In this document: positions 1 through 64,000 of the stretch, one piece after another
Position numbering within the stretch: the stretch's first letter is position 1
Layout: each line of letters starts with the position of its first letter
Virus record (IMG/VR): IMGVR_UViG_3300045988_113168
Source of the DNA: a virus
Reading direction: 5' to 3' (one strand)
DNA: 64,000 nt
Made by a program: the position numbers and the translations under genes
The notes under the pieces: generated by a model
What the model was told of the DNA's origin: nothing
The model's database searches: none
What the model saw: only the letters and a program-made list of their open reading frames with translations

Positions 1-1557
1 GGTCTAACTTGGAAGGATGTTGACATCAACCATCTCGACCTAAACGATAAGGCAGTCTACGACGCAGTTTATAAGTCTGGACACACAATTGGTATTTTTC
101 AGATGGAGTCTGCTGAAGCTCGAAAGATGTGTGTTGAAGCAAAATGTGACAACGCCGAGGATATCATTGTTGTGAATGCAGCAAACCGCCCTGGTACTAA
201 GGACAGCTTCCCGACGTATTGTTCCAATAAGCTTTACCCAGAAACTATCAAACTACTTCATCCTGATATCAAACAGCTTTTTGCCAAGACTCAGTACATT
301 CTTCTTTATCAGGAACAGGCTCTGGCAGTATTTCGTTATGCAGGATTCCCTGAAACTGAGGTTGACAATGCTCGTCGTGCAATTGGTAAGAAAAAGAAAG
401 ATGTTATGGCATCCTTGGAGGTCCAGTTTAGAGATGGTCTTCACAAAAAAGGATGGAACGATTATCAGATCTCTGAGATGTGGGCATTGATCTTGAAACA
501 GGCTTCTTATTCCTTCAACCGGGGCCACGCAGTTGCTTATGGACTTCTTTCTTACCTGACAGCATACCTGAAGACTCATTATACTGAGTATTTCATGGCT
601 GCGTGTATGATTACTAAAGAAGATGATTCTGGCAAAATGGGTGTGTTCATCAATGAATGTGACCGTCTACATATTCGGGTCCTTCCTCCAAGTGTTAACA
701 AGTCTGATATGGAATTTAAGGCCGATGCAGAAAAGCACACAATTCTGTTTGGCTTGAAAGCCATTAAAGGAATGGGTGAGAGTGTCGCATCAGGGGTGAT
801 TGCAGACCGTCCATATTCTGGATTGGCAGACTTTGTTCAGAGAGCAAACGGTGGCAAGATTGGCACTTCAAACGTTGTCAAGTTGATTAAGGCGGGAGCT
901 ATTCCAACAAAAGACAAGAGAAAAATCTTAATCACTTTTGCAAATATGGTTTTTGAGAACGAGTATAAAGAGAAAGGTTTCCACGAAATGGCATCTCTCC
1001 CCAAGATCTCTATTCTCAAAGATGAATACGGAATTGACACAGATTCTATTAAAGACAAACCTACCAGACTCGCCTTATATAATAAGGTAAGAAGGGAGCG
1101 CTGGGAAGCGGACTCATGGAATCGGAAGAAAGAAAAAGACAAAAAGCGGAATGCCTTTATGCAGGCGTTTGCTGAAAAGTATATGCAAGACGAGCACATG
1201 TGGGAATTTGAAACCCTTTCAATGTTCTTGACTAGCAATCCCATTAAGGATGCTTGCACCTATATTGATGCTGGTCTTGATACTGTAGAGGATGGCGGTA
1301 AGGCAACTGTTATTTGTGTCATCGTAGATATCCAAAAAAAGAAGGATAAACGTGGCAACCAGTTTGCATACTTACATGTTTACACGACAGGTGGTATTGT
1401 CGAAATGATTTGTTGGGCATCTCAGTATGCACGATATTCAAGTCTGATTTCAAAGGGTAGCGATCTTGCAATCCTTTGCAAGAGAAAAGAAAATTCGTAC
1501 ATTGTTGAGAAGATGAAGCCATACAAGCAGTGGCTGCGAGATAGAGAGATAGCGTAA
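1..1557 (+). CDS. dnaE: DNA polymerase III alpha subunit (DnaE-like), C-terminal part; 5' end outside window
   Basis: Frame 1 is open from nt 1. It contains GIFQMES and FNRGHAVAYG motifs typical of Pol III alpha and an OB-like C-terminus. TAA stop at 1555-1557. Confidence 0.85.
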   Translation, partial: GLTWKDVDINHLDLNDKAVYDAVYKSGHTIGIFQMESAEARKMCVEAKCDNAEDIIVVNAANRPGTKDSFPTYCSNKLYPETIKLLHPDIKQLFAKTQYILLYQEQALAVFRYAGFPETEVDNARRAIGKKKKDVMASLEVQFRDGLHKKGWNDYQISEMWALILKQASYSFNRGHAVAYGLLSYLTAYLKTHYTEYFMAACMITKEDDSGKMGVFINECDRLHIRVLPPSVNKSDMEFKADAEKHTILFGLKAIKGMGESVASGVIADRPYSGLADFVQRANGGKIGTSNVVKLIKAGAIPTKDKRKILITFANMVFENEYKEKGFHEMASLPKISILKDEYGIDTDSIKDKPTRLALYNKVRRERWEADSWNRKKEKDKKRNAFMQAFAEKYMQDEHMWEFETLSMFLTSNPIKDACTYIDAGLDTVEDGGKATVICVIVDIQKKKDKRGNQFAYLHVYTTGGIVEMICWASQYARYSSLISKGSDLAILCKRKENSYIVEKMKPYKQWLRDREIA

Positions 1558-1569
1558 GAGGGTTGTAAA

Positions 1570-4500
1570 GTGGCAGATAAGAAATTTAATGAAAATATGA
1601 TCCGTTGTTACATCAGGATAAAACGAGTCTTTTATCCGAAAGATGGGAAGGAGGTGGAGCCCGGCGGCTTCGCCACTTTCTCTGCCGAGGTGGTAAAAGT
1701 CAAGCAGGGGAACCCCATTATGAGCCGATACAGTGACCTCCGACTGAAAGGCAACGTCCCTAGCCTTGATATGGATAAGACTTATTCGTTCTGTGGTGAG
1801 TATGTTCACCATGAAAAGTTTGGGGACCAGTATAAAATCGTCTATATGAACGAGTTCCAAGAGATTACTGACCCAGAAGAACAGAAAAGCTTTCTTCATT
1901 TTATCTTGACAGAACATCAGTTTGAGATGCTTTACGAAGCATTTGATAATCCGTATGAAATCATCAAGAACGGTGATATCAAGTCTCTTTGCACTGTTAG
2001 TGGTATCACAGAAGGTCGAGCACAGAAAATTATCGATGCCTTTGAAAATAACATTGATAACAGCGAAGCATACACGAAGCTGATTGAGTATGGTTTGACT
2101 CCAAGTGCAATCGGAAAACTTGTTCATCAATATCACGGTGCAGACACTCTTGTGAAGAAAATTGAAGAGAATCCTTATGTTCTGATTGACGATGTATATG
2201 GGATTGGATGGAAGAAAGCTGACGCTCTTGCTTTGAATATGGGATTGAAGCCAAACTCTCAGTTCCGAATTGAAGCTTACGTCATGCATTTTCTTGCTGA
2301 TCGTGCCGAAGAAGGCAATTCTATCATCCCGGCAAACCAGACAATCAATAGTTGCATTAAGGAACTTGGCTTGGATGAGGGTGACCAAGAGGTTATCAAG
2401 AGAGCACTTTTCCATCTGCACGATGTCCGTGAAACGCTTTGGTGGAGTGATGATCGTCAGGAATTTGCTTTGACCAGAGTGTGGAATCTGGAAAATGAGA
2501 TTGCAAAGGAAATCAAGCGTCTGGCAGATGCACCTGTCGAGCCGATTGGTCGAAATATGGATGCTGCAATCGACGAGGCGGAACGTGCTCTCGGCATCGA
2601 GTACACTGAGGAGCAGAGAGATGCTATTAAAAAGGTATGCTCTAGTAATGTCTGTATCTTGACAGGCTACGGCGGATGCCTCGATGCAGAGATGGAGTTC
2701 TTTAATGGTGTCCAATGGAAAAAAATAAAAGATTATGTTAAGGGCGACAAAGTTCTTCAATATAATGAAAATGGGACTACAACGCTTGTTGAGCCTGAGA
2801 AATATGTAAAATTCAAATGTGAATATCTATATCACATGAAAAACAAGTCGGGTAGTATCAATCAACTATTGAGTGCAGAGCATAATGTTGTTTACTTGAC
2901 CAGTAAAAACAATTTAGCTAAAATCCCAATGTGGGAGTTGTATCAAAGAAATGTTAAACGAAAGTCTGGGTTTAACGGACATTTTATAACAACGTTCAAT
3001 TATGATGGCCCAGGAATCGATTTGAGCGATGCTGATATTAGACTAATGTGTGCTGTTATTTGCGATGGATCGTTTTTGAAGGATCATAAATCAGCTTGGT
3101 GTAGAGTAAACGTAAAAAAAGAGCGAAAGAAACTTCGCATGAGAAGACTTCTTTCGGAAAGTGGTAGATACTTTGATGAGCATCAGTGGAATCCAAAAGA
3201 CTTGGAATATTCGAACTTTGTCTTTTACGCTCCAAGAAAAGAAAAAAGATTTACTTCGTATTGGTATAACTGTAATCATCATCAGCTAGAGGTGATTTGC
3301 GATGAGATTCTAAATTGGGACGGCCATGTGAAAGAGGGGAGACGGAAAGATTTTAGTACACTGATTAAAGAAACGGCAGATTTTATTCAGTTCGCATTTT
3401 CTTCTTGTGGTTATCGTTCTGTTGTATATGAATCAAATATTGAACGGCACGGTAAAATGGTCAAAGAGTATAATGTTCATATTGTGCAACACTCGAATGG
3501 AAAAGTTTCTCTTATGACAAAAGGCAGTAAAAGCGATATTGATATTGTTCGTTCAAGCGATGGATATAAGTATTGTTTTACTGTTCCGTCTCATATGTTT
3601 CTGACAAGATATAATGGAAGAATTTGTGTCACAGGCAACACTGGTAAAAGTACCGTTGTCGCTGGTGTCCTAAAGGTTCTTCGTGGTAAGTCTTTTGCAC
3701 AGACTGCACTCTCTGGCCGTGCTGCCGCTCGTATGCAGGAGATTACTGGTCAGGATGGAAAGACGATTCATCGACTCCTTGGATATGACATCGAGAACGG
3801 TGGGTTTGTTCACGATAAAGACAATCCTCTGGATGAAGATATCATCATTCTGGATGAGACCTCCATGGTTGGAGCTCAGTTGTTCTATGACTTGATTCAG
3901 GCTATCGAGACCGGAAAGCGATTCATCATGATTGGCGATGACGGACAGCTTGAGAGTATCGGTATGTGCAACATCTTCAAGGATATGCTTGCATCCAAGG
4001 TTGTTCCGGTTGCTCGCTTGACTAAGATTCACCGTCAGGCTGCTAAGTCAGCGATTATCACTGAGAGTATCAAGGTTCGTAATGCCACGCAGTTGGTTCC
4101 TTACGGTTGGGCTGGTAATGAGATTCGTGGCGAGCTGCGTGATTTGGAGCTTGATATCTATAAGGATGCAGGCGAGTCATTTAGCCATATCATCAATCAG
4201 TATCGTACCTTATATAATAAGGTAGGGAACGATAGTGCAAAGATTCAAATCGTACTTCCACAGAAGCTCCGTGGCAGCATCTGCACCTACGAGGTCAATA
4301 ATGCCATTCAAGAAATTGTAAATCCGAGTCGTGGTCAGACCGAAGCGAAGATCTCCATCTATGGTGATGGCAAGGACAGAGTATACACTCTGCGTGAGGG
4401 CGATCAGGTCATTATCAATAAGAATAACTATGAACTTCATACATACAATCTCAAGACAAAGAAAAAGGAAGATAAGTGTCCGGTGTTTAACGGCAACCGT

Positions 4501-4863
4501 GGCATCATTCGAAAGATTGAAGGCAGTTTTATTCTGGTTGATTTTGACCAGTGGGGCACGATCTTCATTCCTCATTATTTTGGTGGGAACAACATCTGGG
4601 CAACACTTGAACTCGCTTATGCTTTGAGTTGTCATAAACTGCAAGGTAGCGAAGCTCCGTATGTGATTGTCGGCATGGATAACTCTGCATACTTGATGTT
4701 GACGAGGGAATGGCTTTATACGGCCATCACTCGTGCTAAGAAGTATTGTGTGATTTGTGCTGAAACTCATGCTCTTGATCGGGCGGTAAAGACTTCGAGA
4801 GTTCCATACAAGCGGACGTTCTTGAAGGAATTTTTACGGAAAGAATTTTCAGAAAAGCATTGA
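1570..4863 (+). CDS. RecD2-like SF1 helicase/exonuclease V alpha-type ATPase, interrupted by an intein
   Basis: GTG start after GAGGG. Helicase motifs present: IILDETSMV (Walker B), IMIGDDGQLESIG, LTKIHRQ, CHKLQGSEAPYVIV, LYTAITRAKK. Walker A is only restored after removing residues 370-690 (GYGG|TGKST). Confidence 0.9.
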   Translation: MADKKFNENMIRCYIRIKRVFYPKDGKEVEPGGFATFSAEVVKVKQGNPIMSRYSDLRLKGNVPSLDMDKTYSFCGEYVHHEKFGDQYKIVYMNEFQEITDPEEQKSFLHFILTEHQFEMLYEAFDNPYEIIKNGDIKSLCTVSGITEGRAQKIIDAFENNIDNSEAYTKLIEYGLTPSAIGKLVHQYHGADTLVKKIEENPYVLIDDVYGIGWKKADALALNMGLKPNSQFRIEAYVMHFLADRAEEGNSIIPANQTINSCIKELGLDEGDQEVIKRALFHLHDVRETLWWSDDRQEFALTRVWNLENEIAKEIKRLADAPVEPIGRNMDAAIDEAERALGIEYTEEQRDAIKKVCSSNVCILTGYGGCLDAEMEFFNGVQWKKIKDYVKGDKVLQYNENGTTTLVEPEKYVKFKCEYLYHMKNKSGSINQLLSAEHNVVYLTSKNNLAKIPMWELYQRNVKRKSGFNGHFITTFNYDGPGIDLSDADIRLMCAVICDGSFLKDHKSAWCRVNVKKERKKLRMRRLLSESGRYFDEHQWNPKDLEYSNFVFYAPRKEKRFTSYWYNCNHHQLEVICDEILNWDGHVKEGRRKDFSTLIKETADFIQFAFSSCGYRSVVYESNIERHGKMVKEYNVHIVQHSNGKVSLMTKGSKSDIDIVRSSDGYKYCFTVPSHMFLTRYNGRICVTGNTGKSTVVAGVLKVLRGKSFAQTALSGRAAARMQEITGQDGKTIHRLLGYDIENGGFVHDKDNPLDEDIIILDETSMVGAQLFYDLIQAIETGKRFIMIGDDGQLESIGMCNIFKDMLASKVVPVARLTKIHRQAAKSAIITESIKVRNATQLVPYGWAGNEIRGELRDLELDIYKDAGESFSHIINQYRTLYNKVGNDSAKIQIVLPQKLRGSICTYEVNNAIQEIVNPSRGQTEAKISIYGDGKDRVYTLREGDQVIINKNNYELHTYNLKTKKKEDKCPVFNGNRGIIRKIEGSFILVDFDQWGTIFIPHYFGGNNIWATLELAYALSCHKLQGSEAPYVIVGMDNSAYLMLTREWLYTAITRAKKYCVICAETHALDRAVKTSRVPYKRTFLKEFLRKEFSEKH
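2677..3639 (+). mobile_element. Intein (321 aa) with LAGLIDADG-like homing-endonuclease region, inserted in the helicase P-loop
   Basis: Starts with Cys (CLDAEMEFF). Block B-like SAEHNVVY. LAGLIDADG-like LMCAVICDGSF. Ends ...RICVTGN followed by Thr. Flanking exteins join to GYGGTGKST. Confidence 0.8.
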
Positions 4864-4888
4864 CAATTATATGAGTATCCTGTATAAT
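4860..4888 (+). promoter_or_regulatory. Consensus sigma-70/sigma-A type promoter
   Basis: TTGACA (4860-4865), 17-nt spacer, TATAAT (4883-4888) with TG just upstream. The -35 overlaps the helicase stop codon. Confidence 0.6.
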
Positions 4889-4895
4889 ATAGCTA
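4875..4895. repeat. Copy A (inverted orientation) of a 21-bp motif, GTATCCTGTATAATATAGCTA
   Basis: 20/21 match to the reverse complement of copy B. Overlaps the -10 of the promoter. Confidence 0.7.
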
Positions 4896-4933
4896 TAAAA
4901 AGTCTCCACCTCGGAGGCTTAAAATTCTCTCTT

Positions 4934-4954
4934 TAGCTATATAATACAGGATAC
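4934..4954. repeat. Copy B of the 21-bp motif, TAGCTATATAATACAGGATAC
   Basis: Inverted partner of copy A, with a 38-bp spacer containing hairpin 4900-4920. Confidence 0.7.
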
Positions 4955-4965
4955 GAGGAAGAAAT

Positions 4966-4997
4966 GGCTTGCTCGTAATGGCAAGCCTTTCTTTATT
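4966..4997 (+). terminator. Rho-independent terminator
   Basis: GGCTTGC / GCAAGCC 7-bp stem followed by TTTCTTTATT. Confidence 0.6.
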
Positions 4998-5002
4998 CAT
5001 TA

Positions 5003-5023
5003 TAACTATATAACACAGGATAC
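5003..5023. repeat. Copy C of the 21-bp motif, TAACTATATAACACAGGATAC
   Basis: 19/21 identical to copy B, in direct orientation, 14 nt upstream of the ligase ATG. Confidence 0.65.
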
Positions 5024-5036
5024 GCAAGGAGGCTTT

Positions 5037-6368
5037 ATGACAGATAAGGAACTCATAGGTAAACTCGATGCGATGGTAAAGGCATTGCAGAGCACGAAGA
5101 AGAAGACAGACAAGACCCGCATTTTGCTGGATGCACGAAAGGATTTTGGTGCTGAAGCTGACGAGCTGATGGCATTCTTCCGATTCTTGCTTGATCCGAC
5201 AATCGTAACTGGCCTGTCGGATACGAAAATCAATAAGCAGGTGAGTACCAAGCCTGAGATTGATATCCAGTATCTCAGCTGTGGATACCTTTATATTATG
5301 GGTGCTGGTCACAATACAGGATCTGACGCATCCATAGCAACAATCCAGAACTATTTACATAAAAATCCTGAGCACAAAGAGTTTCTAAAGCGGCTGTTTA
5401 CCAAGAATCTGCCGATTGGTGTGGAAGCTGCTACTATCAATAAGGTATACGGCGAGGAAATTATTCCTGTCTGGGAAGTTCAGCAGGGATACCCAATTGA
5501 TAAGGTGAAGTTGAAACCCGGCATCTGGTTCAGTCTGAGCCAGAAGATGAACGGCAATAGGGGCACAATGTATCGTGGAGATTTAATTTCTCGTCAAGCG
5601 CAGAAGTTTGAAGGACTCGACCATATTAAGAATGATCTGCTCGCTCTATATGATGGAGGTGTGGAGAGGCGAGATTCTTTGGTGTTTGATGGCGAACTCA
5701 TTTATAAGAACCCTGAAGGAATGTCGGACGGAGAGGCGTTTCGTTTCGGCACTGGCCTACTTAATTCTGACAGCAAGAACAAGACTGGAATTAAATTTGT
5801 GATTTTTGATGTAATTCCTGTTGTAGAGTTTGACTGTGGAAAGTGTGCTGTCCAGTATCAAACCCGCCGGAAATGGCTAAATTGTCTTCGTGCGGAGATT
5901 GCTCGTAAGAATCTTGAAAACATCGAAATTGTTCCAATGGTATACGAAGGTACTGACCAGAGTGTGATTCCGAAGTGGCTTGATTATGCTGTGGCACATG
6001 ATTGGGAGGGTTTGATGTTGAACACCAATGTTCCTTATCAGCGTAAGCGTCATACTGGTTGTCTTAAAATCAAGCGTTTCTACACGGTTGACCTCCGCAT
6101 TACTGCAATCGAGGAAGGACAGAATCGGCTGGCTGGTACGATGGGTGCCCTAGTTGTGGACTACAAGGGCAACGAACTTCGAGTGGGCTCTGGATTTGAT
6201 GACGCAACGAGAGCTGCCGTGTGGGCAAATCCTGATGATTATATCGGAAAAATTGTGGAGTGTAAGTATAAAGAGGTCACGATGGACAAAAAGACCGGCC
6301 TTGAGTCCCTGCAATTCCCGACCTTTGTAAGATTTAGAGATGACAAGAATGAGGTGTCTTATGGCTGA
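5037..6368 (+). CDS. ATP-dependent DNA ligase
   Basis: RBS AAGGAGG. Motif I-like SQKMNGNRG, motif III FDGELI, motif IV EGLMLN, motif V LKIKR. Confidence 0.8.
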   Translation: MTDKELIGKLDAMVKALQSTKKKTDKTRILLDARKDFGAEADELMAFFRFLLDPTIVTGLSDTKINKQVSTKPEIDIQYLSCGYLYIMGAGHNTGSDASIATIQNYLHKNPEHKEFLKRLFTKNLPIGVEAATINKVYGEEIIPVWEVQQGYPIDKVKLKPGIWFSLSQKMNGNRGTMYRGDLISRQAQKFEGLDHIKNDLLALYDGGVERRDSLVFDGELIYKNPEGMSDGEAFRFGTGLLNSDSKNKTGIKFVIFDVIPVVEFDCGKCAVQYQTRRKWLNCLRAEIARKNLENIEIVPMVYEGTDQSVIPKWLDYAVAHDWEGLMLNTNVPYQRKRHTGCLKIKRFYTVDLRITAIEEGQNRLAGTMGALVVDYKGNELRVGSGFDDATRAAVWANPDDYIGKIVECKYKEVTMDKKTGLESLQFPTFVRFRDDKNEVSYG

Positions 6369-6708
6369 TGTTAGATTGATTGACTCAAATAAGGCTGAAA
6401 AGGAATTTGAATCTTGCTTAAATCTTCTTTGTAAAAATCCTATAACAAGTAACACGTATGAAATGAGTTTTAGTAGGCAGATTTGTAACGCAGCTTTACG
6501 AACTTTGCGGAACACTCCAACTATCGACCCGGAAGCGTTGCGGCCGGTGGCACACTGGGAGGAAATTCCAGGCTCCTATGTGAGCTGTGCCGGGAAAAAC
6601 TCATGGTGTGAACCAGCAACTCGTTGCTCGAACCCAGAATGTAGAGAGGTGAATCCGTGTGGCCTCAAAACGCCATTTTGCCCGATGTGTGGAGCAAAGA
6701 TGGAGTGA
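6361..6708 (+). CDS. Hypothetical protein with C-terminal zinc-ribbon-like CxxC pair
   Basis: ATG overlaps the ligase stop (ATGGCTGA). The protein ends ...CSNPECREV...CPMCGAKME. Confidence 0.5.
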   Translation: MADVRLIDSNKAEKEFESCLNLLCKNPITSNTYEMSFSRQICNAALRTLRNTPTIDPEALRPVAHWEEIPGSYVSCAGKNSWCEPATRCSNPECREVNPCGLKTPFCPMCGAKME

Positions 6709-6711
6709 ATC

Positions 6712-7011
6712 ATGCCTAAAAATAAGTTAAAAGATTCCTTTCATTGGATGGGCAAAAATGGGCAAGAATGCAATGTAGATTTGTCATCCAAGCTTATAAG
6801 CCGTTATATCAATGAAGTTAAGAACAATCTCAAGAAGACTCCAAAAGGAGAAGGGAATTTTTGCTATGTTGCTGGCAAAGAGGTACTTGTCATTGGAGTG
6901 GTTAACGAAGAGGGCGAACGGTTCATCTTCGTGGCAAGAGATTACTGGGAAGCGGATTACATTCCGGGATGTGGATGGATGAAAGTGGAGGATGAAGATG
7001 AATCTTTCTAA
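6712..7011 (+). CDS. Hypothetical protein
   Basis: 99-aa ORF, tightly packed in the co-directional early operon. Confidence 0.5.
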   Translation: MPKNKLKDSFHWMGKNGQECNVDLSSKLISRYINEVKNNLKKTPKGEGNFCYVAGKEVLVIGVVNEEGERFIFVARDYWEADYIPGCGWMKVEDEDESF

Positions 7012-7270
7012 AAAGACAATCAAGCACATTCTTCGGATTCTGGATAACAAATGTATCGAGGTGCCTACAAAGGCATTCGCTTATAGCAGTGACGGACGCA
7101 GAATTTTGACTCGTGATTTTGAGCCAAAGGAGTCACACGGAATGAATGACTGGCAACGAATCGTCTATGTACCGTCTGATGGATATTTCTACGGAATTTA
7201 CAACGGAAAATCGGAAGAAGAATGGGACATTCCAGATATCTTGTCTCCTGCCCAGCTTGCTAATTTGTGA
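6992..7270 (+). CDS. Hypothetical protein (paralogue of 7771-8109)
   Basis: Shares the N-terminal SKKT.K...I and C-terminal SPAQL.N signatures with 7771-8109. Confidence 0.5.
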   Translation: MKMNLSKKTIKHILRILDNKCIEVPTKAFAYSSDGRRILTRDFEPKESHGMNDWQRIVYVPSDGYFYGIYNGKSEEEWDIPDILSPAQLANL

Positions 7271-7279
7271 GGTTTTGTA

Positions 7280-7504
7280 ATGTTTATCTTGACGCAGTAT
7301 CAAACCGGAGTTGTTGATACCAGTAAATGTTTTGGAATCCATATTGTAGATGAATCAACAGTAATCAGAGCGTATACCTTTGGTGAAAATGTGTGGATGA
7401 AACTGGGTAAATATAAAACAGTAGAACGAGCAAAAGAAGTAATTCAAAAGATTAACATCGCTCTTTGCGAGAGTCGTGTTGGTTTTGTAATGCCGGAGGA
7501 ATAA
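7280..7504 (+). CDS. Hypothetical protein (tandem paralogue of 7506-7718)
   Basis: M.[IL]LTQ start and ...MP[EK] end are shared with the next ORF. Confidence 0.5.
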   Translation: MFILTQYQTGVVDTSKCFGIHIVDESTVIRAYTFGENVWMKLGKYKTVERAKEVIQKINIALCESRVGFVMPEE

Positions 7505-7505
7505 A

Positions 7506-7718
7506 ATGCTACTTTTAACGCAAGGCGGAGAAATTATAAATCTTGATCGCATGGCAATCATTGATACCGCAAGCCTTAATGTTTATGCAAGGCAGGGCAT
7601 GGGTGAGCGTGGAATTGTTCTTGGCAGCTATAACTCTGAGAGTAAATGCTACGATATTATCGCACGTATTTTTGATTGCTATCGAAAAAATGAGAAAGCA
7701 TACATAATGCCAAAATGA
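7506..7718 (+). CDS. Hypothetical protein (tandem paralogue of 7280-7504)
   Basis: 70-aa ORF starting 1 nt after the previous stop. Confidence 0.5.
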   Translation: MLLLTQGGEIINLDRMAIIDTASLNVYARQGMGERGIVLGSYNSESKCYDIIARIFDCYRKNEKAYIMPK

Positions 7719-7770
7719 ACGACTTCAGAGAGCTAACCGTCTCGAAGAAAGCAAAACAAGAAGGAATCAT

Positions 7771-8109
7771 ATGAGAAACATGTCAAAGAAAACTCGTAAA
7801 AAGGTTATGCAGATCATTAAGGCAAACTGCCATTTTGATAGTAAAGGGTATTGGTGGGGACCATATAAAAGTAGCCGTTTGTGGAAACCATATAAAAGTA
7901 GCCGAATGTCCGCAATTTGGGAGTACATTATAACGGAAGATCGCTTTGGTTTTAGCGAGTTTGCGGCAGTATATGAGGATTTGGAGGAGAAATTTTCTCC
8001 ATATTTCTATATTAACATTGTGTCTCCTGCACAGCTAACAAATCCACGTCTTCCAATCAATGTAAACAAACAGATTGTAAAGAAATTGGAAGAAGGCGGT
8101 TTTATTTGA
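7771..8109 (+). CDS. Hypothetical protein with internal 17-nt tandem repeat
   Basis: CCATATAAAAGTAGCCG occurs at 7861-7877 and 7888-7904, encoding PYKSSR twice. Confidence 0.5.
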   Translation: MRNMSKKTRKKVMQIIKANCHFDSKGYWWGPYKSSRLWKPYKSSRMSAIWEYIITEDRFGFSEFAAVYEDLEEKFSPYFYINIVSPAQLTNPRLPINVNKQIVKKLEEGGFI

Positions 8110-8345
8110 ATGACTTCCGAAAACTAGCCATCCCAAAGAAAGAACGACTTGAAGTTCAACTTACGGATGGCACAGAAGAACACAATATACTCTACATAAT
8201 TACATCTCTAGCCACTATTAAAGGTGCTGAGATTTTTAAAAATTTTCGTTTGTATTCTGTAGGCTCCGCCGGGGAGCTCAACTTATTAGAGAAGCAAGAC
8301 GGCGATCCCTACTTTGATAAGCTGAAAGGAACAGAATATGAGTAA
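8106..8345 (+). CDS. Hypothetical protein
   Basis: TTG start overlapping the previous stop (TTGA). 79 aa. Confidence 0.4.
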   Translation: MNDFRKLAIPKKERLEVQLTDGTEEHNILYIITSLATIKGAEIFKNFRLYSVGSAGELNLLEKQDGDPYFDKLKGTEYE

Positions 8346-8685
8346 TTCAATGAACCGAGAAGACCGGCGCAGAGAGCAGCGTAAAGCACGAATCCTTGCC
8401 CGGCGAATCAAGAAGGCTGGTGGACCCGACTTTCTGGCTGGAATGCCGGTTGAAGAGTGGGAACCCAAGATTGGTGATGTGGTCACTATTAAGGTAAAGA
8501 GGATTCAGGGTAAGAAAGATTTCTTCAAGATGAGTCCGCAATATCAGGACTTTATCAATAGCCTTGAGGACGGAAAGCCTTACAAGATTACCAGTACCGG
8601 CATGAAGGGTCAGGTCTACGGCATTGATGCACATCCTTATTTCCAGATTTGGAAGGGTGATATGGAACCCTACAAGGAGCCCTAA
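8338..8685 (+). CDS. Hypothetical protein, basic N-terminus
   Basis: 115-aa ORF overlapping both neighbours. N-terminus REDRRREQRKARILARRIKK. Confidence 0.5.
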   Translation: MSNSMNREDRRREQRKARILARRIKKAGGPDFLAGMPVEEWEPKIGDVVTIKVKRIQGKKDFFKMSPQYQDFINSLEDGKPYKITSTGMKGQVYGIDAHPYFQIWKGDMEPYKEP

Positions 8686-8945
8686 TGAAGCAGATGTACT
8701 TCAGGACGAACTATCATGCTTGTTATTGTGTGGAGTGCATGAATCAATTCATTTTAATGCAAAAAGGGTATTTTTATGATGTTATATGGGAGACGGATAC
8801 TTATTATCTTGTATGTACAGATAAAGGTGATCCATTTCCACAATTATTTAGCATCGTAAAAATTCTCAAAGAAGATCTCGAAGATGATGTGTATGTCGTG
8901 ACTGGTAAAAGCGAAAAACTTGAGGAAGGAGGTGGGGCGATATGA
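8685..8945 (+). CDS. Hypothetical protein
   Basis: 86-aa ORF. ATG overlaps the previous TAA (TAATG). Confidence 0.5.
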   Translation: MKQMYFRTNYHACYCVECMNQFILMQKGYFYDVIWETDTYYLVCTDKGDPFPQLFSIVKILKEDLEDDVYVVTGKSEKLEEGGGAI

Positions 8946-9145
8946 TTGGTATTGACCATCGTGAGCAGGGTCGTAAGGAACGAGCCCTTGCAGAATATTA
9001 TAGAACTTTGGCTCGATATCCTGTCGAGTGTGGAGAGCCGATTACATATCAGTTGTCAGAAGAGCAACTTAAACAGGTTCTCTGTGGAGAGGTTACTGTT
9101 GATGAGTTGATTGAAAGAGGTGAAGTAAATGAGAGACAGGATTAA
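8942..9145 (+). CDS. Hypothetical protein
   Basis: 67-aa ORF with an ATGA overlap with the previous gene. Confidence 0.5.
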   Translation: MIGIDHREQGRKERALAEYYRTLARYPVECGEPITYQLSEEQLKQVLCGEVTVDELIERGEVNERQD

Positions 9146-9146
9146 G

Positions 9147-9293
9147 ATGTGGATCGCTTTCATTAAGATTTTTAAGGATTATCTTATTGCGGTCGGAATC
9201 ATGATTGTGCTGTGGTTGCTGTTTTGCCTTATCAAATATGGGATTTCAGTATCCAATTTTCCAGATTGGTTTAAATTTGCACTTCTAAAGTGA
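9147..9293 (+). CDS. Small membrane protein (48 aa)
   Basis: Below the ORF-track cutoff. ATG at 9147, hydrophobic core IAVGIMIVLWLLFCLI, TGA at 9291. Confidence 0.4.
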   Translation: MWIAFIKIFKDYLIAVGIMIVLWLLFCLIKYGISVSNFPDWFKFALLK

Positions 9294-9304
9294 AGGAGGA
9301 TTAA

Positions 9305-9529
9305 ATGGTAACCGATATTCTTAATAGAGAGATTCATGTTGGCGATACGGTGCTTAGAGCTAGAACTCGAAAAGGTCGCGGAGTTCTTTGGAGCATTCAT
9401 GAAGTTGTCTCCGTTATGAACGTAATGATTAAAGTTCAAGACGGAAAGTACACAACGAATGTTGCACCCAGGAATTGTATCGTAATTGACGAGAGTGACA
9501 TTCCTGAAAACTGGCAGGACGAATATTAA
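9305..9529 (+). CDS. Hypothetical protein
   Basis: RBS AAGGAGG upstream. 74 aa. Confidence 0.55.
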   Translation: MVTDILNREIHVGDTVLRARTRKGRGVLWSIHEVVSVMNVMIKVQDGKYTTNVAPRNCIVIDESDIPENWQDEY

Positions 9530-9539
9530 GGAGAGTTGA

Positions 9540-10256
9540 ATGACTGTTGATTTGATCGCGTACACACAGCGAGTTGTTCCTACAAGTGATAAGAATCCTT
9601 TAGATATTGTGGAGGAAGCTGCGAGTATTTGTTACGATTCTTCAATGACTGACGATTATAAGATTGCCAAGGGATGTAAGGCAAGCGGTCACTATTCTGT
9701 GCTTGAGCACATCAATTTTACGTTTTACGTCAAAGATGTAAGCCGAGCACTTCTGGCGCAGATTAGTCGTCATCGACATATTAGCATGAGCTGCCGCAGC
9801 CAGCGTTATTGCAACGAGGATGGATTCAAATATGTGAACCCGTTTACCGGTGAAGATGCGGATGTTTTCGATAATATGATGTCGGACATTGATACCGATT
9901 ATCAGATTCTCAAGAAGTATCACAACGCCAAAAACGAAGATGCCCGTGCAGTTCTGCCAAATGCTTGCTGTACAGAGTTTTACATTACGATGAATGCTCG
10001 TGCTTTGATTGAGATGAGTCATCTTCGACTTTGTTCCAGGGCTCAAAAAGAAATCCGCGAGATGTTTACAGAAATGAAGAAGGAAGTTGCACAGGTTTGT
10101 CCTGAAGTAGCAAACTGGATGGTTCCTTCCTGCGAGGCTAATCCGAAGTATCCGTTCTGCCCAGAAGGTCGTGGTTGCTGTGGTCGTCACCCGAAGCTGG
10201 CAGATGTTTATAAGTCTATTGAAAAGAATAAGGAGGTTATTGATGGAAACACTTGA
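9540..10256 (+). CDS. thyX: Flavin-dependent thymidylate synthase ThyX
   Basis: ThyX signature SRHRHISMSCRSQRY (RHRxxSxxxxSQRY). RBS AAGGAG. Confidence 0.9.
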   Translation: MTVDLIAYTQRVVPTSDKNPLDIVEEAASICYDSSMTDDYKIAKGCKASGHYSVLEHINFTFYVKDVSRALLAQISRHRHISMSCRSQRYCNEDGFKYVNPFTGEDADVFDNMMSDIDTDYQILKKYHNAKNEDARAVLPNACCTEFYITMNARALIEMSHLRLCSRAQKEIREMFTEMKKEVAQVCPEVANWMVPSCEANPKYPFCPEGRGCCGRHPKLADVYKSIEKNKEVIDGNT

Positions 10257-10728
10257 CGAAATTAAGAAGAATGTCGAGCACCCGTCCCATTACGGCGGTG
10301 CAGACAATCCCTACGAGGCCATCAAAGTACTGCGAGAGTGGCAACTGGACAAGGATGCTTATCTTTGGAATGTTGGTAAGTATCTGAGCCGTGCAGGGCA
10401 CAAGGATGGCAATTCACTGCTTCAAGATTTGACGAAGGCACGTTGGTATTTGGACTATAAAATCCGACTTTTAGAGGAACAACAGAAGATTGCTGAAAAT
10501 GTCGTAGATACGCTCAAGAAAGTTCCTAGTGAGGTCACTGATAAGCTGACTACGATGCCGAAAAAAGACAGCCAAGGAAATTTTTACGATCCTAGACTTA
10601 ATTGTTTGGTAAACGATTGCGTTTACCGTCCTGATGATTCATTCAAAGAAAAGCTGGCAAAAGCAAAGCCGATGTGCAACATCGAGACTGCCGTGGTTCC
10701 TGATTGTGCTGATGAGGTCAAGTTCTAA
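10243..10728 (+). CDS. DUF3310-like phage protein
   Basis: RBS AAGGAGG before ATG 10243. HPSHYGG...YEAIKV motif as recalled for DUF3310. Confidence 0.6.
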   Translation: METLDEIKKNVEHPSHYGGADNPYEAIKVLREWQLDKDAYLWNVGKYLSRAGHKDGNSLLQDLTKARWYLDYKIRLLEEQQKIAENVVDTLKKVPSEVTDKLTTMPKKDSQGNFYDPRLNCLVNDCVYRPDDSFKEKLAKAKPMCNIETAVVPDCADEVKF

Positions 10729-10741
10729 GAGGTTTACATAA

Positions 10742-10834
10742 ATGAGATACAACTGGGAATATCCGCTGGTAGCGTTGATGCTCCTAGCTATGATAATGAC
10801 ATTTTGGTTTTCTAAGGTCGTCCTTGGAATTTAA
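10742..10834 (+). CDS. Possible small membrane peptide (30 aa)
   Basis: MRYNWEYPLVALMLLAMIMTFWFSKVVLGI. Weak GAGG upstream. Confidence 0.3.
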   Translation: MRYNWEYPLVALMLLAMIMTFWFSKVVLGI

Positions 10835-10846
10835 AGGAGTGATTGC

Positions 10847-13057
10847 ATGGAATATGTGATTAAACGCGATGGAACGAAAGTTCCTTTTGATAAAAGTAAG
10901 ATTGTAAATGCGATTGAGAAGGCGATGAATGATTCTTCAGATCCTGTTGACCACAAGCTGAGTGATAGTATTGCATCGGAAATCGCAGCCATTGACTCTA
11001 CTATGGATGTAGAAGCGATTCAGAATGCAGTTGAGAATCGTCTTATGCAGAGTGGCTATTACGAGACGACTCGTTCTTATATGAATTACCGATATCTGCA
11101 TGGTATTGCTCGCAGCAATTATAAAGAGCTGATGGATGCAGTCGAAGAGAAACTTCTCGGCAAAAAGATTGATAACCAGAATGCCAATGTTGATGAAGCA
11201 TCTTTTGGCGGTCGTATTGGCGAGATGAGCCGGGTGGTTTCAAAGCGATATGCCCTTGACTACTGCATGTCTAAGATGGCTCGTGAAAATCACGAGAACA
11301 ACGAGATTTATATCCACGATCTCGATAGCTACGCAGTTGGTATGCACAATTGCTTGAGTATTCCGTTTGATGATCTGCTTGCGAATGGTTTTAACACTCG
11401 ACAGACTGATGTTCGCCCTGCACAATCCATCAGTACGGCATTCCAGCTTGTCGCAGTCATCTTCCAGATTCAAAGTCTTCAGCAGTTCGGCGGCGTGAGC
11501 GCAACACACCTAGACTGGACTATGGTTCCTTATGTACGGAAGAGCTTTTCGAAGCATTTTAAAGATGGGATTAAATACCTTCAGCCTGAAGATGACCCCA
11601 ATAGAGTACCCAAAGAATTATCTTTTAATGACTTAGAGGCTAATGATCCAAGGAATGCAAAAGTGTATCAGTATGCAATGGACATGACAAAGCGAGAATT
11701 GAATCAAGCCGTTGAAGGCATGTACCATAATCTGAATACACTCCAATCACGTAGCGGAAATCAGCTTCCGTTCACGTCTATCAACTATGGCACATGTACG
11801 TTGCCTGAAGGCCGAATGGTTATCGAAGCATTGCTAAATGCTTCCATTAAGGGTATCGGCAAATTACATAGAACTAGCATTTTCCCTTGTGGTATTTTCC
11901 AGATGGCTAAGGGAATCAATCGTGCTCCCGGGGACCCTAATTACGATATGTATCAGCTGGCACTGCGTTCCACCGCACAGCGTCTTTATCCTAATTATGC
12001 CAATGTCGATTGGAGCGGCAATGAAGGATACGATAAAAATAACGTAAAAACGTATTTTTCTACGATGGGCTGTAGGACTGCAAATGGTTGGGATGTCAAC
12101 GGCTTTGAGCAGTTGAAGGATGGCCGAGGGAATATCTGTCCTGTTACGATTATTCTTCCTACTCTTGCAATGGAAGCGAAGGAGTGCATCATTAAAAACG
12201 CCACTGGAGAAGACCTTGAAGGACAGACTGTAGCCAAGTTTATGTCCATGCTTGACCAGAAGTTGCATGAAGCAAAAGATATGCTGATTGAACGCTTCGA
12301 GTGGATTTGTTCTCAGTCTCCTGAGTCTGCAAAATTCATGTGGGAGAATGGAACCATGGCCGGATATGACGGAAGAGATATTCGTTCTGCTCTGAAACAT
12401 GGCACGTTGGCTGTTGGTCTGCTCGGCATGGCTGAAACTCTTCAGATTTTGATTGGAGAAGATCAAACTTGTGATAATGGCCTTGAGCTTGCAAAGAAAA
12501 TTTGTCAGCTCTACAAAGATCGCTGCGACGAATTCAAGCACAAGTATTCTTTGAATTTTGGCGTGTACTTTACGCCCGCAGAAAACCTTTGTTTTACTGC
12601 CATGCAGAGATTTAAGGCTAAATATGGTGATATCAAAAATGTTTCAGACAAAGAGTTCTTCACTAACAGTGTCCATGTTCCGGTATGGCGAGAAGTGACA
12701 CCGTTTGAAAAGATCGATATTGAGTCTCAGCTTGACGGATATTCAAGCGCAGGCTGCATCGCGTATGTAGAGCTCGACTCGACTGTAAAGAATAATCTCG
12801 GTGCGCTGGAAACAATTGTGAACTATGCAATGGATCATGACATTCCGTATTTTGCAGTGAATGTTCCAAATGATACCTGTATGGAGTGCGGCTATTGCGA
12901 TGAGATTGGTGATACTTGCCCTGAGTGTGGTAGCCACAACATTCGACGTCTTCGTCGTGTGACGGGATATCTCACGGGCGATTATACAACGGCTTTCAAT
13001 CTTGGTAAGCAGCAGGAAGTTGAGCTTCGTGTTAAGCACAATCGAGTGATTCATTAA
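10847..13057 (+). CDS. nrdD: Anaerobic ribonucleoside-triphosphate reductase (class III RNR) NrdD
   Basis: N-terminal ATP-cone (VIKRDGTKVPFDKSKI). C-terminal Zn site CMECGY...CPECGS. Glycyl-radical motif RRVTGYL. Confidence 0.9.
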   Translation: MEYVIKRDGTKVPFDKSKIVNAIEKAMNDSSDPVDHKLSDSIASEIAAIDSTMDVEAIQNAVENRLMQSGYYETTRSYMNYRYLHGIARSNYKELMDAVEEKLLGKKIDNQNANVDEASFGGRIGEMSRVVSKRYALDYCMSKMARENHENNEIYIHDLDSYAVGMHNCLSIPFDDLLANGFNTRQTDVRPAQSISTAFQLVAVIFQIQSLQQFGGVSATHLDWTMVPYVRKSFSKHFKDGIKYLQPEDDPNRVPKELSFNDLEANDPRNAKVYQYAMDMTKRELNQAVEGMYHNLNTLQSRSGNQLPFTSINYGTCTLPEGRMVIEALLNASIKGIGKLHRTSIFPCGIFQMAKGINRAPGDPNYDMYQLALRSTAQRLYPNYANVDWSGNEGYDKNNVKTYFSTMGCRTANGWDVNGFEQLKDGRGNICPVTIILPTLAMEAKECIIKNATGEDLEGQTVAKFMSMLDQKLHEAKDMLIERFEWICSQSPESAKFMWENGTMAGYDGRDIRSALKHGTLAVGLLGMAETLQILIGEDQTCDNGLELAKKICQLYKDRCDEFKHKYSLNFGVYFTPAENLCFTAMQRFKAKYGDIKNVSDKEFFTNSVHVPVWREVTPFEKIDIESQLDGYSSAGCIAYVELDSTVKNNLGALETIVNYAMDHDIPYFAVNVPNDTCMECGYCDEIGDTCPECGSHNIRRLRRVTGYLTGDYTTAFNLGKQQEVELRVKHNRVIH

Positions 13058-13087
13058 CGTGTAAGTGGTGGGTTGGTGGGATTACAT

Positions 13088-13165
13088 ATGAAAGAAATTA
13101 TTGTTTTCTTTGTGATTGTATGGGTTATCGCCTATTACATTTTAAAAGATAACTACAAAGGTTAA
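13088..13165 (+). CDS. Possible small membrane peptide (25 aa)
   Basis: MKEIIVFFVIVWVIAYYILKDNYKG, just upstream of the SPFH gene. Confidence 0.3.
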   Translation: MKEIIVFFVIVWVIAYYILKDNYKG

Positions 13166-13175
13166 GGAGATACTT

Positions 13176-14027
13176 ATGAAGAAATTTATGGCAATTTTTG
13201 TTGCATTTCTCGTTGCAGTTGGCGTAGTGCTTTGTACCGAGCGGGTACATACCGGTTATGTAGGTGTTGTGTATTCTGCCAAGGGTGTTGAGCAGCAGAC
13301 TATTTCTCAGGGCTGGCACTTTATGAGTCCCCTGAAGCATGTGTCTGAGTTCCCGATTACTCAGCAGCGAGTGGTATTTTCTAATGCTCCGTCCGACTAT
13401 GGCGCAAAGGAACACGCAGATTGGCACATTGACGCTCCTGCTAATGGCGGTACGATTGCAATCAATCTGACTGTAAACTATAACTTCCTGCCGGAGCATG
13501 TTGTTGAACTGTACACCAAGTTTGGTGGCATGGATGGTGAGAGCCTGATGGAGAGCAAAATCCAGAATGACATTATTGCTTATGTTAAGGAAGTCACTCC
13601 TCAGTTCAGTGTTATGCAGATTTATTCTGATGACCGTGCAGGTGTTAATACTGCAATCACCAACTATCTGAATGAGAAGTTGACCGCAGAATATGGTATC
13701 AATGTTTCTTCCGCACTGATTGTTGACGCACAGCCTGATGATACCCTGATGCAGAAGATTCGTGCTAAGGAGCAGGCAAAGCAGGACGCAGAGATTGCTG
13801 AGCTGAATAAGCAGACCGCTCTGGCTCAGGCAGAGACTGATAAAGTTAAGGCACAGACGGAAGCTGACGTTAAGATGATTGAAGCACAGGCCGAGGCTGA
13901 TGCAAATAAGGTGCTTTCCGAATCTATCACTCCTGAACTGATTCAGATGAAGGAAGCAGAAGCTCGCCTGAAGCATGGTTGGGTTACCGTACAGGGTGCC
14001 GATACAGTCGTTACCAAGGGTGAGTAA
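13176..14027 (+). CDS. SPFH/band-7 (prohibitin-like) membrane protein
   Basis: N-terminal TM segment, an SPFH-like core, and an Ala/Glu/Gln-rich coiled-coil tail (AKEQAKQDAEIAEL...). Confidence 0.7.
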   Translation: MKKFMAIFVAFLVAVGVVLCTERVHTGYVGVVYSAKGVEQQTISQGWHFMSPLKHVSEFPITQQRVVFSNAPSDYGAKEHADWHIDAPANGGTIAINLTVNYNFLPEHVVELYTKFGGMDGESLMESKIQNDIIAYVKEVTPQFSVMQIYSDDRAGVNTAITNYLNEKLTAEYGINVSSALIVDAQPDDTLMQKIRAKEQAKQDAEIAELNKQTALAQAETDKVKAQTEADVKMIEAQAEADANKVLSESITPELIQMKEAEARLKHGWVTVQGADTVVTKGE

Positions 14028-14042
14028 ACGAGGCTTTATAAA

Positions 14043-14270
14043 ATGAAAATTCTTAAAAATTCTGGTGACACATTCTTCAAACGCATTGGAATTGGCGAAG
14101 CGTTTTATTGGGGTGGAGACCTGTTTATTAAATTGCAACCATGTGAAGATTTAAATGGGATCACTGCTGTTTGCTTAAAAGATGGACACTCGTATCTAAT
14201 GAGTGACCATGATATTGTGCAAGTAGCTCATGTTCATATTGAAGAGGATAAGCCGGAGGTGATGGTTTGA
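14043..14270 (+). CDS. Hypothetical protein
   Basis: 75-aa ORF in the operon. Confidence 0.5.
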   Translation: MKILKNSGDTFFKRIGIGEAFYWGGDLFIKLQPCEDLNGITAVCLKDGHSYLMSDHDIVQVAHVHIEEDKPEVMV

Positions 14271-14461
14271 ACTCATTTAAGAATATTCTAGGAGCAATCC
14301 TTGTGTTTGCAGTAACCTACTTTGTGTCGTGGACAATCTCCACTGCACTCATCTGGGTTATTTATCAGCTATTCAGTTTGAATTTTAATATCAAAGTTGC
14401 GACAGGCATTTGGCTGGTGCTTATTTTGATTGAAGGATTCTTGAAAGGAAGTCGAAAGTAA
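14267..14461 (+). CDS. Small membrane protein
   Basis: TTG start overlapping the stop (TTGA). Two hydrophobic segments. Confidence 0.45.
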   Translation: MNSFKNILGAILVFAVTYFVSWTISTALIWVIYQLFSLNFNIKVATGIWLVLILIEGFLKGSRK

Positions 14462-14739
14462 TGGGGTGGTATCGTAAGAAACCTGTTGTCGTCGAAGCAT
14501 TTCAGCTTGGAATTGATTATATTCCGGACTGGTTTATGAATAAGGTGACAGACAGAACGGTTACTTTGCATGGGTTGAGTAGCGGATTTATTCACGTTCC
14601 AGACACTAACGCAGACATCGAAACGTTGGAAGGTGTGATGCACGCAAACTACGGAGACTATATTATCCGTGGCGTGAACGGAGAGATTTACTCTTGCAAG
14701 CCCGATATCTTTGAAAAGACATACGAGGAAGTAAACTAA
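14461..14739 (+). CDS. Hypothetical protein
   Basis: TAATG overlap with the previous gene. 92 aa. Confidence 0.55.
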   Translation: MGWYRKKPVVVEAFQLGIDYIPDWFMNKVTDRTVTLHGLSSGFIHVPDTNADIETLEGVMHANYGDYIIRGVNGEIYSCKPDIFEKTYEEVN

Positions 14740-14775
14740 CAAGCAGGGTGGGTGTGGTGGCATGAAGGGAGCTAT

Positions 14776-14952
14776 ATGAATTATTGGTCAGTAGAAGTCC
14801 TGTTTTATGAAGATGGAATTCAGGCAACTAATACATATTATGTCCGAGCATACGATCAGAATGAAGCTATGAATAAGGCACGGCATCGTTTTGAAAAATC
14901 TCATCCCGGTATGAGCTGCATGGTTCAGAATGTAGAAAAGGCAGGTGGCTGA
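14776..14952 (+). CDS. Hypothetical protein
   Basis: ATG 14776 after AAGGGA. The ORF track starts it at GTG 14752. Confidence 0.45.
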   Translation: MNYWSVEVLFYEDGIQATNTYYVRAYDQNEAMNKARHRFEKSHPGMSCMVQNVEKAGG

Positions 14953-14953
14953 G

Positions 14954-15304
14954 ATGGACTTCAAATGTAAGTGTGGCAGTAAATCTCTCTTTATCCAGAA
15001 CAAAGGTAGCCAGATTGGTCTGTATTGCTCTGTTTGTGGTAAGTGGCAGAAATGGCTCACCAAGGACGAAGTGAGACAGTTTGAGTACGAGACGAATACG
15101 TTGGACTCAAAAGGAAACAATCCTGATGATGATTTTTATGAAAAATTCGCCTTAACTCCATGGGGCTGCCTACACTGTGCTTTTAGAGATTTTGGACTAG
15201 ATCTTCCTGAAATACCTGGTAAGATGGCCGATACTCTTATGGAAGATTTCTTCGAGATTATGAAAAAGCACGGATTGTGGAGAAAGAGTAAGAATGATTG
15301 CTAA
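14954..15304 (+). CDS. Hypothetical zinc-ribbon protein
   Basis: ATG 14954 after AGGTGG. CKCG...CSVCG motif. Confidence 0.5.
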   Translation: MDFKCKCGSKSLFIQNKGSQIGLYCSVCGKWQKWLTKDEVRQFEYETNTLDSKGNNPDDDFYEKFALTPWGCLHCAFRDFGLDLPEIPGKMADTLMEDFFEIMKKHGLWRKSKNDC

Positions 15305-15449
15305 AATCTTGAAACGTCTACTCCGTTGGTTTCTTCCAGAATGCAGCCGATGTGGTGGTGTGATGCTCTACGATGCAAAACATAGTTGGTATGATAAATG
15401 GCACTTCGTCTGTGACACTTGCGGTAGAGAGAAATGGGGGACTTTATGA
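15294..15449 (+). CDS. Small zinc-ribbon protein (51 aa)
   Basis: Below the track cutoff. CSRCGG...CDTCG. Confidence 0.4.
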   Translation: MIAKILKRLLRWFLPECSRCGGVMLYDAKHSWYDKWHFVCDTCGREKWGTL

Positions 15450-15512
15450 AACTATGGGGGCGTTTTTACAAACTTTTATGACGGCATCACGATTGACGGT
15501 AGAGAAGTTCTT

Positions 15513-15815
15513 GTGTCTGAACATGATACGAAAGATGATGCATTAAAAGAGGCAATTAGATACGGACTTCAAATTCTGAATCATTTCAAAACAGATGACT
15601 TTATGAATGAACGTCTGTATGGAAAACAAGAACCTGACGATAAGTATAAACTGACTGTTGCGTACGAACCTGCTTCCGTTACTCTTTACGAAAAACGAGA
15701 GACCGATATGGTTCCAGTTCGTAAATGGCCTTGTAAAGAAGTTTACGATATGGATTCGGAAGATTTATTTATGTTCTCTATCGAGGGGAATGCGGGGTTG
15801 TTTACAACTTTATAA
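15513..15815 (+). CDS. Hypothetical protein
   Basis: GTG start, 100 aa. The start is uncertain. Confidence 0.4.
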   Translation: MSEHDTKDDALKEAIRYGLQILNHFKTDDFMNERLYGKQEPDDKYKLTVAYEPASVTLYEKRETDMVPVRKWPCKEVYDMDSEDLFMFSIEGNAGLFTTL

Positions 15816-15840
15816 AAGTGCCGTTTTAGGAGGTGCCAAT

Positions 15841-16236
15841 ATGAAAAAGTGGACTAAAGACATTCTTGAAGCTAATGGATATGAGCTGAGAAACGCATAC
15901 ATTAAAAATGTATCTTTTGGAATAAAAGATTACGGATTTCTTTCTCTTGCACTCACTTTAGAAGGTGATGGATGGGGAGTAAATTACATAGGCCCTTCTA
16001 TCGGTAGAAGATTCTACATCAATGGAGAGTTTATTAAAGATGGGAATGCCGCAAATTTTGAAGGTTATGAAGGCGGAGCTGAAGCTATCGTAAGAATTTT
16101 AGATGTTGTTGATTGTTCTGAACTTGAATCACTAAAAGGAAAATATATCCGTGCAGCTATCAAAAGAGGAGAGTCTGTGAAAATCATCGGTAACATCATC
16201 AAAGATCAGTGGTTTGATTTACGGTTCATTCTTTGA
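15841..16236 (+). CDS. Hypothetical protein
   Basis: ATG 15841 after AGGAGGTG. Confidence 0.55.
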   Translation: MKKWTKDILEANGYELRNAYIKNVSFGIKDYGFLSLALTLEGDGWGVNYIGPSIGRRFYINGEFIKDGNAANFEGYEGGAEAIVRILDVVDCSELESLKGKYIRAAIKRGESVKIIGNIIKDQWFDLRFIL

Positions 16237-16284
16237 TGATATGGTAAACGACGCTGACGATAATAAGGGTACTGAGGTAGAGTG

Positions 16285-16464
16285 ATGACAGATGAAGAAA
16301 AACTCAATTTATACCATAGACTTTTCAAAAGAATGAAAGCAAGAGCTTTATTGATGTCTACGGCAGAAAAGCATACCTATATGAGAGCCGTTGGCACGAA
16401 CGAATTAAAATGGATTCTTAAAAAGGAACTTGAATTATCAGATGAGGATTTAAAACATGATTAA
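16285..16464 (+). CDS. Hypothetical protein
   Basis: ATG after GAGGTAGAGTG. Confidence 0.5.
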   Translation: MTDEEKLNLYHRLFKRMKARALLMSTAEKHTYMRAVGTNELKWILKKELELSDEDLKHD

Positions 16465-16618
16465 CAATCCTTTTGTAGAAGATGGTATCATTTCCTGCCA
16501 GTGCTGTGGCAGTGGTGAATATCTCTTTAATGAAGATGGTAACCGTAATGGTTACTGTGGTAACTGCGGGGCTAGAATCGACTGGCCGGAGGACAACGAT
16601 GAAGAAAGTAACACTTGA
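16457..16618 (+). CDS. Small zinc-ribbon protein (53 aa)
   Basis: CQCCGS...CGNCG. Overlaps both neighbours. Confidence 0.4.
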   Translation: MINNPFVEDGIISCQCCGSGEYLFNEDGNRNGYCGNCGARIDWPEDNDEESNT

Positions 16619-16946
16619 ACTTTTGGTTGATGAAAACGGAGACGAAGATATCAACCCAATTAAGAGTGAGATCGAGAGTGCTTTTCAACATTGTTATCAT
16701 AATATAAAGTTGGTTTCATACGAAGAAGAAAGCATCGATGCACGATGGTTTTGCGCGAAAGACGTAACTCCTCCAGTCCCAGAGTACGGAATGTGTTCAG
16801 AGGATGTCATCATAAAATACAAGGACGGAACAGAAAGCGTTGCGTGCATCACATTTAATGGTGAGTGGTATGATACTGATTATTATGAGGTTGCCGATAC
16901 GGTAGTGTATTGGCGATACATGACAGATGATGAGAAAAATTCCTGA
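16599..16946 (+). CDS. Hypothetical acidic protein
   Basis: ATG 16599, in frame with track ORF 16482-16946. Confidence 0.5.
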   Translation: MKKVTLELLVDENGDEDINPIKSEIESAFQHCYHNIKLVSYEEESIDARWFCAKDVTPPVPEYGMCSEDVIIKYKDGTESVACITFNGEWYDTDYYEVADTVVYWRYMTDDEKNS

Positions 16947-17032
16947 TTTTTTGCTAAAATTATTTAACGCATTATCGCAATAAATTCTTGACAAATTTTG
17001 ATAGAATTCCGCTTTTATTAGAAAGGAAAAGT

Positions 17033-17341
17033 ATGTTTAAGACTTTCAAAAATACTGCCGTATGCGTACTTCTAGCAGCTATTATACTGACTGGGTGCAG
17101 TGCAAGTGTGAAAGACTCAGTAGGAAATGTAGCTGTAGGGAATGGCTGGTTCTATCGTATCAGTGATACCCCTATGGTATACGACAAGGATACACGCATT
17201 ATGTATTACTTATTCTCTAAATGTATAGGCAATCAAGGCTACGGTTATATGTCTCCTTATTATAATGAGCACGGTCAGATGTGCTACTACGTTGATGGTC
17301 AGGTTATTCCAATCGAGGAGGTGTTAATTGATGCTGACTGA
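17033..17341 (+). CDS. Putative lipoprotein
   Basis: Signal peptide with lipobox LTGC (MFKTFKNTAVCVLLAAIILTGCS). Confidence 0.6.
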   Translation: MFKTFKNTAVCVLLAAIILTGCSASVKDSVGNVAVGNGWFYRISDTPMVYDKDTRIMYYLFSKCIGNQGYGYMSPYYNEHGQMCYYVDGQVIPIEEVLIDAD

Positions 17342-17531
17342 GATTGTTTGGTTTATGATCAAAGCTTATATTGTTTTAATTTTCATCGCAGCAGCAATTC
17401 GCTCTGAACAGATTCTGTATGATACCTCTACATATATTTTTCGAGGTGACAAAAAGAATGGAATGTATGGCTGTGTCGTGCTGAATGTTTTTATTATCGT
17501 TTGTGTAAGTATGTGGACGGTGATGTTTTAA
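17331..17531 (+). CDS. Small membrane protein
   Basis: ATG after GAGGAGGTG. Two TM segments. Confidence 0.5.
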   Translation: MLTEIVWFMIKAYIVLIFIAAAIRSEQILYDTSTYIFRGDKKNGMYGCVVLNVFIIVCVSMWTVMF

Positions 17532-17810
17532 ATGAACTACATGAAACTAGTTAATGCTGATAGATTAAAGGATTGTCTTTTGCTGGAAGGAAACCTTGGA
17601 CATATCAAAACTCTAAAAGATGTTGAACGAGTTATTGATTTTCAAGTAGATTGCCAGCCAACAACTGTATTTGAGTTCGTAGATAATTGTGAGAACTCGG
17701 CATGGGTGTGTGATTATTGTGGTGGCGGAATTAAAGGGCAAGAGTCACCCGAAAGCCTTGGCTATAATCGCTGCCCGTTCTGTGGTCTTTTAATCGAGGT
17801 GGGAAAATGA
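17532..17810 (+). CDS. Hypothetical zinc-ribbon protein
   Basis: CDYCGG...CPFCG. Confidence 0.5.
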   Translation: MNYMKLVNADRLKDCLLLEGNLGHIKTLKDVERVIDFQVDCQPTTVFEFVDNCENSAWVCDYCGGGIKGQESPESLGYNRCPFCGLLIEVGK

Positions 17811-18352
17811 ACTACATGAAAATTGTTCCCTGTGACATAGCGAATGGCGAAGGTGTGCGCGTAAGTCTTTTCGTTTCGGGGTGTAACCATCATTGTCCTG
17901 GTTGCCATAACCAGCAAACGTGGGATGCAAACGCAGGCCAGCCATTTACAGAAGAAACGCTAGACGAACTAATTGAGTTGCTTCGACCAGATTACATTCA
18001 GGGGCTAACTCTTACTGGTGGAGATCCAATGTATCCAGAAAATCGAGAAATAATCAGTGATATTATTTATAAAGTCTTAGTTGAGTTTGGAGATAAAAAA
18101 GATATCTGGATGTGGACTGGATATACCTATGAAGAATTACTAAGCCAGATAAATCCGCTCAATAAAAATGATGACATCGATATGATTTTAAATCTTATCG
18201 ATGTCATCGTGGATGGCCCATATATTGAATCAAAACGTGACATCTCACTACCTTATATGGGAAGCTCCAATCAGAGAGTTATCGATTGCATGAAAACTAC
18301 TGGATACGACAATATAGTCCTTTGGTGGGCTCCAGAAGAGAAAGGAAAATAA
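17807..18352 (+). CDS. nrdG: Anaerobic RNR activating protein NrdG (radical SAM)
   Basis: Cluster motif GCNHHCPGCHN (CxxxCxxC). ATGA overlap with the previous gene. Confidence 0.85.
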   Translation: MNYMKIVPCDIANGEGVRVSLFVSGCNHHCPGCHNQQTWDANAGQPFTEETLDELIELLRPDYIQGLTLTGGDPMYPENREIISDIIYKVLVEFGDKKDIWMWTGYTYEELLSQINPLNKNDDIDMILNLIDVIVDGPYIESKRDISLPYMGSSNQRVIDCMKTTGYDNIVLWWAPEEKGK

Positions 18353-18353
18353 T

Positions 18354-18887
18354 ATGGATTTAGGAAATTACGAAAAGTTCCCAGATAGCAATGTTTTTAC
18401 CACTATTTATCATCCGAATATTAAGATCAATAAACTACACGATGATGCTCGTCTGCCGACTTATGGTTCTAAAAATGCTGCTTGTGCAGACCTGTACGCC
18501 TATATCGGTTTTGATGACGCAACGATTGTAAACAAGAATGGTGATCGCTGCATTATGATTCAGCCGCATGAGACCGTTAAGGTACATACTGGTTTGCGGA
18601 TGGCTCCGCCGGAAGGTTGGTATGTCGCTATCTATGCTCGCAGTGGTATGGCAACGAAGCAGGGGCTTGCACCTGCGAATAAAACAGGGGTTTGTGATCA
18701 GGATTACCGTGGAGAATATATCGTAGCACTACATAATCATTCCAATATCCCTCAAATGATTACTCATGGCGACCGCATTGCTCAGATGGCAGTTGTTCCG
18801 TTCTGGCAGGCTGATTTTGAAGAGGTTTCCGAATTGGACGAAACGGAGCGTGGAGCGGGCGGTTTTGGTTCTACTGGAAAACAGTAA
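18354..18887 (+). CDS. dut: dUTP diphosphatase
   Basis: ARSGMATKQGL and C-terminal RGAGGFGSTG motifs. Confidence 0.85.
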   Translation: MDLGNYEKFPDSNVFTTIYHPNIKINKLHDDARLPTYGSKNAACADLYAYIGFDDATIVNKNGDRCIMIQPHETVKVHTGLRMAPPEGWYVAIYARSGMATKQGLAPANKTGVCDQDYRGEYIVALHNHSNIPQMITHGDRIAQMAVVPFWQADFEEVSELDETERGAGGFGSTGKQ

Positions 18888-19360
18888 TGGAGAGAATTAT
18901 GGGAAAAACAATTGATACATCCGAGCTTCTGTATCGGATGGGCAAGTACGCAGAAATCGATGTTGGAGAAGAAAAACATGATGCGTTTATGCATTTCATG
19001 CTTCTTTTAACTCGCACAATTGAGAAGATGCCGAATGCTGCGCTAACGCATAAGAATCCAATTGATGATGAGATTATGGAGAATCAGTACAAGCTAGTGA
19101 ACGCAATCTCACTGGTAACCGGTCGCACTCGAAACGATGGCTGGTATCCCACTTGGATTGGCATGGCCATGAAGATTGTGCGTCTGAAGAGTGGAGAATC
19201 AGCTGGTTTCCTGTACATCAAAGATAATGAGGGACACGACTATCCGGGTGCAATGCATACATCTTGTGTTGTTGATTACTACATCTCAAGTGACAAGAAA
19301 AATGTTATTGTCCAGACCGAAAACACAATTTATAAGTTTGAAAAAATTGAGGAGAACTAA
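18887..19360 (+). CDS. Hypothetical protein
   Basis: TAATG overlap. 157 aa. Confidence 0.55.
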   Translation: MERIMGKTIDTSELLYRMGKYAEIDVGEEKHDAFMHFMLLLTRTIEKMPNAALTHKNPIDDEIMENQYKLVNAISLVTGRTRNDGWYPTWIGMAMKIVRLKSGESAGFLYIKDNEGHDYPGAMHTSCVVDYYISSDKKNVIVQTENTIYKFEKIEEN

Positions 19361-19363
19361 ATT

Positions 19364-19669
19364 ATGGCTAAGTATTTTTATGTTTATAATATCGCTGGTG
19401 TCGAGGATTCTATTGTAAAGATGTTCAACACTGATACTGGTGCAATGGGTGAGAAGAGTGTCAAAAAGGATCGCATGGATGGTTTTATTGATGGTATTAA
19501 GACGAGCGGCTTTGTTTTGAATAAGGAGCTGGCAGATGCTGATGTTGCAGAGAGCGAAGCAAAGCGTGTTCTGGCAGAGAAGATGACTGCTTATCAGGCA
19601 GCTCGCGACGATTATCATAATAAGAGCGAGACTCTAAAGAAGGTCAAGGCTAAGTACGGCATTAAGTAA
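19364..19669 (+). CDS. Hypothetical protein
   Basis: RBS GAGGAG. 101 aa. Confidence 0.55.
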   Translation: MAKYFYVYNIAGVEDSIVKMFNTDTGAMGEKSVKKDRMDGFIDGIKTSGFVLNKELADADVAESEAKRVLAEKMTAYQAARDDYHNKSETLKKVKAKYGIK

Positions 19670-19681
19670 GGAGAATACATA

Positions 19682-19993
19682 ATGAAGTATTACGCTATTG
19701 AATCTCATTACGAGAAAGAAGCTCCATTTGGAATTGCATGGCAAATAAAGCTGTTTGATGGGCATACGCTTTTGGAAGAGTACGACCACATCTTTTATAA
19801 CGAGATTGCTGGTTACTGCAAGTGTCTTGAAGATATAGGATTCGTGGATGAGCGATGGACTTTTAAAAGGCCACAGGACGAAGAAGTCCATGACTTTGTT
19901 AAAATGTGCATAAAGAAAAAGGAGAATGCACTTCAGACGGAGTGGTATGAAATGACCGGTAACTGGCCAAATGGCGCAGTGACTCTCGATTAA
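19682..19993 (+). CDS. Hypothetical protein
   Basis: RBS AAGGAG. 103 aa. Confidence 0.55.
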   Translation: MKYYAIESHYEKEAPFGIAWQIKLFDGHTLLEEYDHIFYNEIAGYCKCLEDIGFVDERWTFKRPQDEEVHDFVKMCIKKKENALQTEWYEMTGNWPNGAVTLD

Positions 19994-20022
19994 AAGGTAA
20001 ATTTTACTGAGGAAGTGATTCT

Positions 20023-20355
20023 ATGGCATACGCAGGCAAAAATGGATACGATAAAGACACGGATATTTTATCTCCGATAGCTAGTAATATTATTGGATGG
20101 GTAGGTAAAGCAGATAGAGAAGAGATTCTTGATCTCAGTTTTGAACGAATTTCCCTTTATCAGGTAGGTAAGATTCTTGAAAAACTTGGCTATCAGAATA
20201 TTGATATGAGCGAAAACGGATGGGAAATGGATTACTGGTGGGAGTACGAACTTGCCAATAACGCCAATGATATTCCAAATCTTCCTTGTCGAATTCAAAT
20301 TAAAGGAAGTTGCGCAGAGGGCACAATGATGCTTAATGTTTTAGATAACGAATAA
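20023..20355 (+). CDS. Hypothetical protein
   Basis: RBS GAGGAAG. 110 aa. Confidence 0.55.
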   Translation: MAYAGKNGYDKDTDILSPIASNIIGWVGKADREEILDLSFERISLYQVGKILEKLGYQNIDMSENGWEMDYWWEYELANNANDIPNLPCRIQIKGSCAEGTMMLNVLDNE

Positions 20356-20390
20356 CTTTAATAGTAGTGGTGGGTGGGAGGAATAAATAT

Positions 20391-20663
20391 ATGAATGTTA
20401 TAAAGCATGGAACGCATCGAGCAAAAGATTCTGAAAATTTATATAAAGTGACTTGTAATTCTTGCGGGTGTGTATTTGAAGCTAAAAGATCTGAATTTCA
20501 TGTATGGCCTTTACCAGCACGACCTGTTAGCGAAACGGTAAAAAATTATGATAATACAGGGCGTCCGGCAGAAATACAATGTCCTGAGTGCAAATGCACT
20601 TGTGGAATTAGAATGAGATTGCTTGCAAGAGAATCTGTCTTTTTACACGCATATTGTAGGTGA
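20391..20663 (+). CDS. Zinc-ribbon protein (small paralogue family)
   Basis: CNSCGC...CPECKC. Confidence 0.5.
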   Translation: MNVIKHGTHRAKDSENLYKVTCNSCGCVFEAKRSEFHVWPLPARPVSETVKNYDNTGRPAEIQCPECKCTCGIRMRLLARESVFLHAYCR

Positions 20664-20667
20664 TAGT

Positions 20668-20886
20668 ATGAAAGCACATATTCGAGAAGAAAAGAAAACA
20701 ACTCCATTAAAACTTGGTGAGGGAACATTACTTCAAGAGAAAGACGGCAAACTGTATAAGATTTGTGATACAGTAGAATATGATGATACGCATACCGACG
20801 ATGAAGTTATCAAGGTTGCTTTATCTGAAGAAAATATGATTGTTGGATCGAACTTTTTAATGCATCGTTTGTGTTCACAGATTTAG
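20668..20886 (+). CDS. Hypothetical protein; the only apparent TAG-terminated ORF among those I listed
   Basis: ATG after AGGTGA. Stop TAG at 20884-20886, followed by GTG TAG ... TGA. Confidence 0.5.
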   Translation: MKAHIREEKKTTPLKLGEGTLLQEKDGKLYKICDTVEYDDTHTDDEVIKVALSEENMIVGSNFLMHRLCSQI

Positions 20887-20894
20887 GTGTAGAT

Positions 20895-21125
20895 ATGCAT
20901 AAAACTGATAGTTTGAAAAATCCGGTAATCGTATTTCCATGTAAGAATTGCGGTTGCACAACTAAGATTCGAGTAGCCTCTTTTGAAAATCCTGATTTGG
21001 ATATTCCTGAGAGTAATGTGATTGCGTGCTATAGATGTAGAGCGGAAGTTGCTGGATCTGAGTTTATTTCTTGGAAAGAAGCAACTAAAACTATTTTTAC
21101 CGTGGAGGTGCCAGATGGCAATTAA
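20895..21125 (+). CDS. Zinc-ribbon protein (small paralogue family)
   Basis: CKNCGC...CYRC. Confidence 0.5.
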   Translation: MHKTDSLKNPVIVFPCKNCGCTTKIRVASFENPDLDIPESNVIACYRCRAEVAGSEFISWKEATKTIFTVEVPDGN

Positions 21126-21333
21126 AATTATTCAACATAAACAGACTCCAAAAGAACTTGCATATCATTTTAAATGCAACTGTGGTTGTGAATTTTGGTC
21201 TGATTCGGAAGGTGTTCTGAGTGCGAAGTCATTGGATGTGATTTTATTTTATCAAACACAATGTCCAGAATGCGGCAGTCGTGTAGAGAGCCACGATGAA
21301 CCGGTTCTGCGAGAAGAAATTTTTGACGATTAA
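21115..21333 (+). CDS. Zinc-ribbon protein (small paralogue family)
   Basis: ATG after GGAGGTG. CNCGC...CPECGS. Confidence 0.5.
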   Translation: MAIKIIQHKQTPKELAYHFKCNCGCEFWSDSEGVLSAKSLDVILFYQTQCPECGSRVESHDEPVLREEIFDD

Positions 21334-21362
21334 AATGTATGATTTAAAGTGTGGTGAACGTA

Positions 21363-21761
21363 ATGGAAGTTTGGGAACTAAATCTTCTGCATGATGGGGA
21401 TATAGAACGAATATGTATGTGCTCTGATGAACAACCATTATTCGAAATGGCAGTCGATAGGGCATTTGATTTATTTGCAAAAATAAATGAGTGGCCTCTC
21501 AAACAAGAAAATTGTCATGCTTCCGTAAGTATAAACGACAAGCTTCATTCCATTTTAGTGAAGATTAGCACACAAGACGATAATACAGTTGAACTCTGGG
21601 AGTATAAATGGGAATGCATTTATAAAGAACCTCATGAAGACAAGTCTAGTAACACCTTACTTCAGGAAGTTGTTTCTCGTGTGCAAGACATTCCAAAACT
21701 ATTTTATGATTGGGCGGAGAATTTCTGTTGGAGAGCGAGAAAGAATGGCTATTTGCAGTAA
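21363..21761 (+). CDS. Hypothetical protein
   Basis: ATG 21363, in frame with the track ORF from GTG 21351. Confidence 0.45.
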   Translation: MEVWELNLLHDGDIERICMCSDEQPLFEMAVDRAFDLFAKINEWPLKQENCHASVSINDKLHSILVKISTQDDNTVELWEYKWECIYKEPHEDKSSNTLLQEVVSRVQDIPKLFYDWAENFCWRARKNGYLQ

Positions 21762-22089
21762 ATGTTTGCATAAAGAAGTATGCGCTTTTAGGAAGCAAAC
21801 AAGAGATAGTTGCGCTGAATCTTGCAAAGATTTCCTCGGTTGGGTCAAGGTCATGGGTGAGCGTCCGATTCCTTTAAAAGACAATCTTGTAATAAGCAGT
21901 TATGGTCTGTCGTTTATTGGATATTACGATTACAACAAAAGAGATCGAGAACACTTTTACGATGTAAACGCCCTCGAAAAAATTTATGAATGTCCATCTT
22001 ACTGGCTGAAAGGACTTGATTTGCATGAGCAAGAAAAAATCGCTAACAAAGAATACGAGTGTAGGAAATCCAATATGGGACAAGTATGA
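21745..22089 (+). CDS. Hypothetical Cys-rich protein
   Basis: ATG 21745 (MAICSKCLHKEVCAF...). Confidence 0.45.
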   Translation: MAICSKCLHKEVCAFRKQTRDSCAESCKDFLGWVKVMGERPIPLKDNLVISSYGLSFIGYYDYNKRDREHFYDVNALEKIYECPSYWLKGLDLHEQEKIANKEYECRKSNMGQV

Positions 22090-22384
22090 GATTGTAGGAG
22101 TCTCTTTTGACACATCAAATAATCCAAACAAGAAGTTCTTCAAGCCGGTTTACATAATGCCGGATGGAGATGTCGTAGCTTGCGATGGAACTCACGATTT
22201 CAATTATGATCCTAACAAAGAAATTCAAATTGTTCCAAAGGAATCTATCCCATTTTATGGCAAGCCAACAGAGCCTGCTGTTTATTGTGATGATGATGGC
22301 AACTGTGTGGATGTTGACGGTAATCCTCTCGGTATGAAATGGGACGACTTTATGGAGAAGCAGTTCCGAACGGTAAATAAATAA
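22025..22384 (+). CDS. Hypothetical protein
   Basis: First ATG of the ORF. The start is uncertain and overlaps the previous gene. Confidence 0.4.
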   Translation: MSKKKSLTKNTSVGNPIWDKYEIVGVSFDTSNNPNKKFFKPVYIMPDGDVVACDGTHDFNYDPNKEIQIVPKESIPFYGKPTEPAVYCDDDGNCVDVDGNPLGMKWDDFMEKQFRTVNK

Positions 22385-22448
22385 CGTATCATCGCTATAA
22401 AAATTAGAAAATAATACGGTAAAACTAGACTTTTATGAGGTAGATTGA

Positions 22449-22910
22449 ATGGACGATAGATTTTCAATCGAAAAGAATCACTGGGAAATACAAAATCCAG
22501 AATGGGAAAGCTATTCTCATTTCATCTGCACTAAAGACCATTATTGGACTGGTGTATACGGTATCAGCAACTATTTTCTTCAATATAAGAATTTTAGCAG
22601 AAATAAACCAGTCGAACGATTTTCTGTAGAATGGCCGAACTTCGTAGAGCACATGTGGTTTATCCATTGGCGTGACCCATGGGATTATATTTTTGCTTCA
22701 TATAAATTATCCGAGATCAAACGATTTTTAGAACTTGATATTGAAACCATTAAAAAGAACCATTGGCCGGATGGCCGTTGCACTTGCTACAGTATTTATG
22801 ACTACGTGACGAAAAAATGGTACTATTTTAAAATCGAAAATTTGGGAACATTTTATGGATGCATGTGGCCGTTGGGTGATGATACGTGGGAGGTGATTAG
22901 TTGTGACTAA
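22449..22910 (+). CDS. Hypothetical Trp-rich protein
   Basis: 153 aa, Trp/Tyr-rich. Confidence 0.5.
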   Translation: MDDRFSIEKNHWEIQNPEWESYSHFICTKDHYWTGVYGISNYFLQYKNFSRNKPVERFSVEWPNFVEHMWFIHWRDPWDYIFASYKLSEIKRFLELDIETIKKNHWPDGRCTCYSIYDYVTKKWYYFKIENLGTFYGCMWPLGDDTWEVISCD

Positions 22911-23391
22911 ACAAATAGGCTATTATAAATCCGACTGGTACATTATGGGCATTGATGGAAAATATAACAATGCCTGTATCTCGCATACAGAATCGCAGCT
23001 TCGATATACAGTTCCAAGGTCGCCAGAATGGACCATCAACGGATTGGGTTTTGCTTACCTTAGAGAACATGGATTTGAAGATTATCCTGAACTCTATGGT
23101 ATTGTATTATATGATATGGAGTGGTGGAGACGAAAACGCTATCCGGGTGACTTTTATGTAGAGATACCAATTTGCGATTCGTGTGCGGATACCTTTCATT
23201 TAAAATGGCGTTGTAAGGAATTTCGTGTACATCAGTGGTCTAACTTGAGAAAAGAAACAAAGTGGGTGAAAGGCAGAAGCAACTACACTATTTGTGAGCT
23301 CGCCCATAAATTACCACATGAAGAGTTTATTGAGTATTTGAAAGACAACGGCATCTATATTGTAAACGAAAGTGGTGTTGAACTTGGATGA
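22903..23391 (+). CDS. Hypothetical Trp-rich protein
   Basis: GTG after GGGAGGTGA. Confidence 0.5.
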   Translation: MTKQIGYYKSDWYIMGIDGKYNNACISHTESQLRYTVPRSPEWTINGLGFAYLREHGFEDYPELYGIVLYDMEWWRRKRYPGDFYVEIPICDSCADTFHLKWRCKEFRVHQWSNLRKETKWVKGRSNYTICELAHKLPHEEFIEYLKDNGIYIVNESGVELG

Positions 23392-23830
23392 TAAAATTTG
23401 TTTTGTGAACTACCGACCATACCTTACAATAGTAGATTACGGAGATTGGACTCCAAGATGGAAAATCGCATATTGGATTGATATAGATGGATTTAAGCCT
23501 GGATTTAGAATCTCAAGGAACTTCATTCATCCATATCTAAATAACGTCACGCGCCCATGTTTAAACGTAGTAGCCTATGTCGATATGTATGATCCATTCG
23601 TTAAAACACTTTTGTTGAGTTGTATGACAACAAATAAGTCAAATCTAATTCCGGGTGATTTATATCTTGTGTGGAGATGCCCCGGTAATTTTTCATGGCC
23701 GGACTGCGAGCCACATTTTACATTAAGAAAGTTCAATCAGAAATATTTATTCAAAGATGGCGACGTGAAATGTTGGGTGAACATGAAAAATATCGATTGG
23801 AGCAAACAATGGCTCCTTCATCGTATTTGA
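23372..23830 (+). CDS. Hypothetical Trp-rich protein
   Basis: GTG/TTG start is ambiguous. 152 aa. Confidence 0.45.
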   Translation: MVLNLDDKICFVNYRPYLTIVDYGDWTPRWKIAYWIDIDGFKPGFRISRNFIHPYLNNVTRPCLNVVAYVDMYDPFVKTLLLSCMTTNKSNLIPGDLYLVWRCPGNFSWPDCEPHFTLRKFNQKYLFKDGDVKCWVNMKNIDWSKQWLLHRI

Positions 23831-23912
23831 GGTAATAAATGAGTAAAAATAATAGCGATAATGCGTTAAATAAAAGCGACAAATTTACAGTAGAATTAGG
23901 GTTTTATAAAGG

Positions 23913-24335
23913 ATGGCATATATGAAATTACTTTTACAGTTTAACGGTGGCTTTACTGGTTTTTATAGTAAGTTTCTATTGATTGATACCGATTCACACA
24001 AGATGGTAAAAACGGATGGTATTATGAAGGATGACTTGACCAGTATAAAATATATTTGGGATTATCTTGAAAATGAAAAGATTCCAGATATTGATGACTT
24101 CGATAAATTACTTTGTCAGGATTTTGATTATGATATATCCATACTTGAATGTTTTCTGCCAACTGCTCAAGTGATTACGAATACTTCTATTGTGATTATG
24201 GACGACATCAATTATGATGTTTATCTATCATCTGAAAACGTTCCGTACAGAAAGTTCAGATTGAATTCTTCATCATATCTTGAAAATGACGCTCTCAGCG
24301 CAAAGCTTAGAAAACTATTTCAGACATTCTTATAA
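23913..24335 (+). CDS. Hypothetical protein
   Basis: 140 aa. An alternative ATG lies at 23922. Confidence 0.5.
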   Translation: MAYMKLLLQFNGGFTGFYSKFLLIDTDSHKMVKTDGIMKDDLTSIKYIWDYLENEKIPDIDDFDKLLCQDFDYDISILECFLPTAQVITNTSIVIMDDINYDVYLSSENVPYRKFRLNSSSYLENDALSAKLRKLFQTFL

Positions 24336-24347
24336 AGGAGGTTCGTA

Positions 24348-25175
24348 ATGATTATTGACTGCAAATCTATCGCACAATATATCAAAAATAAAATCAAGAA
24401 TATTATCGCAGAAGATGACTACGCTCCTGTTTTATATATTTATCAAGTGGGGAATAACCCTGCGTCCAATGCTTATATTCGCGGCAAGCTGCGTGACTGT
24501 GAAGAGGTGGGAATCGAAGCAGAGCTTATTAAATTGCCAGAAAATATCAATGAAGACGAATTAAACAATAAAATACTGGAAGATTATAATTGGGAAGATG
24601 TGGACGGTATCATTGTCCAGCTCCCGCTGCCAAAACATATCGATCCCAAAAATATTTGTATTCCAGATGAACTTGATGTTGATGGCTTTAATTCCACATC
24701 CAAATTTCAGCCATGTACTCCACTTGGTGTTATGAAGATTTTCGACTCCATCGGTTACGATCTGGATGGCAAGAATGTGCTTGTATGCGGTCAATCTGAT
24801 ATTGTTGGTCGTCCGCTGGTTGATATGCTGATTAAGCGCCACTGTAATGTGATCTCTGTGAACAGCAGCGGAAGTTTTATGAAATGCACGGCTCTTGCAA
24901 TGGATATGGTCGATGTGATCATCTCTGCAGTCGGAAAACGTAATTTCATCACACCGCTTGGTCTTGATCGAGTAGAGGTCTGCATCGATGTTGGCATCAA
25001 CTATGACGAAAACGGAAAGCAGCACGGTGATTGCGCTGACGCTGTTTATGAGATGGAGAATATCAAAGTTACACCTCGTATCGGCGGTGTTGGGCTTATG
25101 ACACGTGCCATGCTACTTTATAATGTATGTGTGGCAAAGTACGGAGCAGTGAAGATGGAAGAGGTGATTGGATGA
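24348..25175 (+). CDS. folD: Bifunctional methylene-THF dehydrogenase/methenyl-THF cyclohydrolase FolD
   Basis: YIRGKLRDCEEVGI, DGIIVQLPLP, PCTPLGVMK, GQSDIVGRPL and GGVGLMTRAMLL motifs. RBS AAAGGAGG. Confidence 0.85.
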   Translation: MIIDCKSIAQYIKNKIKNIIAEDDYAPVLYIYQVGNNPASNAYIRGKLRDCEEVGIEAELIKLPENINEDELNNKILEDYNWEDVDGIIVQLPLPKHIDPKNICIPDELDVDGFNSTSKFQPCTPLGVMKIFDSIGYDLDGKNVLVCGQSDIVGRPLVDMLIKRHCNVISVNSSGSFMKCTALAMDMVDVIISAVGKRNFITPLGLDRVEVCIDVGINYDENGKQHGDCADAVYEMENIKVTPRIGGVGLMTRAMLLYNVCVAKYGAVKMEEVIG

Positions 25176-25366
25176 AAGAAGTCCCAATTTGGGAAAAGAC
25201 GACTCTGACGTTAGATGAAGCGGCTGCTTACACGGGGATTGGGGTCTGCCGACTAAGAGCGATTACTGATGATGAAAACTGTCCATTGGTACTTTGGGTG
25301 GGGAATAAACGTCTTATCAAACGTAAGGCTCTCGAAAAATATATAGATCAAACGTATTCTGTTTGA
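25172..25366 (+). CDS. xis: Excisionase-type HTH DNA-binding protein
   Basis: LTLDEAAAYTGIGVCRLR helix-turn-helix. ATGA overlap with folD. Lies immediately upstream of the integrase. Confidence 0.65.
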   Translation: MKEVPIWEKTTLTLDEAAAYTGIGVCRLRAITDDENCPLVLWVGNKRLIKRKALEKYIDQTYSV

Positions 25367-25439
25367 AATATAGGCTCTGATGTGGTATACTCATGGTGTC
25401 ACACCAGAGCTTCTTATATAACGTAAGGAGTTCCGCATC

Positions 25440-26606
25440 ATGATAAGACGTAAAGATAATAATGGCAAAGTTTTAAAAGACGGCGAGAGCCAGAGAAAGG
25501 ATGGGAGATACCAATATAGATGGACAAACAAACTTGGAAAACGCTCAATAATATACGCCACTTCACTTAAAGAATTGAGAGAAAAAGAAGCTGAAATCCA
25601 AGAAAAACTTAATTTGGGTACAACGTCTACTTCAAAAATCACAGTGTACCAATTAGCAAAAAGACATCTCGAAGAAACAAAACTTACTATTAGGCCAAGC
25701 AGCTATAAAACAAAATCGCAGAATTTGAAAATCTTTCAGAATCACCTAATTGGGGAAATGAATGCAACTGATATTTTAGTGCGCGATGTAAAACAATTTG
25801 CACGAGAATTGGATAACGAAGGATATTGTTATACAACAATCAGAGATGTCATGTCTTTAGCTAGACCGGCATTTCAAGAAATGTTTGATGAGAATATAAT
25901 TCCTAGAAATCCATTCGTTTTTAAATTAAATACAGTTGTCAAATGTGACTCAAAAGAAAAAGAAATATTAACAGAAGAGCAGTATCAAAATCTGATCAAG
26001 TTCATGAAATCTAGTCGAGTATATAAAAGGCATGTTGGGATGGTGATGCTTTTGCACGAGACAGGACTTCGAGCAGGAGAATTATGCGGGCTAACAAAAA
26101 AGTCATTTGATTTTGATAACAACACTGTTACTATATCTCATCAGATGGTGTACGATGGAAAGAGCGGCGGGCTGTATTTAGCACCTACAAAAACAGAAAG
26201 TGGGATAAGGACTATCCCATTATCTAAAGACGCCATCATTGCTTTTGAAGAAGCGGTAAAACAACGTCCGATTGTAAAAGCAGAGAGAATAATAGATGGG
26301 CAAGCCGACTTCTTGTTTATAGCAAAAACTGGAAGGCCCTATACGAATAAAAACCTTGTTAGAATTTTTGAAGGACTAATCAAAGCATATAATAGTTGCC
26401 ATGATGAACCATTGCCTGAAGTCACTGCCCACAGTATGCGCCACGAATATTGTACACGGCTTGTCAAAGCCAAGATGGATGTTAAATCGGTTCAATACCT
26501 CATGGGGCATTCGTCGCCCGATATAACCTTGAAAGTGTATACTCATATCTTAAAAGAAGAGACCGAAGCAGAGGCAATCAAACAGTTTAATAGGATTGTT
26601 TCCTAA
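25440..26606 (+). CDS. int: Tyrosine recombinase/integrase (Tn916-type with N-terminal arm-binding domain)
   Basis: N-terminus RKDGRYQYRW... Catalytic residues in HETGLRAGEL, AHSMRHEY and LKVYTHI. Confidence 0.85.
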   Translation: MIRRKDNNGKVLKDGESQRKDGRYQYRWTNKLGKRSIIYATSLKELREKEAEIQEKLNLGTTSTSKITVYQLAKRHLEETKLTIRPSSYKTKSQNLKIFQNHLIGEMNATDILVRDVKQFARELDNEGYCYTTIRDVMSLARPAFQEMFDENIIPRNPFVFKLNTVVKCDSKEKEILTEEQYQNLIKFMKSSRVYKRHVGMVMLLHETGLRAGELCGLTKKSFDFDNNTVTISHQMVYDGKSGGLYLAPTKTESGIRTIPLSKDAIIAFEEAVKQRPIVKAERIIDGQADFLFIAKTGRPYTNKNLVRIFEGLIKAYNSCHDEPLPEVTAHSMRHEYCTRLVKAKMDVKSVQYLMGHSSPDITLKVYTHILKEETEAEAIKQFNRIVS

Positions 26607-26990
26607 TTATTTGACACCAATTTTGACACCAAATCTTCAAAAGATATATAGACTTACAGAGATTTGCATAGAGTCCATTTTGGAATGGCAAAAAACGACT
26701 TCGAAATAATGTCGCAATATCGATAAATATAGACTTATAGAGATTTGTATAGACCATCTTGAAAAAAAGTAGAAAGTAAGGTATAATATACCTAATTTTG
26801 CTCAATGGTTGAAAAACATCGATATTACGACTAAAATCATCTATTTCGGAATCGTTTTACACCACTTTGACACCAATTTGAATTTTACACCACTAGCACC
26901 GTAGTCGAATCCGATTTTGAGTCTTAATCGTAAGAGTTCTGATGTGACACAGCAGCCCCGGCGTCCTAGTGACGCCATTACATAAGCAGC
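26607..26990. repeat. attP-like region with arm-type repeats
   Basis: TTGACACCAA x3 (26611, 26623, 26867). TTTTACACCAC x2 (26855, 26883). A 28-bp direct repeat ATATAGACTTAYAGAGATTTGYATAGA at 26646 and 26727. Hairpin at 26960-26976. Confidence 0.55.
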
Positions 26991-27061
26991 GTTAAAATTG
27001 AAAATCGCATTTGAACAACGATATATTCATGATGGGCGTGGGAGTAATCCTGCGCCTTTTC

Positions 27062-27090
27062 TTGAATTCTTGTTATCCGTATGATACAAT
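27062..27090 (+). promoter_or_regulatory. Promoter of the accessory operon
   Basis: TTGAAT, 17-nt spacer, TGaTACAAT (extended -10). Confidence 0.5.
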
Positions 27091-27112
27091 TTATACAAAG
27101 GAGTGGGGCAAT

Positions 27113-27562
27113 ATGGACATTTATGAAGAACTGCATTCGCGCTATATTCAACTTTATGCTAGCGCCATGGATTTGAATAAAGAATATCATATGAAATTTG
27201 ATTTGGTCATGAAAAAATATCAAAAAATATGGGATGATGGATTTAGTGTTTTTCCGGCTACAAATATGATGAATTTTATGGTTCCTTCAAAAAGGAAACC
27301 GGAAGATGAGGAGAAAGAGCTCTCGCTTCTTATGGAGTGGACTGCAGATAAAGTGTTTGATATTGTCGTCGAAAATTGGTTAAGCAAACTTACAAGAGAG
27401 CAAGTCGTTTTTATGTTAAACGCGATATCTGAACTCGATTATAATGCTCAGCTTTCTTTTGAAAAATCCCACTCAATCACTCCGAAACAAATATTGAACG
27501 TTTGGAATAAAACGCACCAAGAAGCTGAAAATATTTACATGATGCCGGAGTTCGAATCATGA
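27113..27562 (+). CDS. Hypothetical protein
   Basis: ATG 27113 after AAGGAG. Confidence 0.55.
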   Translation: MDIYEELHSRYIQLYASAMDLNKEYHMKFDLVMKKYQKIWDDGFSVFPATNMMNFMVPSKRKPEDEEKELSLLMEWTADKVFDIVVENWLSKLTREQVVFMLNAISELDYNAQLSFEKSHSITPKQILNVWNKTHQEAENIYMMPEFES

Positions 27563-28593
27563 AAAAAGAAACGTATCTTCCGCTTGATATTTTGAAAAAA
27601 ATTACGGCGCATTACCCTAAAGCATGGGAGCAGATGGAAATGTTTCATAATGCAAACGGGGAACCAAATCTGGGAACGTGGCCTGAATGGTGCTACGCCC
27701 CTATGAGCGCTGCGTTGGCGGTGGCATCTCAAGGATATGATTTAAACAAGCTCCCTATTGATATAAGAATGGAGATAACATCTATAGCTCAGGCGATATT
27801 TGCGTTGGCCCCGTGGCGACTAAGTAAAGAGGTCTATGTTATTGACGAAGATTTAAAAGACCTTTTGTTTGAGCAGGACGGAGAACTCGATGTCCCTAAC
27901 GAAATATTATTGCAGCTTCCGTATCCGTGCTTTTATGTGGAACTTCCAAACACATATTATAGGGCAGATAAAATACATGGGTTCTTTGTGACATTAGAAT
28001 ATGATGTTATCAATGGAGATAAAGAATTAAAACCGGTTTTTCTTACTGACAACGGAGATATATTCAGCTATTCCATTCATATTGGAGCAAAAACAATAGA
28101 AGAAAGCGTGGATATGCTTGATAAGCAGGCGCTTGAAAATACAAACGGAGATAAAGAACTGAAACGTTTGGCATTAAGAGCGATGCAGGATTCAGCAGAA
28201 ACAAAAATATTTCTAAAACAAATCCTTCAAGTAATATTATATATTCTTGCACAGAACGCAGAAATCACGCCAAGTTCTGAACAGTCTTTTATCACCAAAA
28301 GAGGAAAAACACTCAAGGATAAATATTCTGAAATTCGAAAGTGGGATGTTGGCATTCGTGTTGGAGCTGCGATAAGACAGCAAAAAATACGCGAGCAGTC
28401 TGAGTGGTCGGAACGCAATCAAAGCGGACATAATTCGCCACGTCCTCATATACGTCGCGGTCATTGGCATCATTTTTGGACAGGCCCAAAAACACAGCCC
28501 GAAGAACGAAAACTTATCTTAAAGTGGTTGTCACCCATGACCGTTGCCGCAAATCCAGATGACACACCAATTGTACTTCATAAGGTAAAGTAA
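27559..28593 (+). CDS. Hypothetical protein with C-terminal RPHIRRGHWHHFWTGPK motif
   Basis: ATGA overlap. 344 aa. No family recognised. Confidence 0.6.
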   Translation: MKKETYLPLDILKKITAHYPKAWEQMEMFHNANGEPNLGTWPEWCYAPMSAALAVASQGYDLNKLPIDIRMEITSIAQAIFALAPWRLSKEVYVIDEDLKDLLFEQDGELDVPNEILLQLPYPCFYVELPNTYYRADKIHGFFVTLEYDVINGDKELKPVFLTDNGDIFSYSIHIGAKTIEESVDMLDKQALENTNGDKELKRLALRAMQDSAETKIFLKQILQVILYILAQNAEITPSSEQSFITKRGKTLKDKYSEIRKWDVGIRVGAAIRQQKIREQSEWSERNQSGHNSPRPHIRRGHWHHFWTGPKTQPEERKLILKWLSPMTVAANPDDTPIVLHKVK

Positions 28594-28594
28594 A

Positions 28595-28810
28595 ATGAAC
28601 AATCCAATAATACTTGATATCGCACTCGAATTTATTTTTCACAAGCACAGTGAGGATGAATTCGGTCGCAAAAATAATAAAGCACAGGCTATCCGCGAAA
28701 TGAGCGACGAAGAACTTGCGGCAGCATTGAATGAAATTGTTGCACAACAAGATAACTGTCCCAGAACAATCGAAGGCTGGAAGCAGTGGCTTCAAGAAGA
28801 TATAAAATAA
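28595..28810 (+). CDS. Hypothetical protein
   Basis: 71 aa, starting 1 nt after the previous stop. Confidence 0.5.
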   Translation: MNNPIILDIALEFIFHKHSEDEFGRKNNKAQAIREMSDEELAAALNEIVAQQDNCPRTIEGWKQWLQEDIK

Positions 28811-28824
28811 TCCAACGCTAAAAA

Positions 28825-28860
28825 ATGGGGTACCAGTCCAATTAAGGATTGATACCCCAT
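28825..28860. terminator. Bidirectional terminator between the convergent arms
   Basis: ATGGGGTA / TACCCCAT 8-bp stem, with an A-run before and a T-rich tract after. Confidence 0.55.
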
Positions 28861-28865
28861 TCGTT

Positions 28866-29117
28866 TTATATCAGCTCGATATCGCTTGGCTCAACATAGC
28901 CTGACACATTTACTGAGATTGGATACTTACCAATACGACTTTCAAGATTTGTCACTCGATACCGCCCATTGACGAGTTTTCCATCGTAGATATACCACTC
29001 ACCCCGGCGCTTCATTCCGCAGTGAGTCTGGCTGTTTGAAAATAAAATTCCGTCTAATTTAATTTTATCTCCTGCACGCAATGTCTTCTGGTTGTCCGCC
29101 ATCAAAACGAACCCCAT
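28866..29117 (-). CDS. SH3-like small protein (possible cell-wall-binding module)
   Basis: 83-aa ORF. An alternative ATG at 29102 forms TGATG with the endolysin stop. Confidence 0.45.
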   Translation of the reverse strand: MGFVLMADNQKTLRAGDKIKLDGILFSNSQTHCGMKRRGEWYIYDGKLVNGRYRVTNLESRIGKYPISVNVSGYVEPSDIELI

Positions 29118-29749
29118 GTAGCTGGCCCACAGATACCGTCAGCACTCAAGCCATGCGCCTTTTGCCATTCCATCAGTTTTGTCTTAGTGCCTACTCCAAA
29201 GATACCGTCCGCTTTTACGCCTAGATGTCTCTGCAGCACGGTAACTGTATACGAGATGCCGCCAGTGCAATCTTTCGCGCCCTGACGAATCGTAGGCATG
29301 ATTTTACTCACTGATACATAAGCAGTTCCAGCCTTACTGATCCAGCGAGACTTCCAGCTCCGCACATCAACATGAACAAAGCCTCCTGTTAGCTGTACTC
29401 GACTGTAATAGCCGATGCCGCCCCGCTTCTGGAAATAAGACATGGAGGCCAAATATAGCGCAATCCGAATTGGGTCAACACCTTTGATGGTAACATCCGC
29501 CGCCGTACCCAAACAATGCTGACTGCGAGGACTGCCGCCGATGGAAATATTGTAAGAAGGAGAGCGGTAGCCAGAGTTGATATGGACAGGCTTACCAAAA
29601 TGAGCCCGCACCTGTTCAAGAATGTAGACAAGTTCTGTATCGATTAGAACAGTGTCACTGTGGTCAGAGCAGGCGAACTCATAGACGGAAAAATGAGCTG
29701 ACACCTTTTTGTTCCAATCTTTCTTCATTGAGTATGTATTTACTGCCAT
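29102..29749 (-). CDS. Endolysin: peptidase M15 (VanY-like) plus PG_binding_1 domain
   Basis: ATG 29749 after GAGGTG. SGYRSPSYN...SQHCLGTAADV and GGFVHVD motifs. C-terminal LQRHLGVKADGIFG...GPATW. Confidence 0.8.
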   Translation of the reverse strand: MAVNTYSMKKDWNKKVSAHFSVYEFACSDHSDTVLIDTELVYILEQVRAHFGKPVHINSGYRSPSYNISIGGSPRSQHCLGTAADVTIKGVDPIRIALYLASMSYFQKRGGIGYYSRVQLTGGFVHVDVRSWKSRWISKAGTAYVSVSKIMPTIRQGAKDCTGGISYTVTVLQRHLGVKADGIFGVGTKTKLMEWQKAHGLSADGICGPATWGSF

Positions 29750-29759
29750 GCGGCGCACC

Positions 29760-30080
29760 TCAATTCTTCTTCAACTCATTCTCGATTTTCTCATTCTGAA
29801 TGTCCAGCTCCTTGACGGCAGCCTCGATCATCATGTCGATAGTCGGAGTAATCTTGACGCCCATCTTTTCAAGAGCAGCGATAACATACTTCTTCTTGTC
29901 AGCTTTCTTGATAACACCAGTTGCGCCGACCTTCTCAGCAGCGCGAACGGTCATCCGGACAAGCTTATAGACGCCAATTTTTTTGAGATAGGGGATACCA
30001 TAGACCATAAAAGCAGTACCAGCACCTGCGACGACTAGCTGGGCAATAGTAGCAACAACCTGATTGAAAAAGTCCATCAT
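29760..30080 (-). CDS. Holin, LL-H-like family
   Basis: ATG 30080 after AGGAGG. N-terminal TM segment VVATIAQLVVAGAGTAFMVYGI followed by a charged tail. Confidence 0.65.
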   Translation of the reverse strand: MMDFFNQVVATIAQLVVAGAGTAFMVYGIPYLKKIGVYKLVRMTVRAAEKVGATGVIKKADKKKYVIAALEKMGVKITPTIDMMIEAAVKELDIQNEKIENELKKN

Positions 30081-30145
30081 AATATACCTCCTGATAAAAA
30101 TAAAAGACCCCGAACACATCGTTCGAGGTCATGAATCACGTGATC

Positions 30146-30649
30146 TTATTCTTTTGGTTTCAAAAAACCATTAGTGCGTAGCATTTCGTCATATACGCGC
30201 CCCACGTTCTTGATGGCGAAGGGCATCTTGTTGTTCTTGTAGTTGGAATGAGTCTTACAATAATCTTCATACTTCCCAATGACATCAAGGATATCATCAA
30301 AGTCCTCTTCGGTGTGGCCGAGCCCGCGAACAAGCTCATTATTGAAGCGCAGCACCTGACTACGATAACCGTCAGCTTTGGTTTCTTCACCCTTTTCGAT
30401 GTGGTTATCTAGCTTTTTACGAGTCTCTTCTTGCTCGGAGCGAATATCTTTGAGCTCGGATTTAGTTTCCTTGATCTCGTTCATCACACCGGCATTCAGG
30501 GCGTTTCCAATGTGAGTGGCTACCTAAGACCACGGATTGATCTCGATTTTAGAGACTTGTATCACTGACATAACAACGGCGATCAATCCGCCGCTCCCGG
30601 CCATCACTGAGCCGAGATGATTTAGGAAAAAATTCAATAATTCGTCCAT
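30146..30649 (-). CDS. Lysis-cassette membrane/coiled-coil protein containing one in-frame TAG (30524-30526)
   Basis: ATG 30649 preceded by GAGGTG. The 41-codon TM-containing N-part is in frame with track ORF 30146-30487, separated only by TAG. The downstream ORF has no clear SD of its own. Confidence 0.65.
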
Positions 30650-30680
30650 ACGATTTTAATCACCTCGATTCTTTTTTGTA

Positions 30681-30709
30681 TTGACAAATTTTGCACATCA
30701 TGATATAGT
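30681..30709 (+). promoter_or_regulatory. Strong promoter antisense to the late operon
   Basis: TTGACA, 17-nt spacer, TGaTATAGT. Confidence 0.5.
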
Positions 30710-30715
30710 AGTGCT

Positions 30716-30820
30716 ACAGCATGATTTACTTTCGTCGAGCAAATTATGTGTTACCTACTCTAATATGTATGTGGGGAGGAGGTCCTTAGCCGAAAAGCTG
30801 AGGGCTTCTTCCTTTTTATT
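30716..30820 (+). ncRNA. Candidate ~105-nt antisense sRNA
   Basis: Bounded by the promoter at 30681-30709 and a plus-strand terminator (stem 30784-30790/30797-30803 followed by a T-run). No SD-preceded ORF inside. Confidence 0.4.
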
Positions 30821-30965
30821 CGGACGGTGTGTCTGTTGTACTTTGATTTTGTTTCTGCAGTTCTTCTTTGATGGCGGTCAGTTGTTCATCGATGCCTTGC
30901 AATGCTATTACGATTTGCTGACCAGTCTCATCAAGAAGAAACGGTTTTAATATTTCTTGAGACAT
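30816..30965 (-). CDS. Small coiled-coil protein (49 aa)
   Basis: Below the track cutoff. ATG after AAGGAGGAA. MSQEILKPFLLDETGQQIVIALQGIDEQL... Confidence 0.55.
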   Translation of the reverse strand: MSQEILKPFLLDETGQQIVIALQGIDEQLTAIKEELQKQNQSTTDTPSE

Positions 30966-30979
30966 GGTTCCTCCTTAGC

Positions 30980-31246
30980 TTAAAGATACTGATATCCTTC
31001 AAACCACAATAAGTACCCCTCATTGCGATTGCTTGTAGAAGATAGTTTTAAAGTATTATTTGAATTATAAGATACACTTGAAGAGCCGATATTTGTTGTA
31101 CAGCCTTTGACAATTTTAATTTCATTGATTTTGAAAGAAGGACATTTAATAACTATGTAATTTACATAGGAAGGAATAGTAAGATTTATAGAAATACTAT
31201 TATTAACATAACCATATCCAGTCCATACTAATTTATCTACAATCAT
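30980..31246 (-). CDS. Stand-alone paralogue of the fibre C-terminal tip domain
   Basis: DKLVWTGYGYV...WFEGYQYL resembles the C-terminus of 31262-32770 (GKLVGTGRVTY...YIEAYQYY). Confidence 0.55.
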   Translation of the reverse strand: MIVDKLVWTGYGYVNNSISINLTIPSYVNYIVIKCPSFKINEIKIVKGCTTNIGSSSVSYNSNNTLKLSSTSNRNEGYLLWFEGYQYL

Positions 31247-31261
31247 TTCATCACCTCTTTA

Positions 31262-32770
31262 TCAATAATACTGATAAGCTTCAATATAATAAGTGCAAGT
31301 ATCACTTTTATCGGCGGCATCGTAACCAACACAAGTTATTTTGCCGTTTGTATCAAAAGTTATTCTTCCATAGTACCGACTATCATTAGTATAAAGAATA
31401 GTTCCAATAACCATTTTTGTATTTATGGGAACCGAATAATAACTGTTCCCGGAAACGCCAACTATTTTAATGTAATCGCTTGTGGACGGAACGACTAATG
31501 TGCCATCGCTATTATAATTATAAGTCACTCGACCGGTTCCTACTAGTTTCCCTTCACTGTACATCGCTTTCTTTAACAGCTGGTCAACTTGTGCTTTTGT
31601 GTATAGGTCTGGCCTCCCGCTCACATTATTCCAAGCAACAGAATTAGCTACGTCAGCAATTGGATGATAATTGTCCGTATAAATCCGTTGCCAGCTGAAC
31701 CAATTATCCGTCGTATCTCGTAAAGCCCTTGTCCAAAGTCCACGGCCACCTGTCCATTCTCCACAGAGCTCTACTGTGCCACCTGCTCCACAGCCAAATC
31801 CAATTGTCGAAGTGTAAGTGGTAGGCATCCCATTATGAGCAGAAGCATTTGAATTGTAAGAATAGACATTGCCGTATGCTTGAGTGCGACCAGTTTGAGC
31901 ATTTTTAGCACCAAGAGAATTTATAGAAGTGTGTGTATGCCCAGCTTGCGCAAACTGACTCTTATTTACCGCTCTCAGTTCATAACCGTTCCAAGCAGCC
32001 AGCCACGTATAATCAGTATAGTTCATACCAGATTTGGAATAAGCAAAAGTAGTAGCCTTGGAATTGTTGGAATCGGCAACCTTTTTTGCAGTATCGACCG
32101 TTTGTGCTCCAATCGTTGCCGAAGTGATAATTGTACCAGCTTGTGCTGGAAGGTAGACTTGAATTGCATTGTTCGTACCAGCTTTTTTATCAGTATCTTT
32201 TGTATAGTCAAAAATCAGTCTTTCATCACCGTATGTGCCAATCGTCCACGCACCAGATGGTGTCTTTTGTCCTACAACAGGATGGTAACCAGAACCTGTA
32301 CCACTACTTGGTCCATACACAATGGCACTATCTCTATCGTTAATCCAAGAACAGCCGGCATTTCGTTTGATTTGGCCGCTCATTGTGCCACCACTTAATG
32401 GTAAATAGGCATGTGTATGATTCGCAGCAGCATAACTACCTTTTGGTTGATATACACTGTCTGCTTTTCTTTTAATATAGCTCCAAAGTGCGCTCATTGG
32501 GCGTCTATGGTAAGAGGTAGTCGTGGTGCCGCCACCTACATACTGAGATATATAAAAATCAGCGTCAACAGGAACGGATCCACCAGTTGTAAGCGTGTTT
32601 ATCATTGCACTTAAATCGTGTGTATGCCCTGTATTGCTTTTCCCAGCCAGCTTTCCATCCATTTCGGATTCCGTATAATACCGTTCATCGTGGGTGTGTG
32701 ACTTCGCGGCAAAAATACTTTTTAATCCACTGAAGAAATATTGAAATCCTTCAAAATCTAAAATCGCCAT
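31262..32770 (-). CDS. Tail fibre protein
   Basis: Repeated HTH(D) motifs (SHTHDERYYTESE, GHTHD, NHTHAYLPLSGG, GHTHTS), as in phage fibres. RBS AAAGGAGG. Confidence 0.7.
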   Translation of the reverse strand: MAILDFEGFQYFFSGLKSIFAAKSHTHDERYYTESEMDGKLAGKSNTGHTHDLSAMINTLTTGGSVPVDADFYISQYVGGGTTTTSYHRRPMSALWSYIKRKADSVYQPKGSYAAANHTHAYLPLSGGTMSGQIKRNAGCSWINDRDSAIVYGPSSGTGSGYHPVVGQKTPSGAWTIGTYGDERLIFDYTKDTDKKAGTNNAIQVYLPAQAGTIITSATIGAQTVDTAKKVADSNNSKATTFAYSKSGMNYTDYTWLAAWNGYELRAVNKSQFAQAGHTHTSINSLGAKNAQTGRTQAYGNVYSYNSNASAHNGMPTTYTSTIGFGCGAGGTVELCGEWTGGRGLWTRALRDTTDNWFSWQRIYTDNYHPIADVANSVAWNNVSGRPDLYTKAQVDQLLKKAMYSEGKLVGTGRVTYNYNSDGTLVVPSTSDYIKIVGVSGNSYYSVPINTKMVIGTILYTNDSRYYGRITFDTNGKITCVGYDAADKSDTCTYYIEAYQYY

Positions 32771-32786
32771 TCAATAACCTCCTTTC

Positions 32787-33698
32787 TCAACTAGCCAGAA
32801 TTTTATCTATCTCTTCTTCGGTGATGCGGTCTACAGTAAATCGCTGCCCAAGAGCATCCCATTTAGTGCCATCCCATGCATAATTCATACCATCAGCCAC
32901 ATCGTAAACATCACCAACGATTTGACCCTCAGTAGGAAGGTCCTCAATAGAAGGCACGCTGCCTTTATAACGATAAACAGCAACAATGTCAGCCTTGAGC
33001 GCATAAGAACTAGAATCTGCAAAAGCATCTAATTTCTTTTTATCATCCGCAGTCATAAGTCCAGCATCTCGCTGAGTGACTTCTTCATATTGAGTGTCTT
33101 TTTCTGGAATGCCGAGTGCAGTAATATCTGATTTAATGACCTCATTTATCTCTGATACGTGGCCATTCAAATCGACAGTGATTTTATAAAACCCATTGAC
33201 GTGAGAGGTATACATCGGGTGTTCATAATGATTTGCGTTGTCGTCAATGCCGTCAAGTTTCTCTTTGTCCGTAGCGCTCATCAAACCCGCAATAGTAGAG
33301 GTGGCTTCGTTATACTCATCCCGGGGAGGGACACTCCATGAGCCATCACTTCGAAGGAATCTGTTTGGAGCGCCTTTTTCGGGGGCGGGGACAAGGCCAC
33401 TGTGACCGTCAGAAACACCAGTAGCACCAGTCATGACCGGACACGAGCTGTTCAGTAAAACAAGGTTGCCACCACTGCTCATATAGAGCTTATCTGGCTT
33501 TAAAAAGTAGATTTTATTGGCGAGAGGAGCCAAGGGAAGTTCGCTCACAACCTCCAAATCGCTACCGATTTTTACATGAGCTGCAGTAGAATCTCGATAG
33601 GCGTTTCCGGTGTCAAGACAGACGATAAGTTGTCCATCAATCACTGGAGTCGTGTCGAGCTGAGATTGGTTAATCTCTAAAAGTGATAATTTTGACAT
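32787..33698 (-). CDS. Tail fibre protein
   Basis: ATG 33698 after AAGGAG. GLVPAP...FLRSDGSWSVP and AGLM[ST]A.DK.KLD repeats typical of fibre proteins. Confidence 0.7.
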   Translation of the reverse strand: MSKLSLLEINQSQLDTTPVIDGQLIVCLDTGNAYRDSTAAHVKIGSDLEVVSELPLAPLANKIYFLKPDKLYMSSGGNLVLLNSSCPVMTGATGVSDGHSGLVPAPEKGAPNRFLRSDGSWSVPPRDEYNEATSTIAGLMSATDKEKLDGIDDNANHYEHPMYTSHVNGFYKITVDLNGHVSEINEVIKSDITALGIPEKDTQYEEVTQRDAGLMTADDKKKLDAFADSSSYALKADIVAVYRYKGSVPSIEDLPTEGQIVGDVYDVADGMNYAWDGTKWDALGQRFTVDRITEEEIDKILAS

Positions 33699-33724
33699 CG
33701 TAAGCTCCTTTTCGATAAAAATAA

Positions 33725-33767
33725 CCCTGCCAGCCGTACAGAGCCGTAGCACCATAAGCCAGCAGGG
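33725..33767 (-). terminator. Terminator or attenuator hairpin after 33776-34864
   Basis: 10-bp stem (2 G-U pairs on the minus-strand RNA) followed by TTATTTTTA. Confidence 0.45.
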
Positions 33768-33775
33768 GATATAGA

Positions 33776-34864
33776 TTATTCAGCCAAATTCTTCCAAGTG
33801 AGCGCGCCTTCGACATTTTTCACACGAGTATCCATTGCAGAATTCAGACCATCAGAGTACACCTTAGAATCTGCCAATGCTTGATTTGCCTTTACCGTGG
33901 CGTCCTTTGCAGCCTTCTCTACAGCATCATCATGAGAAGCAGTCAGTTCCGCATGAGTGACTTTTTCATTCCAAGCAGTACGTTCCGCAGCGGTAATATG
34001 TACCGTAGTATCGCTGGTATGATTAGTCAAAGCATCCTGTACAGCTTTAACTTTTGAATCAACCTCAGCCTTGGTATAAGCATCGGGCACAGCCACATAC
34101 AAACCATCCTCTTCAATCACGATAGAATTGTCTGCCTTAGTAGAGACCTTGACGTTGACAGAGATTCGATTATCATCCGAAACAGTAACCTCAGCCGTAG
34201 AAGTAGCAACACCGACATAAATATCAATCAGAGAACCAACGGGAATCTTGATAACCTCACCAGTCGTAATAGTCAGCTCGATATTCTGGGTTGCGTTATT
34301 ATACACGCCACGCTTGACAACCAGATCCTTACCTAGAGCAATAGTTAGCTCGTCACCGCCAAACACGGGCATCTTGATAGTGCGGGTGTCCGGGTCATAA
34401 GTGGGCGCGTGGACAACACCAGTCAGAGTGGTCTTGACAGGCTCATCGTTCTTGGAGACACTGATAACACCATCGCTATAAGTAACGTCACTGACATACA
34501 AGCCCTTCTTGCCCTCGACCTGCTCGATCTTAGCCTGTACATAGTCTGCAACAGCCTTGGTAGTAGGCATATCATCATTGGTAGCACCATCTGCCGGAAT
34601 CTGAGTAACGGTTTTCTTATTCAGCTGCAGAAATTCAGTGCCGTTCCAGATATGCATGGTGTAATCGGTCATGCGGAAATAAATAACACCCTGTACCTGA
34701 TTGGCCTCGGGCAGGACGCTTACAATCTTGGCACTTTTACCATATTCCTGATTGCCTTTATAAAACTGAAGAGTATCAGTCAGAAAATATAGAGTGTCGT
34801 TGTCACGAACATCCAGTGCATCAAACCGGGCTTTCGTGCCATACGCAAATTTTACTTCTGCCAT
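33776..34864 (-). CDS. Tail fibre/structural protein
   Basis: 362 aa. RBS AAGGAGGAAG. The C-terminal HTSDTTVHITAAERTAWN motif resembles fibre proteins. Confidence 0.6.
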   Translation of the reverse strand: MAEVKFAYGTKARFDALDVRDNDTLYFLTDTLQFYKGNQEYGKSAKIVSVLPEANQVQGVIYFRMTDYTMHIWNGTEFLQLNKKTVTQIPADGATNDDMPTTKAVADYVQAKIEQVEGKKGLYVSDVTYSDGVISVSKNDEPVKTTLTGVVHAPTYDPDTRTIKMPVFGGDELTIALGKDLVVKRGVYNNATQNIELTITTGEVIKIPVGSLIDIYVGVATSTAEVTVSDDNRISVNVKVSTKADNSIVIEEDGLYVAVPDAYTKAEVDSKVKAVQDALTNHTSDTTVHITAAERTAWNEKVTHAELTASHDDAVEKAAKDATVKANQALADSKVYSDGLNSAMDTRVKNVEGALTWKNLAE

Positions 34865-34879
34865 TGTCTTCCTCCTTTT

Positions 34880-35245
34880 TTAAAATTCAGTCCATTGAAA
34901 ATTCGTAGGTGCGATGTAAAAAGGCTCAACTAAAAAGCGCCCCGTGGCCGCACTTTTCTGTACAACCCACGGAGCGTATTTGCCCTTCTCATCTTTTATC
35001 ATAACTGTTTGCCCGGCATAAGTGGCCTCGTCATCATTTAAAGCATCGTTTGCCGCAGAGACCGTTTCAAAAATACGAGTGCGCGGAGTAATCGTCTGTA
35101 CCGACAAATCGTCTCGCACGTACATGAATTCCGAAGTGTCCTTTGTAATGACGAGGTCTTTACCGTCCAACAAGCCGAGGGCGATAGCGGCCTCGACATC
35201 TTCGGCATTACCATAGCCGAGTTTTGAATATTTTGCTTGTGCCAT
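34880..35245 (-). CDS. Structural protein, unknown role
   Basis: RBS AAGGAGG. 121 aa. Confidence 0.55.
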   Translation of the reverse strand: MAQAKYSKLGYGNAEDVEAAIALGLLDGKDLVITKDTSEFMYVRDDLSVQTITPRTRIFETVSAANDALNDDEATYAGQTVMIKDEKGKYAPWVVQKSAATGRFLVEPFYIAPTNFQWTEF

Positions 35246-35272
35246 CGTTGCCTCCTTATAGAAGCGGATGGC

Positions 35273-35908
35273 TTAGAACGGAACCACCCGCAGAGAACCG
35301 TCATCCGTCTCGACAGTTTCGGTTGTAATCTTGATAGCATTACCGATCGGCTTGCCATTAGAGGTAAGCTGGATGCGGTGCTCATCATCATAGGTGATAT
35401 TGTCGGCCTTGTTATCCAGACTAGTATTCAGACGGTCAACCATGGCCTTATTCAGAGCCTCAAGAGCGATAATACGCTGGTCAAGCGGGCTCAGTGCTTC
35501 ATCTGGAATCAAATCAGACCACTTACTGATGGGAATAATATGTACAACGCCGGGGCCAGCCTTGCGCACGCGCTGAATCGTCTGTCCTTCAGAGTTCATT
35601 TCGACATGAAGGAAGGTCAGTTGGAACTCAATGTCACCAGCCTCACTGGTCAGGCCCGTATCAAAGGGAAGAAGATACTCCAGTCGGTTCTTATACAGAT
35701 CTTTTGATTTTTGTAGAATTTCAGTTTTATAGCGTTTGCTCACAGGCAAAACATACTCCAGCATAACGATATAATCGCTAATATCTACACCCTTGTAAGT
35801 CTGGTCGGCAAGAAAGTGCAGATTATCCACCAGCTTGCTCCGCTGCATGATACGCTCAGTCAGACTTGCGGTGATAGTGTTATCCTCGTTAATCAAAAAA
35901 GTATACAT
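35273..35908 (-). CDS. Structural (baseplate/fibre-associated) protein
   Basis: RBS AAAGGAGGTG. 211 aa. Confidence 0.55.
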   Translation of the reverse strand: MYTFLINEDNTITASLTERIMQRSKLVDNLHFLADQTYKGVDISDYIVMLEYVLPVSKRYKTEILQKSKDLYKNRLEYLLPFDTGLTSEAGDIEFQLTFLHVEMNSEGQTIQRVRKAGPGVVHIIPISKWSDLIPDEALSPLDQRIIALEALNKAMVDRLNTSLDNKADNITYDDEHRIQLTSNGKPIGNAIKITTETVETDDGSLRVVPF

Positions 35909-35909
35909 A

Positions 35910-36059
35910 TCACACCTCCTTTCCGTTCACGATGTACAGGTAATCATCCAAAGAGATCTTCTTGTCTTCAAGCAGGCCCTCCACAAACTTATCCTGTACC
36001 ATTCCACTCTTATAAAGTCGATGCATACTCTCGACGAACTTAGTGAAAATCTTCTCCAT
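35910..36059 (-). CDS. Small protein (49 aa)
   Basis: Below the track cutoff. TAATG overlap upstream and TGATATG downstream. RBS AAGGAGG. Confidence 0.5.
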   Translation of the reverse strand: MEKIFTKFVESMHRLYKSGMVQDKFVEGLLEDKKISLDDYLYIVNGKEV

Positions 36060-36373
36060 TACAGCAGACCTCCTTGAATTAACGTCAGTGTATAGGCATC
36101 AATAATGGCCTCAGGAGTTGTCCCTCCCAAGACCTTGATTTGGTCATATTCGTATTTATCAATCGGCTCAAGCGTCACGGTGTCATATTCTGGGGAAGGA
36201 ATCAGGTAATAGCCGTCAACGTGCCAGATATACTTACCGTTGCTGCTGATAACGCCCTGTGCTTCATCTTCGGTACAGTTCACCATAATATCGTGCTTGG
36301 GCTGATATTTTACAAAGTGCAGACGGTCAAGAGCATCGATTACTCGACCATTTTTAAGTACCTTATAGTACAC
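36059..36373 (-). CDS. Hypothetical structural-module protein
   Basis: GTG 36373 lies 5 nt after GAGGAGGTGA. The track ORF extends to GTG 36394, which has no SD. Confidence 0.5.
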   Translation of the reverse strand: MYYKVLKNGRVIDALDRLHFVKYQPKHDIMVNCTEDEAQGVISSNGKYIWHVDGYYLIPSPEYDTVTLEPIDKYEYDQIKVLGGTTPEAIIDAYTLTLIQGGLL

Positions 36374-36386
36374 TCTCGTCACCTCC

Positions 36387-39300
36387 TCATACACAGAACA
36401 TCGTAGTTACATTCAAAGCCTCGGACGGATAATGGAATCCATAAACCTCGCCACTTGCTTCGACATCATAGAAATATCCTTCATAAGCGACATTCGGGCT
36501 TCGAGTATAATAAGCAACAGCTTCACCATCGGCGTTATGCTTGATACGGGAAGCGTTGTTAGTCATAAAGCTAATGGTCTGTCCTTCGTATACATACGGC
36601 TCATCAGACATAGAGGAATCCAATTCAATAGCCGAGGGGATAAAGAAGTAACAATCAGATGTAGTGATTTCTTTACTGCGGCCACCGGCAGAACTAGATA
36701 CCTTGACTTGCTTGATAAGCTGACGCCAACCAATGGGAAGCGCCTCTACAAGACGAGAATCAAGATAAGTGCGGAGAGAAGTCTTAGCCCAGCCACCGAT
36801 ATTGTTCATTGAGGTACTCAGAGCCATGGAACGACCAAGAGTCTCTTTCTGAATAAATGTCATACCACAACGGCGATTGGAATTATCACTCAGATAGTAA
36901 TCTTTGAAGTTTGCCACCTGATAGACAATATTCTCATGAGTCCATGCAGCCAACTGTCTACAAGCACCATCGCCAAGGTCTGCGTACCACAGCTTTGCCC
37001 AGTAAACAGTGCCTTTGGCATAACGCTCGTAAGCCCCATCGTCTGCCTTTGCACAGCCAAACACTAGAGTCGCCTTTGTAGAGGTGGTTCGAGTGCGGGC
37101 GACCTTGCTGTACGTAAAGGAAGAGCCATAAATATTAGAGAAATAAACATAAAGCCCATTGTCACCCTTGACATGACGGATGACCATCATATCGCGAGAA
37201 TCAGTGGCAGCTCCGTTGACAGAATCCGTACCCCATGTTGCCTTGACTCCATTCGAATTCCACAGACGGAAGCCGTTCATACCATTTGTTTCGAAACACT
37301 GAGCTAAGACAGTATTGTTAGAGTTTCCAGAGTCCATCTTATAATCGATAGCTAAAACAAAATCCCTGTCTTCATCAAACAGGGAAGTGCCAGTATCAAC
37401 ATATGTTTTCCCATCAAATACAGTGGGCTCACTAATAAATACTTTCTCAACAATATCATCATAATGGAAGTCATGCCCCATCTGAATAGTGACCTCATCC
37501 ATCGGAGTTACGACATTCTGTTCTACGCCAACTTTTTCCATTGCATAGATCTCAACAGGGCGTAAATCCCCGATCTCTTTACCATCGAAATAGCCAGACA
37601 CATACTCGCAGATGTCATAGACCGCGTTGATGTCTTTGTCTCCGGTAACATAACCACCCTTGTCCCAACCACTGAACAGGTAATACTTGAAAGCAGTCTC
37701 CTCAGTGGTGTAGCTAGGAGTATCACCGGTATAGAGGACCATCGTACCATATGGAGCAGTAGTAGTCTGAAGAACAGCACCGCGATTCAGGTAACGAACG
37801 GTGTACTGTCGCACAGATTCGGTGTATTGAGCGGTAACAGTCATATTGTCGAATACAGCTGTCAACTCGGTATCCCAGCCACTAAATGTAAAGACCGTGC
37901 TGATAGTGCTCGGGAAGGTAGGAATTGCGATGGGATTGTCAGAGCGAGTCACAGGATCAACAAACTTCGCACCCTTATCGACATACTGGATATCCAGAAC
38001 TGTCCCGTCCTTATTGACGAACGTGACAGCAAACTGAACAATCATCGTGTTGTAAGTTAGAGATAGATCAGGCCACTGGGCCTCAAACAGCTCCAGCTCC
38101 TTCTGACGAATAATCGGCACATGAACCTTGCCATCGACGACAGAATGGTCAGTATTATAGCCGTTCTCATCAAGGCCGGTCATCTCATACAGACGGTTCA
38201 GAAGGGTAGTATCTTCCAGAGTCCAATTGACACCAGTCAGGCGCACACGATTCAGAGCCGTACACTTCTCAACCATTGCCTTAGCATCAATCGTGGTACA
38301 ATTCTCAATAGTCAGCGTAGTGATATTTGCGTAATCATCAATGGAGAGTTCAGTCAGATAATTCAGATTCTTAGCGCTCAGGCTTGCGATTGCAGGCAGC
38401 TCGGCTTTCTTGACCTTGCCACCCTTAGCGAATGCAACACCAGTAATACCAGAACCACCAGCAAGGAATTCTTCCAGATTGGTGCATCCAGTCAGGCTGA
38501 TAGATTTCTTCAGGTTAGGGACATTCTGCAGATTTAAGTGCTCAAGCAGAGTGTTATTACCGACTGCAAAGTCAGTCATGTTCGTGTTGGCATATCCCTC
38601 AACGGCAGAACCAATCTTTAGGTCAGTCAGTTTTACGCCATGGCTGAAATCAACGTAGCCAGGGTAGAAACCAGAAATGTCACCAATACTCTGGATGATA
38701 GAAGCGTTGTAGACATACACCTCAGTATCGTTCATGGCAGCGATTGGGCATTTAACCTCGTAAGTCTGGCCGCGCTTACCACGCACCTTTACAGGGTTAG
38801 AGCCATAACGCACAGACACATAGGTGTCAGCATACGGAGTAATATGGAATGTACCATCCGGTTTCACACCAGCCCAGTTGGTCGGAGTATAGCCACGAAT
38901 GGTCATGTCGTCCGAAGTACAAGTAGTGCCAGTGTATTTAGAAGACATGTATTTCTCCTGATAACGCTGGAACTGACGACGCTGGTGCCGCTTATTGCCG
39001 TGCATCATAGGCAGATAGCTGGTTGTGCCATTATCTTCGTAGGTGCGGAAATACTTTCGGCGCATATCCATAATCCAGAGCTTTTCAGGCTTCACGTCCT
39101 GATAATCCTCGAACTTCTTCAGGATACGGTTAGCACTCCAAGCCAGAGCATTCTCACGGTTTACAAACATCTGCTGGAGGTCATCTGCAAACAGGTCGCG
39201 AATTTTACACCACAGCTTAGAGTCTGCCGCATTAAACACACTCTTAGTGCCGATGGTGTCTGTGTCCTCATAACCATAAGTCAGAGTCAGGCCGCCCTCG

Positions 39301-42300
39301 TTATCATTGCCCTGTGCGGTATCATTATCGTAATCGAAACAGAAGTCCCAGTGAATCAGGTCAGTGGTGTGTGGGAAGACGTTCTTTGCGCGGTTATCGA
39401 CCATCGTGTGCCGCTCAGTAAACAGGTAATGGAACAGAGCAGAGCTCTTGATGAAATGGTCTTCGAAGTGTGCCTTAAATTCCTCATCGTCTGCATTCAC
39501 GACCCAATTCTGTACAGTAATCCAAGCATTCTTAGCTGCCTGAATCTCTTCCTCGGTGCAGCTCGGGTTAATATAACGGAACTCAAAGCTGTGGTCGCCA
39601 TCCCAGGTCTCCTGTGAGAAATCACCGCTCAGAAAGCGAGTCTGTTCATCAGTGTTGTTATCGATTTCTACGATAACTTCCTTGTGATTCTCTGGATCCA
39701 TGCCCATAGTGTCACTGTTCTTCTTAGAGTTGCCAATATCACCACAAGCATAAAAATGCCACTGACCATCATGGAAGACGGTAGAGTTTGCAATATCAGT
39801 CTCCTGAATGAAAACAACACAAGGGTAGAAAGCCATCGTATCGCGTACTTTCGGATTGTCCTGCCGGGCCTTGCGCAGATACGGGTTGAAGCTATTAAAC
39901 TCATCGGCCAGCAGGGCGTTGTTTGCATTCTCAGACGAAGCAACGTTGACTTTGATATTGAAATACTTCTCAGGGACGCTATTTTCAGTCAATGCATAAG
40001 TGGATCCAGTGTTGTCATCACCAAATGTAAAACCACCCTTGCAGTTGATATCAATGTTACGGGCAGATTCGCCATAGTGGTCAGAGCTAGTACCTTGGCC
40101 CTTATGAGAACCAATAGCAGTCCAGTTATCCTCAATTGCACGACCGTTCTTATAGATCTGCTGAATAGTAGTATCAGAAACCTCATTCTTCTTGCCAGTA
40201 GTAAAGGTAGGAGCAGAGATCTTGATAACACGCAGATTCGGACATTTTTCGGCCAGTAAGTCGGGCTGCAGCTCACCACTCACATTGGTAATGTCGTTTC
40301 GAGTGTAGCGCTCAATCATCTCTTCGGCGTTCTTGGCATCTGCAATAAAGTTGTCCAGAATCTCATCGTCGGTCAAGTTCATCATGTAGGATTTCATACG
40401 GTATACAATGACATCGCAATCGGGAGAACCAATCGTAATACCAGTGGGATTCGGCTGCGTGAAGTTATCAGAGCCATCGTAAAGTTCAACACGGCAGGGA
40501 ATGCCATCGAGCCACAAAACCATTTCCCTGTACTGACTATCAGGCAGAATATTAAACTCAAACTCCATGAAGTCATCTTCACAAGTGGGCAGCTCAATAC
40601 TGTTCTGGGCGCTGGTCAGCGTGACTTTCTGTGCTTGAATATTTACGCCGATACCATTGTTCAGACAGGTAACAGCCTTAGCATCGTAGTTCTTGACATT
40701 AGTGGTCTTAAACACGAGCTTAAAGTTTTTACCCAGCTTCTTAGCATCATCTGCAAACAGCTTGTAGCTGATCGTAGCAGTCGTGCCAGCCTTAACACAG
40801 AAATAGGTATCACCATCTTCATCGATCTGATAGCCACCGTTAGACCAGTCAAAGTTATCCGAAACAGTCATCTTGGTGTTGCCATCACTCCAAAGGCGAT
40901 TAGAGTCAGCGTTGGTTCGGCCAGAGGGATTGAAATCAAAAGCCAGATTGGTCTTAACAGGTTCAATCGTAATGCCAAGGTCTTCGATAACGACAGTAAT
41001 GGTCTTGGTAGTAGCACCACAAGTAATTTCCAGAGTATGAGAACCGATATCAGCCGATTTAAAACTCCAAGTCTGCGCAGTGCGGCCAACGGTCAATGTA
41101 CTGACAACAGAGCCATCAACACTCAGCTTTACGGTAGTGGTAGAACTTGCCGGGTCATACACGGTGTAAACAATACCAATCGTACTGTACTGCTTAGTCG
41201 TATATTTCTGAACGGCGCAGCTGATAATTGGAGTGCTCGTACCCTCAGAGACCCACATAATGTCTTTGTAGATGGTATTGCTTGTGACCTGTTTACCGTT
41301 GATTTCGGCGGTCATAGAGACTTCCAACAGGTGAGCACCATGAGATTGTGCGGGCAGGGTGTATGTCATCTGACGGCCAGTAACGGCAGTAGAAGTAGTA
41401 CCGATACGACGGCCATCCAGTGTGAAAATAATAGTCTTGGAAATGTTACCATACGGGGTAAAACGGAATGTCACATCGCCGCTGTAAGTCAGCGTGTCAT
41501 CAAAAATGCTCTCAAGGTAGAACTCGACGATATTGATAGACCAGTTCTTTGTACCCATGGAACCAACCGAGTCGGTCACCTGAAGCTTGACGGTATTATC
41601 GCCACTATGTAGATACTGGGTAATATCGAAACTGTTCTTGCCCTGAACGATCGTCTGTGTAGCAACCTTTGTATTACCGACGTACCAGACACCAGTAGCA
41701 TTACCAGTATCATCGCCAGAGTTATCTACAGAGGTAAAATTGAAGTTAATGACTGCAGCATCGCCAGAAATAACAGTCAGAGAGGAACCGTCCAGACGCT
41801 CGATGGTAATGGTAGACGTACCACCAGTACCACCGCTGCCGCCTTGAATGATAACAGTGGTTTTAACGCCACCATTCTCCAACAGACTCAGCTTGGAATC
41901 TTCGTAAGTGATATCGTACTCACGGCCAGAATTCTCATCGGGTTTGAAGCTTTTCAGAGTCTCCTGAATCTCTGCGATGTCAGCGTTGGCCGTATCAACG
42001 GTAGACTGGACGGTCTCGATGTTCTTTTTGACAGTGCCCAGCTCATTCGTAAAGCCCTCAATGCTGGTTTTGTCTGCCTTTTTGTCGAGCAGAGCGTCAG
42101 TTGCTTCCTTATTATAATAGTCAGTCTGAAGTGTAGTCGGCAGGTCACCAATCTCAGTCTTCAGGTCAGTTATAGTCTGCTTTGTCTCATCCAGCTCAGC
42201 CTGGATAGGGGAGAGCGCATCACTGATTCGTGCATCGACAGTCTTATTGTAGGAAGTAACCCAGGCAGCACTCGGGTCAGTTGTCAGAGTAATCCGCTTG

Positions 42301-43160
42301 ATCTCAGTCTGGCCGTTCATGAACTGGATGACCTGAGTTTCGGGAGTGTACTTAACATCAAAGTTTGCCAGACCACTTACATCATCAAGCTGATCTTTCA
42401 GCAGATTAACAAAGCCATCGACTTCAGACTTGTTGTAATAATTCTTTGCAATACTTGCTACTGCATCCTGTGCATTCTGAGCGCTCTGTTTTGCGGAATC
42501 AGCAGCGGCCTGAGCTTCGCCAACTTTCTGAGTCATGGTAGCCAGGAAAGAGGTGTACCAGTCATCACCAGTCGGGTCGGTCATCTTCTTGCCAGCCAGA
42601 GACTTAATAACAGTCAGTTTGCCATTGGGCTGAGAACGCCACAAGTAGCTCTTAGTCGTGCCAGAATTCGGAATCGTAACCGCACCACTTGCCATCAACT
42701 CAAAGCTCAGAGTGCCATCTTTTGCGGTGGCATTATCGCTCAGCAGCCAACCAAAGTGGATTTTAGAGTCACTGTAGCTCACATTGATAGGAGCTGCATA
42801 ATTCTCTTCGTTGTCTGCATTGAGATAATGAACTTGAATCGTCATCTGCATCAGGTCAATACCATCATAATAGCGAGGCATCTCAAACGGGACAATCTGA
42901 CCGTTATTTTCCTGAGTGACGTTGGCTTGCGTGCCGCTCACTGTGATATTACGGTTACTATCGATCGTGGAGTAATCTGTATCTTCATAGTTGTCGATCC
43001 AGACGTACTTATCACTTCGAGTAAAACCAGCATCCACAAAAGCGAGTGTGTCAATGCCGTCCACAGCTACCGCCATAGGGGCAATAGGAGTTTCCAGCGT
43101 TTTAATATCGTTTGTCGGTACAGCAGTTTTCTGTATCGATTTTTTAAATGATAATGCCAT
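36387..43160 (-). CDS. Giant (2257 aa) host-recognition/adhesin-like tail protein
   Basis: RBS AAGGAG. N-terminal coiled coil, Ig-like repeats, leucine-rich repeats (…LEHLNLQNVPNLKKSISLTGCTNLEEF…), and a LamG-like block (FVLAIDYKMD…WAKLWYADL). Confidence 0.7.
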   Translation of the reverse strand: MALSFKKSIQKTAVPTNDIKTLETPIAPMAVAVDGIDTLAFVDAGFTRSDKYVWIDNYEDTDYSTIDSNRNITVSGTQANVTQENNGQIVPFEMPRYYDGIDLMQMTIQVHYLNADNEENYAAPINVSYSDSKIHFGWLLSDNATAKDGTLSFELMASGAVTIPNSGTTKSYLWRSQPNGKLTVIKSLAGKKMTDPTGDDWYTSFLATMTQKVGEAQAAADSAKQSAQNAQDAVASIAKNYYNKSEVDGFVNLLKDQLDDVSGLANFDVKYTPETQVIQFMNGQTEIKRITLTTDPSAAWVTSYNKTVDARISDALSPIQAELDETKQTITDLKTEIGDLPTTLQTDYYNKEATDALLDKKADKTSIEGFTNELGTVKKNIETVQSTVDTANADIAEIQETLKSFKPDENSGREYDITYEDSKLSLLENGGVKTTVIIQGGSGGTGGTSTITIERLDGSSLTVISGDAAVINFNFTSVDNSGDDTGNATGVWYVGNTKVATQTIVQGKNSFDITQYLHSGDNTVKLQVTDSVGSMGTKNWSINIVEFYLESIFDDTLTYSGDVTFRFTPYGNISKTIIFTLDGRRIGTTSTAVTGRQMTYTLPAQSHGAHLLEVSMTAEINGKQVTSNTIYKDIMWVSEGTSTPIISCAVQKYTTKQYSTIGIVYTVYDPASSTTTVKLSVDGSVVSTLTVGRTAQTWSFKSADIGSHTLEITCGATTKTITVVIEDLGITIEPVKTNLAFDFNPSGRTNADSNRLWSDGNTKMTVSDNFDWSNGGYQIDEDGDTYFCVKAGTTATISYKLFADDAKKLGKNFKLVFKTTNVKNYDAKAVTCLNNGIGVNIQAQKVTLTSAQNSIELPTCEDDFMEFEFNILPDSQYREMVLWLDGIPCRVELYDGSDNFTQPNPTGITIGSPDCDVIVYRMKSYMMNLTDDEILDNFIADAKNAEEMIERYTRNDITNVSGELQPDLLAEKCPNLRVIKISAPTFTTGKKNEVSDTTIQQIYKNGRAIEDNWTAIGSHKGQGTSSDHYGESARNIDINCKGGFTFGDDNTGSTYALTENSVPEKYFNIKVNVASSENANNALLADEFNSFNPYLRKARQDNPKVRDTMAFYPCVVFIQETDIANSTVFHDGQWHFYACGDIGNSKKNSDTMGMDPENHKEVIVEIDNNTDEQTRFLSGDFSQETWDGDHSFEFRYINPSCTEEEIQAAKNAWITVQNWVVNADDEEFKAHFEDHFIKSSALFHYLFTERHTMVDNRAKNVFPHTTDLIHWDFCFDYDNDTAQGNDNEGGLTLTYGYEDTDTIGTKSVFNAADSKLWCKIRDLFADDLQQMFVNRENALAWSANRILKKFEDYQDVKPEKLWIMDMRRKYFRTYEDNGTTSYLPMMHGNKRHQRRQFQRYQEKYMSSKYTGTTCTSDDMTIRGYTPTNWAGVKPDGTFHITPYADTYVSVRYGSNPVKVRGKRGQTYEVKCPIAAMNDTEVYVYNASIIQSIGDISGFYPGYVDFSHGVKLTDLKIGSAVEGYANTNMTDFAVGNNTLLEHLNLQNVPNLKKSISLTGCTNLEEFLAGGSGITGVAFAKGGKVKKAELPAIASLSAKNLNYLTELSIDDYANITTLTIENCTTIDAKAMVEKCTALNRVRLTGVNWTLEDTTLLNRLYEMTGLDENGYNTDHSVVDGKVHVPIIRQKELELFEAQWPDLSLTYNTMIVQFAVTFVNKDGTVLDIQYVDKGAKFVDPVTRSDNPIAIPTFPSTISTVFTFSGWDTELTAVFDNMTVTAQYTESVRQYTVRYLNRGAVLQTTTAPYGTMVLYTGDTPSYTTEETAFKYYLFSGWDKGGYVTGDKDINAVYDICEYVSGYFDGKEIGDLRPVEIYAMEKVGVEQNVVTPMDEVTIQMGHDFHYDDIVEKVFISEPTVFDGKTYVDTGTSLFDEDRDFVLAIDYKMDSGNSNNTVLAQCFETNGMNGFRLWNSNGVKATWGTDSVNGAATDSRDMMVIRHVKGDNGLYVYFSNIYGSSFTYSKVARTRTTSTKATLVFGCAKADDGAYERYAKGTVYWAKLWYADLGDGACRQLAAWTHENIVYQVANFKDYYLSDNSNRRCGMTFIQKETLGRSMALSTSMNNIGGWAKTSLRTYLDSRLVEALPIGWRQLIKQVKVSSSAGGRSKEITTSDCYFFIPSAIELDSSMSDEPYVYEGQTISFMTNNASRIKHNADGEAVAYYTRSPNVAYEGYFYDVEASGEVYGFHYPSEALNVTTMFCV

Positions 43161-43184
43161 TTACTCACTCCTTTTCTTATATAA

Positions 43185-45698
43185 TCAAGTGGTCGATGGG
43201 TTATTGTTCTTATTCACGTCAGAGCGTAAATCAGGGAAGTATTGGTCAAGCATCCAGTCTTGATAGAGGTTATATTTACTTTCCTCTCCATTGTGGCCTA
43301 CAATATAGGGGTAATAGGGGAAATAGCGGCTCATTGTCAGAGACATTGTGCCCTCTCCAAGATTGATACTAAAGTTCTTAATGATCCAATCGACCGGAGT
43401 TTTACTGTTCAAATATTTTGCTGCATATTGAATTTTTTCGTTTACATCGAGCCACGGAACTAACAAAATAGGCACCACCAACCCATCGGTTAATCGTGCC
43501 TTCTTCCATAATTCATATTTAGCAACTTCCATTGCCTTTTCATCCGTGGTATAGTTGTCATAGTCTCCGCCCGAAAGTATTTCATTGCGACGACCAATTT
43601 TTTCAATTGAGAATTTTGCGTTATACAAATCATCGATATTGTCTGGATCAGTCATGCAGACATATTCAAGATTATCGCAGTTTTCTTCTTTTTTTTCTGC
43701 GGCAAGTTTATCGCCGGTCGGTACAGTATCTACCAATTTGACCATAGCATGAGATTGCTGCTGCCCAATAAAATAGAAGTGCTTTGTATCAGGGAACCAC
43801 TGAATGACATAATACTTTCCCGCTTCCATGATAGAAGGTTCCTGCTCAACGTCGTTACCATCAGCGTTAGGAACAGATTTATAAAGCAGGGAAGTTTTTG
43901 TTGTAGTCTTCTGTTCAGTCCCGCCACCTCCATCGGCCTTAACTTCTGTTGTCACAAAATTAACAATTATATTCAAGGTTTTGCTTGTGATTTTTGCAGG
44001 CATGATAAACGATATATTCGCTTCATCATCAACAGCAAGTTCTTTTACGGTCAGTGTAAGAGAATTCTTTTCGGAAGAATAAGTTGCAGTCGAAGAATAT
44101 GCGTCAGAATCGATTGTAGCACCAAACACTTCAACACAGTTTCGAACCGTAGAATAATCCACTGTGGCCGACTCACCATCTGCCGTCACCAAACTTGCAA
44201 ATAAATCTGGGTCGAGTACAGGCGGGTCATCAAATCCACTCGGAATTTCGTGACATACGAACACGTCATCATCGAAATACATCTCAAATGGATAGTAGAG
44301 GTCGCGCAACTCAGTCAAAATCTGCCACAAAGTTGTACCAGTCTCATATTCCAAATCGTAGGGAACATTACGCGTCCAATAATCAATCACGCATTTGCTA
44401 AACTCGCTCATCGGCTGTTCAGTTAAGACTGTTTTAATAACAGGAGCGATACGTGTTCCTTTGTTGATTTTTGTTTTTAGACCAGTCAACTGTCCAGCCA
44501 AATCGCCATTCAGTCGCGCCACAAGATCTACGCAAGAGCATTGCACTGTATTCGTAGTTGCGTTATATGTAAATCCATTTGACGAGATAGAAAAGCAACC
44601 TTGATTAAACCAGTGAACGTCTTGATTTTTAGAAAATACATTTATACGTTGCACAGATACTTTTTCGAATTCTTTATTGAACGACTCATTAAGCTTCTTC
44701 TTCGCTTGAATAACCTCGTCTTGAACATCGTGCATAGAATAACCAACATAAATGCTAGTAGTACCGTATTCTTCTTGAAGCTCTTTTTCACTCCAACCAG
44801 CAATAGCACTGACATCAGCAGCAGATAACATACTACCGTTTACTGTTTGTCCCTGTATTGCGGCAATCATATTATGAACCTTAACAGATTTTCCCCAAAG
44901 TGTCATAGAAATACCTGTTTTATCTTTGAGTAGAATCGTAGCCGGATCGGTAGATGTACCAATAACTCTAGAAAGGTACTTGGATATTTCTGAATTACAT
45001 AGAGGGATTAAATCACCATCATCAGGTTGAAAAAGAGGAGTGTATGCAATTTGTAGACCATTAAATTTATCGTCGCAACCAAGAACAGTAGAATAATCTC
45101 CTTTATTGATTATGGCTTCCGGGTCTGGTTCAAATGCTTTTTTGAATTCTGAAAAAACTAAAGAACTAAGCCATTTCCCTATGGTATTTACAAAAGTCGT
45201 CTCACCATTCATCTCCTTTACAAATTTAGAATAGTAAGACATATTGTCATCGTTCCATTCAATCACGCCACGATTGATGTTGTCGATATTCCCGTATTTT
45301 GCATGACCTTCTTGAGTGATTTTTGAAACTAAAGCATTATATTCTGCTTTGGCTTTTTTATATCCAGCAGATTCTTTTGTCTTTTTTTCAAGTTCTGGGT
45401 ACGAGAGGGAAGTAGTTTTGGCTCTTCCTTTTAGTCCGATAAAAACACGAACATTTTTGCTTATCCAGTCCTCCTCATCAAAAGCGGAGACAACACTCTT
45501 TTTGCCGAGATACAACGTAGTATTAAAGGTGCGACGAATGTCTGACTCCGAATCAACACTTACAGTTCCATCAATCGCAATGCCTTCCAAAGAATCTACA
45601 GTTGCGAAATCTTTGTCCAATAAATCAATGCGACAATATATATGAGGAGAATGGCTTTTTAAAAGAGCGAGGTCTTCATCTGTAGGTAAGTACTTCAT
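43185..45698 (-). CDS. Tal-like tail tip/baseplate hub protein
   Basis: 837 aa. RBS GGAGGT. ATGA overlap with the upstream Dit-like gene. The call rests on position and size. Confidence 0.55.
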   Translation of the reverse strand: MKYLPTDEDLALLKSHSPHIYCRIDLLDKDFATVDSLEGIAIDGTVSVDSESDIRRTFNTTLYLGKKSVVSAFDEEDWISKNVRVFIGLKGRAKTTSLSYPELEKKTKESAGYKKAKAEYNALVSKITQEGHAKYGNIDNINRGVIEWNDDNMSYYSKFVKEMNGETTFVNTIGKWLSSLVFSEFKKAFEPDPEAIINKGDYSTVLGCDDKFNGLQIAYTPLFQPDDGDLIPLCNSEISKYLSRVIGTSTDPATILLKDKTGISMTLWGKSVKVHNMIAAIQGQTVNGSMLSAADVSAIAGWSEKELQEEYGTTSIYVGYSMHDVQDEVIQAKKKLNESFNKEFEKVSVQRINVFSKNQDVHWFNQGCFSISSNGFTYNATTNTVQCSCVDLVARLNGDLAGQLTGLKTKINKGTRIAPVIKTVLTEQPMSEFSKCVIDYWTRNVPYDLEYETGTTLWQILTELRDLYYPFEMYFDDDVFVCHEIPSGFDDPPVLDPDLFASLVTADGESATVDYSTVRNCVEVFGATIDSDAYSSTATYSSEKNSLTLTVKELAVDDEANISFIMPAKITSKTLNIIVNFVTTEVKADGGGGTEQKTTTKTSLLYKSVPNADGNDVEQEPSIMEAGKYYVIQWFPDTKHFYFIGQQQSHAMVKLVDTVPTGDKLAAEKKEENCDNLEYVCMTDPDNIDDLYNAKFSIEKIGRRNEILSGGDYDNYTTDEKAMEVAKYELWKKARLTDGLVVPILLVPWLDVNEKIQYAAKYLNSKTPVDWIIKNFSINLGEGTMSLTMSRYFPYYPYIVGHNGEESKYNLYQDWMLDQYFPDLRSDVNKNNNPSTT

Positions 45699-46357
45699 GT
45701 TGTACCTCCTACCGGCAAATATTCGCTCAGTCCATTACTGTACATATCATCTTCACTCTCAATAGATCCGATTTCGACAAAGTTGAAACTCAACGTACCT
45801 TTGTCATAATGCTCAGAACAACTTGTAGTAACACTGCCATTTACTCCAATTAGCCACTCACGCCCATCAAACATTTTGAGAACTTTTGCGTCTCCGTTAG
45901 TAAGCCATGCTGAGATTTCTTTACGGTAATCATTTCCACCGTCAACATCAAATTCATCTTGAGCCATATCGAATTCAATACCAACACCCGAAAAATCACC
46001 AGAATAATAGTTCGCTTCATTGCCAAAATACAGATAGGGGTATTTGCTACTCATGGTTTCGACGATAGAAGCAGTGCGTTTTAGCTCAACACTGTCTACC
46101 TTTGGCTCAAGAAGAATGTGATAAGATGTTTCTCCATCTGTAATAATTGCGCCATCAAATTCACTGACTACTATCTTTTTAACATAGCCCTTTTCAATAG
46201 TATTAACAACAGGAGACACAGCATATTCATAAGGCTGTTTGCGCCCAGCCGCATACCAGTCAGTGTGTTCCATTATGACATATCCGGTATTTTCTGAATG
46301 CAATTTTATTCCATGAATAGTATCAGAGAATGGTTTAGTGACGTTCTTTTCGGGCAT
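45695..46357 (-). CDS. Dit-like distal tail protein (possibly the C-terminal part of a TAG-readthrough fusion with 46466-47551)
   Basis: 220 aa. Only a weak AGGA upstream. In frame with the upstream ORF across two TAGs. Confidence 0.55.
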   Translation of the reverse strand: MPEKNVTKPFSDTIHGIKLHSENTGYVIMEHTDWYAAGRKQPYEYAVSPVVNTIEKGYVKKIVVSEFDGAIITDGETSYHILLEPKVDSVELKRTASIVETMSSKYPYLYFGNEANYYSGDFSGVGIEFDMAQDEFDVDGGNDYRKEISAWLTNGDAKVLKMFDGREWLIGVNGSVTTSCSEHYDKGTLSFNFVEIGSIESEDDMYSNGLSEYLPVGGTT

Positions 46358-46465
46358 GACGCTAATCCTAAAATACGCGATAATATTCTTATAATTTACA
46401 TTCCAAGATGATTTATTCTAAGTTCCAACATTTCGTGTCTTGTTAAGCATTGCAGAAATCGATTT

Positions 46466-47551
46466 CTATAGGTTTTTCATAAAAGAACTAAGAGAGGAAA
46501 AACGATCCAATGCTTCATTATAGGTATATTCTTTTCCGTCGGAATAATATTTAATGCTTGTTTCCGTATAGCCTAAGAATTTTTGGTTTTTGTCATATGC
46601 TATAATTCTAGCAATATATCCATCAGCCGATATTTCGACTGACTTTAAATCACTTGCCGGGATTAGATTAGTGCTCATTGAGATGTTATCTGTAGTAAAT
46701 ACTCCACTTTGACTAACATAGCCATTTGACCAGTTGGGCAATAAGAGCAAATCGTTTGATAAATCAACTTGTTTTTCATAAATAGTCATCCATGTGGTAT
46801 CTAAAGGCTTTTTGCGCTTAAACCGAAGATGAGTAATGTCACTCTTCACATTGGCTGGATATTTTGCAAAAAGGTTAATACAACCACGCCATTTATCGTT
46901 TCCTGCATCAAAAATTACTCCATCAATTTGTTCACTATATTTCGTCTTAAACTGTTTGAACCCAGTATCAAGCTGGTAACCTCCAATTGATTCTGCTTTA
47001 GCACGAACATAATAAACGCTATTATTGTCAAGGCCATCAACATAAAAACTCTTCATAGAGTCACGGTGATAAAAACATTGTGACTTTTTGATTTCGTTTT
47101 TATTAGAGTCATAAAGATAATATTCATATCTATTGATAACTTCACCCTCAGCCGTTTTGTAGGTATAATCACAATCAAAAGAGTATGAAGGTGTAAAGAT
47201 AATTTTAGAAGAGGAAATGTCGGAGAATGCCCTGAATTTAATGGAAGGTTTCTCGTGACAATAAAACAGAATCTTGTCACTATATTCGCTGAAAGTGTTC
47301 GTACCAGTTAATCTGCAACGAATCATGATATAATAAGGGTCATGCTGATTTACAAGGACCCCACCTTTAATTACAAATTGTCGAGCTAGGCCAGTTCCAG
47401 TGGGAGCTACTGTGCCAAATTTATAAACAGTGCTATCTTTTGACTTGAAGACGATATAGGCAACTAAGTCAATATCGGCATATGCTCCGAACTGGAATGA
47501 AGCGTCTTCGTTAGCACTAAATACATTGATTTTTGATAGAATTGGTTTCAC
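46466..47551 (-). CDS. Tail structural protein ending at TAG 46466-46468
   Basis: GTG start after GGAGGTGA. 361 aa. Confidence 0.6.
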   Translation of the reverse strand: MKPILSKINVFSANEDASFQFGAYADIDLVAYIVFKSKDSTVYKFGTVAPTGTGLARQFVIKGGVLVNQHDPYYIMIRCRLTGTNTFSEYSDKILFYCHEKPSIKFRAFSDISSSKIIFTPSYSFDCDYTYKTAEGEVINRYEYYLYDSNKNEIKKSQCFYHRDSMKSFYVDGLDNNSVYYVRAKAESIGGYQLDTGFKQFKTKYSEQIDGVIFDAGNDKWRGCINLFAKYPANVKSDITHLRFKRKKPLDTTWMTIYEKQVDLSNDLLLLPNWSNGYVSQSGVFTTDNISMSTNLIPASDLKSVEISADGYIARIIAYDKNQKFLGYTETSIKYYSDGKEYTYNEALDRFSSLSSFMKNL

Positions 47552-47566
47552 TGTATCACCTCCAAG

Positions 47567-48865
47567 TTAATCAGATGTTGTAACATAACAAAGCGCACCC
47601 TCAGAGTTTACTTTCAATCCAAGAGTGCTTAAAACGCTGTCAGCAGTGATTGCTTCGACTTTTTTGGTCAACTCATTATAGTGAGCTTTTTCTGTCCTAC
47701 TTAGACCGCCAAAATTGGCTGCCAAAGCGCTAATGTCATTTTTGTTTGTGGTGACCTGTGTTTTTGTTGTCGCATATTCATCGTTTTTGAATGTACTTAA
47801 ATCAGAAGAAACATCATCAATCCTTTTATTTAAAGAAGCATAATCGTCAGATTCTTTTGTTTGCAAATTATGTATGTCCGCCTCATTGGTAGACACACGG
47901 TCTTGCAATGCGACAAAATCGTTCTTTTTAAAATAGTCAAGATCTATATCTGTAGAACCAACTGATTTTTTTAATTCCGCATAATCTTCCGCTTCTTTTG
48001 TTTCAAGACTTGCCACACGGTCGTTTACGGTATTTGCAGTTGTATCGTCTGTGTATTTTGTGGCTTTCTTCCAATCACTATGAGAATAAGAGCCAGTCGC
48101 TCCCTGTGCAGAAGTACAGATATATAAATCGCCATTACTGCCCAAAAACCATAAGTCACCAACATTATATGGAGGAGCAGGAACGGAACTGAAAACTTGA
48201 CACTTGCTGTCGGCAGTATTTTGTGCAAGAGCGGCAGAAGCGAGCGCATTGATAATACTTGCGTCAATTATCTCATACCACATATATTCTCTTTTTGACT
48301 CAGTACTATTGGCCGCTTCTATCCACCGATAGCATTTTCCAGTATCAATATCATAATAAATCTCGTTTACATGATGCCCTTCCGTATGTCGTTTTACCCA
48401 TTCTACAGCAGGCGCATTCTCTTTCGTCGGGACCCCATGTCCGTAGTTTGTCTTAATGGTGCCGCTGATTTGAGCTTGAGTGTTTTTGTTAGTCGATTCT
48501 GTCTGATTGATTAAATTGGAGAGATTTGTATCAATTTTATCGACGTTATTTGATAAATCACTCAAGTCCGAAGAAATCGTTCGCACCTTGGCAGCTTCCA
48601 GACTTTGATTTCCTTCAGTCAAAATAATATTTCGAAAATTCTTTTGCATTGCGGTGACAACGAGTTTTTGGCCGACTTCATAATCACGATTTGTAATCAC
48701 GACATATTCGCCACCAAATGCGGCAATTTTATAGGTGTATCCATTTTTAGATGTAATAACACCGTAAGAAGAAACATCAAATTGCGCGTTCGCCACTGCA
48801 CTCTTAGCGGCAGAAGAAATGGCCTCAACTAATACATCTGTTGCACTTTTACTTGTGTTTGACAC
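47567..48865 (-). CDS. Tail/fibre-like structural protein with coiled coil
   Basis: GTG after GGAGGTGA. 432 aa. Confidence 0.6.
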   Translation of the reverse strand: MSNTSKSATDVLVEAISSAAKSAVANAQFDVSSYGVITSKNGYTYKIAAFGGEYVVITNRDYEVGQKLVVTAMQKNFRNIILTEGNQSLEAAKVRTISSDLSDLSNNVDKIDTNLSNLINQTESTNKNTQAQISGTIKTNYGHGVPTKENAPAVEWVKRHTEGHHVNEIYYDIDTGKCYRWIEAANSTESKREYMWYEIIDASIINALASAALAQNTADSKCQVFSSVPAPPYNVGDLWFLGSNGDLYICTSAQGATGSYSHSDWKKATKYTDDTTANTVNDRVASLETKEAEDYAELKKSVGSTDIDLDYFKKNDFVALQDRVSTNEADIHNLQTKESDDYASLNKRIDDVSSDLSTFKNDEYATTKTQVTTNKNDISALAANFGGLSRTEKAHYNELTKKVEAITADSVLSTLGLKVNSEGALCYVTTSD

Positions 48866-48949
48866 TTTCTTTCACCTCCAAGAAAAATATAAAAGCCGAC
48901 CCGCTGGGGAAACTCAGTGGTATCGGCATTGTGTTTTTATATCCTCTAT

Positions 48950-51900
48950 TTAATTTCGCTTACTCATTTTTTGAGAAAGTTTGTTGGGAAGATTGCGGAC
49001 AATTTCGTTTGCCAAATCTTCTGCTCCACCAACAGGGTTCTGAATAACAATATCTCCAATGGAAATATCAATATTAGAACCGCCGTTAGAAGATAGTGAA
49101 GCCGTTCCGTACTTAGACATCTGATCCTGGAACCAAGCATCTGGATTGCCACCCATCTCGAAGAGACGAGAAGTAATATCTGCAGGAACGACTCCATCGC
49201 CGGTTTCAAGATAAGTATAACGTCCAGCTTGCGGTTGACGAACCAGAAGCTCAGAACCTTGCTCGTCAACATTATACTTGCCGGATTTTTGAATGCTTCG
49301 AGAACCAGAAGCTTTTTTACCAGTGATTTTTTCTTTAATTTTGTCAACAAAACTCTTTTTCTCAGAAGAACTACTGGAACTATTAGAAGATTTGCTAGAC
49401 GAAGTAGAAGAACTCTTGTCTTTATCCCGAGAACTACTAGAAGAACTACTCTTACCCGTAACTGCATTATAAGCACTCTGAACGCCGTTCTTAATACTAC
49501 TAACAATATTAGAACCAGTCTTCCATGCAGAAGAATTAGTGATTTTATCTTTGGTGGAACTTATAGCATTGTTTACCTTACTTCCTACCGTAGAGTTGTC
49601 CCATTTCTCTTTGACATTAGAAGCAATTTCTTTAGTCGTAGTTACTAATCCACTGACAGCGTTGTTTACTTTGCCGCCGAGCCAAGAATTGTTCCATGCG
49701 TTTTTTGCACTACTAACTGCGTTGCTTCCAACTTCATAGATGTCTTTACCAAGCTCTAACAAGCTCTTACCGCCAGAAACAGTCGTGGGAGTACCACTGC
49801 CGCCACCAGAAGACAAACTACTCGAAGATGTGGAACTATTGCTGGTAGTATTTTTGGTAGTAGGAGTTGTCTGACCTTTATCGTACAGATCGTTTCCAAT
49901 CGTACCAAAACTATCACGAATAGAAGAAATAGTGTTATCGCAACTCTTAGTGATGCTATCATAAGCTTTCCCCATGACCCACGTAATATTTTCACTAAGA
50001 TCGATAGCACCGGGCTCAACATTCTTCCAGGCATTTGCCATTTGGTCAGGGAGAACTTTATTCAAAGTCTCTTCACTCTTGGATTCGATTGTACTATATG
50101 CGCCATTGATTGTGCTTTGAGTATTATCGGCCAAGTCACGGACACCGCTTTCGGCCATGCCCCAGCTGCTATCGAAACAAGCTCGCATATCATAGAGCAT
50201 CTTTTCGGTATCACCGGTGGTATCAGCCCAAGCTTTAGAAATAGTAGACTCCGTTTTAGCACTCAGGTTGCGGATACCACCACCACACTGATTCCAACTA
50301 TTCTTCATCTTACTAGAGATGGAATCCATTGCATTAGAACAGCTATCTTTCATAGAATTGAAAGAGTTCGCCATTTTATTAGCGTTAGACTCACTCATCT
50401 CGTCAGTCATAGATGCCATTTTGTTAAAACCAGCAGTATATGTGTTTTGCATTGACTGGAACAGTTTTTTCGTGATACCCTCGACCTGTTCTGCGTTCAG
50501 TGCGGTATTGTCTCCGATAGCGGCATAGGTATCTTTAACCAGCTTCTGCATATTGCTATACATTTCTTTACTGGTTGCATCAATCTGATCGTCGCTCAAA
50601 CCAACCTCTTTTGCCATATCCTTCCATGTCTTCTCAAACTGAGATTTCATAGAATCAAGCTGGGCAAGTGTGTTGGATTTGGAAGAAGAAATGAGATTGT
50701 CAAGAGGATTACCTGTACTACTATTACCAAAGCCAAAGAATTTACTAATTGAATCCTTTATTAAGCTTCCGCTATTTATTAAGCCTCCGCCGTTTATTAC
50801 GCTTCCGATATTCTTTATCTTATCAAACCATTTCGAAATCGAAGAGTTTTGACCAGAAGAGTTTATAGTGGACTTGGTTTTATCTGCGAATGTAGTAAAC
50901 TTTAAATTCAACCCGCCTAGAGTCTTAACGCTCTTTGAAAGCAGCGTAGGAATAAGGCCGGTCTTATTATCATCACGAATATCGTCAACGGCCTCAACTA
51001 CTTCATCAACTTTAGAGTCAATGGCAGTGTTTTTGCGAGCTTGAGGCGCAGAAGTAATAGTCGTATATCCGCTGGAAGCAGCAGAGTTGCGAGAGCTAGG
51101 TATTTTAGAGGCTACGTTCTTGACCCAGCCGATAGGATTCTTGGCGATTCCCATTAAAGTCGCGGTTTGTTTTGCGGGGATAACTCCGTCACCTTTTTCG
51201 AGTTGAGTCAGGCGTCCCTTCTCGGGGGAGCGAACGATTATCTCTTCGCCTTCCTCATCGACATTATAAGTACCAGCCTTTTCGACTTTCTTAGTACCTT
51301 TAGCAAATCCAAACAGTTTACCAACCCAGCGAATTGGAGCAGTCACAATGTGTCCGATTGTACCAAGTAAGCCGCGTTTCTTTGTACCATCGCTAGATGT
51401 GCCACCAAACAAGAATTTTCCAATGCCACTAACGGCTTTAGTGATCGTTTTGCCAATACTCTTAACTATTTTACCAAGAGTTTTGCCAATACCAGTTACA
51501 GCTTTCCCGATAGTGGAACCGATTTTTGCGAGACCGTTTGTAAATGAGCCGCCACCGATTGCACTGACAGCAAGCGTGCCGCCAAGGAGAATCGTACCGA
51601 TGACAGGAATATGACTGACTGCAGCCGCAATAGTTCCAGCGACACCAGTACCACCTGCAGTACCTACAGCGGCAGTTACCGTTCGACCAATTCCTTTGAA
51701 AATACCAGCAATACCAGAAAACAGCTTGGTTCCACCCAATGTAGTACCGATGCCACCGAAAATTGAGCCAAGCCCACCAACCGCTTTTTGGGCAATAGAT
51801 GCGACTCCACTGAATCCCTTCTGGAAGATTGACATTAGACCGCCACTGCCAGAGAAAATTCCCTGTGCTGCAGAGACTACAGTCGTTTTTACATTGCCAA

Positions 51901-54900
51901 GAGATTTTACAATAGCCTGTCCTAGTTTAGAAATCTAACTAGTGCTCTCTCCAAGGAACCCTTTTGCTGCAGCGTACTTATTAGAGCCTCCAACGCCAAG
52001 GAAGCTCTTTCCTGCGTCCAAGAGGCGTCCCCAGAATCCTTTACCAGAACTCTTATCAGAGAACGTACCAACCGCACGCTGCAGACGATTCTACAGACCC
52101 GTAATTCCACCGTTCTGAGTAGAACCATTCAGATTGCCAAGCACGTCTCCGAGCTTAGTCAGTGTATCAATCAGTGTCTCAAGCTTGGTGATAACATTAG
52201 AAACATTAGTTGCTCGCTGGACCGCCTTCATATTGGAGACAACAGAGGCCATAAATCCATCGTAGTGACCTTCCATCTCTGCAAAAGTCATAGCCTCGAA
52301 CTGAGACGTATATTTCAGTTTCTTCTGATAGTCGTCCCAGCTTGTGCCAATAAGGTTAGTGGCTTCCTGAACCTTATCTTTGAGCTTGTTCAGCCGGTCG
52401 ATTTCTTCCTGTTTCTTATACTCACGGCGTTTGCTGTTGAGGTCACTCTGAGCGTCACGAACTGTACTTGCATCAGCCTCCCACTCGTAACCATTCTCGC
52501 CATAGACGCGAGTGGTCTTATTGGCCTGTGCTTTCGCGAGAGCATCCTCGGCTTTTTGCAGTTCAATCGCACGCTCTTGAGCATCATTCTGCTCATTCAG
52601 CGCGTCGATACGTTTGTCGATAACATCAATCCATGCATCACCCTGAATCTTCAGGTCGTTGGACTTTTTATCATTGAGCTTATTGAAAATATCAAGCAGT
52701 GAAGAGAAAAGGTCTTTAAGGTTAGAGATGACAGACTGTAACTTTTGAGCCTCAGTACCCATCCCCTTCATATGGTCGGTAACATCCCAAGTACCATTTG
52801 CTACCTTTTCAAGAATTTCGGCGTAACGATCTCCGAGGTCAGTACCCTTATATGTTTCTGCAAGGACTTTTAGCTGCTCAATGTAAAGGTCTCTAAAGGC
52901 TTCCTTGTTAAAGACGAGTTTCCCGCCTTCTTCTTTAAGGCAAGCCGCATACTTTGGATTAAGAGACATATACTTCTGGATGGTATCTTGACTTAATTCT
53001 CCATAAGCGTTATACTCATCTACAATATCAAACAAATCGTTGAATGCACTCTGGTAGTCATCCATTGAATTATTGATTTTGCTAAGAGTACTTCCGATTC
53101 CGTTAATATAATCCTCAATGCTGAGTGCATTGCTTGCAATCTTATTCTTTGCATCTTCAAAGCCCTTGGCAAGATATGTTCCAGCGGCTCCGCCAGTCTC
53201 CTTACAAGCTGCAATCATCTTGTCGAGACTATCAAGGAACATATCCTTAAAAGCGTCGCTGTTGTAATCAATATCTCCAGTCTCGGGATTCAATGCCCCA
53301 GCGTACTTGTCATTCGTAAACAAGTCTGTGTTATCATATAGGTCACGAATTGCCTGATACTTTTTCTCAACATCGTCAGAATCTAGCAGTCCAAACGGAT
53401 TGTCAATCTTGTTTTTGCTAACATCGGACAGCCCAGAGAATGCGGATTTTATAGCGTCTGTCTTTTCTTTGGCATCTGCCATCGCGGTGCCGTAGCCCTT
53501 GATGGCATCAGTTAACTGCTCAAAAGAAATGGTTTCGGAATCGACACTAGAGTTCAACCAGTCAAGAATCTTCTTCATCTCGCCAGCAGACTTGCCACCA
53601 TCATTAGCTGCATTCGCTTCCTCAAGCTGCGCTCTGACAAAAGTGCGGAATTTTGCGGTATTAAGTTCAAGTTTTCCATTTTGCTCAGTTAAGCAAGCAG
53701 TAAACTTATCATCAACACCGATTAACGACTTCATGGTGTCTGCACTAATATAGCCATATTGGTTATATTCTTTCATCGCTTTTGTTAAGGTATCAAATGC
53801 GGATGCAATATCAGATACAGACTTCGCGGTAGATTTATTGTTCTTGTTGGTCTTATTTGTCGGGAACCCATTAAGCTGATTTGTTAGTTTTTGTCCACCC
53901 CTTAGAGCAGCGTTCATATTGGTGTACAACAGAGAAAGCTGAGTATTTGTGCGATTCGTGATTTCCTCTAGCTTTGCAGGATCTACACCGCGTTCACCTG
54001 CTTTTTCGACTTCGTTCGCAAACTCTTGAGCCGCGCTATATGTAGCGGTTGCCGCAGTAGCATTTTTCAAAGCGGGGAGAAGATTCTCAAGAGCAGTCTT
54101 TTCGGCCTTGGTTTTCTCTTTTAGGTTATCAGTGCTTTCAGCTGTGTCATCGGCAGTAAGGTTTGCAACCTCATGTTGTGCATTAGAAAGAATTGTGGCG
54201 GCAGCTTCTGCATATTCAGCGGCAAGTAATTCGGCATAGCTCTGTTTATTTATCTGGAGCTTACCATTAACAAGCTCAAGGCAATTCAAATACTCGGTGT
54301 TCATCGACAGTAAAGACTGAAGAGAATCGAGACTCATGTAGCCATACTGATTGTACTCTTCCATTGCACTGGTAGAAGCTTTATACGCAGACTGGATTTC
54401 ATCCATTTTGGAAGAAATATCTTCCATCTTCTGTGCGCCAGCAGCCAATGCGTCAACACCATTTGCAGAAGACTGAGCTACAATACCAACTTGAACAAGT
54501 GCTTGGATAAACGCATTTACACCGTTTGTGTCAGCAGAGAAGTCCATGTCGGCCAAAGCTTTACGAAGATTTGCGAGAGCTTGCGCTTGATCATCGGACA
54601 ATCCTTCGTTTGTACCCCACAAGAGTTCATTCAGCTTACTTGCATCAAATCCATCAATCGTATCTTTCAGAGTTTGAACAGCAGAATTTACCTTATCGAA
54701 AGTAAAACTGACATCCATACTGTTATTATTGTCATTCTGCCAAAAATCAACTGCTTGAAGTTTTCTACGAGCATTCGTGTTATTGTTGATGGCATCCGTT
54801 GAGTCATTGTAAGAATTTACATCATTACGGAGAGCAGATTGTTCATCAAGCAAGAACTGATACAGACTATGATACGTTCCACCGGCAGCTCGCTCGGCTT

Positions 54901-55789
54901 CGGTAGTATTATCAATAACATACTTTAAGGCTTTGCCAACTTCGTTGTAATAGTCAACAATAGAATCCGCATCATTTAACTTGTCAGGTCCGTAACCACC
55001 AAACTTATTAAAGACATCAATACCAGCATTTTTAATCTGGTCACCCATATCCATTTCAGGAGCCGACCAAACAGTAAGATAATGCGTCCGATTATTCTTC
55101 TTGGCTGTATCAACAAGCTTGTCGCTTTGAGCATCTTTGTTTTGTGTCAACTCATAACGAGATGCCTCCAACTGCTCCGCTGTAATATCCTGAAGTAAAC
55201 CAAGCTGCTCTTCATATTTACCATTTTGCAGGTCAATCTTACCAAGTTTGTTTTCATCAAGCGTTCCTTGTTCTTTCGCAAGATCAAGAATCTCTGTCTG
55301 AATATCTTTTGCTTGGTCAAAGTCCTCAGTATCCCAACCAGACTTGTCGCCAAGTTCTTCATACGCACTGACTAAGTCCTTTAAGGAGAAAGTTGTATCC
55401 TGTGCTGCGTCCGCCGCTTCCTTAGACTTCGTTGCGACATTTTGCACTCGTTGTGCCGCTTCCGTAATCTTCTTAGTGCCCCAAGAGATGAGCAGGCCAA
55501 TTCCAACACCCAACGCGGCATTGAGCAATAAAGCTCTTGCGCGAAGGGCAAGTAGTTTAAGGGAAAAACCTTCAGTTGCGTCGCCTGCGGCCTCTGTGTT
55601 AGCTTTACTTTGCTTCAACGATGTGATAAAATCAGAAATAGAAGGCTTAGTTCCATCAAGAGAACGCTGATAGGAGAGAATTGCATTTCTGAGTTGAAGA
55701 ATTTTCGCTTTTACGTCGTTCCAAAACTCATTTTTTACACCATCTTCGTCAGCAGTAAACAAGAAAGATAATATCGAAATTTTAATCAT
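48950..55789 (-). CDS. Tape-measure-like protein, C-terminal portion; 2279 codons including two in-frame TAGs (52091-52093, 51935-51937)
   Basis: Track ORFs 52091-55789 and 48950-51835 share one frame (3954 nt apart). The 85 bridging codons have no TAA/TGA and are Gly-rich like the flanks. Long coiled coils, Gly-zipper hydrophobic blocks, and two G.YNVDE.G.E..V motifs. No SD before ATG 55789. Confidence 0.7.
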
Positions 55790-55802
55790 TGAGGAGAGAA
55801 GA

Positions 55803-56210
55803 ATGAATAAAATTCTATACTGCCCGTGGTGTGAAAAATATGTTAAGGGTGTTTGGTATTCATGCCCATTTTGTAGCGCACAAACTATCTATATAAAAGC
55901 ATGGGATAAAAAATCTGACGAAGAAAAGAAAGAATGGTTAAAGAAATTTCCAAAAGTTGACCCACCAAGACCAATCAAAGACAAATCACTACTTCGTGAG
56001 GCGGAAAAATTCGACAAACAAGCTCGTGCTGAACTTGCTCAAGAGGAAGCTCGCCTTGCTCAATACAAACCAACTTGCCCAGTATGCCATTGTCCTGATT
56101 TGGAGAAAATCTCCGGCTTTGACAAGACTGTGGATATAGCGGTCTGGGGCGTATGGTCGAGAAAGGCGCATAAGCAGTTTAAGTGCAAAGCGTGCGGATA
56201 TGAATTTTAA
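55803..56210 (+). CDS. Double zinc-ribbon protein, copy A
   Basis: RBS GAGGAG. CPWC...CPFC and CPVCHCPDLEKIS...CKACGYEF. Confidence 0.65.
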   Translation: MNKILYCPWCEKYVKGVWYSCPFCSAQTIYIKAWDKKSDEEKKEWLKKFPKVDPPRPIKDKSLLREAEKFDKQARAELAQEEARLAQYKPTCPVCHCPDLEKISGFDKTVDIAVWGVWSRKAHKQFKCKACGYEF

Positions 56211-56222
56211 AGGAGAATAAAA

Positions 56223-56663
56223 ATGCTTCAAAGAACAACAAACGGTGTTCCTCAAAAAGATTTTTGTCTTCATTCTCCTGCAAGTGTAGAATTCAACGGA
56301 AAGGAAGTTCGTGGACTTACAGCTTATTGGGATACTGGAAGCTCCGTATGCTGCATTGCAAGAGAAATTGCCAACAAACTTGGCTTACCCATCATGCCAA
56401 CCCAACAAGAAGTTAAGTCAATCACAAACTCTAAAATGGCTGACATTACTGTCTGCACATTAAAAATTGGATATGGCGATGACATAATCCTTCCTGATAC
56501 ATTGTTTTGCGTTATGGACCCGGAAGATTTTGAATATGAACTTCTTATCGGACAAGATATTATAGGATATGGAGAACTACATACCAAATACAATCCAGCA
56601 ATGGAACGGATTAGACTTGAGTTTGAGATTGACCCTTCTGTAATTCCAGACCCTGAGATTTAA
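56223..56663 (+). CDS. Retropepsin-like (clan AA) aspartic protease, copy A
   Basis: RBS AAAGGAG. Active-site WDTGSS and LLIGQDII motifs. Confidence 0.65.
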   Translation: MLQRTTNGVPQKDFCLHSPASVEFNGKEVRGLTAYWDTGSSVCCIAREIANKLGLPIMPTQQEVKSITNSKMADITVCTLKIGYGDDIILPDTLFCVMDPEDFEYELLIGQDIIGYGELHTKYNPAMERIRLEFEIDPSVIPDPEI

Positions 56664-56760
56664 GTATAGCCTTCCATTGTGAAAAAATTCGTTTCCGTTC
56701 TTCCTGAGTAAACGGAGGCATCTTCCGTACTCTTACGGAAACAATGTTAAAATCGTTCAT
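56611..56760 (-). CDS. Possible small ORF (49 aa)
   Basis: GGAGGT 6 nt before the ATG. Overlaps the 3' end of protease A by 53 nt. May be spurious. Confidence 0.25.
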   Translation of the reverse strand: MNDFNIVSVRVRKMPPFTQEERKRIFSQWKAILKSQGLELQKGQSQTQV

Positions 56761-56786
56761 TCAAATACCTCCGATACAAAAGAGAG

Positions 56787-57209
56787 ATGAAATCTATGGA
56801 AAAATATGTACGGTATTGCCCATTTTGCGACAAATATTACCATAAAAGAGATTTGTTGTGCGCGTTTTGTTTGAGAGATACTATTCTATTGCCTCAATGG
56901 AACGGAATGAGCGAGCAGAAAAAAATCAATTGGAGGTTTACAAACAGACCCAAAAGAGATATTTCAGAATTAGACCCGAATTTTGTTAAAGAGATGCAAG
57001 ATAAAGCCAATGCCTTTGACGCTCAATATAGAGCCGATTTAGAGGAAAAGGAACATCCGAAGTATGTGCCCGCCTGCCCTGTGTGTGGATCGCCAGACTT
57101 ACGCAAGATCAGTACAACCTCAAAGGTTTTGGATGTTGCTTTCTGGGGATTTGCCGCTGGCAAGCCAAAGAAAACATATCATTGCAACAATTGTGACTAT
57201 GAATTTTGA
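56787..57209 (+). CDS. Double zinc-ribbon protein, copy B
   Basis: CPFC...CAFC and CPVCGSPDLRKIS...CNNCDYEF. Paralogue of 55803-56210. Confidence 0.65.
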   Translation: MKSMEKYVRYCPFCDKYYHKRDLLCAFCLRDTILLPQWNGMSEQKKINWRFTNRPKRDISELDPNFVKEMQDKANAFDAQYRADLEEKEHPKYVPACPVCGSPDLRKISTTSKVLDVAFWGFAAGKPKKTYHCNNCDYEF

Positions 57210-57221
57210 ACATAAATAAAG

Positions 57222-57250
57222 CCCCTATCTGGCACATCACCAGATAGGGG
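57222..57250. terminator. Bidirectional terminator
   Basis: CCCCTATCTGG / CCAGATAGGGG 11-bp stem between convergent genes. Confidence 0.65.
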
Positions 57251-57264
57251 ATAATGTGAGCTAT

Positions 57265-57759
57265 TTAGTTTTCGTTCATCTCTTTTGCAACGGCCACAGC
57301 ATCTTGGAATGTATACTCATGAGCAGTAAACTTCGTTTCGCTTAGAGAAGGAAGTCTGTATGTAAATGTGGTCTTGCCATCAAAGTTGCTAACAGCGAAA
57401 TCGCCAGCGGAGATGATGTCCATACCAATCAACAGACCAATCTTTTGATACTGGATCGCCATCTCACAGACGGTGACATTGCTGAGACGGATACCATCAC
57501 AAATAATAATATCCATATTGTAAATATTCGCTCCTTCAACTTCGTTTGAAGCCGAAATAACATTAGTAGTGCCGATAGGTTGGAGTTTTAATTCTTTCGC
57601 AAGGGTAGGAGAGATACAAGTGCATGTTGCACCAGTATCCCAAACAGCCTTCGCTATAGTCATATTCTTGCCGTTCTTTACGACTACTGGCGAGATTAGC
57701 TTACGCTCGATTTCAGCTGATGTAACTACGATTGCGGAAAGATTCTCCATTTTAATCAC
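57265..57759 (-). CDS. Retropepsin-like (clan AA) aspartic protease, copy B
   Basis: WDTGAT and LLIGMDII motifs. ATGA overlap with the upstream gene. Confidence 0.65.
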   Translation of the reverse strand: MIKMENLSAIVVTSAEIERKLISPVVVKNGKNMTIAKAVWDTGATCTCISPTLAKELKLQPIGTTNVISASNEVEGANIYNMDIIICDGIRLSNVTVCEMAIQYQKIGLLIGMDIISAGDFAVSNFDGKTTFTYRLPSLSETKFTAHEYTFQDAVAVAKEMNEN

Positions 57760-57959
57760 CCTACAATTTTCTTGTCTTTATTTTCAGAGAACCACTTGGC
57801 TTCTCTGGCGGCATAATAGGAATTAAGAAATTTTAAATGCTTTTTTGATACAGACAGAAGTGACCTCATGGTGTCTACAGTAATATAACCATGTGCAAAA
57901 AATTCATCAACGGCATTTCTACCAACCTGACGGTCTTTTCTTCTTTTGGAAACGTACAT
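57756..57959 (-). CDS. Hypothetical basic protein (67 aa)
   Basis: ATG 57959 after GAGGTG. Confidence 0.5.
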   Translation of the reverse strand: MYVSKRRKDRQVGRNAVDEFFAHGYITVDTMRSLLSVSKKHLKFLNSYYAAREAKWFSENKDKKIVG

Positions 57960-58014
57960 ATATTTCACCTCGAATGTTATCATGAATTGTATGAGTTGTC
58001 AAGCCGAAAAACCG

Positions 58015-58287
58015 TTACGCTTTCCAGTTTGCATTTTCAACGCACGGCTGAATGTTCACAGAACATCCGTGTTCATCGCAGGTTGTCATAATTTGATTTA
58101 CAATGACATCATCAGACTGCTTAGAGTGATAAGGCTTTTGATACCGAACAAATACTTCATCCATTTTATTTTGAAGATTTTCCATAACGGACTTTGCTAG
58201 GTCATCGGAATTACCAATGGGTTTTCGCTGCTCTCTAATCACATTGATGAGGGTGGCGAGTTCTTTTACGTCAATTTCAATTTTCAA
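58015..58287 (-). CDS. Hypothetical protein (90 aa)
   Basis: TTG 58287 lies 6 nt after GAGGTG. The track ORF extends to TTG 58314. Confidence 0.45.
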   Translation of the reverse strand: MKIEIDVKELATLINVIREQRKPIGNSDDLAKSVMENLQNKMDEVFVRYQKPYHSKQSDDVIVNQIMTTCDEHGCSVNIQPCVENANWKA

Positions 58288-58307
58288 TTTAATCACCTCG
58301 ATTATAA

Positions 58308-58400
58308 AATACAAAGCTTATCGATGTAGCTATTTGGGGCCGGGCAAGCAGAAAGCCCGGCAAACAGTTCAAGTGCAAGAACTGTGGGTACGAATGGTAA
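58308..58400 (+). pseudogene. Truncated third copy of the zinc-ribbon gene (C-terminal 30 codons only)
   Basis: NTKLIDVAIWGRASRKPGKQFKCKNCGYEW* aligns with ...VDIAVWGVWSRKAHKQFKCKACGYEF* of copy A. The downstream CATAAATAAA-CCCCT hairpin is also shared with copy B. Confidence 0.65.
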
Positions 58401-58431
58401 GCTATAACTAACTCAACAGGCATAAATAAAA

Positions 58432-58462
58432 CCCCTGTCGGATGGCATCCGTCCAACAGGGG
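58432..58462. terminator. Bidirectional terminator
   Basis: CCCCTGT / ACAGGGG stem. Confidence 0.55.
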
Positions 58463-58480
58463 AGTTGTATGTTATTTAAC

Positions 58481-59104
58481 TTAGTGTTTTGGCATCTCAA
58501 CTAATCCGCCAATATTGAACTTTTGATACGGGGAATTGTTATCCATGTACATGAGTTCAAATCGCTCAACTTCACTCATCTTGATACAAAGGACAGTCCC
58601 ATCTACACGATGCTCTTTAAGTGCAGTTGGGATATCATCGGCACTATTTGCCGTACAATGATGAATCACCACAATGTAATCATCGTCAGCACTTGAAAGT
58701 TTTCCGTAGATTACCTTCCCATCTTTTGTGAAAACTAGAATCTTTGTGCCACGTTTCGTATCAAAGAATTTAGTCCAAATATTGTCGGCAGTTTCAACAC
58801 TTAGAAAATGGGCAAAGAATTTTCTTGCCGGAAAACTATTCTTTATTAAATAAAATAAGATACCGCAAATAAAACCAATGGCAACATAAAGTAGGGCTGA
58901 CGGAACTACTGTAATTAAACATTGTGGCGCGTAACCATCCACAAAATTCTTGAAAAGATATCCAAGCGAAATACTAATAATAACGTATGCCGCATACTCG
59001 ATTTTTTTCATCGAAAGACGAGTATAAACCCAGACGCAAATTGCTCCTGGAACAAAATAAGAAAATAGTGAGTTAAAGTCACTTATCAGTTCCGTTATTT
59101 TCAC
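58481..59104 (-). CDS. Membrane protein (3-4 TM) with C-terminal Sm/SH3-like beta domain
   Basis: Hydrophobic N-terminal half. C-terminal ILVFTKDGKVIYGKLSSADDDYIVV. Confidence 0.6.
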   Translation of the reverse strand: MKITELISDFNSLFSYFVPGAICVWVYTRLSMKKIEYAAYVIISISLGYLFKNFVDGYAPQCLITVVPSALLYVAIGFICGILFYLIKNSFPARKFFAHFLSVETADNIWTKFFDTKRGTKILVFTKDGKVIYGKLSSADDDYIVVIHHCTANSADDIPTALKEHRVDGTVLCIKMSEVERFELMYMDNNSPYQKFNIGGLVEMPKH

Positions 59105-59261
59105 TTTGACCTCCTTCTTTTGGTTTTACGGTTCGGAGACTTTGGAAAAATTCTACATCCGAATCGACATTGAAATCCTTACCTTTACCATCAACATACG
59201 AGAATTGCATATCGCGACTCGAAATTTCATAATCCGGCACATGCTTCTTATTGTTTTCCAT
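59079..59261 (-). CDS. Hypothetical protein (60 aa)
   Basis: RBS AAAGGAG. First gene of the minus-strand operon. Confidence 0.5.
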   Translation of the reverse strand: MENNKKHVPDYEISSRDMQFSYVDGKGKDFNVDSDVEFFQSLRTVKPKEGGQSENNGTDK

Positions 59262-59284
59262 GATTTAACACTCCTTTTACAAGA

Positions 59285-59313
59285 GTGTATCACGGTTCAG
59301 AGATAGTGTCAAC
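59285..59313 (-). promoter_or_regulatory. Promoter for 59261->58481
   Basis: On the minus strand: TTGACA, 17-nt spacer, TGaTACACT. Confidence 0.5.
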
Positions 59314-59356
59314 TAAACTTTGCTACACAGGGTTCCACAATAATCCAAAACAGAGA

Positions 59357-59386
59357 TTGACAAGATATTACGATATATCCTATAAT
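59357..59386 (+). promoter_or_regulatory. Promoter for 59444-59644
   Basis: TTGACA, 18-nt spacer, TATAAT. Confidence 0.5.
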
Positions 59387-59443
59387 AGATGAGCAATCAC
59401 TATGTACTATGCTAAAATTCCAACTGAAAGGAGGTCGCCAGTT

Positions 59444-59644
59444 ATGACGCATAAAGAATTTAATGAAATCTTAGAGACTGAAACGAACAACGGTATTGAT
59501 CTTTTAATGCAAAAAATGCGAGGACTCGAGGAAAAATCTCAAACTGAGCAGATAGCCAATATGATTTGTTTAAGTATGGGCGCTACAATTAAAATTATAA
59601 TAGCCATACTTAAACAGTGCGGCGTTATCAAATTCGAAGACTAA
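59444..59644 (+). CDS. Hypothetical protein (66 aa)
   Basis: ATG after AAAGGAGG. Confidence 0.55.
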   Translation: MTHKEFNEILETETNNGIDLLMQKMRGLEEKSQTEQIANMICLSMGATIKIIIAILKQCGVIKFED

Positions 59645-59651
59645 ATAGCAA

Positions 59652-59692
59652 AAGCCCGGCCTCCCAGTAGTAGGGAAGTCGGGCTTCGTTTT
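59652..59692. terminator. Bidirectional terminator
   Basis: AAGCCCG / CGGGCTT stem followed by TCGTTTT. Confidence 0.55.
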
Positions 59693-59703
59693 ATGATGAT
59701 ACC

Positions 59704-60036
59704 TTACTTCAAAAGTTCAGCGATATCTTCAGCAGTCATGCCATTGGCCAGTGCGTTGGCAACAATGACTTCTGCCTTTTTGCGATTCAACTCTGCCGCA
59801 ATCTTTTCATCGGCATCAGCCTTTTTCTTTTCGAGTTTTGCAATCTCTTTATTGAGTTTTTTCAGCTCTGCTTTTTTTGCTTTTCTTTCAGTATTCAGTG
59901 CGGCAATATTCGAGCCGAGAGATGCGATTTCTTTAGCAATGGATTCTGCTGCGGCATTTTTCTCAGCGATCTGTGCTGCGTAATCAACGCCGTTAAGAAC
60001 CTTTGTTTTGTTCTTGCTTCCTTTGGGTCTAGCCAT
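59704..60036 (-). CDS. AT-hook-like / coiled-coil DNA-binding protein
   Basis: RBS GGAGGT. N-terminal RPKGSKNK, then a Lys/Ala/Glu coiled coil. Confidence 0.6.
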   Translation of the reverse strand: MARPKGSKNKTKVLNGVDYAAQIAEKNAAAESIAKEIASLGSNIAALNTERKAKKAELKKLNKEIAKLEKKKADADEKIAAELNRKKAEVIVANALANGMTAEDIAELLK

Positions 60037-60145
60037 AATAAAATACCTCCGTATATTTTGGATACGCGATTGTACTTTTATTATAGCCAGAAAATCTCAT
60101 GAAAGCAACCTCTTTTTATGTATTATAAATTACATTATAGTGATA

Positions 60146-60175
60146 TTGACAGGATATGACAGGCGGGTGTATAAT
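60146..60175 (+). promoter_or_regulatory. Promoter of the toxin-like mRNA
   Basis: TTGACA, 18-nt spacer, TATAAT. Confidence 0.5.
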
Positions 60176-60319
60176 AATGGGGCAACCAAGAGTTCACGTT
60201 GAACTTGCCAATCATAGACGTAAAGAATAGGCGGTCACCCTCCCAGTAGCCGGAAGGCGAAAAGGAGCGTGTATTTCTCTAACTGCCTTTCGGCAATCTT
60301 GTCGGAAGGAGGATGTGTA

Positions 60320-60433
60320 ATGGATTTTGGATTCATTTACAACTCACTGATACAAACTGTTGGCGTTATCGCCGCAGTCATCGGTGCTGTTTACACTGTC
60401 CGTTGCTATAACGATAGTCATGGCAATAAGTAA
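60320..60433 (+). CDS. 37-aa hydrophobic peptide, type I toxin-like
   Basis: AAGGAGG 7 nt before the ATG. MDFGFIYNSLIQTVGVIAAVIGAVYTVRCYNDSHGNK has one TM segment plus a polar tail. Confidence 0.5.
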   Translation: MDFGFIYNSLIQTVGVIAAVIGAVYTVRCYNDSHGNK

Positions 60434-60546
60434 AAGAGCCGCCTATAGCCACTAGGCAGCTCTTCATGATTGGGATTAAGATTGTCCAAGTCTTGATTCC
60501 ATGTTTGATTATCTACCGAGGGTTCCGTCTATTGAACTCTTGGTTG
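60433..60546 (-). ncRNA. Candidate ~110-nt antisense RNA (antitoxin-like)
   Basis: Runs from the minus-strand promoter at 60552-60580 to the terminator at 60435-60463. Would be complementary to the 3' UTR of the plus-strand transcript. Confidence 0.4.
60435..60463 (-). terminator. Terminator of the antisense RNA
   Basis: AGAGC-GCCTA / TAGGC-GCTCT stem, followed on the minus strand by TTTTACTTATT. Confidence 0.5.
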
Positions 60547-60551
60547 CTTTT

Positions 60552-60580
60552 ATTATACACATTTTGAAGTACACTGTCAA
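60552..60580 (-). promoter_or_regulatory. Consensus promoter on the minus strand
   Basis: On the minus strand: TTGACA, 17-nt spacer, TATAAT. Embedded in the plus-strand terminator. Confidence 0.55.
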
Positions 60581-60600
60581 CGAACAACAGTGTACTTTTT
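60567..60600 (+). terminator. Rho-independent terminator of the toxin-like mRNA
   Basis: AAGTACACTGT / ACAGTGTACTT stem followed by TTTTT. Confidence 0.6.
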
Positions 60601-61057
60601 CAATTTTGTTCAAAATTGTTCAAAGTTCATTGAATTTTTAGTTCTCTTACTTATTCCACGCCAGAGAACAGCGTGTCTCCTCATTCCACCTACTTCTTTA
60701 AGTCGTCTGGTTACGTCTGAGGTGGACTTCTGAACTTTCGTCCAGAACTGACTATCCTTCCAGTGGTTGCTCACTGACCCTTTTTAGTCGATGAACCTTC
60801 CGCTTTCCTACATTATATAATAGGGAAGTGGATCGGCTGCTGACCGCCCATTGTAAACGCTACTTAGCACTCAATTATTACCATATTTTTACAATACGAT
60901 AAAACCGAGCTTTTATCTCAGCATATAGCATCCATATCCTTGTTTCTATCTTTCGATTCCTACCTTATATAAATATAATAATAGGCGATATGGCTCTTAG
61001 GGTTTCCCAGCACTCTAGGGGCTATTTTATTTTTACATGGTGCCGCATCCTATGTTA

Positions 61058-63493
61058 TCAAACGCAACAAACATAAGAGGGCATATTAACTTTACCCGCA
61101 CCATTCTTGAGCTTTCCGCTTATCTGCATTACGGACAACACGCCAGAGATGGTAGCTGTAATGGCCGGAATAGAACCTGCAAGGTTGACCATTCCGTCTG
61201 CTGCATCAACAATCTTTGTTGCAAGAGTAACAAAGAATTTGATGAGGTCACTGCTCATAACGTCGTTTGAGAATTTCTCAAAGCTGGCGTTAAGCTGCTT
61301 TAAGCGACCCTCAATTGAATCCATCATGCGCTCTTGTTCAGTCATTGCTGAATTAGAGCTGTTAGCGGCATCTTCCATTGATTTTTCAGCAATGGAGAAT
61401 TGCTCGATCACGGAAAGTACCGCATTCGAGTTCCTTTTGCCGCCAAGCATCTCTGTGACGTTAGCTTTACTAACATCAGTAAGTTTATCCCATACGGCAG
61501 AAATCTCTTTCAGGATCTGATATGTACTCTTAAATTCTGTACCGGCGGCATCCTTCATAATGTCTACGCCAGTTAAAGATTTCAATTCACTTCGCAGTTC
61601 AGAAACAGAACTTGCCATATCATCAACTGAAACGCCAAATGCCTCTGCGTCAGTCTTACTGGCTCGCAGATACATTGAAATTGTTTTTAAAGTTGTGCCT
61701 ACGGTATCCGGGTCCTGAAGTACAGAGTTGGCCGCACTAATCAACGAAACGGACTCTTCAAACGAGTTCCCGGCTGCCGATAATGCGCTTGCCGATCTGA
61801 CGAGTGCCTCCGCAATACCACTTTCGGAAATGGGTTCGTTGTTGCCCACTGAGTTAAGAACATTGACGACGTGTTCTACTTCGTCAGCTTCCATTCTAAA
61901 TCCCTTTAGAATAGAGACTAGATAAGAAGCTGCGTCAGATGCACTATCAATTCCATCACCAATGTTACTTAGGACAGTGGACCACTTTGCAAGCTTTTGT
62001 GATTCGTCCAGTGTATAGCCTAGACGAGACCATTCTGCTGTACTGTCAATAACATCAGAGATAGAAGCACCAAGCTCACGCGCTTGACTTGAAGCAGACG
62101 ACAAAAAGCTTGAGTATGCCGATTCAGTCTCATTCGTGACTTTTTTCAAGTTAGTCATAGATGTATCTATATCTACGACGTTATTATAAACTTCTCGTAG
62201 ACCCTGTTTAACCATAGCCACGCCAGCCATAGCGATAGCAGTCTGGAAGTGCTCCTTAAACAGACGAGACAGTTTTTGACCAAGAGTTTCTGTAGTGGCC
62301 CCACATCTGCTGGCCTCAACCTCAAGGTTTGATAGTCTTGCACTAAGATCAGTAACATCGCCTTCACAGCCAGCAGCAGAAGCTTTTATTCCGTTTAAAC
62401 TATCAATTAGCCAAGAATATTTACTTTTATTTGCAATAGAGTCTTCTAACTTCGTTGCACGTTCATAAACACTCTTAAACTTCGTCATGTCAACATTGGC
62501 TTGATTCAAATCTCTAAAATCAAATCCAAGTTCTTTTAAATGTTGACTTGTAGAATCAATAGTTGTATCAAGAATCTTGCATTTTTTATCAAAGTCTTGA
62601 ATTGCTTTCCCTGGTGTAGTGTTCTCAATAGAAGCAAGCTGATCTCGCAATTCTTTTAACTTTCCAGATGTTTTTCCAGTGCCATCTTCTCCATATAAAT
62701 ATTTTTTGATATTATCATTTTTATAGTTGGAGTTATTCTTGGAATAGTTTTCAAGAGACTGAATCTTTTTTTGATACTTTTCATACTCGGATTCTTGAGA
62801 TGTGAGAGCCTTTTTTAAATCATCTGCAATTTCTTGATTTTGTTTTTTTAGTTCTTTTGCAACCGAATCAGCACCTTTTGCAGTATTTCTGTCAGCATTG
62901 AATTTTCCGGTTTTTTCGATATCCTCAAGCTTTAACTTCTGAGATTCCGTAATTACTTCTTTTGTTTTAGTCTTGAGTTTATCCATCTCATCGTTGATTG
63001 CGCTCAATCTAGTCTGTACCGCTTTCAACTCAGATGATTTGTTTCCATTAGCAATTAACGATGCTTCATCCGCTTTTAGCTTTGCTTGACGATTTGCAAG
63101 GCTGAAAAGGCGAGAAATATCACTTTTTGAAGTATCCTGTGTTTTTGTGGAACCAGACTTTCCGGTATCAACCTTAACTGTCTGCTTTGCCGCAGATTGC
63201 ATAGCTTTTTTAAGCTGTGCGGTTACTTTGCTCTGGTCGATCTTAACATCAAGTGTGACCTTTGGAGTTTTTAGTTTTCCACTCTTGACTACCTTATCAA
63301 GCGCATCATTTATATTACGGATAGTGTCGTTTTGATTTACTCCAAAAGCAATTTTTACTGGTTTTTCTTTATAATGCTCCTTAACAGAATTAAATTGCTG
63401 GTCTAATTCTTTTTTATTTGTGTCAATAACAACCTTGACCTTAATGGCTGTTACGGCAGAAGACTCTGTGCCAGTATTTTCTTTTTCATCCAT
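61058..63493 (-). CDS. Tape-measure protein, N-terminal portion (TP901-type core region)
   Basis: ATG 63493 after GAGAGGTGA. N-terminal coiled coil. The core ...AGVAMVKQGLREVYNNVVDIDTSMTNLKKVT...GASISDVIDSTAEWSRLGY...ISESGIAEALVRSASAL... resembles the TMP core family as I recall it. Ends TGA TAA. Confidence 0.75.
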   Translation of the reverse strand: MDEKENTGTESSAVTAIKVKVVIDTNKKELDQQFNSVKEHYKEKPVKIAFGVNQNDTIRNINDALDKVVKSGKLKTPKVTLDVKIDQSKVTAQLKKAMQSAAKQTVKVDTGKSGSTKTQDTSKSDISRLFSLANRQAKLKADEASLIANGNKSSELKAVQTRLSAINDEMDKLKTKTKEVITESQKLKLEDIEKTGKFNADRNTAKGADSVAKELKKQNQEIADDLKKALTSQESEYEKYQKKIQSLENYSKNNSNYKNDNIKKYLYGEDGTGKTSGKLKELRDQLASIENTTPGKAIQDFDKKCKILDTTIDSTSQHLKELGFDFRDLNQANVDMTKFKSVYERATKLEDSIANKSKYSWLIDSLNGIKASAAGCEGDVTDLSARLSNLEVEASRCGATTETLGQKLSRLFKEHFQTAIAMAGVAMVKQGLREVYNNVVDIDTSMTNLKKVTNETESAYSSFLSSASSQARELGASISDVIDSTAEWSRLGYTLDESQKLAKWSTVLSNIGDGIDSASDAASYLVSILKGFRMEADEVEHVVNVLNSVGNNEPISESGIAEALVRSASALSAAGNSFEESVSLISAANSVLQDPDTVGTTLKTISMYLRASKTDAEAFGVSVDDMASSVSELRSELKSLTGVDIMKDAAGTEFKSTYQILKEISAVWDKLTDVSKANVTEMLGGKRNSNAVLSVIEQFSIAEKSMEDAANSSNSAMTEQERMMDSIEGRLKQLNASFEKFSNDVMSSDLIKFFVTLATKIVDAADGMVNLAGSIPAITATISGVLSVMQISGKLKNGAGKVNMPSYVCCV

Positions 63494-63610
63494 ACTGTTG
63501 GTCACCTCTCTTTTCCATTTTCAACAATTCCTTTCAAAATAAAAAAGAGAAGCGGCCAGCTTCTTCAAGCCAGCCTCCTCTCATTCAAATTTTCCAAATA
63601 AATTGTGTGA

Positions 63611-64000
63611 TTACAATTCACGTAATGCGGTTCTTACGAGCATAGCTGCTTCAACTTGGACTTTTGAAATAAATGGACGCGCAGGACGCTTTGGTTTATT
63701 TTCCTTCGGTCGCCCCATTCGATTCCACTCTGCAATATCCATCCATAAGCCATGCTCAATCCAATTAGCAAACATTGTTCCTTCTAAGGCTGCATTATCT
63801 CCTTCTCGGAATGGCGTTTTGCACCATGATGCTTGCGGTCTTGCAATATTCTTTACCGTCATGGTTACAACATTATCGTCAGTAGTAACGCTACTTACGA
63901 TATTTTTTTTGCCTTCGATTCCGTCAGATCGTCCACTCTTCGAGTGTACGTTTTCTACAATGCTCGCTTGTAGTCTCGTTTCAATTTCCGGCGCAACACC
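63611..64000 (-). CDS. Hypothetical protein upstream of the TMP (possible tail assembly chaperone); 5' end outside window
   Basis: The frame is open from nt 64000 down to TAA 63611-63613. The position suggests a G/T-like chaperone, but no motif was recognised. Confidence 0.45.
   Translation of the reverse strand, partial: GVAPEIETRLQASIVENVHSKSGRSDGIEGKKNIVSSVTTDDNVVTMTVKNIARPQASWCKTPFREGDNAALEGTMFANWIEHGLWMDIAEWNRMGRPKENKPKRPARPFISKVQVEAAMLVRTALREL

Follow-up and report, generated by a model that had tools for sequence, protein, structure and literature searches.

Sparse TAG codons in the late genes of an SPbeta-like phage family may represent a natural TAG-to-Trp code variant

Why do tail and lysis genes of a temperate phage carry in-frame stop codons that are all TAG, and what might these codons encode? 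The question is raised by 64,000 nt of IMG/VR record IMGVR_UViG_3300045988_113168 (the window, meaning the whole stretch analysed), which covers the early/late half of the genome of an SPbeta-like temperate siphovirus (137.7 kb) that infects gut Clostridia. The first-pass annotation had reported five TAG codons on the minus strand, at 52091-93, 51935-37, 46466-68, 46418-20 and 30524-26, and all five were verified. Each joins a pair of ORFs lying in the same frame, with no TAA, TGA or frameshift in between, and the joined ORFs measure 2279, 618 and 167 codons, corresponding to a tape measure gene, a tail/baseplate gene and a small gene of the lysis module. When all minus-strand ORFs of the window delimited by TAA or TGA were scanned, no real gene frame proved to hold another in-frame TAG.

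Analysis of the two modules of the window confirmed that the in-frame TAGs are restricted to late genes (five late, none early). The late (tail and lysis) module, on the minus strand at 28866..63862, comprises 25 genes and 10,378 codons, including 126 TGG; its in-frame stops are 5 TAG, 0 TAA and 0 TGA, and its genes terminate, as had been claimed, in TAA (15) or TGA (10) and never in TAG. The plus-strand early/replication and lysogeny module (103..28810), encoding DnaE, RecD2, ligase, ThyX, NrdD, FolD and an integrase, is indeed intact under the standard code, with no in-frame stop in 53 genes and 9,183 codons. The integrase, a marker of temperate life, is of the Tn916 tyrosine type (25440..26606, plus strand) and matches Pfam Phage_integrase and Integrase_DNA; the assignment to a temperate, integrase-bearing phage of Firmicutes is supported.

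The same bias was found in relatives, across which in-frame TAGs are sparse, strain-variable and almost exclusively in late genes: the early genes of 31 close genomes held one in-frame TAG in 161,498 codons, and the late genes of suppressor-carrying genomes about 2.7 per 7,400 codons. The window does contain an early gene ending in TAG (20884..20886, plus strand), its sole TAG terminator, in the context ATT TAG GTG TAG with the second TAG two codons on, but this stop is peculiar to the genome, since the gene ends in TGA or TAA in the relatives examined, mostly in TGA at the matching place. Family-wide, TAG terminates 0 of 1,478 late genes and 1 of 818 early genes, and the suggestion that TAG still serves early genes as a functional stop was not borne out. 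The contigs of IMG/VR relatives break off within 2-4 kb of the small lysis gene, in the region of 26-28.5 kb of the window.

The genes that hold the TAGs are conserved and essential, and their homologues run on past the TAG sites. The tape measure gene (48950..55789, minus strand) has 2279 codons with both of its TAGs read through; its translation is Gly-rich and continuous across both, and the part 3' of them matches PHROG 167 and PHROG 4070, both tape measure families. At its codon 1233 (52091..52093, minus strand) relatives have TTC (28), TGG (16), TAG (15) or TTT (9), which is an aromatic Phe/Trp position. The column of codon 1285 (51935..51937, minus strand) is variable (ATA 22, GAG 10, AAA 8, ACA 7, TGG 3 and others), and six close relatives have GAG there.

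The tail/baseplate gene (45695..47551, minus strand) would span 618 codons if read through; its C-terminal part matches PHROG 27355, and in relatives L008-L010, which are 65% identical, an unbroken ORF of 606 codons spans both TAG positions. Codon 362, in a linker (46466..46468, minus strand), is TAG in 8 of 8 close relatives and GAC in the 65% relatives, in an indel-rich stretch, and codon 378 (46418..46420, minus strand) is TGG (Trp) in L002, L007, L011 and the 65% relatives and TAG in five others. Sites 51935 and 46466, two of the five in the window, point to no clear residue.

The small lysis-module gene (30146..30649, minus strand), 167 codons when read through, has a hydrophobic N-terminal stretch and is interrupted at codon 42 (30524..30526, minus strand). 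PHROG 37604, of 168 positions, spans this TAG, with positions 33-60 matching upstream and 72-168 downstream. At this site 25 relatives have TAG, L207, which is 74% identical, has TGG (Trp; 'INPWSWIATQ'), and the adjacent Trp column 40 is TGG in 24 genomes and TAG in 2. The gene adjoins that of the holin (29760-30119, minus strand; PHROG 6918), which is followed by the endolysin gene (29102-29758, minus strand; PHROG 894); neither contains a TAG, each ends in TGA, and they stand last in the direction of late transcription.

These observations bear on whether the genes are simply broken, the TAGs being nonsense mutations in a degrading prophage or errors of assembly or sequencing. Near-identical strains do differ in their sites, and TGG-to-TAG is an easy G-to-A change, as such decay would have it. 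We nevertheless find this account highly improbable, because TGG-to-TGA is an equally easy G-to-A change and yet only TAG, never TGA or TAA, is seen, identical TAGs recur in 8-25 independent IMG/VR contigs, no frameshift was seen, and the TAGs track the presence of a tRNA(CUA) described below; the family is, moreover, abundant, with genomes of 120-140 kb. The initial argument against random decay is thus upheld, with TAGs that lie within single genes and are in some cases kept in 8 to 25 relatives.

The phage has more than 150 relatives in public data, in which precomputed Pfam matches identified, in the region beyond the window end, YonG_N, YonD_N, YonB, YomW, YomU_Tube, YonK, YonJ_N and PF05183 in SPbeta order. 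Inside the window, an 815-aa protein resembles proteins of the SPbeta group (tblastn). Prophage relatives 59-71% identical in TerL occur in the isolates Anaerovorax sp. IOR16 and Clostridiales Family XIII PM5-7; the cultured Enterocloster phages are distant relatives.

No tRNA cloverleaf lies in the window, in agreement with the first-pass annotation (ARAGORN and Rfam both negative). The phage suppressor tRNA that it had envisaged does exist in the family, in a variable tRNA array directly upstream of the terminase gene, about 15 kb past the window end in relatives, with a YonO-like RNA polymerase gene upstream. A tRNA(CUA) is present in the array of 52 of 74 genomes and a tRNA-Trp(CCA) in the same slot of six others; 8 of 12 further ENA/Logan loci also have tRNA(CUA). 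The two tRNAs share the acceptor stem GCGCC..GG(G/A)CGT, a G1-U72 pair, the G73 discriminator and a CU-NNN-AA anticodon loop. The tRNA(CUA) of the relatives is a real tRNA: in the alignment, 97% of the cloverleaf is paired and 17 of the 21 pairs show compensatory changes, and the type found in the closest relatives scores 45.3 bits with the Rfam tRNA model. What the array contains varies in mosaic fashion even between genomes that are otherwise close. Upstream of it, the genes for PhoH and YonJ showed no in-frame TAG in the related genomes aligned.

The tRNA and the in-frame TAGs occur together. In-frame TAGs were found in 48 of the 52 CUA genomes (mean 2.67 per approximately 7,400 late codons), compared with 2 of 22 genomes without CUA, namely 0 of 6 with Trp(CCA) and 2 of 16 with neither tRNA (Fisher P = 3.6e-12, which, like the binomial values given below, overstates independence, as the genomes share ancestry). 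In the regions seen, four of the CUA genomes lack TAG, and the two genomes with TAGs in which no CUA tRNA was detected have one each. From the relatives and from this correlation, we infer that the array of the window genome itself, predicted to lie some 15.3 kb beyond coordinate 64000 and close to 93.5 kb of contig ERR589592_1656, holds a tRNA(CUA). Readthrough of the TAGs by a phage tRNA(CUA) is very probable.

Which residue is inserted was addressed with alignments running through stops in about 90 related genomes, which contained 42 in-gene TAG columns and, beyond 5' leaders preceding starts, at most about four in-frame TAA/TGA columns. TGG was the commonest other codon at 20 of the 42 TAG columns, and 20 of 195 Trp columns (approximately 10%) carried TAG in some genome. 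Counted by genome and site, TAG fell in Trp columns 111 times, in aromatic columns 6, in Gln columns 2 and in others 20, and this Trp bias was alike for every tRNA type. The excess over all single-step neighbour codons has a binomial P of 2e-18 and that over CAG a P of 3.5e-7, both subject to the shared ancestry noted above. In the terminase, the TAG columns W58 and W65, directly before Walker A, are Trp in nearly all of the prophage relatives that are 59-71% identical. About half of the TAG columns are non-Trp columns, chiefly variable tape-measure positions. The interchange of TGG and TAG in these alignments suggests that the inserted residue is probably Trp.

The first-pass annotation had instead favoured genetic code 15, in which TAG is read as Gln by a Gln-type suppressor, as in crAss-like, Lak and phAss-1 phages, and in the phage literature searched TAG-to-Gln is the only amber reassignment described. 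Amber suppressors derived from E. coli tRNA-Trp are, in addition, largely charged with Gln, which would favour the same residue; on the other side, most Firmicutes, to our knowledge, lack GlnRS. The columns, however, do not follow the expectation that TAG positions are mainly Gln: CAG or CAA is the majority codon at only 4 of 42, each with TAG in one or two genomes. If TAG encoded Gln, CAG-to-TAG would leave the protein unchanged and should outnumber all other changes, yet TAG appears in 3 of 366 CAG columns (0.8%) against the 10% of TGG columns. The suppressor, furthermore, has the acceptor stem and the slot of its sister, the phage tRNA-Trp(CCA), unlike the UGGGG-type Gln-like suppressor of phAss-1. 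We therefore judge a code-15 reading quite improbable. Neither did the expected clear gain in coding density materialise (93.97% in the window under code 11, 94.69% with TAG as sense under code 15), and with five codons in 64 kb, this slight gain and sites that differ among near-identical strains, this is not a typical densely recoded phage.

ARAGORN labels the CUA tRNAs 'tRNA-Pyl', as it does each tRNA with a CUA anticodon here, and Pyl is encoded by some gut Firmicutes, which together bring up decoding supplied by the host, through pyrrolysine or a host amber suppressor. We give this almost no credence: the tRNAs fold into ordinary cloverleaves and are homologues of tRNA-Trp, scanned parts of the window and of the relatives' loci contained no pylS or pylBCD-like gene, TAG is not found at Lys positions (0 of 704 AAG columns), and its presence goes with the phage tRNA and not with a host.

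A further possibility is that decoding is leaky or ambiguous, with partial suppression or mixed residues, such that the TAGs act as attenuators or as sites yielding two products (for example, a 361-aa and a 618-aa tail protein) or are tolerated where a bulky residue or truncation is acceptable. Half of the TAG columns are at variable positions, the TAG at 46466 falls at the junction of two separate genes of phage PMBT24, and, because no release-factor gene was found, either by the first-pass annotation or among the part of the window's proteins scanned, RF1 should compete at these codons. The strong TAG excess at invariant Trp columns of terminase, tube-region and tail proteins nevertheless indicates a specific, Trp-compatible residue, and tape measure and terminase proteins that mostly terminated early would be costly. 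On balance, leaky decoding is unlikely.

We propose instead that the five TAGs of the window are codons of a TAG-to-Trp reassignment that is sparse and confined to late genes, an explanation that, taken as a whole, we consider likely. In this family, a phage tRNA-Trp sits in the variable array between the YonJ-like and YonG-like/terminase genes, downstream of the YonO-like phage RNA polymerase gene and at the head of a long co-oriented structural and lysis block, and in most members its anticodon is CUA in place of CCA. Host TrpRS would presumably still charge this tRNA, which would then compete with RF1 and decode UAG as tryptophan. Since TrpRS recognises its tRNA largely through the CCA anticodon, a major identity element, a tRNA with CUA there could be a poor substrate or be charged by a different enzyme. 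Where the tRNA is present, TGG-to-TAG transitions may be nearly silent in genes translated while it is available, and could build up sparsely, strain by strain, with some becoming fixed; genes whose products are needed when the tRNA is not yet there or is lacking (replication, integrase, lysogeny) stay free of TAG, and the whole family avoids TAG as a terminator. The tRNA(CUA) would be expressed together with the late genes, an arrangement that may help to stop a lysogen from making tail and lysis proteins. Whether there is a regulatory benefit beyond neutral drift we regard as evenly poised.

What is found here would be a natural TAG-to-Trp code variant caught at an early, still-varying stage in an abundant phage family of human-gut Clostridia, which arose when the anticodon of a phage tRNA-Trp changed from CCA to CUA in a lineage already without TAG terminators and which acts on late structural and lysis genes only, too sparsely for density-based tools; this characterisation seems to us reasonably likely. 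We know of no NCBI translation table in which TAG stands for Trp, and the phage literature searched contained no description of TAG-to-Trp recoding. If correct, an amber-to-Trp change adds a new codon meaning to the TAG-to-Gln and TGA-to-Trp known from that literature (the only two observed by Borges et al., bioRxiv 10.1101/2021.08.26.457843), and indicates that host TrpRS can be co-opted via a CUA anticodon. It would also show codon capture in progress, since TAG is missing from sister genomes with tRNA-Trp(CCA) and from those with neither tRNA, those with tRNA(CUA) have a few TAGs at Trp sites, and all are without TAG terminators, a series rarely available for code changes. In practice, annotation under code 11 splits tape measure, terminase and tail genes in genomes like this one, and sparse recoding may be under-counted because density-based detectors will miss such genomes.

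Comparison with known systems revealed both shared and distinct features. As in code-15 gut phages (crAss-like, Lak and Garnet/Topaz prophages; Borges et al., 10.1101/2021.08.26.457843; Peters et al., PMC9523058), amber codons lie in structural and lysis genes, the integrase and early genes are standard, a tRNA(CUA) is encoded by the phage (here, in most of the related genomes), the host has the standard code, TAG terminators are few, and the codons are proposed to lock late genes and the choice between lysis and lysogeny. In contrast to those phages, TAG here aligns with Trp, the suppressor is a tRNA-Trp derivative, the codons are about 100-fold sparser and invisible to coding-density tests, strains differ in their sites, and the suppressor is missing altogether from sister genomes. 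A stop codon one transition from TGG is likewise captured for Trp in the TGA-to-Trp (code 4) Jade/Sapphire and zeta crAss-like phages, with a tRNA-Trp-type suppressor and in late/lysis genes, but their codon is TGA (anticodon UCA) and not TAG (anticodon CUA), and in-frame TGA is absent here, where TGA is a normal terminator.

phAss-1 (the 'Phassvirus' group; OQ749652, 135,976 bp; Babkin et al. 2023, PMC10607447), a siphovirus-type genome from the human gut that is of equal size and carries tRNA-Sup-CTA genes, has 41 TAG-interrupted ORFs and 36 tRNAs, and its TAG was assigned to Gln by alignment and tRNAscan. Of the two suppressors of phAss-1 that were read, one is Gln-like (UGGGG...), and both are unlike the GCGCC... 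tRNAs of the present family; similarity of phAss-1 to window proteins is only 21-39% in the first 50 kb. Enterocloster phages are distantly related to both, and for the one examined by Babkin et al. (PMC10607447) no stop-codon recoding was reported. With the SPbeta group (phi3T, Brevibacillus Sundance, the Lactococcus 949 group and Enterocloster PMBT24), the family shares Yon/Yom families, a YonO-like RNA polymerase, a temperate genome of about 130 kb, and DnaE and nucleotide-metabolism genes. In PMBT24, the tail/baseplate region consists of two overlapping genes (381 and 309 aa), whereas the clade of the window has a single ORF with TAGs.

Five in-frame TAG codons were recovered by translation of three minus-strand stretches of the window, at exactly the positions reported in the first-pass annotation, each bridging a pair of same-frame ORFs that no other stop codon separates. 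TAGs 52091 and 51935 lie in the tape measure ORF (48950-55789, minus strand; 2279 codons when read through), 46466 and 46418 in a tail/baseplate ORF (45695-47551, minus strand; 618 codons) and 30524 in a small lysis-module ORF (30146-30649, minus strand; 167 codons), which is followed by the holin (29760-30119) and endolysin (29102-29758) genes. Scanning all minus-strand ORFs, delimited by TAA and TGA alone, revealed no additional in-frame TAG in a real gene frame of the window; we restricted the TAG tables to real gene frames, as a six-frame version was swamped by off-frame noise. The 25 late genes (10,378 codons) contained 126 TGG codons, the five TAGs and neither TAA nor TGA in frame. All terminated in TAA (15) or TGA (10), bearing out the earlier claim that late genes never end in TAG. 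Likewise, the early genes were intact under the standard code, as had been proposed, with no in-frame stop among 53 genes (9,183 codons, 163 TGG) and one TAG terminator at 20884-86. Treating TAG as a sense codon raised the coding density of the window from 93.97% to 94.69%.

Comparison to related genomes showed that the TAGs are internal to single genes and interchange with TGG. The tape measure families PHROG 167 and PHROG 4070 match the 2279-codon ORF in its downstream part, the C-terminal part of the 618-codon ORF matches PHROG 27355, and PHROG 37604 flanks the TAG of the small ORF, with profile positions 33-60 upstream and 72-168 downstream. At the location of TAGs 46466 and 46418, relatives with 65% identity (L008-L010) carry an uninterrupted 606-codon ORF. 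TAGs 46466 and 52091 were each retained in eight of eight close relatives and TAG 30524 in 25 of 26, and relatives also carried TAGs at sense codons of the window, for example at TGG 50228 and TGG 44793. Stop-spanning alignments (tblastn of reference proteins against ~170 loci) identified 42 in-gene TAG columns, and TAA or TGA columns were almost confined to 5′ leaders preceding the true starts, with at most ~4 elsewhere. Gene decay or sequencing error would also interrupt reading frames, but the occurrence of TAG alone argues against both, since TGG→TGA should arise as easily as TGG→TAG. The tail/baseplate gene, a single ORF here (45695-47551), corresponds to a pair of overlapping genes (381 and 309 aa, in different frames; L012 11992-14059) in PMBT24, a cultured Enterocloster phage that is a distant relative. 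TAG 46466 falls at this old two-gene junction, so a short protein and a fused one could both be made if readthrough is partial.

Analysis of the codons that alternate with TAG pointed to tryptophan rather than glutamine. TGG was the commonest other codon at 20 of the 42 TAG columns; the others comprised three aromatic (Phe/Tyr) columns, four CAG/CAA columns, one GAG column and, for the remainder, variable tape-measure positions. When late-gene columns were grouped by majority codon, TAG appeared in some genome at 20 of 195 TGG columns, compared to 3 of 366 for CAG, none of 704 for AAG and 1 of 685 for TAT and TAC together. Taking related genomes as independent, this TGG excess was significant against all single-step neighbour codons (binomial P = 2e-18) and against CAG alone (P = 3.5e-7), CAG being the other transition-reachable neighbour of TAG. 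The frequencies followed the same pattern, with TAG in as many as 41/154, 34/154, 29/154 or 27/75 genomes at individual Trp columns and in only one or two genomes at Gln columns; counted as genome-by-site occurrences, 111 TAGs fell in Trp columns, six in aromatic, two in Gln and 20 in other columns. In the large terminase, the TAG columns W58 and W65 directly precede the Walker A motif (SRNFGKS) and are Trp in nearly all prophage relatives with 59-71% identity. For the TAGs of the window, 46418 was assigned to Trp (TGG in six relatives), as was 30524 (TGG in the sole relative lacking TAG), and 52091 occupies an aromatic Phe/Trp column; 51935, in a variable column, and 46466, in an indel-rich linker, gave no residue call. 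The first-pass suggestion of TAG→Gln (genetic code 15) was therefore not upheld, as TAG columns aligned with Gln at few sites and with Trp at many more. Moreover, were TAG read as Gln, CAG→TAG would be silent and the most frequent change, yet it is rare.

ARAGORN and Rfam searches of the window detected neither tRNAs nor other known RNAs, in agreement with the first-pass annotation. By walking outward in relatives from the right end of the window, we located a tRNA array on the late-gene strand ~15-17 kb past window coordinate 64000, between a gene for a YonJ-like phosphoesterase and the YonG-like and terminase genes, with a strong terminator-like hairpin after it. A promoter scan around the array gave no signal above shuffled expectation. 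ARAGORN reported an anticodon-CUA tRNA, labelled 'tRNA-Pyl', in 30 arrays, and a pattern search using the acceptor stem and anticodon loop raised this count to 52 of 74. The two types missed by ARAGORN have a short D stem and a T loop of CUCGAAA or CCCAAAA; one of them, which scored 45.3 bits with the Rfam tRNA model, is the type present in the closest relatives of the window. A tRNA(CUA) of the window genome would be expected to follow the pattern GCGCC...CUCUAAA...GGGCGUGCCA and to lie between the YonJ-like and YonG-like genes.

A structurally sound tRNA(CUA) akin to tRNA-Trp is present in most relatives. In six arrays the same slot is occupied by tRNA-Trp(CCA), which shares with the CUA tRNAs the acceptor stem GCGCC(C/U)(A/G)...(U/C)GG(G/A)CGU, the G1-U72 pair, the discriminator G73 and the anticodon loop CU-NNN-AA, and the remaining three stems of the two kinds differ by compensatory changes. 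Across the tRNA alignment, 97% of cells were paired and 17 of 21 pairs showed changes on both sides, a level reached in none of 500 shuffles. In an Acutalibacteraceae genome, the equivalent position of a prophage relative, 2.4 kb ahead of the terminase gene, holds tRNA-Trp(CCA), and independent ENA and Logan assemblies contained a CUA tRNA in the same gap at eight of 12 loci. The array is hypervariable (~600-2900 in loci L094-L173 and ~6.4-8.9 kb in L287-L296), with one slot holding CUA, Trp(CCA), Lys(UUU), Tyr or no tRNA and another holding Tyr, Asn or Ser-like tRNAs. Mobile-element genes occur in some arrays (TnpB/Cas12f-like in L288, GIY-YIG in L294), and L287 has an HNH gene upstream of its array. 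The anticodon loop of one Lys-like tRNA (L096:2470-2541) is shortened, and this tRNA is probably a pseudo-tRNA, although it scores 43.8 bits with Rfam.

The presence of tRNA(CUA) tracked that of the TAGs, scored in those late genes seen in each genome. At least one in-frame late TAG was found in 48 of the 52 genomes with tRNA(CUA) arrays (mean 2.67 per ~7,400 codons), in none of the six with tRNA-Trp(CCA) and in two of the 16 with neither tRNA, one TAG each (Fisher's exact P = 3.6e-12, uncorrected for relatedness). The TAGs were restricted to the late block, which lies downstream of the array, consistent with the late-gene confinement noted in the first-pass annotation: early genes of 31 close genomes contained one in-frame TAG in 161,498 aligned codons, and none occurred in PhoH and YonJ, the genes that immediately precede the array. 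As a terminator, TAG was absent from all 1,478 gene-by-genome cases for late genes, including those of genomes lacking the suppressor, and was used once in 818 early cases. Only the window genome uses the TAG terminator at 20884-86, which is followed two codons later by another TAG; the terminator in relatives is TGA. That late terminators are free of TAG even without the suppressor indicates either that TAG was freed ahead of its capture or that an old suppressor has been lost repeatedly.

We propose that the window genome itself carries such a tRNA(CUA), that it would receive Trp from the host TrpRS and that it would be expressed together with the late genes. In SPβ, YonO is the phage RNA polymerase that transcribes late genes, and a YonO-like gene lies upstream of the array in relatives. 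Under such control, the terminase, tape measure, tail and one lysis-module protein would remain incomplete until the tRNA is made, and this dependence could guard a lysogen from leaky late expression. Nearly neutral TGG→TAG drift after the suppressor arose fits the sparse, strain-variable TAGs equally well.

Late-biased stop-codon recoding is known in phages, recoded prophages included (Borges et al.), and the present case is of this kind. Neither alignment of TAG with Gln nor a coding-density signal, both features of code 15, was seen here. Borges et al. (bioRxiv 10.1101/2021.08.26.457843) observed only TAG→Gln and TGA→Trp in phages, and other papers describe the same two reassignments; reading of TAG/UAG as Trp was not found in the literature searched, although absence there is no proof of absence. 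The human-gut phage phAss-1 (OQ749652; Babkin et al. 2023, PMC10607447) is of similar size and comes from a similar habitat, but its relationship to the window phage is distant and its recoding, to Gln, is dense. Its suppressor tRNAs, one of them Gln-like and starting UGGGG, are unlike the array tRNA(CUA), and membership of the window phage in the phAss-1 group was rejected because of this difference and the weak similarity. A further set of phages (L230-L283; NrdD 60-67% identical) contained in-frame TAGs in early genes, opposite which the window residue was most often Gln (9 of 30, e.g. L266, L262 and L276). From these alignments they resemble conventional TAG→Gln recoded phages, so large gut phages that are distantly related may include both readings of amber.

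Gene content, the integrase and relatives in Clostridia indicate that the phage is an SPβ-like temperate siphovirus of gut Clostridia. The more than 150 IMG/VR relatives (contigs of 120-140 kb) have loci encoding the SPβ-named Pfam families YonG_N, YonD_N, YonB, YomW, YomU_Tube, YonK and YonJ_N and a 927-aa YonO-like RNA polymerase (PF05183). The plus-strand half of the window encodes a DnaE fragment, RecD2 helicase, ligase, ThyX, NrdD, FolD and a Tn916-type integrase (25440-26606). More distant relatives, with terminases 59-71% identical, reside in Clostridia genomes, including the isolates Anaerovorax sp. IOR16 (1.36-Mb contig) and Clostridiales Family XIII bacterium PM5-7. A megablast search of GenBank phages with the tail region returned nothing close. 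The window maps to positions 14,222-78,221 of Logan contig ERR589592_1656 (137,723 bp), with 100% identity over its first 14,863 bases, and the left flank of that contig contains no tRNA.

Two separate tape-measure-like genes are present in the window. The 815-aa product of 61058-63505 matches PHROG 4211, 28 and 167 (tape measure N-terminal and lytic-transglycosylase parts) as well as SPβ-group proteins, and the 2279-codon gene (48950-55789) matches later tape measure parts. We set aside a single tape measure split by insertion, as SPβ-group phages have similar separate lytic-transglycosylase/tape-measure-like proteins. The variable island between the two genes (55790-61057) places three plus-strand ORFs (55803-57209) within the minus-strand late block and encodes two proteins with retropepsin-like aspartyl protease domains (56223-56663, plus strand; 57265-57759, minus strand); the close relative L014 lacks a counterpart of window 56052-59218.

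Nearly all contigs of IMG/VR relatives (L183-L209) stop 2-4 kb past the small lysis gene, near the integrase and two unannotated genes at 27011-28593 (window ~26.6-28.6 kb), and the window continues across this region. These contig ends would fit an attachment site or terminus, marking a prophage or genome end, near 26.6-28.6 kb, with the window derived from a circular or permuted assembly. In Logan contig L296 (272-4903), integrase, Tn916-type Xis and a FolD fragment lie directly beside a shortened YonG-like gene and terminase, with no tRNA array; this contig is either misassembled or a variant that arose by rearrangement or deletion. The NrdD match spans ~3,110-3,210 bases in L247-L252, L268 and L228 compared to 2,208 in the window (10847-13057), with 99% protein identity, which implies a putative insertion of ~900-1,000 bp, of intron, intein or homing-endonuclease type, absent from the window. 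Finally, a second tyrosine-recombinase-like gene (L014:8401-9411; PHROG 1, E = 1e-49) lies on the late strand inside the structural block, ~1 kb past the right end of the window in relatives.

Follow-up and report, generated by a model that had tools for sequence, protein, structure and literature searches.

The window, that is, the whole 64-kb stretch of phage DNA analysed here, carries on its minus strand two long ORFs, 52091-55789 (1232 aa, ending in ...NGGITGL and then TAG) and 48950-51835 (961 aa), which share one reading frame and are joined across two TAG codons into 2279 sense positions (Table 1). The initial annotation had proposed this fusion, and its coordinates, bridge lengths and offset were all reproduced: the segments add up as 1232+1+51+1+33+961, and 55789-51835 equals 3954 nt, or 1318 codons. 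Downstream of the giant gene lie genes for tail proteins, and upstream of it three plus-strand ORFs (55803-57209). The internal ATG at 51835 has no Shine-Dalgarno-like motif upstream, as had also been pointed out, and this stands against AGGAG(G)-type sites in 28 of 44 window genes, including nearly all of the large late ones. The ATG at 55789 has no such motif either, so that the exact N terminus of the giant gene is uncertain. A second late gene, merging the ORFs 46466-47551 and 45695-46357, is likewise bridged by two in-frame TAGs; it is an uninterrupted ORF of ~600 aa in 45 of 57 unique relatives. All four TAGs of the window are followed by A at position +4.

Table 1. Features of the two TAG-bridged late genes of the window.
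Feature	Position	Strand	Remarks
Giant tape-measure-like tail gene, two in-frame TAGs	48950..55789	-	Open frame in relatives; PHROG and PMBT24 matches
In-frame TAG #1, preceded by ...GGITGL, then A	52091..52093	-	Common to the 10 closest relatives
51-codon bridge NRLQRAVGTFSDKSSGKGFWGRLLDAGKSFLGVGGSNKYAAAKGFLGESTS, start of segment NRLQRAVGTFSDKSSGKGFWGRLLDAGKSFLGVGG..., coding	51938..52090	-	Protein-level conservation; present in TAG-free relatives
In-frame TAG #2, preceded by ...GESTS, then A	51935..51937	-	In the window only, among the loci compared
33-codon bridge ISKLGQAIVKSLGNVKTTVVSAAQGIFSGSGGL up to the internal Met (ATG 51835)	51836..51934	-	No ribosome-binding site
Gly/Ala-rich hydrophobic block, just 3' of the bridge	51533..51778	-	Same protein; highly conserved with a related locus (L001)
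Tape-measure C-terminal-type motif, copy 1: YNVDEEGEEIIV...GDGVIPA...NPIGW	51125..51268	-	Counterpart of the PMBT24 tape-measure C-terminal motif in the alignment
Tape-measure C-terminal-type motif, copy 2, at the C terminus: YNVDEQGSELLV...GDGVVPA...NPDAW	49133..49276	-	Same motif as 51125..51268
Second late gene, tail protein, ~617 sense positions, two in-frame TAGs	45695..47551	-	Merges two ORFs
In-frame TAG, second gene, then A	46466..46468	-	Common to 8 relatives; others E (47), D (2)
In-frame TAG, second gene, then A	46418..46420	-	TGG (Trp) in a 97%-identical relative (L003)

ORF 48950-51835 matches the tape-measure families phrog_167 (2e-11) and phrog_4070 (1e-6), and for the giant gene product BLASTP gave E=4e-13 against the tape measure of PMBT24, an Enterocloster phage that is a cultured, distant relative with a single annotated tape measure of 1508 aa. 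The C-terminal motif of that protein aligns 3' of the window TAGs, which places the TAG bridge inside a tape-measure-homologous unit. Pfam yielded no match for the giant gene product, and the family match of the giant protein to tape measures is weak but consistent. The label 'tape-measure-like' in the initial annotation is plausible, but it is not exclusive, since Pfam's tape-measure domain PF10145 is found in the upstream 815-aa gene at 61058-63505, which also has much stronger matches to tape-measure PHROGs; there are therefore two tape-measure-like genes in this phage.

The two ORFs are one late gene, and their common frame goes far beyond chance. With TAA and TGA as the sole stops, the frame is open for ~2000-2500 codons in 81 of 81 related loci, although one of the 81 frames was counted as broken by TAA or TGA, and the homologous point is crossed by the same open frame in every one of them. 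Fifteen of these loci have no TAG and a wholly uninterrupted ORF of ~2000-2300 codons. A single reading frame, rather than a stop and a restart, had been proposed at the outset, together with a look in relatives at whether the bridge is conserved as protein and at which residue replaces TAG. The bridge peptide proved to be nearly identical in relatives despite ~74% nucleotide identity, it is present in those free of TAG, and MT835573.1 reads through the bridge start without interruption (GGITGL-F-NRLQRAIGTFSDKSSGKGFWGRLLDAGKS), with F at the first TAG. Elsewhere a hydrophobic residue stands at this point: F (39), I (25), L, A or M. At the second TAG the codon of the closest relatives (L004, for example) is GAG (Glu), while the surrounding sequence is the same, and the column is variable (T/K/E/P/S). 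Neither bridge TAG lies at a Trp column, the first standing against F/I/L and the second against Glu, and the second-gene TAG at 46468 also stands against Glu.

Across the phage family TAG behaves as a sense codon and, in late genes, not as a terminator. Real genes of at least 150 codons contain, family-wide, 366 in-frame TAGs in 418,639 codons, and a relative's protein spans only one distinct site among 554 TAA/TGA terminators. The terminators of the window are TAA (49), TGA (34) and TAG (5), and the five TAGs comprise the two same-frame pairs, an ORF that lies out of frame within the tape-measure gene, and two small doubtful ORFs, TAG being rare here as a true terminator. The in-frame TAGs are ~40-fold enriched in late genes: per 10,000 codons the tail module has 6.6, the head module 2.4 and the replication module 0.15, and in the window all four are in late genes and none in early genes. 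The in-frame stops, their late-gene position and the rarity of TAG terminators agree with a stop-codon-recoded phage in the sense of Borges et al. (10.1101/2021.08.26.457843).

In the relatives a tRNA cluster, confirmed by the Rfam tRNA model, precedes the head genes and lies ~15 kb past the right end of the window. One slot of this cluster holds either tRNA-Trp(CCA) or tRNA(CUA), never both. The acceptor stem GCGCCYA/TGGRCGT, with G1·U72 and G73, is unusual, and no other tRNA of the cluster has it; all CUA variants found retain it, while the other arms have diverged, and the closest cluster tRNA is Trp(CCA) for three of the four CUA variants (up to 77% identity). The acceptor stem and discriminator are thus those of the phage tRNA-Trp(CCA) rather than of the Gln type that goes with code 15, and together with the common slot they suggest that the suppressor most probably inserts tryptophan. 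The same stem, G1·U72 and G73 would fit charging by the host TrpRS; neither a TrpRS nor a release factor was found in the ~100 of ~130 kb examined.

Of 71 full-length cluster loci, 36 have the tRNA(CUA), which co-occurs with the recoded codon. At least one in-frame TAG was seen in 32 of 36 head-module loci with tRNA(CUA), in 2 of 12 with Trp(CCA) and in 4 of 23 with neither (Fisher p=6e-10), which gives 6 of 35 for all loci that lack it. The window itself contains no tRNA, the cluster position falling outside it, and none of the contigs compared is identical to it. In the window's tape-measure clade, tRNA(CUA) is found in all seven genomes with data, and the window's own genome presumably encodes it as well; L091 (contig 110062), the closest relative for the right end of the window, has a cluster (L293) that lacks a CUA tRNA.

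We think it likely that a single late tape-measure-like gene lies at this locus and that TAG in late genes is decoded by a phage tRNA(CUA), most probably as tryptophan. The family consists of human-gut phages of ~110-150 kb, whose hosts are probably Clostridia. Here the phage-encoded tRNA would decode TAG in late genes and, by inserting Trp, would render TGG and TAG near-synonymous there. Synthesis of late proteins, above all of the full-length tape measure, might then have to await expression of the suppressor, with a yield that would be set by competition between suppressor and RF1. A regulatory role of the TAGs may be envisaged.

A different emphasis would be that the mid-gene TAGs serve primarily for programmed partial readthrough, which would fix the ratio of the 1232-aa to the full-length product or delay full-length synthesis, and are not mere synonyms of TGG. 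The coiled-coil half and the Gly-rich half of the protein are connected by a linker of ~135 columns, which contains four of the ~20 TAG columns of the gene, three of them non-Trp. A TAG occurs in this linker in 63 of 77 sequences. In addition, T at +4 is depleted family-wide (4% after TAG versus 15% after TGG, p=0.02), and some truncated product is to be expected because suppression competes with RF1. However, the linker exists as two diverged alleles, and the TAG found in 46 loci is part of one of them and is therefore essentially one spread event, 15 relatives do without any TAG, and most of the other TAGs are scattered over Trp codons of many late genes, as drift under suppression would leave them. 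A primary role of this kind is rather unlikely in our view; it would be compatible with decoding of TAG by the suppressor and would add a function to it.

The alignments bear directly on the residue inserted. In a 77-sequence alignment the TAG columns have W in 75/77, 75/77, 70/77, 75/77, 67/77 and 71/77 sequences, or are mixed F/W. Across 62 TAG contexts, whose phylogenetic independence is incomplete, the codon of the nearest TAG-free relative is TGG in 48, CAG in 7 and GAG in 3, against an expected W share of 7-25% (p<=8e-18). Since the amber-suppressor tRNA encoded by relatives descends from tRNA-Trp, tryptophan is the most likely reading of TAG in late genes. Could the suppressor instead insert glutamine, as in code 15, or a mixture of the two? 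Non-Trp contexts number 14 of 62, and the seven with CAG include some at an invariant Gln; code 15 is, moreover, the only TAG reassignment so far reported for phages whose code is unlike the host's. The anticodon is a major identity element for TrpRS, and E. coli su+7, a Trp-derived amber suppressor, is largely mischarged with Gln by GlnRS, so that the residue inserted at TAG could be mixed. Yet W exceeds Q by 48 to 7 (p=4e-16 for W versus Q alone), even though CAG is used twice as often as TGG, and Gln would be very disruptive at columns that are W in 67-75 of 77 sequences. Many of the W-aligned TAGs are common to 4-59 loci, whereas the Q-aligned ones are singletons or pairs, and the suppressor retains the acceptor stem of the phage tRNA-Trp. 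We therefore regard glutamine, alone or in mixture, as distinctly improbable. The initial annotation had foreseen neither the sense reading of TAG throughout the family nor its alignment with Trp nor a Trp-derived tRNA(CUA).

The remaining alternatives fare worse. Two separate proteins of 1232 and 961 aa, with a new start at ATG 51835 after a true stop, are what gene callers report under the standard code, and the N-terminal part is by itself similar to most of the PMBT24 tape-measure core. But this ATG has no Shine-Dalgarno site although late genes have strong ones, the supposed 85-codon spacer is kept as protein, the frame is maintained in all related loci and uninterrupted in 15 of them, the PMBT24 C-terminal motif aligns 3' of the TAGs, and the TAG interruptions of relatives are at many different places. 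The comparative data thus already contradict this arrangement, which is very improbable. Scarcely more credible are nonsense mutations in a decaying prophage or errors of sequencing or assembly: TGG to TAG and CAG to TAG are each a single transition, and the second TAG is confined to the window among the loci compared, but the first is common to 10 independent assemblies and other TAG sites to up to 59. Genes are interrupted by TAG only and not by TGA (the one spanned site in 554 and the one broken frame in 81 mentioned above), even though a TGG to TGA transition is just as likely, and conservation at the protein level persists 3' of the TAGs; on these comparisons decay or error is contradicted as well. 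Pyrrolysine, for which some anaerobic Firmicutes have systems, can practically be dismissed, since the 'tRNA-Pyl' label given to the CUA tRNAs by ARAGORN is its default for any CUA anticodon, these tRNAs form ordinary cloverleaf structures and have the tRNA-Trp acceptor stem, TAG aligns with Trp, and no pylS-like or other pyl genes were seen in the phage regions examined.

Code 15 is so far the only TAG reassignment reported in phages with a non-host code (Borges et al. preprint, 10.1101/2021.08.26.457843; phAss-1 paper), and the TAG to Gln phages compared here were the crAss-like, Lak and phAss-1/Phassvirus phages (10.1101/2021.08.26.457843; Peters et al. PMC9523058; Babkin et al. PMC10607447). 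As in these, the genes with in-frame TAGs are late, structural and lysis genes, among them tape measures split by gene callers, and there is a phage tRNA(CUA) (here in relatives), a standard-code host, early genes compatible with the standard code and a depletion of TAG terminators. In contrast, TAG here stands against Trp and not Gln (48 versus 7 contexts), and the suppressor resembles tRNA-Trp. Usage is also very sparse, at ~0.09% of late codons and 4 TAGs in 64 kb, whereas 28% of phAss-1 ORFs are interrupted, and there are 5-6 tRNAs as against 36; no phAss-1-like sequence was among the relatives retrieved. The Firmicutes phages Jade, Sapphire and Agate use code 4 (TGA to Trp), and their code-change module comprises tRNA(UCA), TrpRS and RF1 (Borges et al., 10.1101/2021.08.26.457843). 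The present family is similar in that a stop codon would become Trp in late genes of Firmicutes phages and the suppressor tRNA lies 5' of late or lysis genes, but the codon is TAG instead of TGA and no phage TrpRS or release factor accompanies it in the ~100 kb examined.

The only hint of TAG to Trp in phages in the searchable literature is the work of Kienbeck et al. 2024 (PMC10879173) on phage amber-suppressor tRNAs adjacent to theta ribozymes, in which 19.4% of 180 tRNA-Sup were predicted as Trp, a 'rarely reported code 32'; the isotype there is a tRNAscan prediction only, and the authors still concluded code 15. Both studies concern gut-phage tRNA(CUA) of Trp type, the present one adding codon-level evidence from protein alignments and co-occurrence. 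Rfam showed no HDV-like ribozyme adjoining the family's suppressor, although theta ribozymes may be absent from Rfam. Reassignment of TAG to Trp is barely documented for phages, and the sparse form of it proposed here is new within known phage stop-codon recoding.

Outside phages of this kind, the same codon-to-amino-acid change defines NCBI translation table 32, the Balanophoraceae plastid code, which is genome-wide in a reduced plastid, whereas here it would be phage-encoded, restricted to late genes and used in a standard-code host. The E. coli suppressor su+7 (supU), a laboratory mutant of tRNA-Trp with a CCA to CUA anticodon change, is likewise a tRNA-Trp derivative that reads UAG; unlike it, the phage CUA tRNAs are not one-step mutants, since they share only 66-77% identity with tRNA-Trp(CCA) and have diverged strongly outside the acceptor stem. 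In the A1 protein of Qβ, UGA is read by the near-cognate host tRNA-Trp at one fixed site. There, as here, an in-frame stop in a structural gene leads to a longer essential product, and a mix of short and long forms is possible, but in the present family a dedicated cognate suppressor is encoded (in relatives) and the TAGs are scattered over many genes and positions.

Joined through two in-frame TAG codons, here called TAG#1 and TAG#2, the two ORFs of the giant tape-measure-like gene make a frame of 2279 sense-or-TAG positions. The figures given for this frame in the initial annotation were all correct on re-check, and its proposal that the 1232-aa and 961-aa ORFs form one frame is supported by the relatives, in which the frame is open. 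A blastn search against GenBank phages returned a single relative, MT835573.1 from human faeces (74% nucleotide identity), which reads uninterrupted through the site of TAG#1 (GGITGL-F(TTC)-NRLQRAIGTFSDKSSGKGFWGRLLDAGKS) and has an in-frame TAG of its own at another site; a scan of IMG/VR added 80 more loci, on contigs mostly of 110-150 kb. When TAA and TGA alone count as terminators, 81/81 loci keep the homologous frame open over ~2000-2500 codons, one of them with a break. Fifteen of the 81 loci carry a TAG-free frame, and the remainder contain one to three TAGs at varied positions. The broken frame, that of locus L034 (contig IMGVR_UViG_3300045988_095262), stops at codon 1643 and is the sole TAA/TGA or frameshift break among the 81; unlike the TAG cases, this break probably reflects a real defect or faulty assembly. 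These comparisons establish the two ORFs as parts of one predicted gene. The lack of a Shine-Dalgarno motif before ATG 51835, also pointed out initially, was borne out: AGGAG(G) is present at 28 of the 44 window genes and at nearly every large late gene, with this ATG lacking one. ATG 55789 likewise has none and adjoins a divergent plus-strand gene, and for these reasons the N-terminus of the giant gene is uncertain. Three small plus-strand ORFs, the first with a good Shine-Dalgarno motif, occupy the position where tail-chaperone genes are expected. An intron or intein in the bridge between the ORFs is ruled out, as there is no Rfam match in the window and the bridge is conserved at the protein level and is also present in uninterrupted relatives.

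Coordinates of the window features discussed in the text
Feature	Position	Strand	Length	Remarks
Upstream ORF of giant gene	52091-55789	-	1232 aa	ends ...NGGITGL-TAG (TAG#1, 52093-52091)
In-frame bridge after TAG#1		-		51 sense codons, TAG#2 (51937-51935), 33 sense codons, ATG 51835
Downstream ORF of giant gene	48950-51835	-	961 aa	starts at ATG 51835
C-terminal-type tape-measure motif, two copies	51125-51268 and 49133-49276 (protein C-terminus)	-	~48 aa	internal duplication
Second gene (late)	45695-47551	-		split by TAGs 46466-46468 and 46418-46420 into 361-aa and 220-aa ORFs
Three ORFs	55803-57209	+	135, 146, 140 aa	between tail genes, divergent from presumed start of giant gene
815-aa protein	61058-63505	-	815 aa	upstream of giant gene; Pfam PF10145 (PhageMin_Tail)
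Integrase, replication and nucleotide-metabolism genes, taken together	25440-26606; 24348-25175; 10847-13057; 9540-10256	+

The likely genes of the window terminate in TAA (49), TGA (34) and TAG (5), the TAG-ending cases being the pair of the giant gene, another pair that shares one frame, a single out-of-frame ORF inside the tape-measure gene and two doubtful small ORFs. The second pair makes up a late gene; 45 of the 57 unique relatives have it uninterrupted, at ~600 aa. Genuine gene frames with 150 codons or more, taken from all fetched tail loci, contain 366 in-frame TAGs in 418,639 codons; the comparison as a whole took in 394 related loci. As a control, the same frames were extended beyond their TAA/TGA terminators under identical alignment criteria, and a relative's protein aligned across only 1 distinct site among 554 terminators. 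Reading TGA or TAA as sense codons gave no usable control, because conserved out-of-frame translations swamped it; terminator extension took its place. Nonsense mutation or sequencing error as the source of the TAGs is excluded by these counts, because TGG changes to TGA as easily as to TAG. By this comparison TAG must be regarded as a codon translated across the family. The sole spanned terminator lies in the upstream part of the tail loci (e.g. ~2500 in L002, 1-2064 in L012): it reads REYLVKPTNMAA-TAA-AVASLGNSRPGTERN, with both flanks conserved in at least 20 loci and CAA for TAA in L012, which may point to conservation of a nucleic-acid element or to TAA readthrough or extension.

When 77 unique tape-measure sequences were aligned with MAFFT, several TAGs fell in columns that are mostly Trp (W in 75/77, 75/77, 70/77, 75/77, 67/77 and 71/77), while further TAG columns are mixed Phe/Trp. 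When the replacing codon was read from the nearest relative without that TAG, in 62 distinct contexts from all late genes, it was TGG in 48, CAG in 7, GAG in 3, and TTC, CTC, AGT and TAT in 1 each. The share of TGG expected among one-step neighbours of TAG is 7-25% from codon usage, varying with transition bias (p<=8e-18), and the excess holds against CAG alone (p=4e-16), the other transition neighbour, which is twice as frequent. Matches of TAG to Gln or Glu on the opposite strand were discarded: in antisense, TAG and CAG complement synonymous Leu codons, which makes these matches artefacts. In these alignments TAG proves interchangeable with TGG, and the residue inserted is probably mainly Trp. 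Neither bridge TAG lies in a Trp column: TAG#1 is common to the ten closest relatives, with Phe, Ile or Leu at that column elsewhere, and TAG#2, unique to the window among the fetched loci, is GAG (Glu) in the closest relatives. In the second gene, a 97%-identical relative has TGG in place of TAG 46420, and relatives have Glu in place of TAG 46468. Derivatives of Trp tRNA with a CUA anticodon can be mischarged.

Essentially no tRNA genes were found in the window or in the tail loci. In the relatives, a tRNA cluster, reached by two walking steps, lies ~15 kb past the window's right end, between a block of PhoH, phosphoesterase and GIY-YIG endonuclease genes and the head genes. Its content is variable, Thr, Ser and Met tRNAs being usual, and one slot holds tRNA-Trp(CCA), tRNA(CUA) or neither, but never both together. 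ARAGORN labels the CUA tRNAs 'Pyl' by default and missed about half of them because of their non-canonical T-loop and short (3-bp) D stem; these were retrieved by their acceptor-stem pattern, and the Rfam tRNA model confirmed examples. Among cluster tRNAs, the acceptor stem GCGCCYA/TGGRCGT, with G1·U72 and discriminator G73, is found only in Trp(CCA) and CUA tRNAs and is kept in every CUA variant found, the other arms having diverged. Such a shared stem is expected if one synthetase charges both; moreover, Trp(CCA) is the closest tRNA to three of four tested CUA variants (66-77% identity). Family members bearing in-frame TAGs encode a Trp-like tRNA(CUA). TrpRS, RF1 and RF2 were not found near or upstream of the cluster or upstream of DNA polymerase (~100 of ~130 kb). 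Theta (HDV-like) ribozymes sit directly 3' of most phage suppressor tRNAs (Kienbeck et al., PMC10879173); a search of Rfam at E<=1 found no HDV-like/theta ribozyme beside this suppressor. A conserved spacer of ~107 nt separates tRNA(CUA) from tRNA-Met (L242 4225-4331) and likewise follows tRNA-Trp(CCA) in L167. Odd tRNAs of the cluster include an 88-nt Thr(UGU) and 'Ser(ACU)' genes whose anticodon loop is called as 8-9 nt, and in L164 a GIY-YIG/NUMOD homing-endonuclease gene (2096-3130) adjoins the variable cluster (3254-4462).

The presence of the suppressor and of in-frame TAGs is strongly associated. Of the head-module loci, 32 of 36 with tRNA(CUA) have one or more in-frame TAGs, compared with 2 of 12 with Trp(CCA) and 4 of 23 with neither (Fisher p=6e-10). 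Exact sequence overlaps gave ambiguous links between tail loci and tRNA loci, because probes were identical across several contigs, so this within-locus test and contig names were used instead. In the window's tape-measure clade, each of the seven genomes with a fetched cluster has the CUA tRNA; by contig name, so do thirteen more contigs with TAG in the tape-measure gene. In-frame TAGs are confined to late genes, their density per 10,000 codons being 6.6 in the tail module, 4.2 in the tube region and 2.4 in the head module, as against 0.35 in the block upstream of the tRNA cluster and 0.15 in the replication module; the window itself has four in late genes and none in early genes. All four window TAGs have A at +4, and T at this position is depleted across the family (4% after TAG versus 15% after TGG, p=0.02), a modest effect that fits avoidance of strong termination contexts. 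Upstream of the cluster, L254 (contig IMGVR_UViG_3300045988_115187) encodes at 5470-8253 a 927-aa protein matching Pfam PF05183 (RdRP, E=1e-13), which may be a single-subunit RNA polymerase of the YonO/crAss type and could serve late-gene transcription; next to it is a gene for a ClpP-like protease.

We conclude that the giant gene is almost certainly a single gene whose TAGs are read through by the suppressor. Judged from sequence, the system very probably represents sparse recoding of amber to tryptophan, in late genes only, by a suppressor tRNA derived from tRNA-Trp. The suppressor would be charged with Trp by the host TrpRS and expressed from its place at the head of the late region; before its expression, translation of tail genes would halt at TAG, and afterwards the yield of full-length protein would be set by competition with RF1. 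The two TAGs of the giant gene may mean that its full-length protein is made late and in limited amounts. The main weaknesses of this explanation are the location of the suppressor outside the window, the bridge TAGs at non-Trp positions and possible mischarging. TAGs cluster in the giant gene's linker, perhaps through selection for attenuation or a short isoform, or perhaps through no more than relaxed constraint; the linker TAG found in 46 loci is one allele that has spread.

To our knowledge, NCBI table 32 (Balanophoraceae plastids) is the sole catalogued code with TAG→Trp. In phages, reassignment of TGA to Gly goes with code-25 hosts. Gut phages are well known to recode stops in late genes by means of suppressor tRNAs of their own, the described changes being TAG→Gln and TGA→Trp, and no other reassignment has been seen in phages that differ from the host code (Borges et al., 10.1101/2021.08.26.457843); TAG was treated as Gln by Cook et al. 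and Peters et al. (PMC9523058). Of 180 amber-suppressor tRNAs located beside theta ribozymes, 19.4% scored as Trp isotype, the 'rarely reported code 32', but code 15 (TAG→Gln) was nonetheless concluded (Kienbeck et al. 2024, PMC10879173). In the literature outside subscription journals we found no gene-level TAG/UAG→Trp in phages, only the isotype remark in PMC10879173. The phAss-1 group (Phassvirus) has a similar genome size, but it uses TAG→Gln, carries 36 tRNAs (PMC10607447) and a 3149-aa tape measure, is absent from the relatives retrieved, and is rejected as the identity of this unrelated phage.

It seems fairly likely that these phages form a widespread family of human-gut Clostridia phages of roughly 110-150 kb reading UAG as Trp in late genes, whose tRNA(CUA) evolved from, and replaces, their own tRNA-Trp(CCA), with the reassignment at its very beginning. 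Members lacking both tRNAs exist alongside members that have tRNA-Trp and others that have the suppressor and a few TAGs, and together they would therefore provide a snapshot of codon reassignment at its earliest stage. Close genomes of these three kinds, with TAG number tracking the suppressor, lend support to the order 'suppressor first, in-frame stops later' and make it testable. Standard pipelines, and code-15-aware ones such as prodigal-gv, would either split such essential tail genes or give Gln at TAG. Coding-density tests would miss such phages because only a handful of codons per genome is recoded, and recoding in phages is therefore probably more extensive than estimated. A TAG→Trp case would also mean that TrpRS-type identity can be transferred to a CUA anticodon in nature, and a natural Trp-type amber suppressor working in Firmicutes might be a useful part for genetic-code expansion.

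The left half of the window encodes DNA polymerase III alpha, helicase/exonuclease, ligase, NrdD, ThyA, a FolD-like enzyme and a tyrosine integrase, and the right half, on the opposite strand, lysis and tail genes; a ~130-kb phage thus combines a tyrosine integrase with DNA polymerase III alpha, NrdD, thymidylate synthase and a FolD-like methylenetetrahydrofolate dehydrogenase/cyclohydrolase. The window is a mosaic, with regions 88-98% identical to differing IMG/VR contigs and no contig identical. The nearest match in a bacterial genome is a Faecalibacterium MAG contig (90% over part of one protein), more distant ones being in Lachnospiraceae and other Clostridia, and the only cultured relatives are Enterocloster phages. 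Among other relatives, Rfam detected a group I intron in the head-gene region of one (L235 12383-12726, 73 bits) and a RAGATH-18 RNA in another (L188 7619-7690, 68 bits).

In Enterocloster phage PMBT24, a distant relative that has been cultured, a single 1508-aa protein is annotated as tape measure. The conserved core of this protein lines up immediately upstream of TAG#1, and its C-terminal motif GEKGxE...DG(I/V)VP...W aligns past both TAGs, at the first of the two motif copies; the bridge therefore lies inside the tape-measure-homologous unit. The duplicated motif, with the consensus YNVDE(E/Q)G.E..V....GR.T.LE.GDGV.PA........NP..W, suggests that ~660 aa were gained beyond the ancestral tape-measure end. 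The 815-aa protein matches tape-measure PHROGs (1.8e-76) far more strongly than the giant gene does, and the phage therefore possesses two tape-measure-like genes.

Follow-up and report, generated by a model that had tools for sequence, protein, structure and literature searches.

The window (the whole 64,000-nt stretch of DNA that was analysed) comes from a gut phage. On its minus strand lies a tape-measure gene in several pieces, listed here with the exon names that we propose for them:

61076 to 63505, minus strand: tape-measure exon 1, 810 codons from GTG 63505 or 806 from ATG 63493.
52094 to 55774, minus strand: first 1227 codons of tape-measure exon 2, starting AUA UUA UCU UUC (ILSF...).
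51935 to 52093, minus strand: tape-measure frame between two in-frame amber codons (52093-52091 and 51937-51935).
48950 to 51934, minus strand: 'part 3', in which the tape-measure frame carries on; annotation gives it 961 aa from ATG 51835; PHROG 167.

A preliminary description of this DNA had held that the gene is split by an interval of about 5.3 kb. The split was confirmed but its boundaries (61057 and 55790) were not, and we place the functional ones between 61076 and 61075 and between 55775 and 55774. The annotated part 1 ORF (61058-63505, minus strand; 815 aa from GTG, 811 aa from ATG 63493) does carry the tape-measure core ascribed to it, as it matches PF10145 PhageMin_Tail (E 3.3e-25) and positions 565-947 of the 2625 positions of the PHROG 4211 tape-measure profile. 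Part 2 is annotated as an ORF of 1232 aa (52091-55789, minus strand). Parts 2 and 3 are one reading frame that two amber codons break in the window; in relatives the first amber site codes for F or W and the second for E. Alignment of the parts to contiguous tape-measure proteins, a check proposed beforehand, speaks for one gene, since such proteins of 1586-2433 aa span the junction in single BLASTP alignments. P0260, P0238, P0226, P0245 and P0276 each give a single HSP across residues 810 and 811 (E 2e-104, 1.5e-79, 2e-56 and so on), the spacing between two hydrophobic segments is about 110 aa in the window and 108 aa in P0238, and the C-terminus of part 3 aligns with the C-termini of the contiguous proteins.

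Between parts 1 and 2 we counted 11 plausible small ORFs on both strands, in agreement with the earlier figure of about 11 genes. They and a strong terminator among them are as follows:

60110 to 60633, both strands: optional module resembling a type I toxin-antitoxin pair, with a 37-aa hydrophobic ORF at 60320-60433 (plus strand).
59704 to 60036, minus strand: 110-aa coiled-coil protein with a basic N-terminus, backbone cargo in all family members.
59402 to 59644, plus strand: 80-aa ORF, variable cargo, behind a 12/12 promoter at 59357-59386.
59079 to 59261 and 58481 to 59104, minus strand: 60-aa ORF and 207-aa membrane protein with a weak DUF6338 match, backbone cargo.
57265 to 58314, minus strand: block of three genes, for proteins of 99 aa and 75 aa and for a retropepsin-like aspartyl protease of 164 aa.
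57222 to 57250, both strands: strong bidirectional intrinsic terminator with a 13-bp stem.
55803 to 57209, plus strand: opposite-strand cargo, namely a Zn-ribbon protein (55803-56210), an aspartyl protease (56223-56663) and a Zn-ribbon paralogue (56787-57209).

The backbone of this cargo consists of the coiled-coil protein, the small ORF, the DUF6338-like membrane protein and the divergent Zn-ribbon protein, while the toxin-antitoxin-like pair and the aspartyl-protease genes are optional modules. The 164-aa protease matches the PADLOC candidate defence protein PDC-M08B (E 1.8e-8). The toxin-antitoxin-like module, which may act as a type I system, has a 12/12 promoter at 60146-60175 (plus strand), a convergent 12/12 promoter at 60580-60552 and a terminator at 60465-60433 (both minus strand); it is missing from 13 relatives, where 60634 joins 60109 directly. 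The coiled-coil gene lies on the same strand as the tape measure and has its own promoter, and searches of its product against PADLOC and NCBIfam returned coiled-coil noise only. The 80-aa ORF had no Pfam match. The 60-aa ORF and the membrane protein are also found in the 2.2-kb minimal interval of the relative L028, and the Zn-ribbon gene divergently adjoins the downstream boundary in every family member. The claim of own promoters and terminators stands: the interval has three sigma-70 promoters that match the consensus at 12/12 positions, and 12 sites resembling terminators where 4.9 would be expected. Given these, the cargo genes may still be morons. Contrary to what was thought, the island is no richer in AT than the sequence beside it: GC content is 0.394 in the island, 0.400 in part 1, 0.428 in part 2 and 0.414 over the whole window, and only the adhesin-like gene is higher (0.462).

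The remaining elements of the interval belong to what we propose to be an intron:

55775 to 61075, minus strand: proposed group I intron of 5301 nt, consisting of a ribozyme core, the cargo genes and a short 3′ tail ending in G55775.
61058 to 61075, minus strand: first 18 nt of the intron, translating as YVCCV and TGA (then TAA).
60640 to 61075, minus strand: ribozyme core with P1, P3-P9 with a P3/P7 pseudoknot, and the peripheral hairpins P9.1 and P9.2.
55775 to 55802, minus strand: 3′ tail of the intron, ...UUCUCUCCUCAAUGAUUAAAAUUUCG, with the terminal G at 55775.

The group I core begins at 61075, six codons ahead of the part 1 stop, and fills the first ~436 nt of the intron. Rfam RF00028 matches 60729-61069 over the full-length model with 24.6 bits (E 0.008); the same intron scores 28.1 bits in the relative L036 and 39.2 bits (E 1.7e-6) in L063 of a second lineage, lineage B. 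All of these lie below the gathering score of 50, which counts against our reading, and they fall at the same site in two phage lineages. In the group I structure mapped by hand on 29 family cores, 98.9% of the pair cells are paired, compared with 34-44% in slid-partner controls, and four pairs change on both sides. P3, P5, P7, P8 and P9 also differ between the lineages by compensatory changes (by hand, from two Rfam alignments). Covariation and paired-cell counts thus support a group I fold as judged from sequence. P1 is CU/UAUGUU (the slash marks the splice site) paired with AACAUAGG and holds the only U.G of the helix, and covariation with the guide sequence is seen at intron position +4 (AU 24, GC 2, GU 2, other 1). 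The U.G pair and this covariation fix the 5′ splice site between 61076 and 61075, so that exon 1 ends ...AAU AUG CCC UCU (NMPS). Reading on through the 18 nt to the stop accounts for the 811/815-aa 'part 1' that unspliced RNA and gene callers give; relatives show YICCV* variants here.

Relatives in which most of exon 1 is only 40-70% identical still show 88-100% identity (60-nt windows) over the core and the final 60 nt of that exon, which looks like a signature of mobility. No homing endonuclease was recognisable in the tape-measure intron, a point against our reading; sister introns with endonuclease-like ORFs are present at codons ~603 and ~690 of the same gene in relatives.

At the other end the acceptor is remote from the core. 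The terminal G55775 lies 14 nt inside the annotated part 2 ORF, and codon-like variation begins exactly at 55774. A G precedes exon 2 in 43 of 43 family loci, while the bases up to it vary (UCG/UAG/AUG/CAG/UUG/CCG), and the consensus after it is [AG]U[AG]UU[AU][AU]CUU; in lineage B the acceptor is AG/GUCUUUAAAACA in 22 of 22 loci. Joining 61076 to 55774 keeps the frame (...NMPS/ILSFLF...), and both junctions are in phase 0 in both lineages. The resemblance once seen between the end of part 1 and the start of part 2 (..YVCCV, MIKIS..) is meaningless, as the compared residues lie inside the intron. Pairing with the guide AAUAU (P10) is open to each of the family exon-2 starts AUAUU, AUGUU and GUAUU. 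Yet P10 is absent in lineage B, and candidates for a long-range pairing of the 3′ tail with the region after P9 (UGAGGAGA/UCUCCUCA in the family of the window, a 15-bp duplex in one lineage-B variant) did no better than shuffled controls; both weaken our reading.

The main rival is a two-piece protein, in which separate polypeptides (part 1, part 2 and perhaps part 3) assemble non-covalently. The island would then be an ordinary intergenic hot spot for accessory genes, and the group I element a small local intron or relic with its 3′ splice site at ~60640, or one that merely truncates part 1. Stop codons do follow soon after any acceptor placed next to the core, which suits separate pieces, as do the terminators and convergent promoters between them. 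Searches for a fused (spliced-form) protein in a 5.8-billion-protein collection and for an intron-less allele in IMG/VR and JGI metagenomes returned none, which likewise favours separate pieces and counts against our reading. An AUG (55789) lies five codons upstream of the proposed acceptor in the window, which speaks against our reading, and some relatives have an AUG at or beside the acceptor. But this start codon is not conserved. An in-frame UAG stands directly before exon 2 in L005, L013, L025, L038 and L040, so that a stop abuts conserved coding sequence, and the first start codon is 26-88 codons downstream in these and in L016, L020, L024, L028, L035 and L039; lineage B has none for 20-46 codons. 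In many relatives a protein begun at the first start codon would lack 20-88 conserved residues. Part 2 also has no SD, as had been noted: the UCUCCUC before it is the SD of the divergent Zn-ribbon gene read in antisense, and the ATG of that gene is indeed only 13 nt away. Separate polypeptides would also leave unexplained why the G is invariant and why the junctions are in phase in two lineages, and a protein that measures length has to run through the tail as one continuous chain (lambda gpH). A precedent is NrdA of Aeromonas phage Aeh1, an essential gene split by inserted mobile DNA (the endonuclease gene mobE), which reportedly still works as two chains. Its halves are said to have their own translation signals and to associate as proteins without a ribozyme, whereas in the gene of the window no conserved translation signals precede part 2 and the break falls exactly at a ribozyme. 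We regard the two-piece protein as unlikely.

The split is not peculiar to the genome of the window but is shared by all recovered relatives. The 65 related contigs that have both ends (43 family, 22 lineage B) are all broken at the same nucleotide, although part 1 proteins of the two lineages are only ~38% identical, and the arrangement occurs on complete-size viral contigs of 125-137 kb. Intron length ranges from 2241 to 6149 nt in the family and from 2290 to 4876 nt in lineage B, with hypervariable, mosaic cargo. These junctions contradict the suggestion that a recent moron or defence-island insertion, or an element excisable at the DNA level, inactivated the tape measure of a decaying prophage. 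So do the occurrence of part 1 on hundreds of metagenome contigs, a core under visible structural constraint that is more conserved than the flanking exon, and the failure of Pfam-type, PADLOC and NCBIfam profile searches to find a recombinase in the island. Decay could be read from the two amber codons, from cargo resembling lysogeny-expressed morons and from a Faecalibacterium MAG in which a 14-kb piece of a related phage is flanked by high-GC sequence; but past the first amber codon three of the four comparisons that could be used give a pN/pS of ~0.2 (the fourth, L025, gives 0.66; small counts). We consider this explanation very improbable.

Two terminators on the tape-measure strand (57250-57222 and 60465-60433) and strong convergent promoters lie inside the intron, and both facts tell against our reading. 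The terminator at 57250-57222 would stop read-through on this strand ~1.45 kb before the 3′ splice site, and the minimal introns of both lineages have equivalent terminators. For splicing in cis the polymerase would have to pass these sites, and given them splicing may be in cis or in trans. In the trans-splicing case the intron would be functionally split: a first RNA with exon 1, the core and same-strand cargo would end at an internal terminator, a second would start inside the Zn-ribbon antisense and carry the 3′ tail and exon 2, and the ribozyme would ligate the two once associated. It fits that a tape-measure-strand terminator lies ~450-1450 nt before the acceptor in both lineages, that the whole catalytic core is on the 5′ piece, so that nothing beyond the terminal G and guide pairing is required of the 3′ piece, and that weak promoter-like sites exist on this strand (56587-56559 and 56231-56204). 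However, neither a conserved promoter for the second RNA nor significant complementarity between the two RNAs was found, and to our knowledge trans-splicing group I introns occur only in organelles. We hold this to be quite improbable, and suggest that a pre-mRNA reading through the terminators would be spliced in cis.

Moron and defence hot spots of temperate phages and satellites likewise have a fixed position, fast-exchanged small genes and own promoters and terminators, and the island includes a toxin-antitoxin-like module and a candidate defence protein. The hot spots that we know of are intergenic, whereas this island interrupts the reading frame of an essential gene and is bounded by splice sites. 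Among the closest layouts is reportedly that of the phage T4 nrdD (sunY) group I intron of Shub et al. 1988 and Michel et al. 1992 ('remote 3′ splice junction'): a core at the 5′ end with a coding insert downstream, which puts the 3′ splice site far from the core, and an insert with its own promoter. There the insert is one endonuclease ORF of ~0.8 kb on the same strand; in this phage group it is 1.8-5.7 kb with 4-11 genes on both strands and internal terminators, has no recognisable endonuclease and differs in content between close relatives. T4 intron ORFs have own promoters (PMC2988022), and opposite-strand intron ORFs are known (PMC3706429). In mycobacteriophage LittleE a late structural (capsid) gene has an intron with an opposite-strand gene inside, exon 1 ending in U and the intron in G, but that gene is a single endonuclease, an intron-less relative is available and splicing was verified (PMC3706429). 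Tape-measure genes are often interrupted by spliced introns, as in Vibrio phage ICP1, where splicing of an intron with HNH endonuclease gene(s) was shown by RNA-seq and RT-PCR (PMC10448857). One ICP1 isolate has two intronic genes; that intron is small and its cargo only homing endonucleases (PMC10448857), unlike the accessory- or defence-type cargo here, which has no endonuclease-like gene.

Taken together, the 5.3-kb island is most likely one giant group I intron with ~11 cargo genes and not a dead-prophage lesion. We favour, with moderate confidence, a single very long tape-measure gene holding a group I intron whose 3′ splice site is remote and whose cargo is multi-gene and bidirectional. 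The earlier interpretation is thus partly supported. Among its three options the excisable element comes closest, though excision would most likely act on RNA, through a group I ribozyme that it did not recognise; its moron option holds for the cargo genes and fails as a crippled prophage. During late transcription the ribozyme would cut after U61076, at the U.G pair in P1, and ligate it to A55774, which would join ...GKVNMPS/ILSFLFTADEDG... without a frameshift and restore a tape measure at least 2037 aa long. Readthrough of both amber codons further down, which the unbroken frame of relatives suggests, would bring it to ~3084 aa. Unspliced RNA, with its stop five codons into the intron, would encode only 'part 1'. 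The cargo genes would be expressed independently, moron-like, from a place that splicing removes from the tape-measure RNA.

The tape-measure gene of the window is carried on the minus strand as three ORFs, and between the first two of them lies an interval with eleven small ORFs, which are found on both strands. In this interval there are three perfect sigma-70-type promoters, and terminator-like sites number 12 where 4.9 would be expected.

Tape-measure ORFs in the window
61058-63505, minus strand: part 1, 815 aa
52091-55789, minus strand: part 2, 1232 aa
48950-51835, minus strand: part 3, 961 aa

Since the three ORFs were found together with an interval that has its own genes, promoters and terminators, the split given in the preliminary description is correct. 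Its other statement, that the island is richer in AT than the flanks, did not hold: the GC fraction is 0.394 in the island as against 0.400 in part 1, 0.428 in part 2 and 0.414 in the whole window. The Pfam scan placed PhageMin_Tail (PF10145) at residues 473-689 of part 1 (E 3.3e-25), and against the tape-measure profile PHROG 4211 part 1 covers only positions 565-947 of 2625. Part 3 matches the tape-measure family PHROG 167, and no family match was found for part 2 in the Pfam and PHROGs scans. Megablast of 48900-63600 against GenBank phages gave just two short matches, both unrelated. It may be noted that the conserved C-terminal tape-measure motif (G.YNVDE.G.E..V..P..GR...LE.GDGV.PA) occurs in two copies in part 3 (residues ~177-244 and ~841-908), both of which are cross-matched by tblastn hits in relatives.

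The first 400 residues of exon 2 (from 55774) were used as query in an exhaustive profile-free search, which returned proteins of 1586-2433 aa with the match lying 600-1000 residues from the N-terminus. The concatenated product of the window was then compared with these proteins by BLASTP, and single alignments were obtained that run over the predicted junction.

Single alignments over the junction (residues 810/811 of the concatenated product) with contiguous tape-measure proteins of other phages
P0260: query residues 401-1034, E 2e-104
P0238: query residues 391-1106, E 1.5e-79
P0226: query residues 416-1142, E 2e-56
P0245: query residues 412-1229, E 1.6e-29
P0276: query residues 401-1010, E 5.5e-68

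The C-terminus of part 3 aligned with the C-termini of P0239, P0226 and P0276, and the hydrophobic segments flanking the junction are 108 residues apart in P0238 as compared with about 110 in the predicted ligated product. Thus the PhageMin_Tail core in part 1, the second hydrophobic segment and coiled coils in part 2 and the C-terminal motif in part 3 are collinear with single proteins of 1586-2433 aa. Joining in frame would restore an uninterrupted gene in both the window's phage family (43 loci) and a second lineage, lineage B (22 loci, part 1 ~38% identical), and the contiguous homologues align across the junction; this collinearity indicates what ligation would produce and not that ligation occurs. 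With its PF10145 domain the gene can be assigned to the TP901-type tape measures, and a single polypeptide would result here only with both splicing and read-through of the amber codons. The junction alignment was uninformative with the first contiguous tape measures from IMG/VR (loci L041, L058 and L071) because the region is poorly conserved in them, and it was resolved later by the better homologues.

The alignment to contiguous tape measures, which the preliminary description had proposed as a check, therefore supports one gene. Among its explanations for the split was a broken prophage; while the split is real, a recently crippled gene or a DNA-level element is highly improbable, and a group I intron is favoured instead. 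Judged from its sequence, the split is best described as a group I intron with a remote 3′ splice site and a hypervariable multi-gene cassette in the tape-measure gene, for which the following features are proposed.

Proposed features of the split gene
61076-63505, minus strand: exon 1
55775-61075, minus strand: intron (the island)
60640-61075, minus strand: ribozyme core
from 55774, minus strand: exon 2

A permissive Rfam scan of 51000-64000 matched a single family, the group I intron RF00028, at 60729-61069 on the minus strand. The match covers the full-length model (24.6 bits, E 0.008) and starts inside the last codons of part 1. Independent RF00028 matches were obtained for the same element in the relative L036 (28.1 bits) and, exactly at the stop of part 1, in L063 of lineage B (39.2 bits, E 1.7e-6); these three scores are below the gathering score of 50 bits, yet all three matches are full-length, with E from 0.008 to 1.7e-6. 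The related tape-measure gene of L081, a MAG contig, has four Rfam group I matches, one of them at 71 bits. The group I topology (P1, P3-P9, the P3/P7 pseudoknot and peripheral hairpins) was mapped onto 29 distinct cores of the family. In the mapped fold 98.9% of 2927 cells are paired as against 34-44% in controls with the 3′ partners slid by 1-3 columns, a contrast that is partly built in because the fold was derived from the same sequences. Pairing is retained with one-sided variation in 28 core pairs, and two-sided changes were seen in 4. Between the lineages, compensatory differences were found by hand in P3, P5, P7, P8 and P9, using the Rfam alignments of the window and L063. The conserved helices P3-P9 and the P3/P7 pseudoknot, by which group I introns are recognized, are thus present. 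RNAalifold on the family alignment did not recover the group I topology, which includes the pseudoknot, and a MAFFT alignment of both lineages misaligned the 3′ half of the core. In three loci (L001, L035 and L039) the core has an extra insertion of ~400 nt (locus ~11363-11765), between window positions 60833 and 60798 and with no convincing ORF, which may be an element nested in the core or a peripheral helix that has expanded.

The 5′ splice site is indicated by P1, which in the window pairs CU/UAUGUU (slash, splice site) with AACAUAGG. The form CU/UAUG...CAUAGG with one U.G pair is common to both lineages, and this U.G pair is invariant in the window's family. The U that forms a U.G wobble with the guide, as at a group I 5′ splice site, is therefore found in P1, and the pattern of lineage B is identical. 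Intron position +4 covaries with its guide partner within the family (A-U 24, G-C 2, G.U 2, other 1). The single U.G pair places the 5′ splice site of the window between 61076 and 61075, after ...AUG CCC UCU (NMPS), and that of lineage B after ...AUG CCA ACU (MPT). As a consequence the YVCCV, TGA and TAA at the end of part 1 would be intron sequence. The P1 register that Rfam assigns to the window (splice after GCGUUU) was rejected, being broken in most relatives, lacking a clean U.G and lying out of frame.

The region upstream of part 2 was aligned in the 43 family loci, and in all of them a G is followed by [AG]U[AG]UU[AU][AU]CUU. The bases leading up to this G differ (UCG, UAG, AUG, CAG, UUG, CCG), and third-position, codon-like variation begins right after it. 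In the window the acceptor G is 55775 and exon 2 begins at 55774 with AUA UUA UCU UUC, 14 nt inside the annotated part-2 ORF. An in-frame UAG abuts the acceptor in L005, L013, L025, L038 and L040, where the nearest ATG, GTG or TTG comes 26-77 codons later; no start codon occurs before codon 88 in L035 and L039. The acceptor of lineage B is AG/GUC UUU AAA ACA in 22 of 22 loci, often right behind a stop codon, and start codons are absent for 20-46 codons past it. The proposed terminal G is present in 43/43 family loci and 22/22 lineage-B loci. No Shine-Dalgarno (SD) sequence was found upstream of part 2, and the conserved UCUCCUC that precedes it corresponds to the divergent neighbour's SD read on the other strand. 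Taken together, the downstream break carries the sequence marks of a splice acceptor rather than those of a gene start. The two junctions have phase 0 in either lineage, and the predicted joined product of the window reads ...GKVNMPS followed by ILSFLFTADEDG....

As to how the acceptor would be located, a 5-bp P10 at a one-base offset is possible in the window's family: the exon-2 starts AUAUU, AUGUU and GUAUU can each pair with the guide AAUAU at this offset and the exon variants are compatible, the window itself having one mismatch. No P10 was seen in lineage B. RNAduplex energies of the 3′ tail with the core and post-P9 region were no better than those of shuffles (z +0.1 to -1.9), and therefore a GAGGAGA/UCUCCUC pairing is unsupported; the divergent gene's SD is a further confounder here. 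A 'decoy' copy of the acceptor (UCUCCUCAAAUUAG followed by AUAUUAUCUUUCUU), open for 14 codons only, lies upstream of a second Zn-ribbon gene within the cargo in L007-L011, L022 and L027 (about 15556-15616) and in L033 (14694). The Zn-ribbon gene thus seems to have been duplicated in one piece with the tail of the intron and ~14 nt from the start of exon 2.

We consider it probable that parts 1 and 2 are joined at the RNA level, in cis, by this ribozyme. The ligated RNA would read AAUAUGCCCUCU joined to AUAUUAUCUUUC in the window and AUGCCAACU joined to GUCUUUAAAACA in L080, a lineage-B prophage, and the peptide spanning the junction would be ...GKVNMPSILSFLFTADEDGVK. Intron-less alleles with the predicted junction were not found in IMG/VR for either lineage, and the four matches in JGI metagenomes were all by chance, in an unrelated membrane-protein gene. 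Likewise, a 172-aa junction peptide searched against 5.8 billion proteins for a fused protein gave only one-sided matches. This lack of a ligated junction, an intron-less allele or a fused protein is what would be expected if the tape measure were made as separately translated pieces, a reading that we rate as unlikely, as part 2 has an acceptor-like start with no SD. The window has intrinsic terminators inside the intron on the tape-measure strand (60465-60433 and 57250-57222), and the minimal introns of both lineages have one before the divergent gene. Cis-splicing would for this reason need read-through in late transcription. The same terminators would suit trans-splicing of two RNAs, but no significant complementarity that could dock the 3′ tail on the core was found; we regard trans-splicing, which if true would be the first case outside organelles, as quite improbable. 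A broader proposal, which we hold only as a rather unlikely one, is that a group I intron has turned into a protected, exchangeable cassette site, its exons 2-6 kb apart being joined either by trans-splicing or by late antitermination. The ribozyme would then have to join exons across convergent transcription units and intrinsic terminators. With antitermination, splicing would act as a switch in which ligation depends on the late phase: lysogeny and early infection would yield truncated part 1 and cargo products only, and the full-length ruler would be made only once read-through transcription gets to the remote acceptor.

The amber codons bear on the length of this ruler. A single reading frame runs through part 2, the following 255 nt and part 3, broken solely by TAG at 52093-52091 and 51937-51935 (minus strand). 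In the read-through relatives (L008-L014 and L022) the first site is F or W and the second is E. The first TAG is common to L025, L029, L030, L032 and L037, and the second occurs in the window only, among loci reaching that site. Variants of the 961-aa part 3 are found on more than 20 contigs. Of four usable comparisons beyond the first TAG, three give a pN/pS of about 0.2 and that with L025 gives 0.66, all based on small counts. The window and 13 loci, which cover only part of each genome, were scanned for a suppressor tRNA and none was detected. The amber codons may be suppressed or bypassed through re-initiation, or they may be a sign of decay in the window's sub-lineage. The full ruler would have 810 + 1227 + 1 + 85 + 961 = 3084 residues. 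Genome-wide recoding of TAG is not supported, as few real genes of the window end in TAG and just one gene pair besides the tape measure is bridged by in-frame TAGs (45695-47566). There a 366-aa gene (46466-47566, minus strand) ends in TAG and is followed by 16 codons, a second TAG and a 240-codon ORF in the same frame (45695-46417); the arrangement could be fortuitous, or this could be one more late gene interrupted by ambers.

The 811-aa form of part 1 is among the best 120 of 1390 matches, and one variant of it is found on 472 contigs. Proteins identical to those of the window were found on 5-9 contigs, deposited as 'MAG TPA: Caudoviricetes sp.' and up to 137.8 kb long; the complete 137.8-kb contig encodes DAN17110.1, DAN17188.1 and DAN17190.1. 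The junctions are identical in all relatives that include both ends, and the intron ranges from 2241 to 6149 nt in the family and from 2290 to 4876 nt in lineage B. Its content is a mosaic of a backbone and optional modules. Three backbone genes are on the tape-measure strand, namely those for a coiled-coil protein of 110 aa, a small ORF product and a DUF6338-like membrane protein; the backbone also includes a divergent Zn-ribbon gene adjoining the acceptor. The 2.2-kb intron of L028 is the backbone alone. In lineage B the layout is alike and the genes are unrelated. Against the window, L024, L028, L029 and L033 are only 40-70% identical in the last 1.1 kb of exon 1, as opposed to 90-95% in its final 60 nt and 88-100% through the core. 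Such a step in identity at the exon/intron border suggests mobility or homogenisation, and a mobile or homogenised intron with short co-conversion tracts would be expected to show it. In L076, a Faecalibacterium MAG contig, positions 4000-18000 form a 14-kb stretch of 36-47% GC between DNA of 54-60% GC. The intron lies in this stretch, together with the 3′ terminus of exon 1 and a truncated exon 2. The stretch is the remnant of a prophage or else an assembly chimera, and is the sole host hint for the window's family. For lineage B, the L080 prophage is present in the cultured isolate Hominimerdicola aceti Sanger_31.

No homing endonuclease (LAGLIDADG, GIY-YIG, HNH, PD-(D/E)xK etc.) was detected in the ten cargo proteins with Pfam, PHROGs, NCBIfam and PADLOC. 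The Zn-ribbon protein, whose family is restricted to this phage group, has no nuclease-like structural match; Foldseek of its AlphaFold2 model (pLDDT 77) against the PDB gave generic zinc ribbons only (E of at least 1.9). A C-terminal remnant of a third Zn-ribbon gene (...KCKNCGYEW and stop, N-terminal part gone) lies at 58330-58400 on the plus strand, with a terminator behind it (about 58420-58470). In the PADLOC scan, the candidate defence protein PDC-M08B was matched by the aspartyl protease at 57265-57759 (E 1.8e-8). The module at 60110-60633, missing as a unit from 13 relatives, has a 37-aa hydrophobic ORF (60320-60433, plus strand) preceded by a perfect promoter, which converges with another perfect promoter on the opposite strand (60580-60552). 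Terminators are also present, no Rfam family was matched, and the module looks like a putative type I toxin-antitoxin pair. Different genes stand at this position in other hosts. In L080 an IS607-type element (12533-14300), with a MerR-resolvase TnpA and a TnpB having OrfB_IS605 and Cas12f1-like TNB domains, lies inside the intron and brings its length to 4876 nt. In L075, from a Lachnospiraceae genome (11104-13363), a related part 1 ends abruptly in ...LDHQRCLKFLYF and a stop. A gene for a TIR-domain protein of 417 aa (TIR_2, E 1.3e-12) comes next, with no group I match and no tape-measure continuation within 10 kb.

Sister introns occur in the same tape-measure gene of relatives at codons ~603 and ~690, some without ORFs (about 300-470 nt) and others with endonuclease-like ORFs of 300-460 aa, which have Zn-finger repeats and a C-terminal FDFYLP..IEY(D/Q)GxQH motif, with CapR/DUF723 matches in L036.

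Further group I introns in the same gene of related loci
L036: 10768-12595
L038: 8687-10001
L062/L063: 10765-12556 and 10792-11233
L072: ~10492-10796
L081: 12170-13771

According to the literature, too, introns are frequent in tape-measure genes, that of ICP1 being spliced (PMC10448857), and genes on the opposite strand are present in phage introns (PMC3706429).

For annotation, gene callers give three unrelated 'hypothetical' or 'minor tail' proteins for what would be one tape-measure gene of ~3000 codons. The phage family, with hundreds of human-gut contigs, would be misannotated, and tail length predicted from its genes would be wrong. We know of no larger group I intron described in a phage or bacterium (5.3 kb here and up to 6.1 kb in relatives); if true, this would to our knowledge be by far the largest, and the first with a hypervariable multi-gene cassette on both strands instead of a homing endonuclease gene. 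It would offer a concrete system for how a ribozyme finds a remote 3′ splice site past terminators and convergent promoters. It would also mean that moron- or defence-type genes can shelter safely within an essential late gene's coding sequence, as the ribozyme would erase the cargo from the mRNA.
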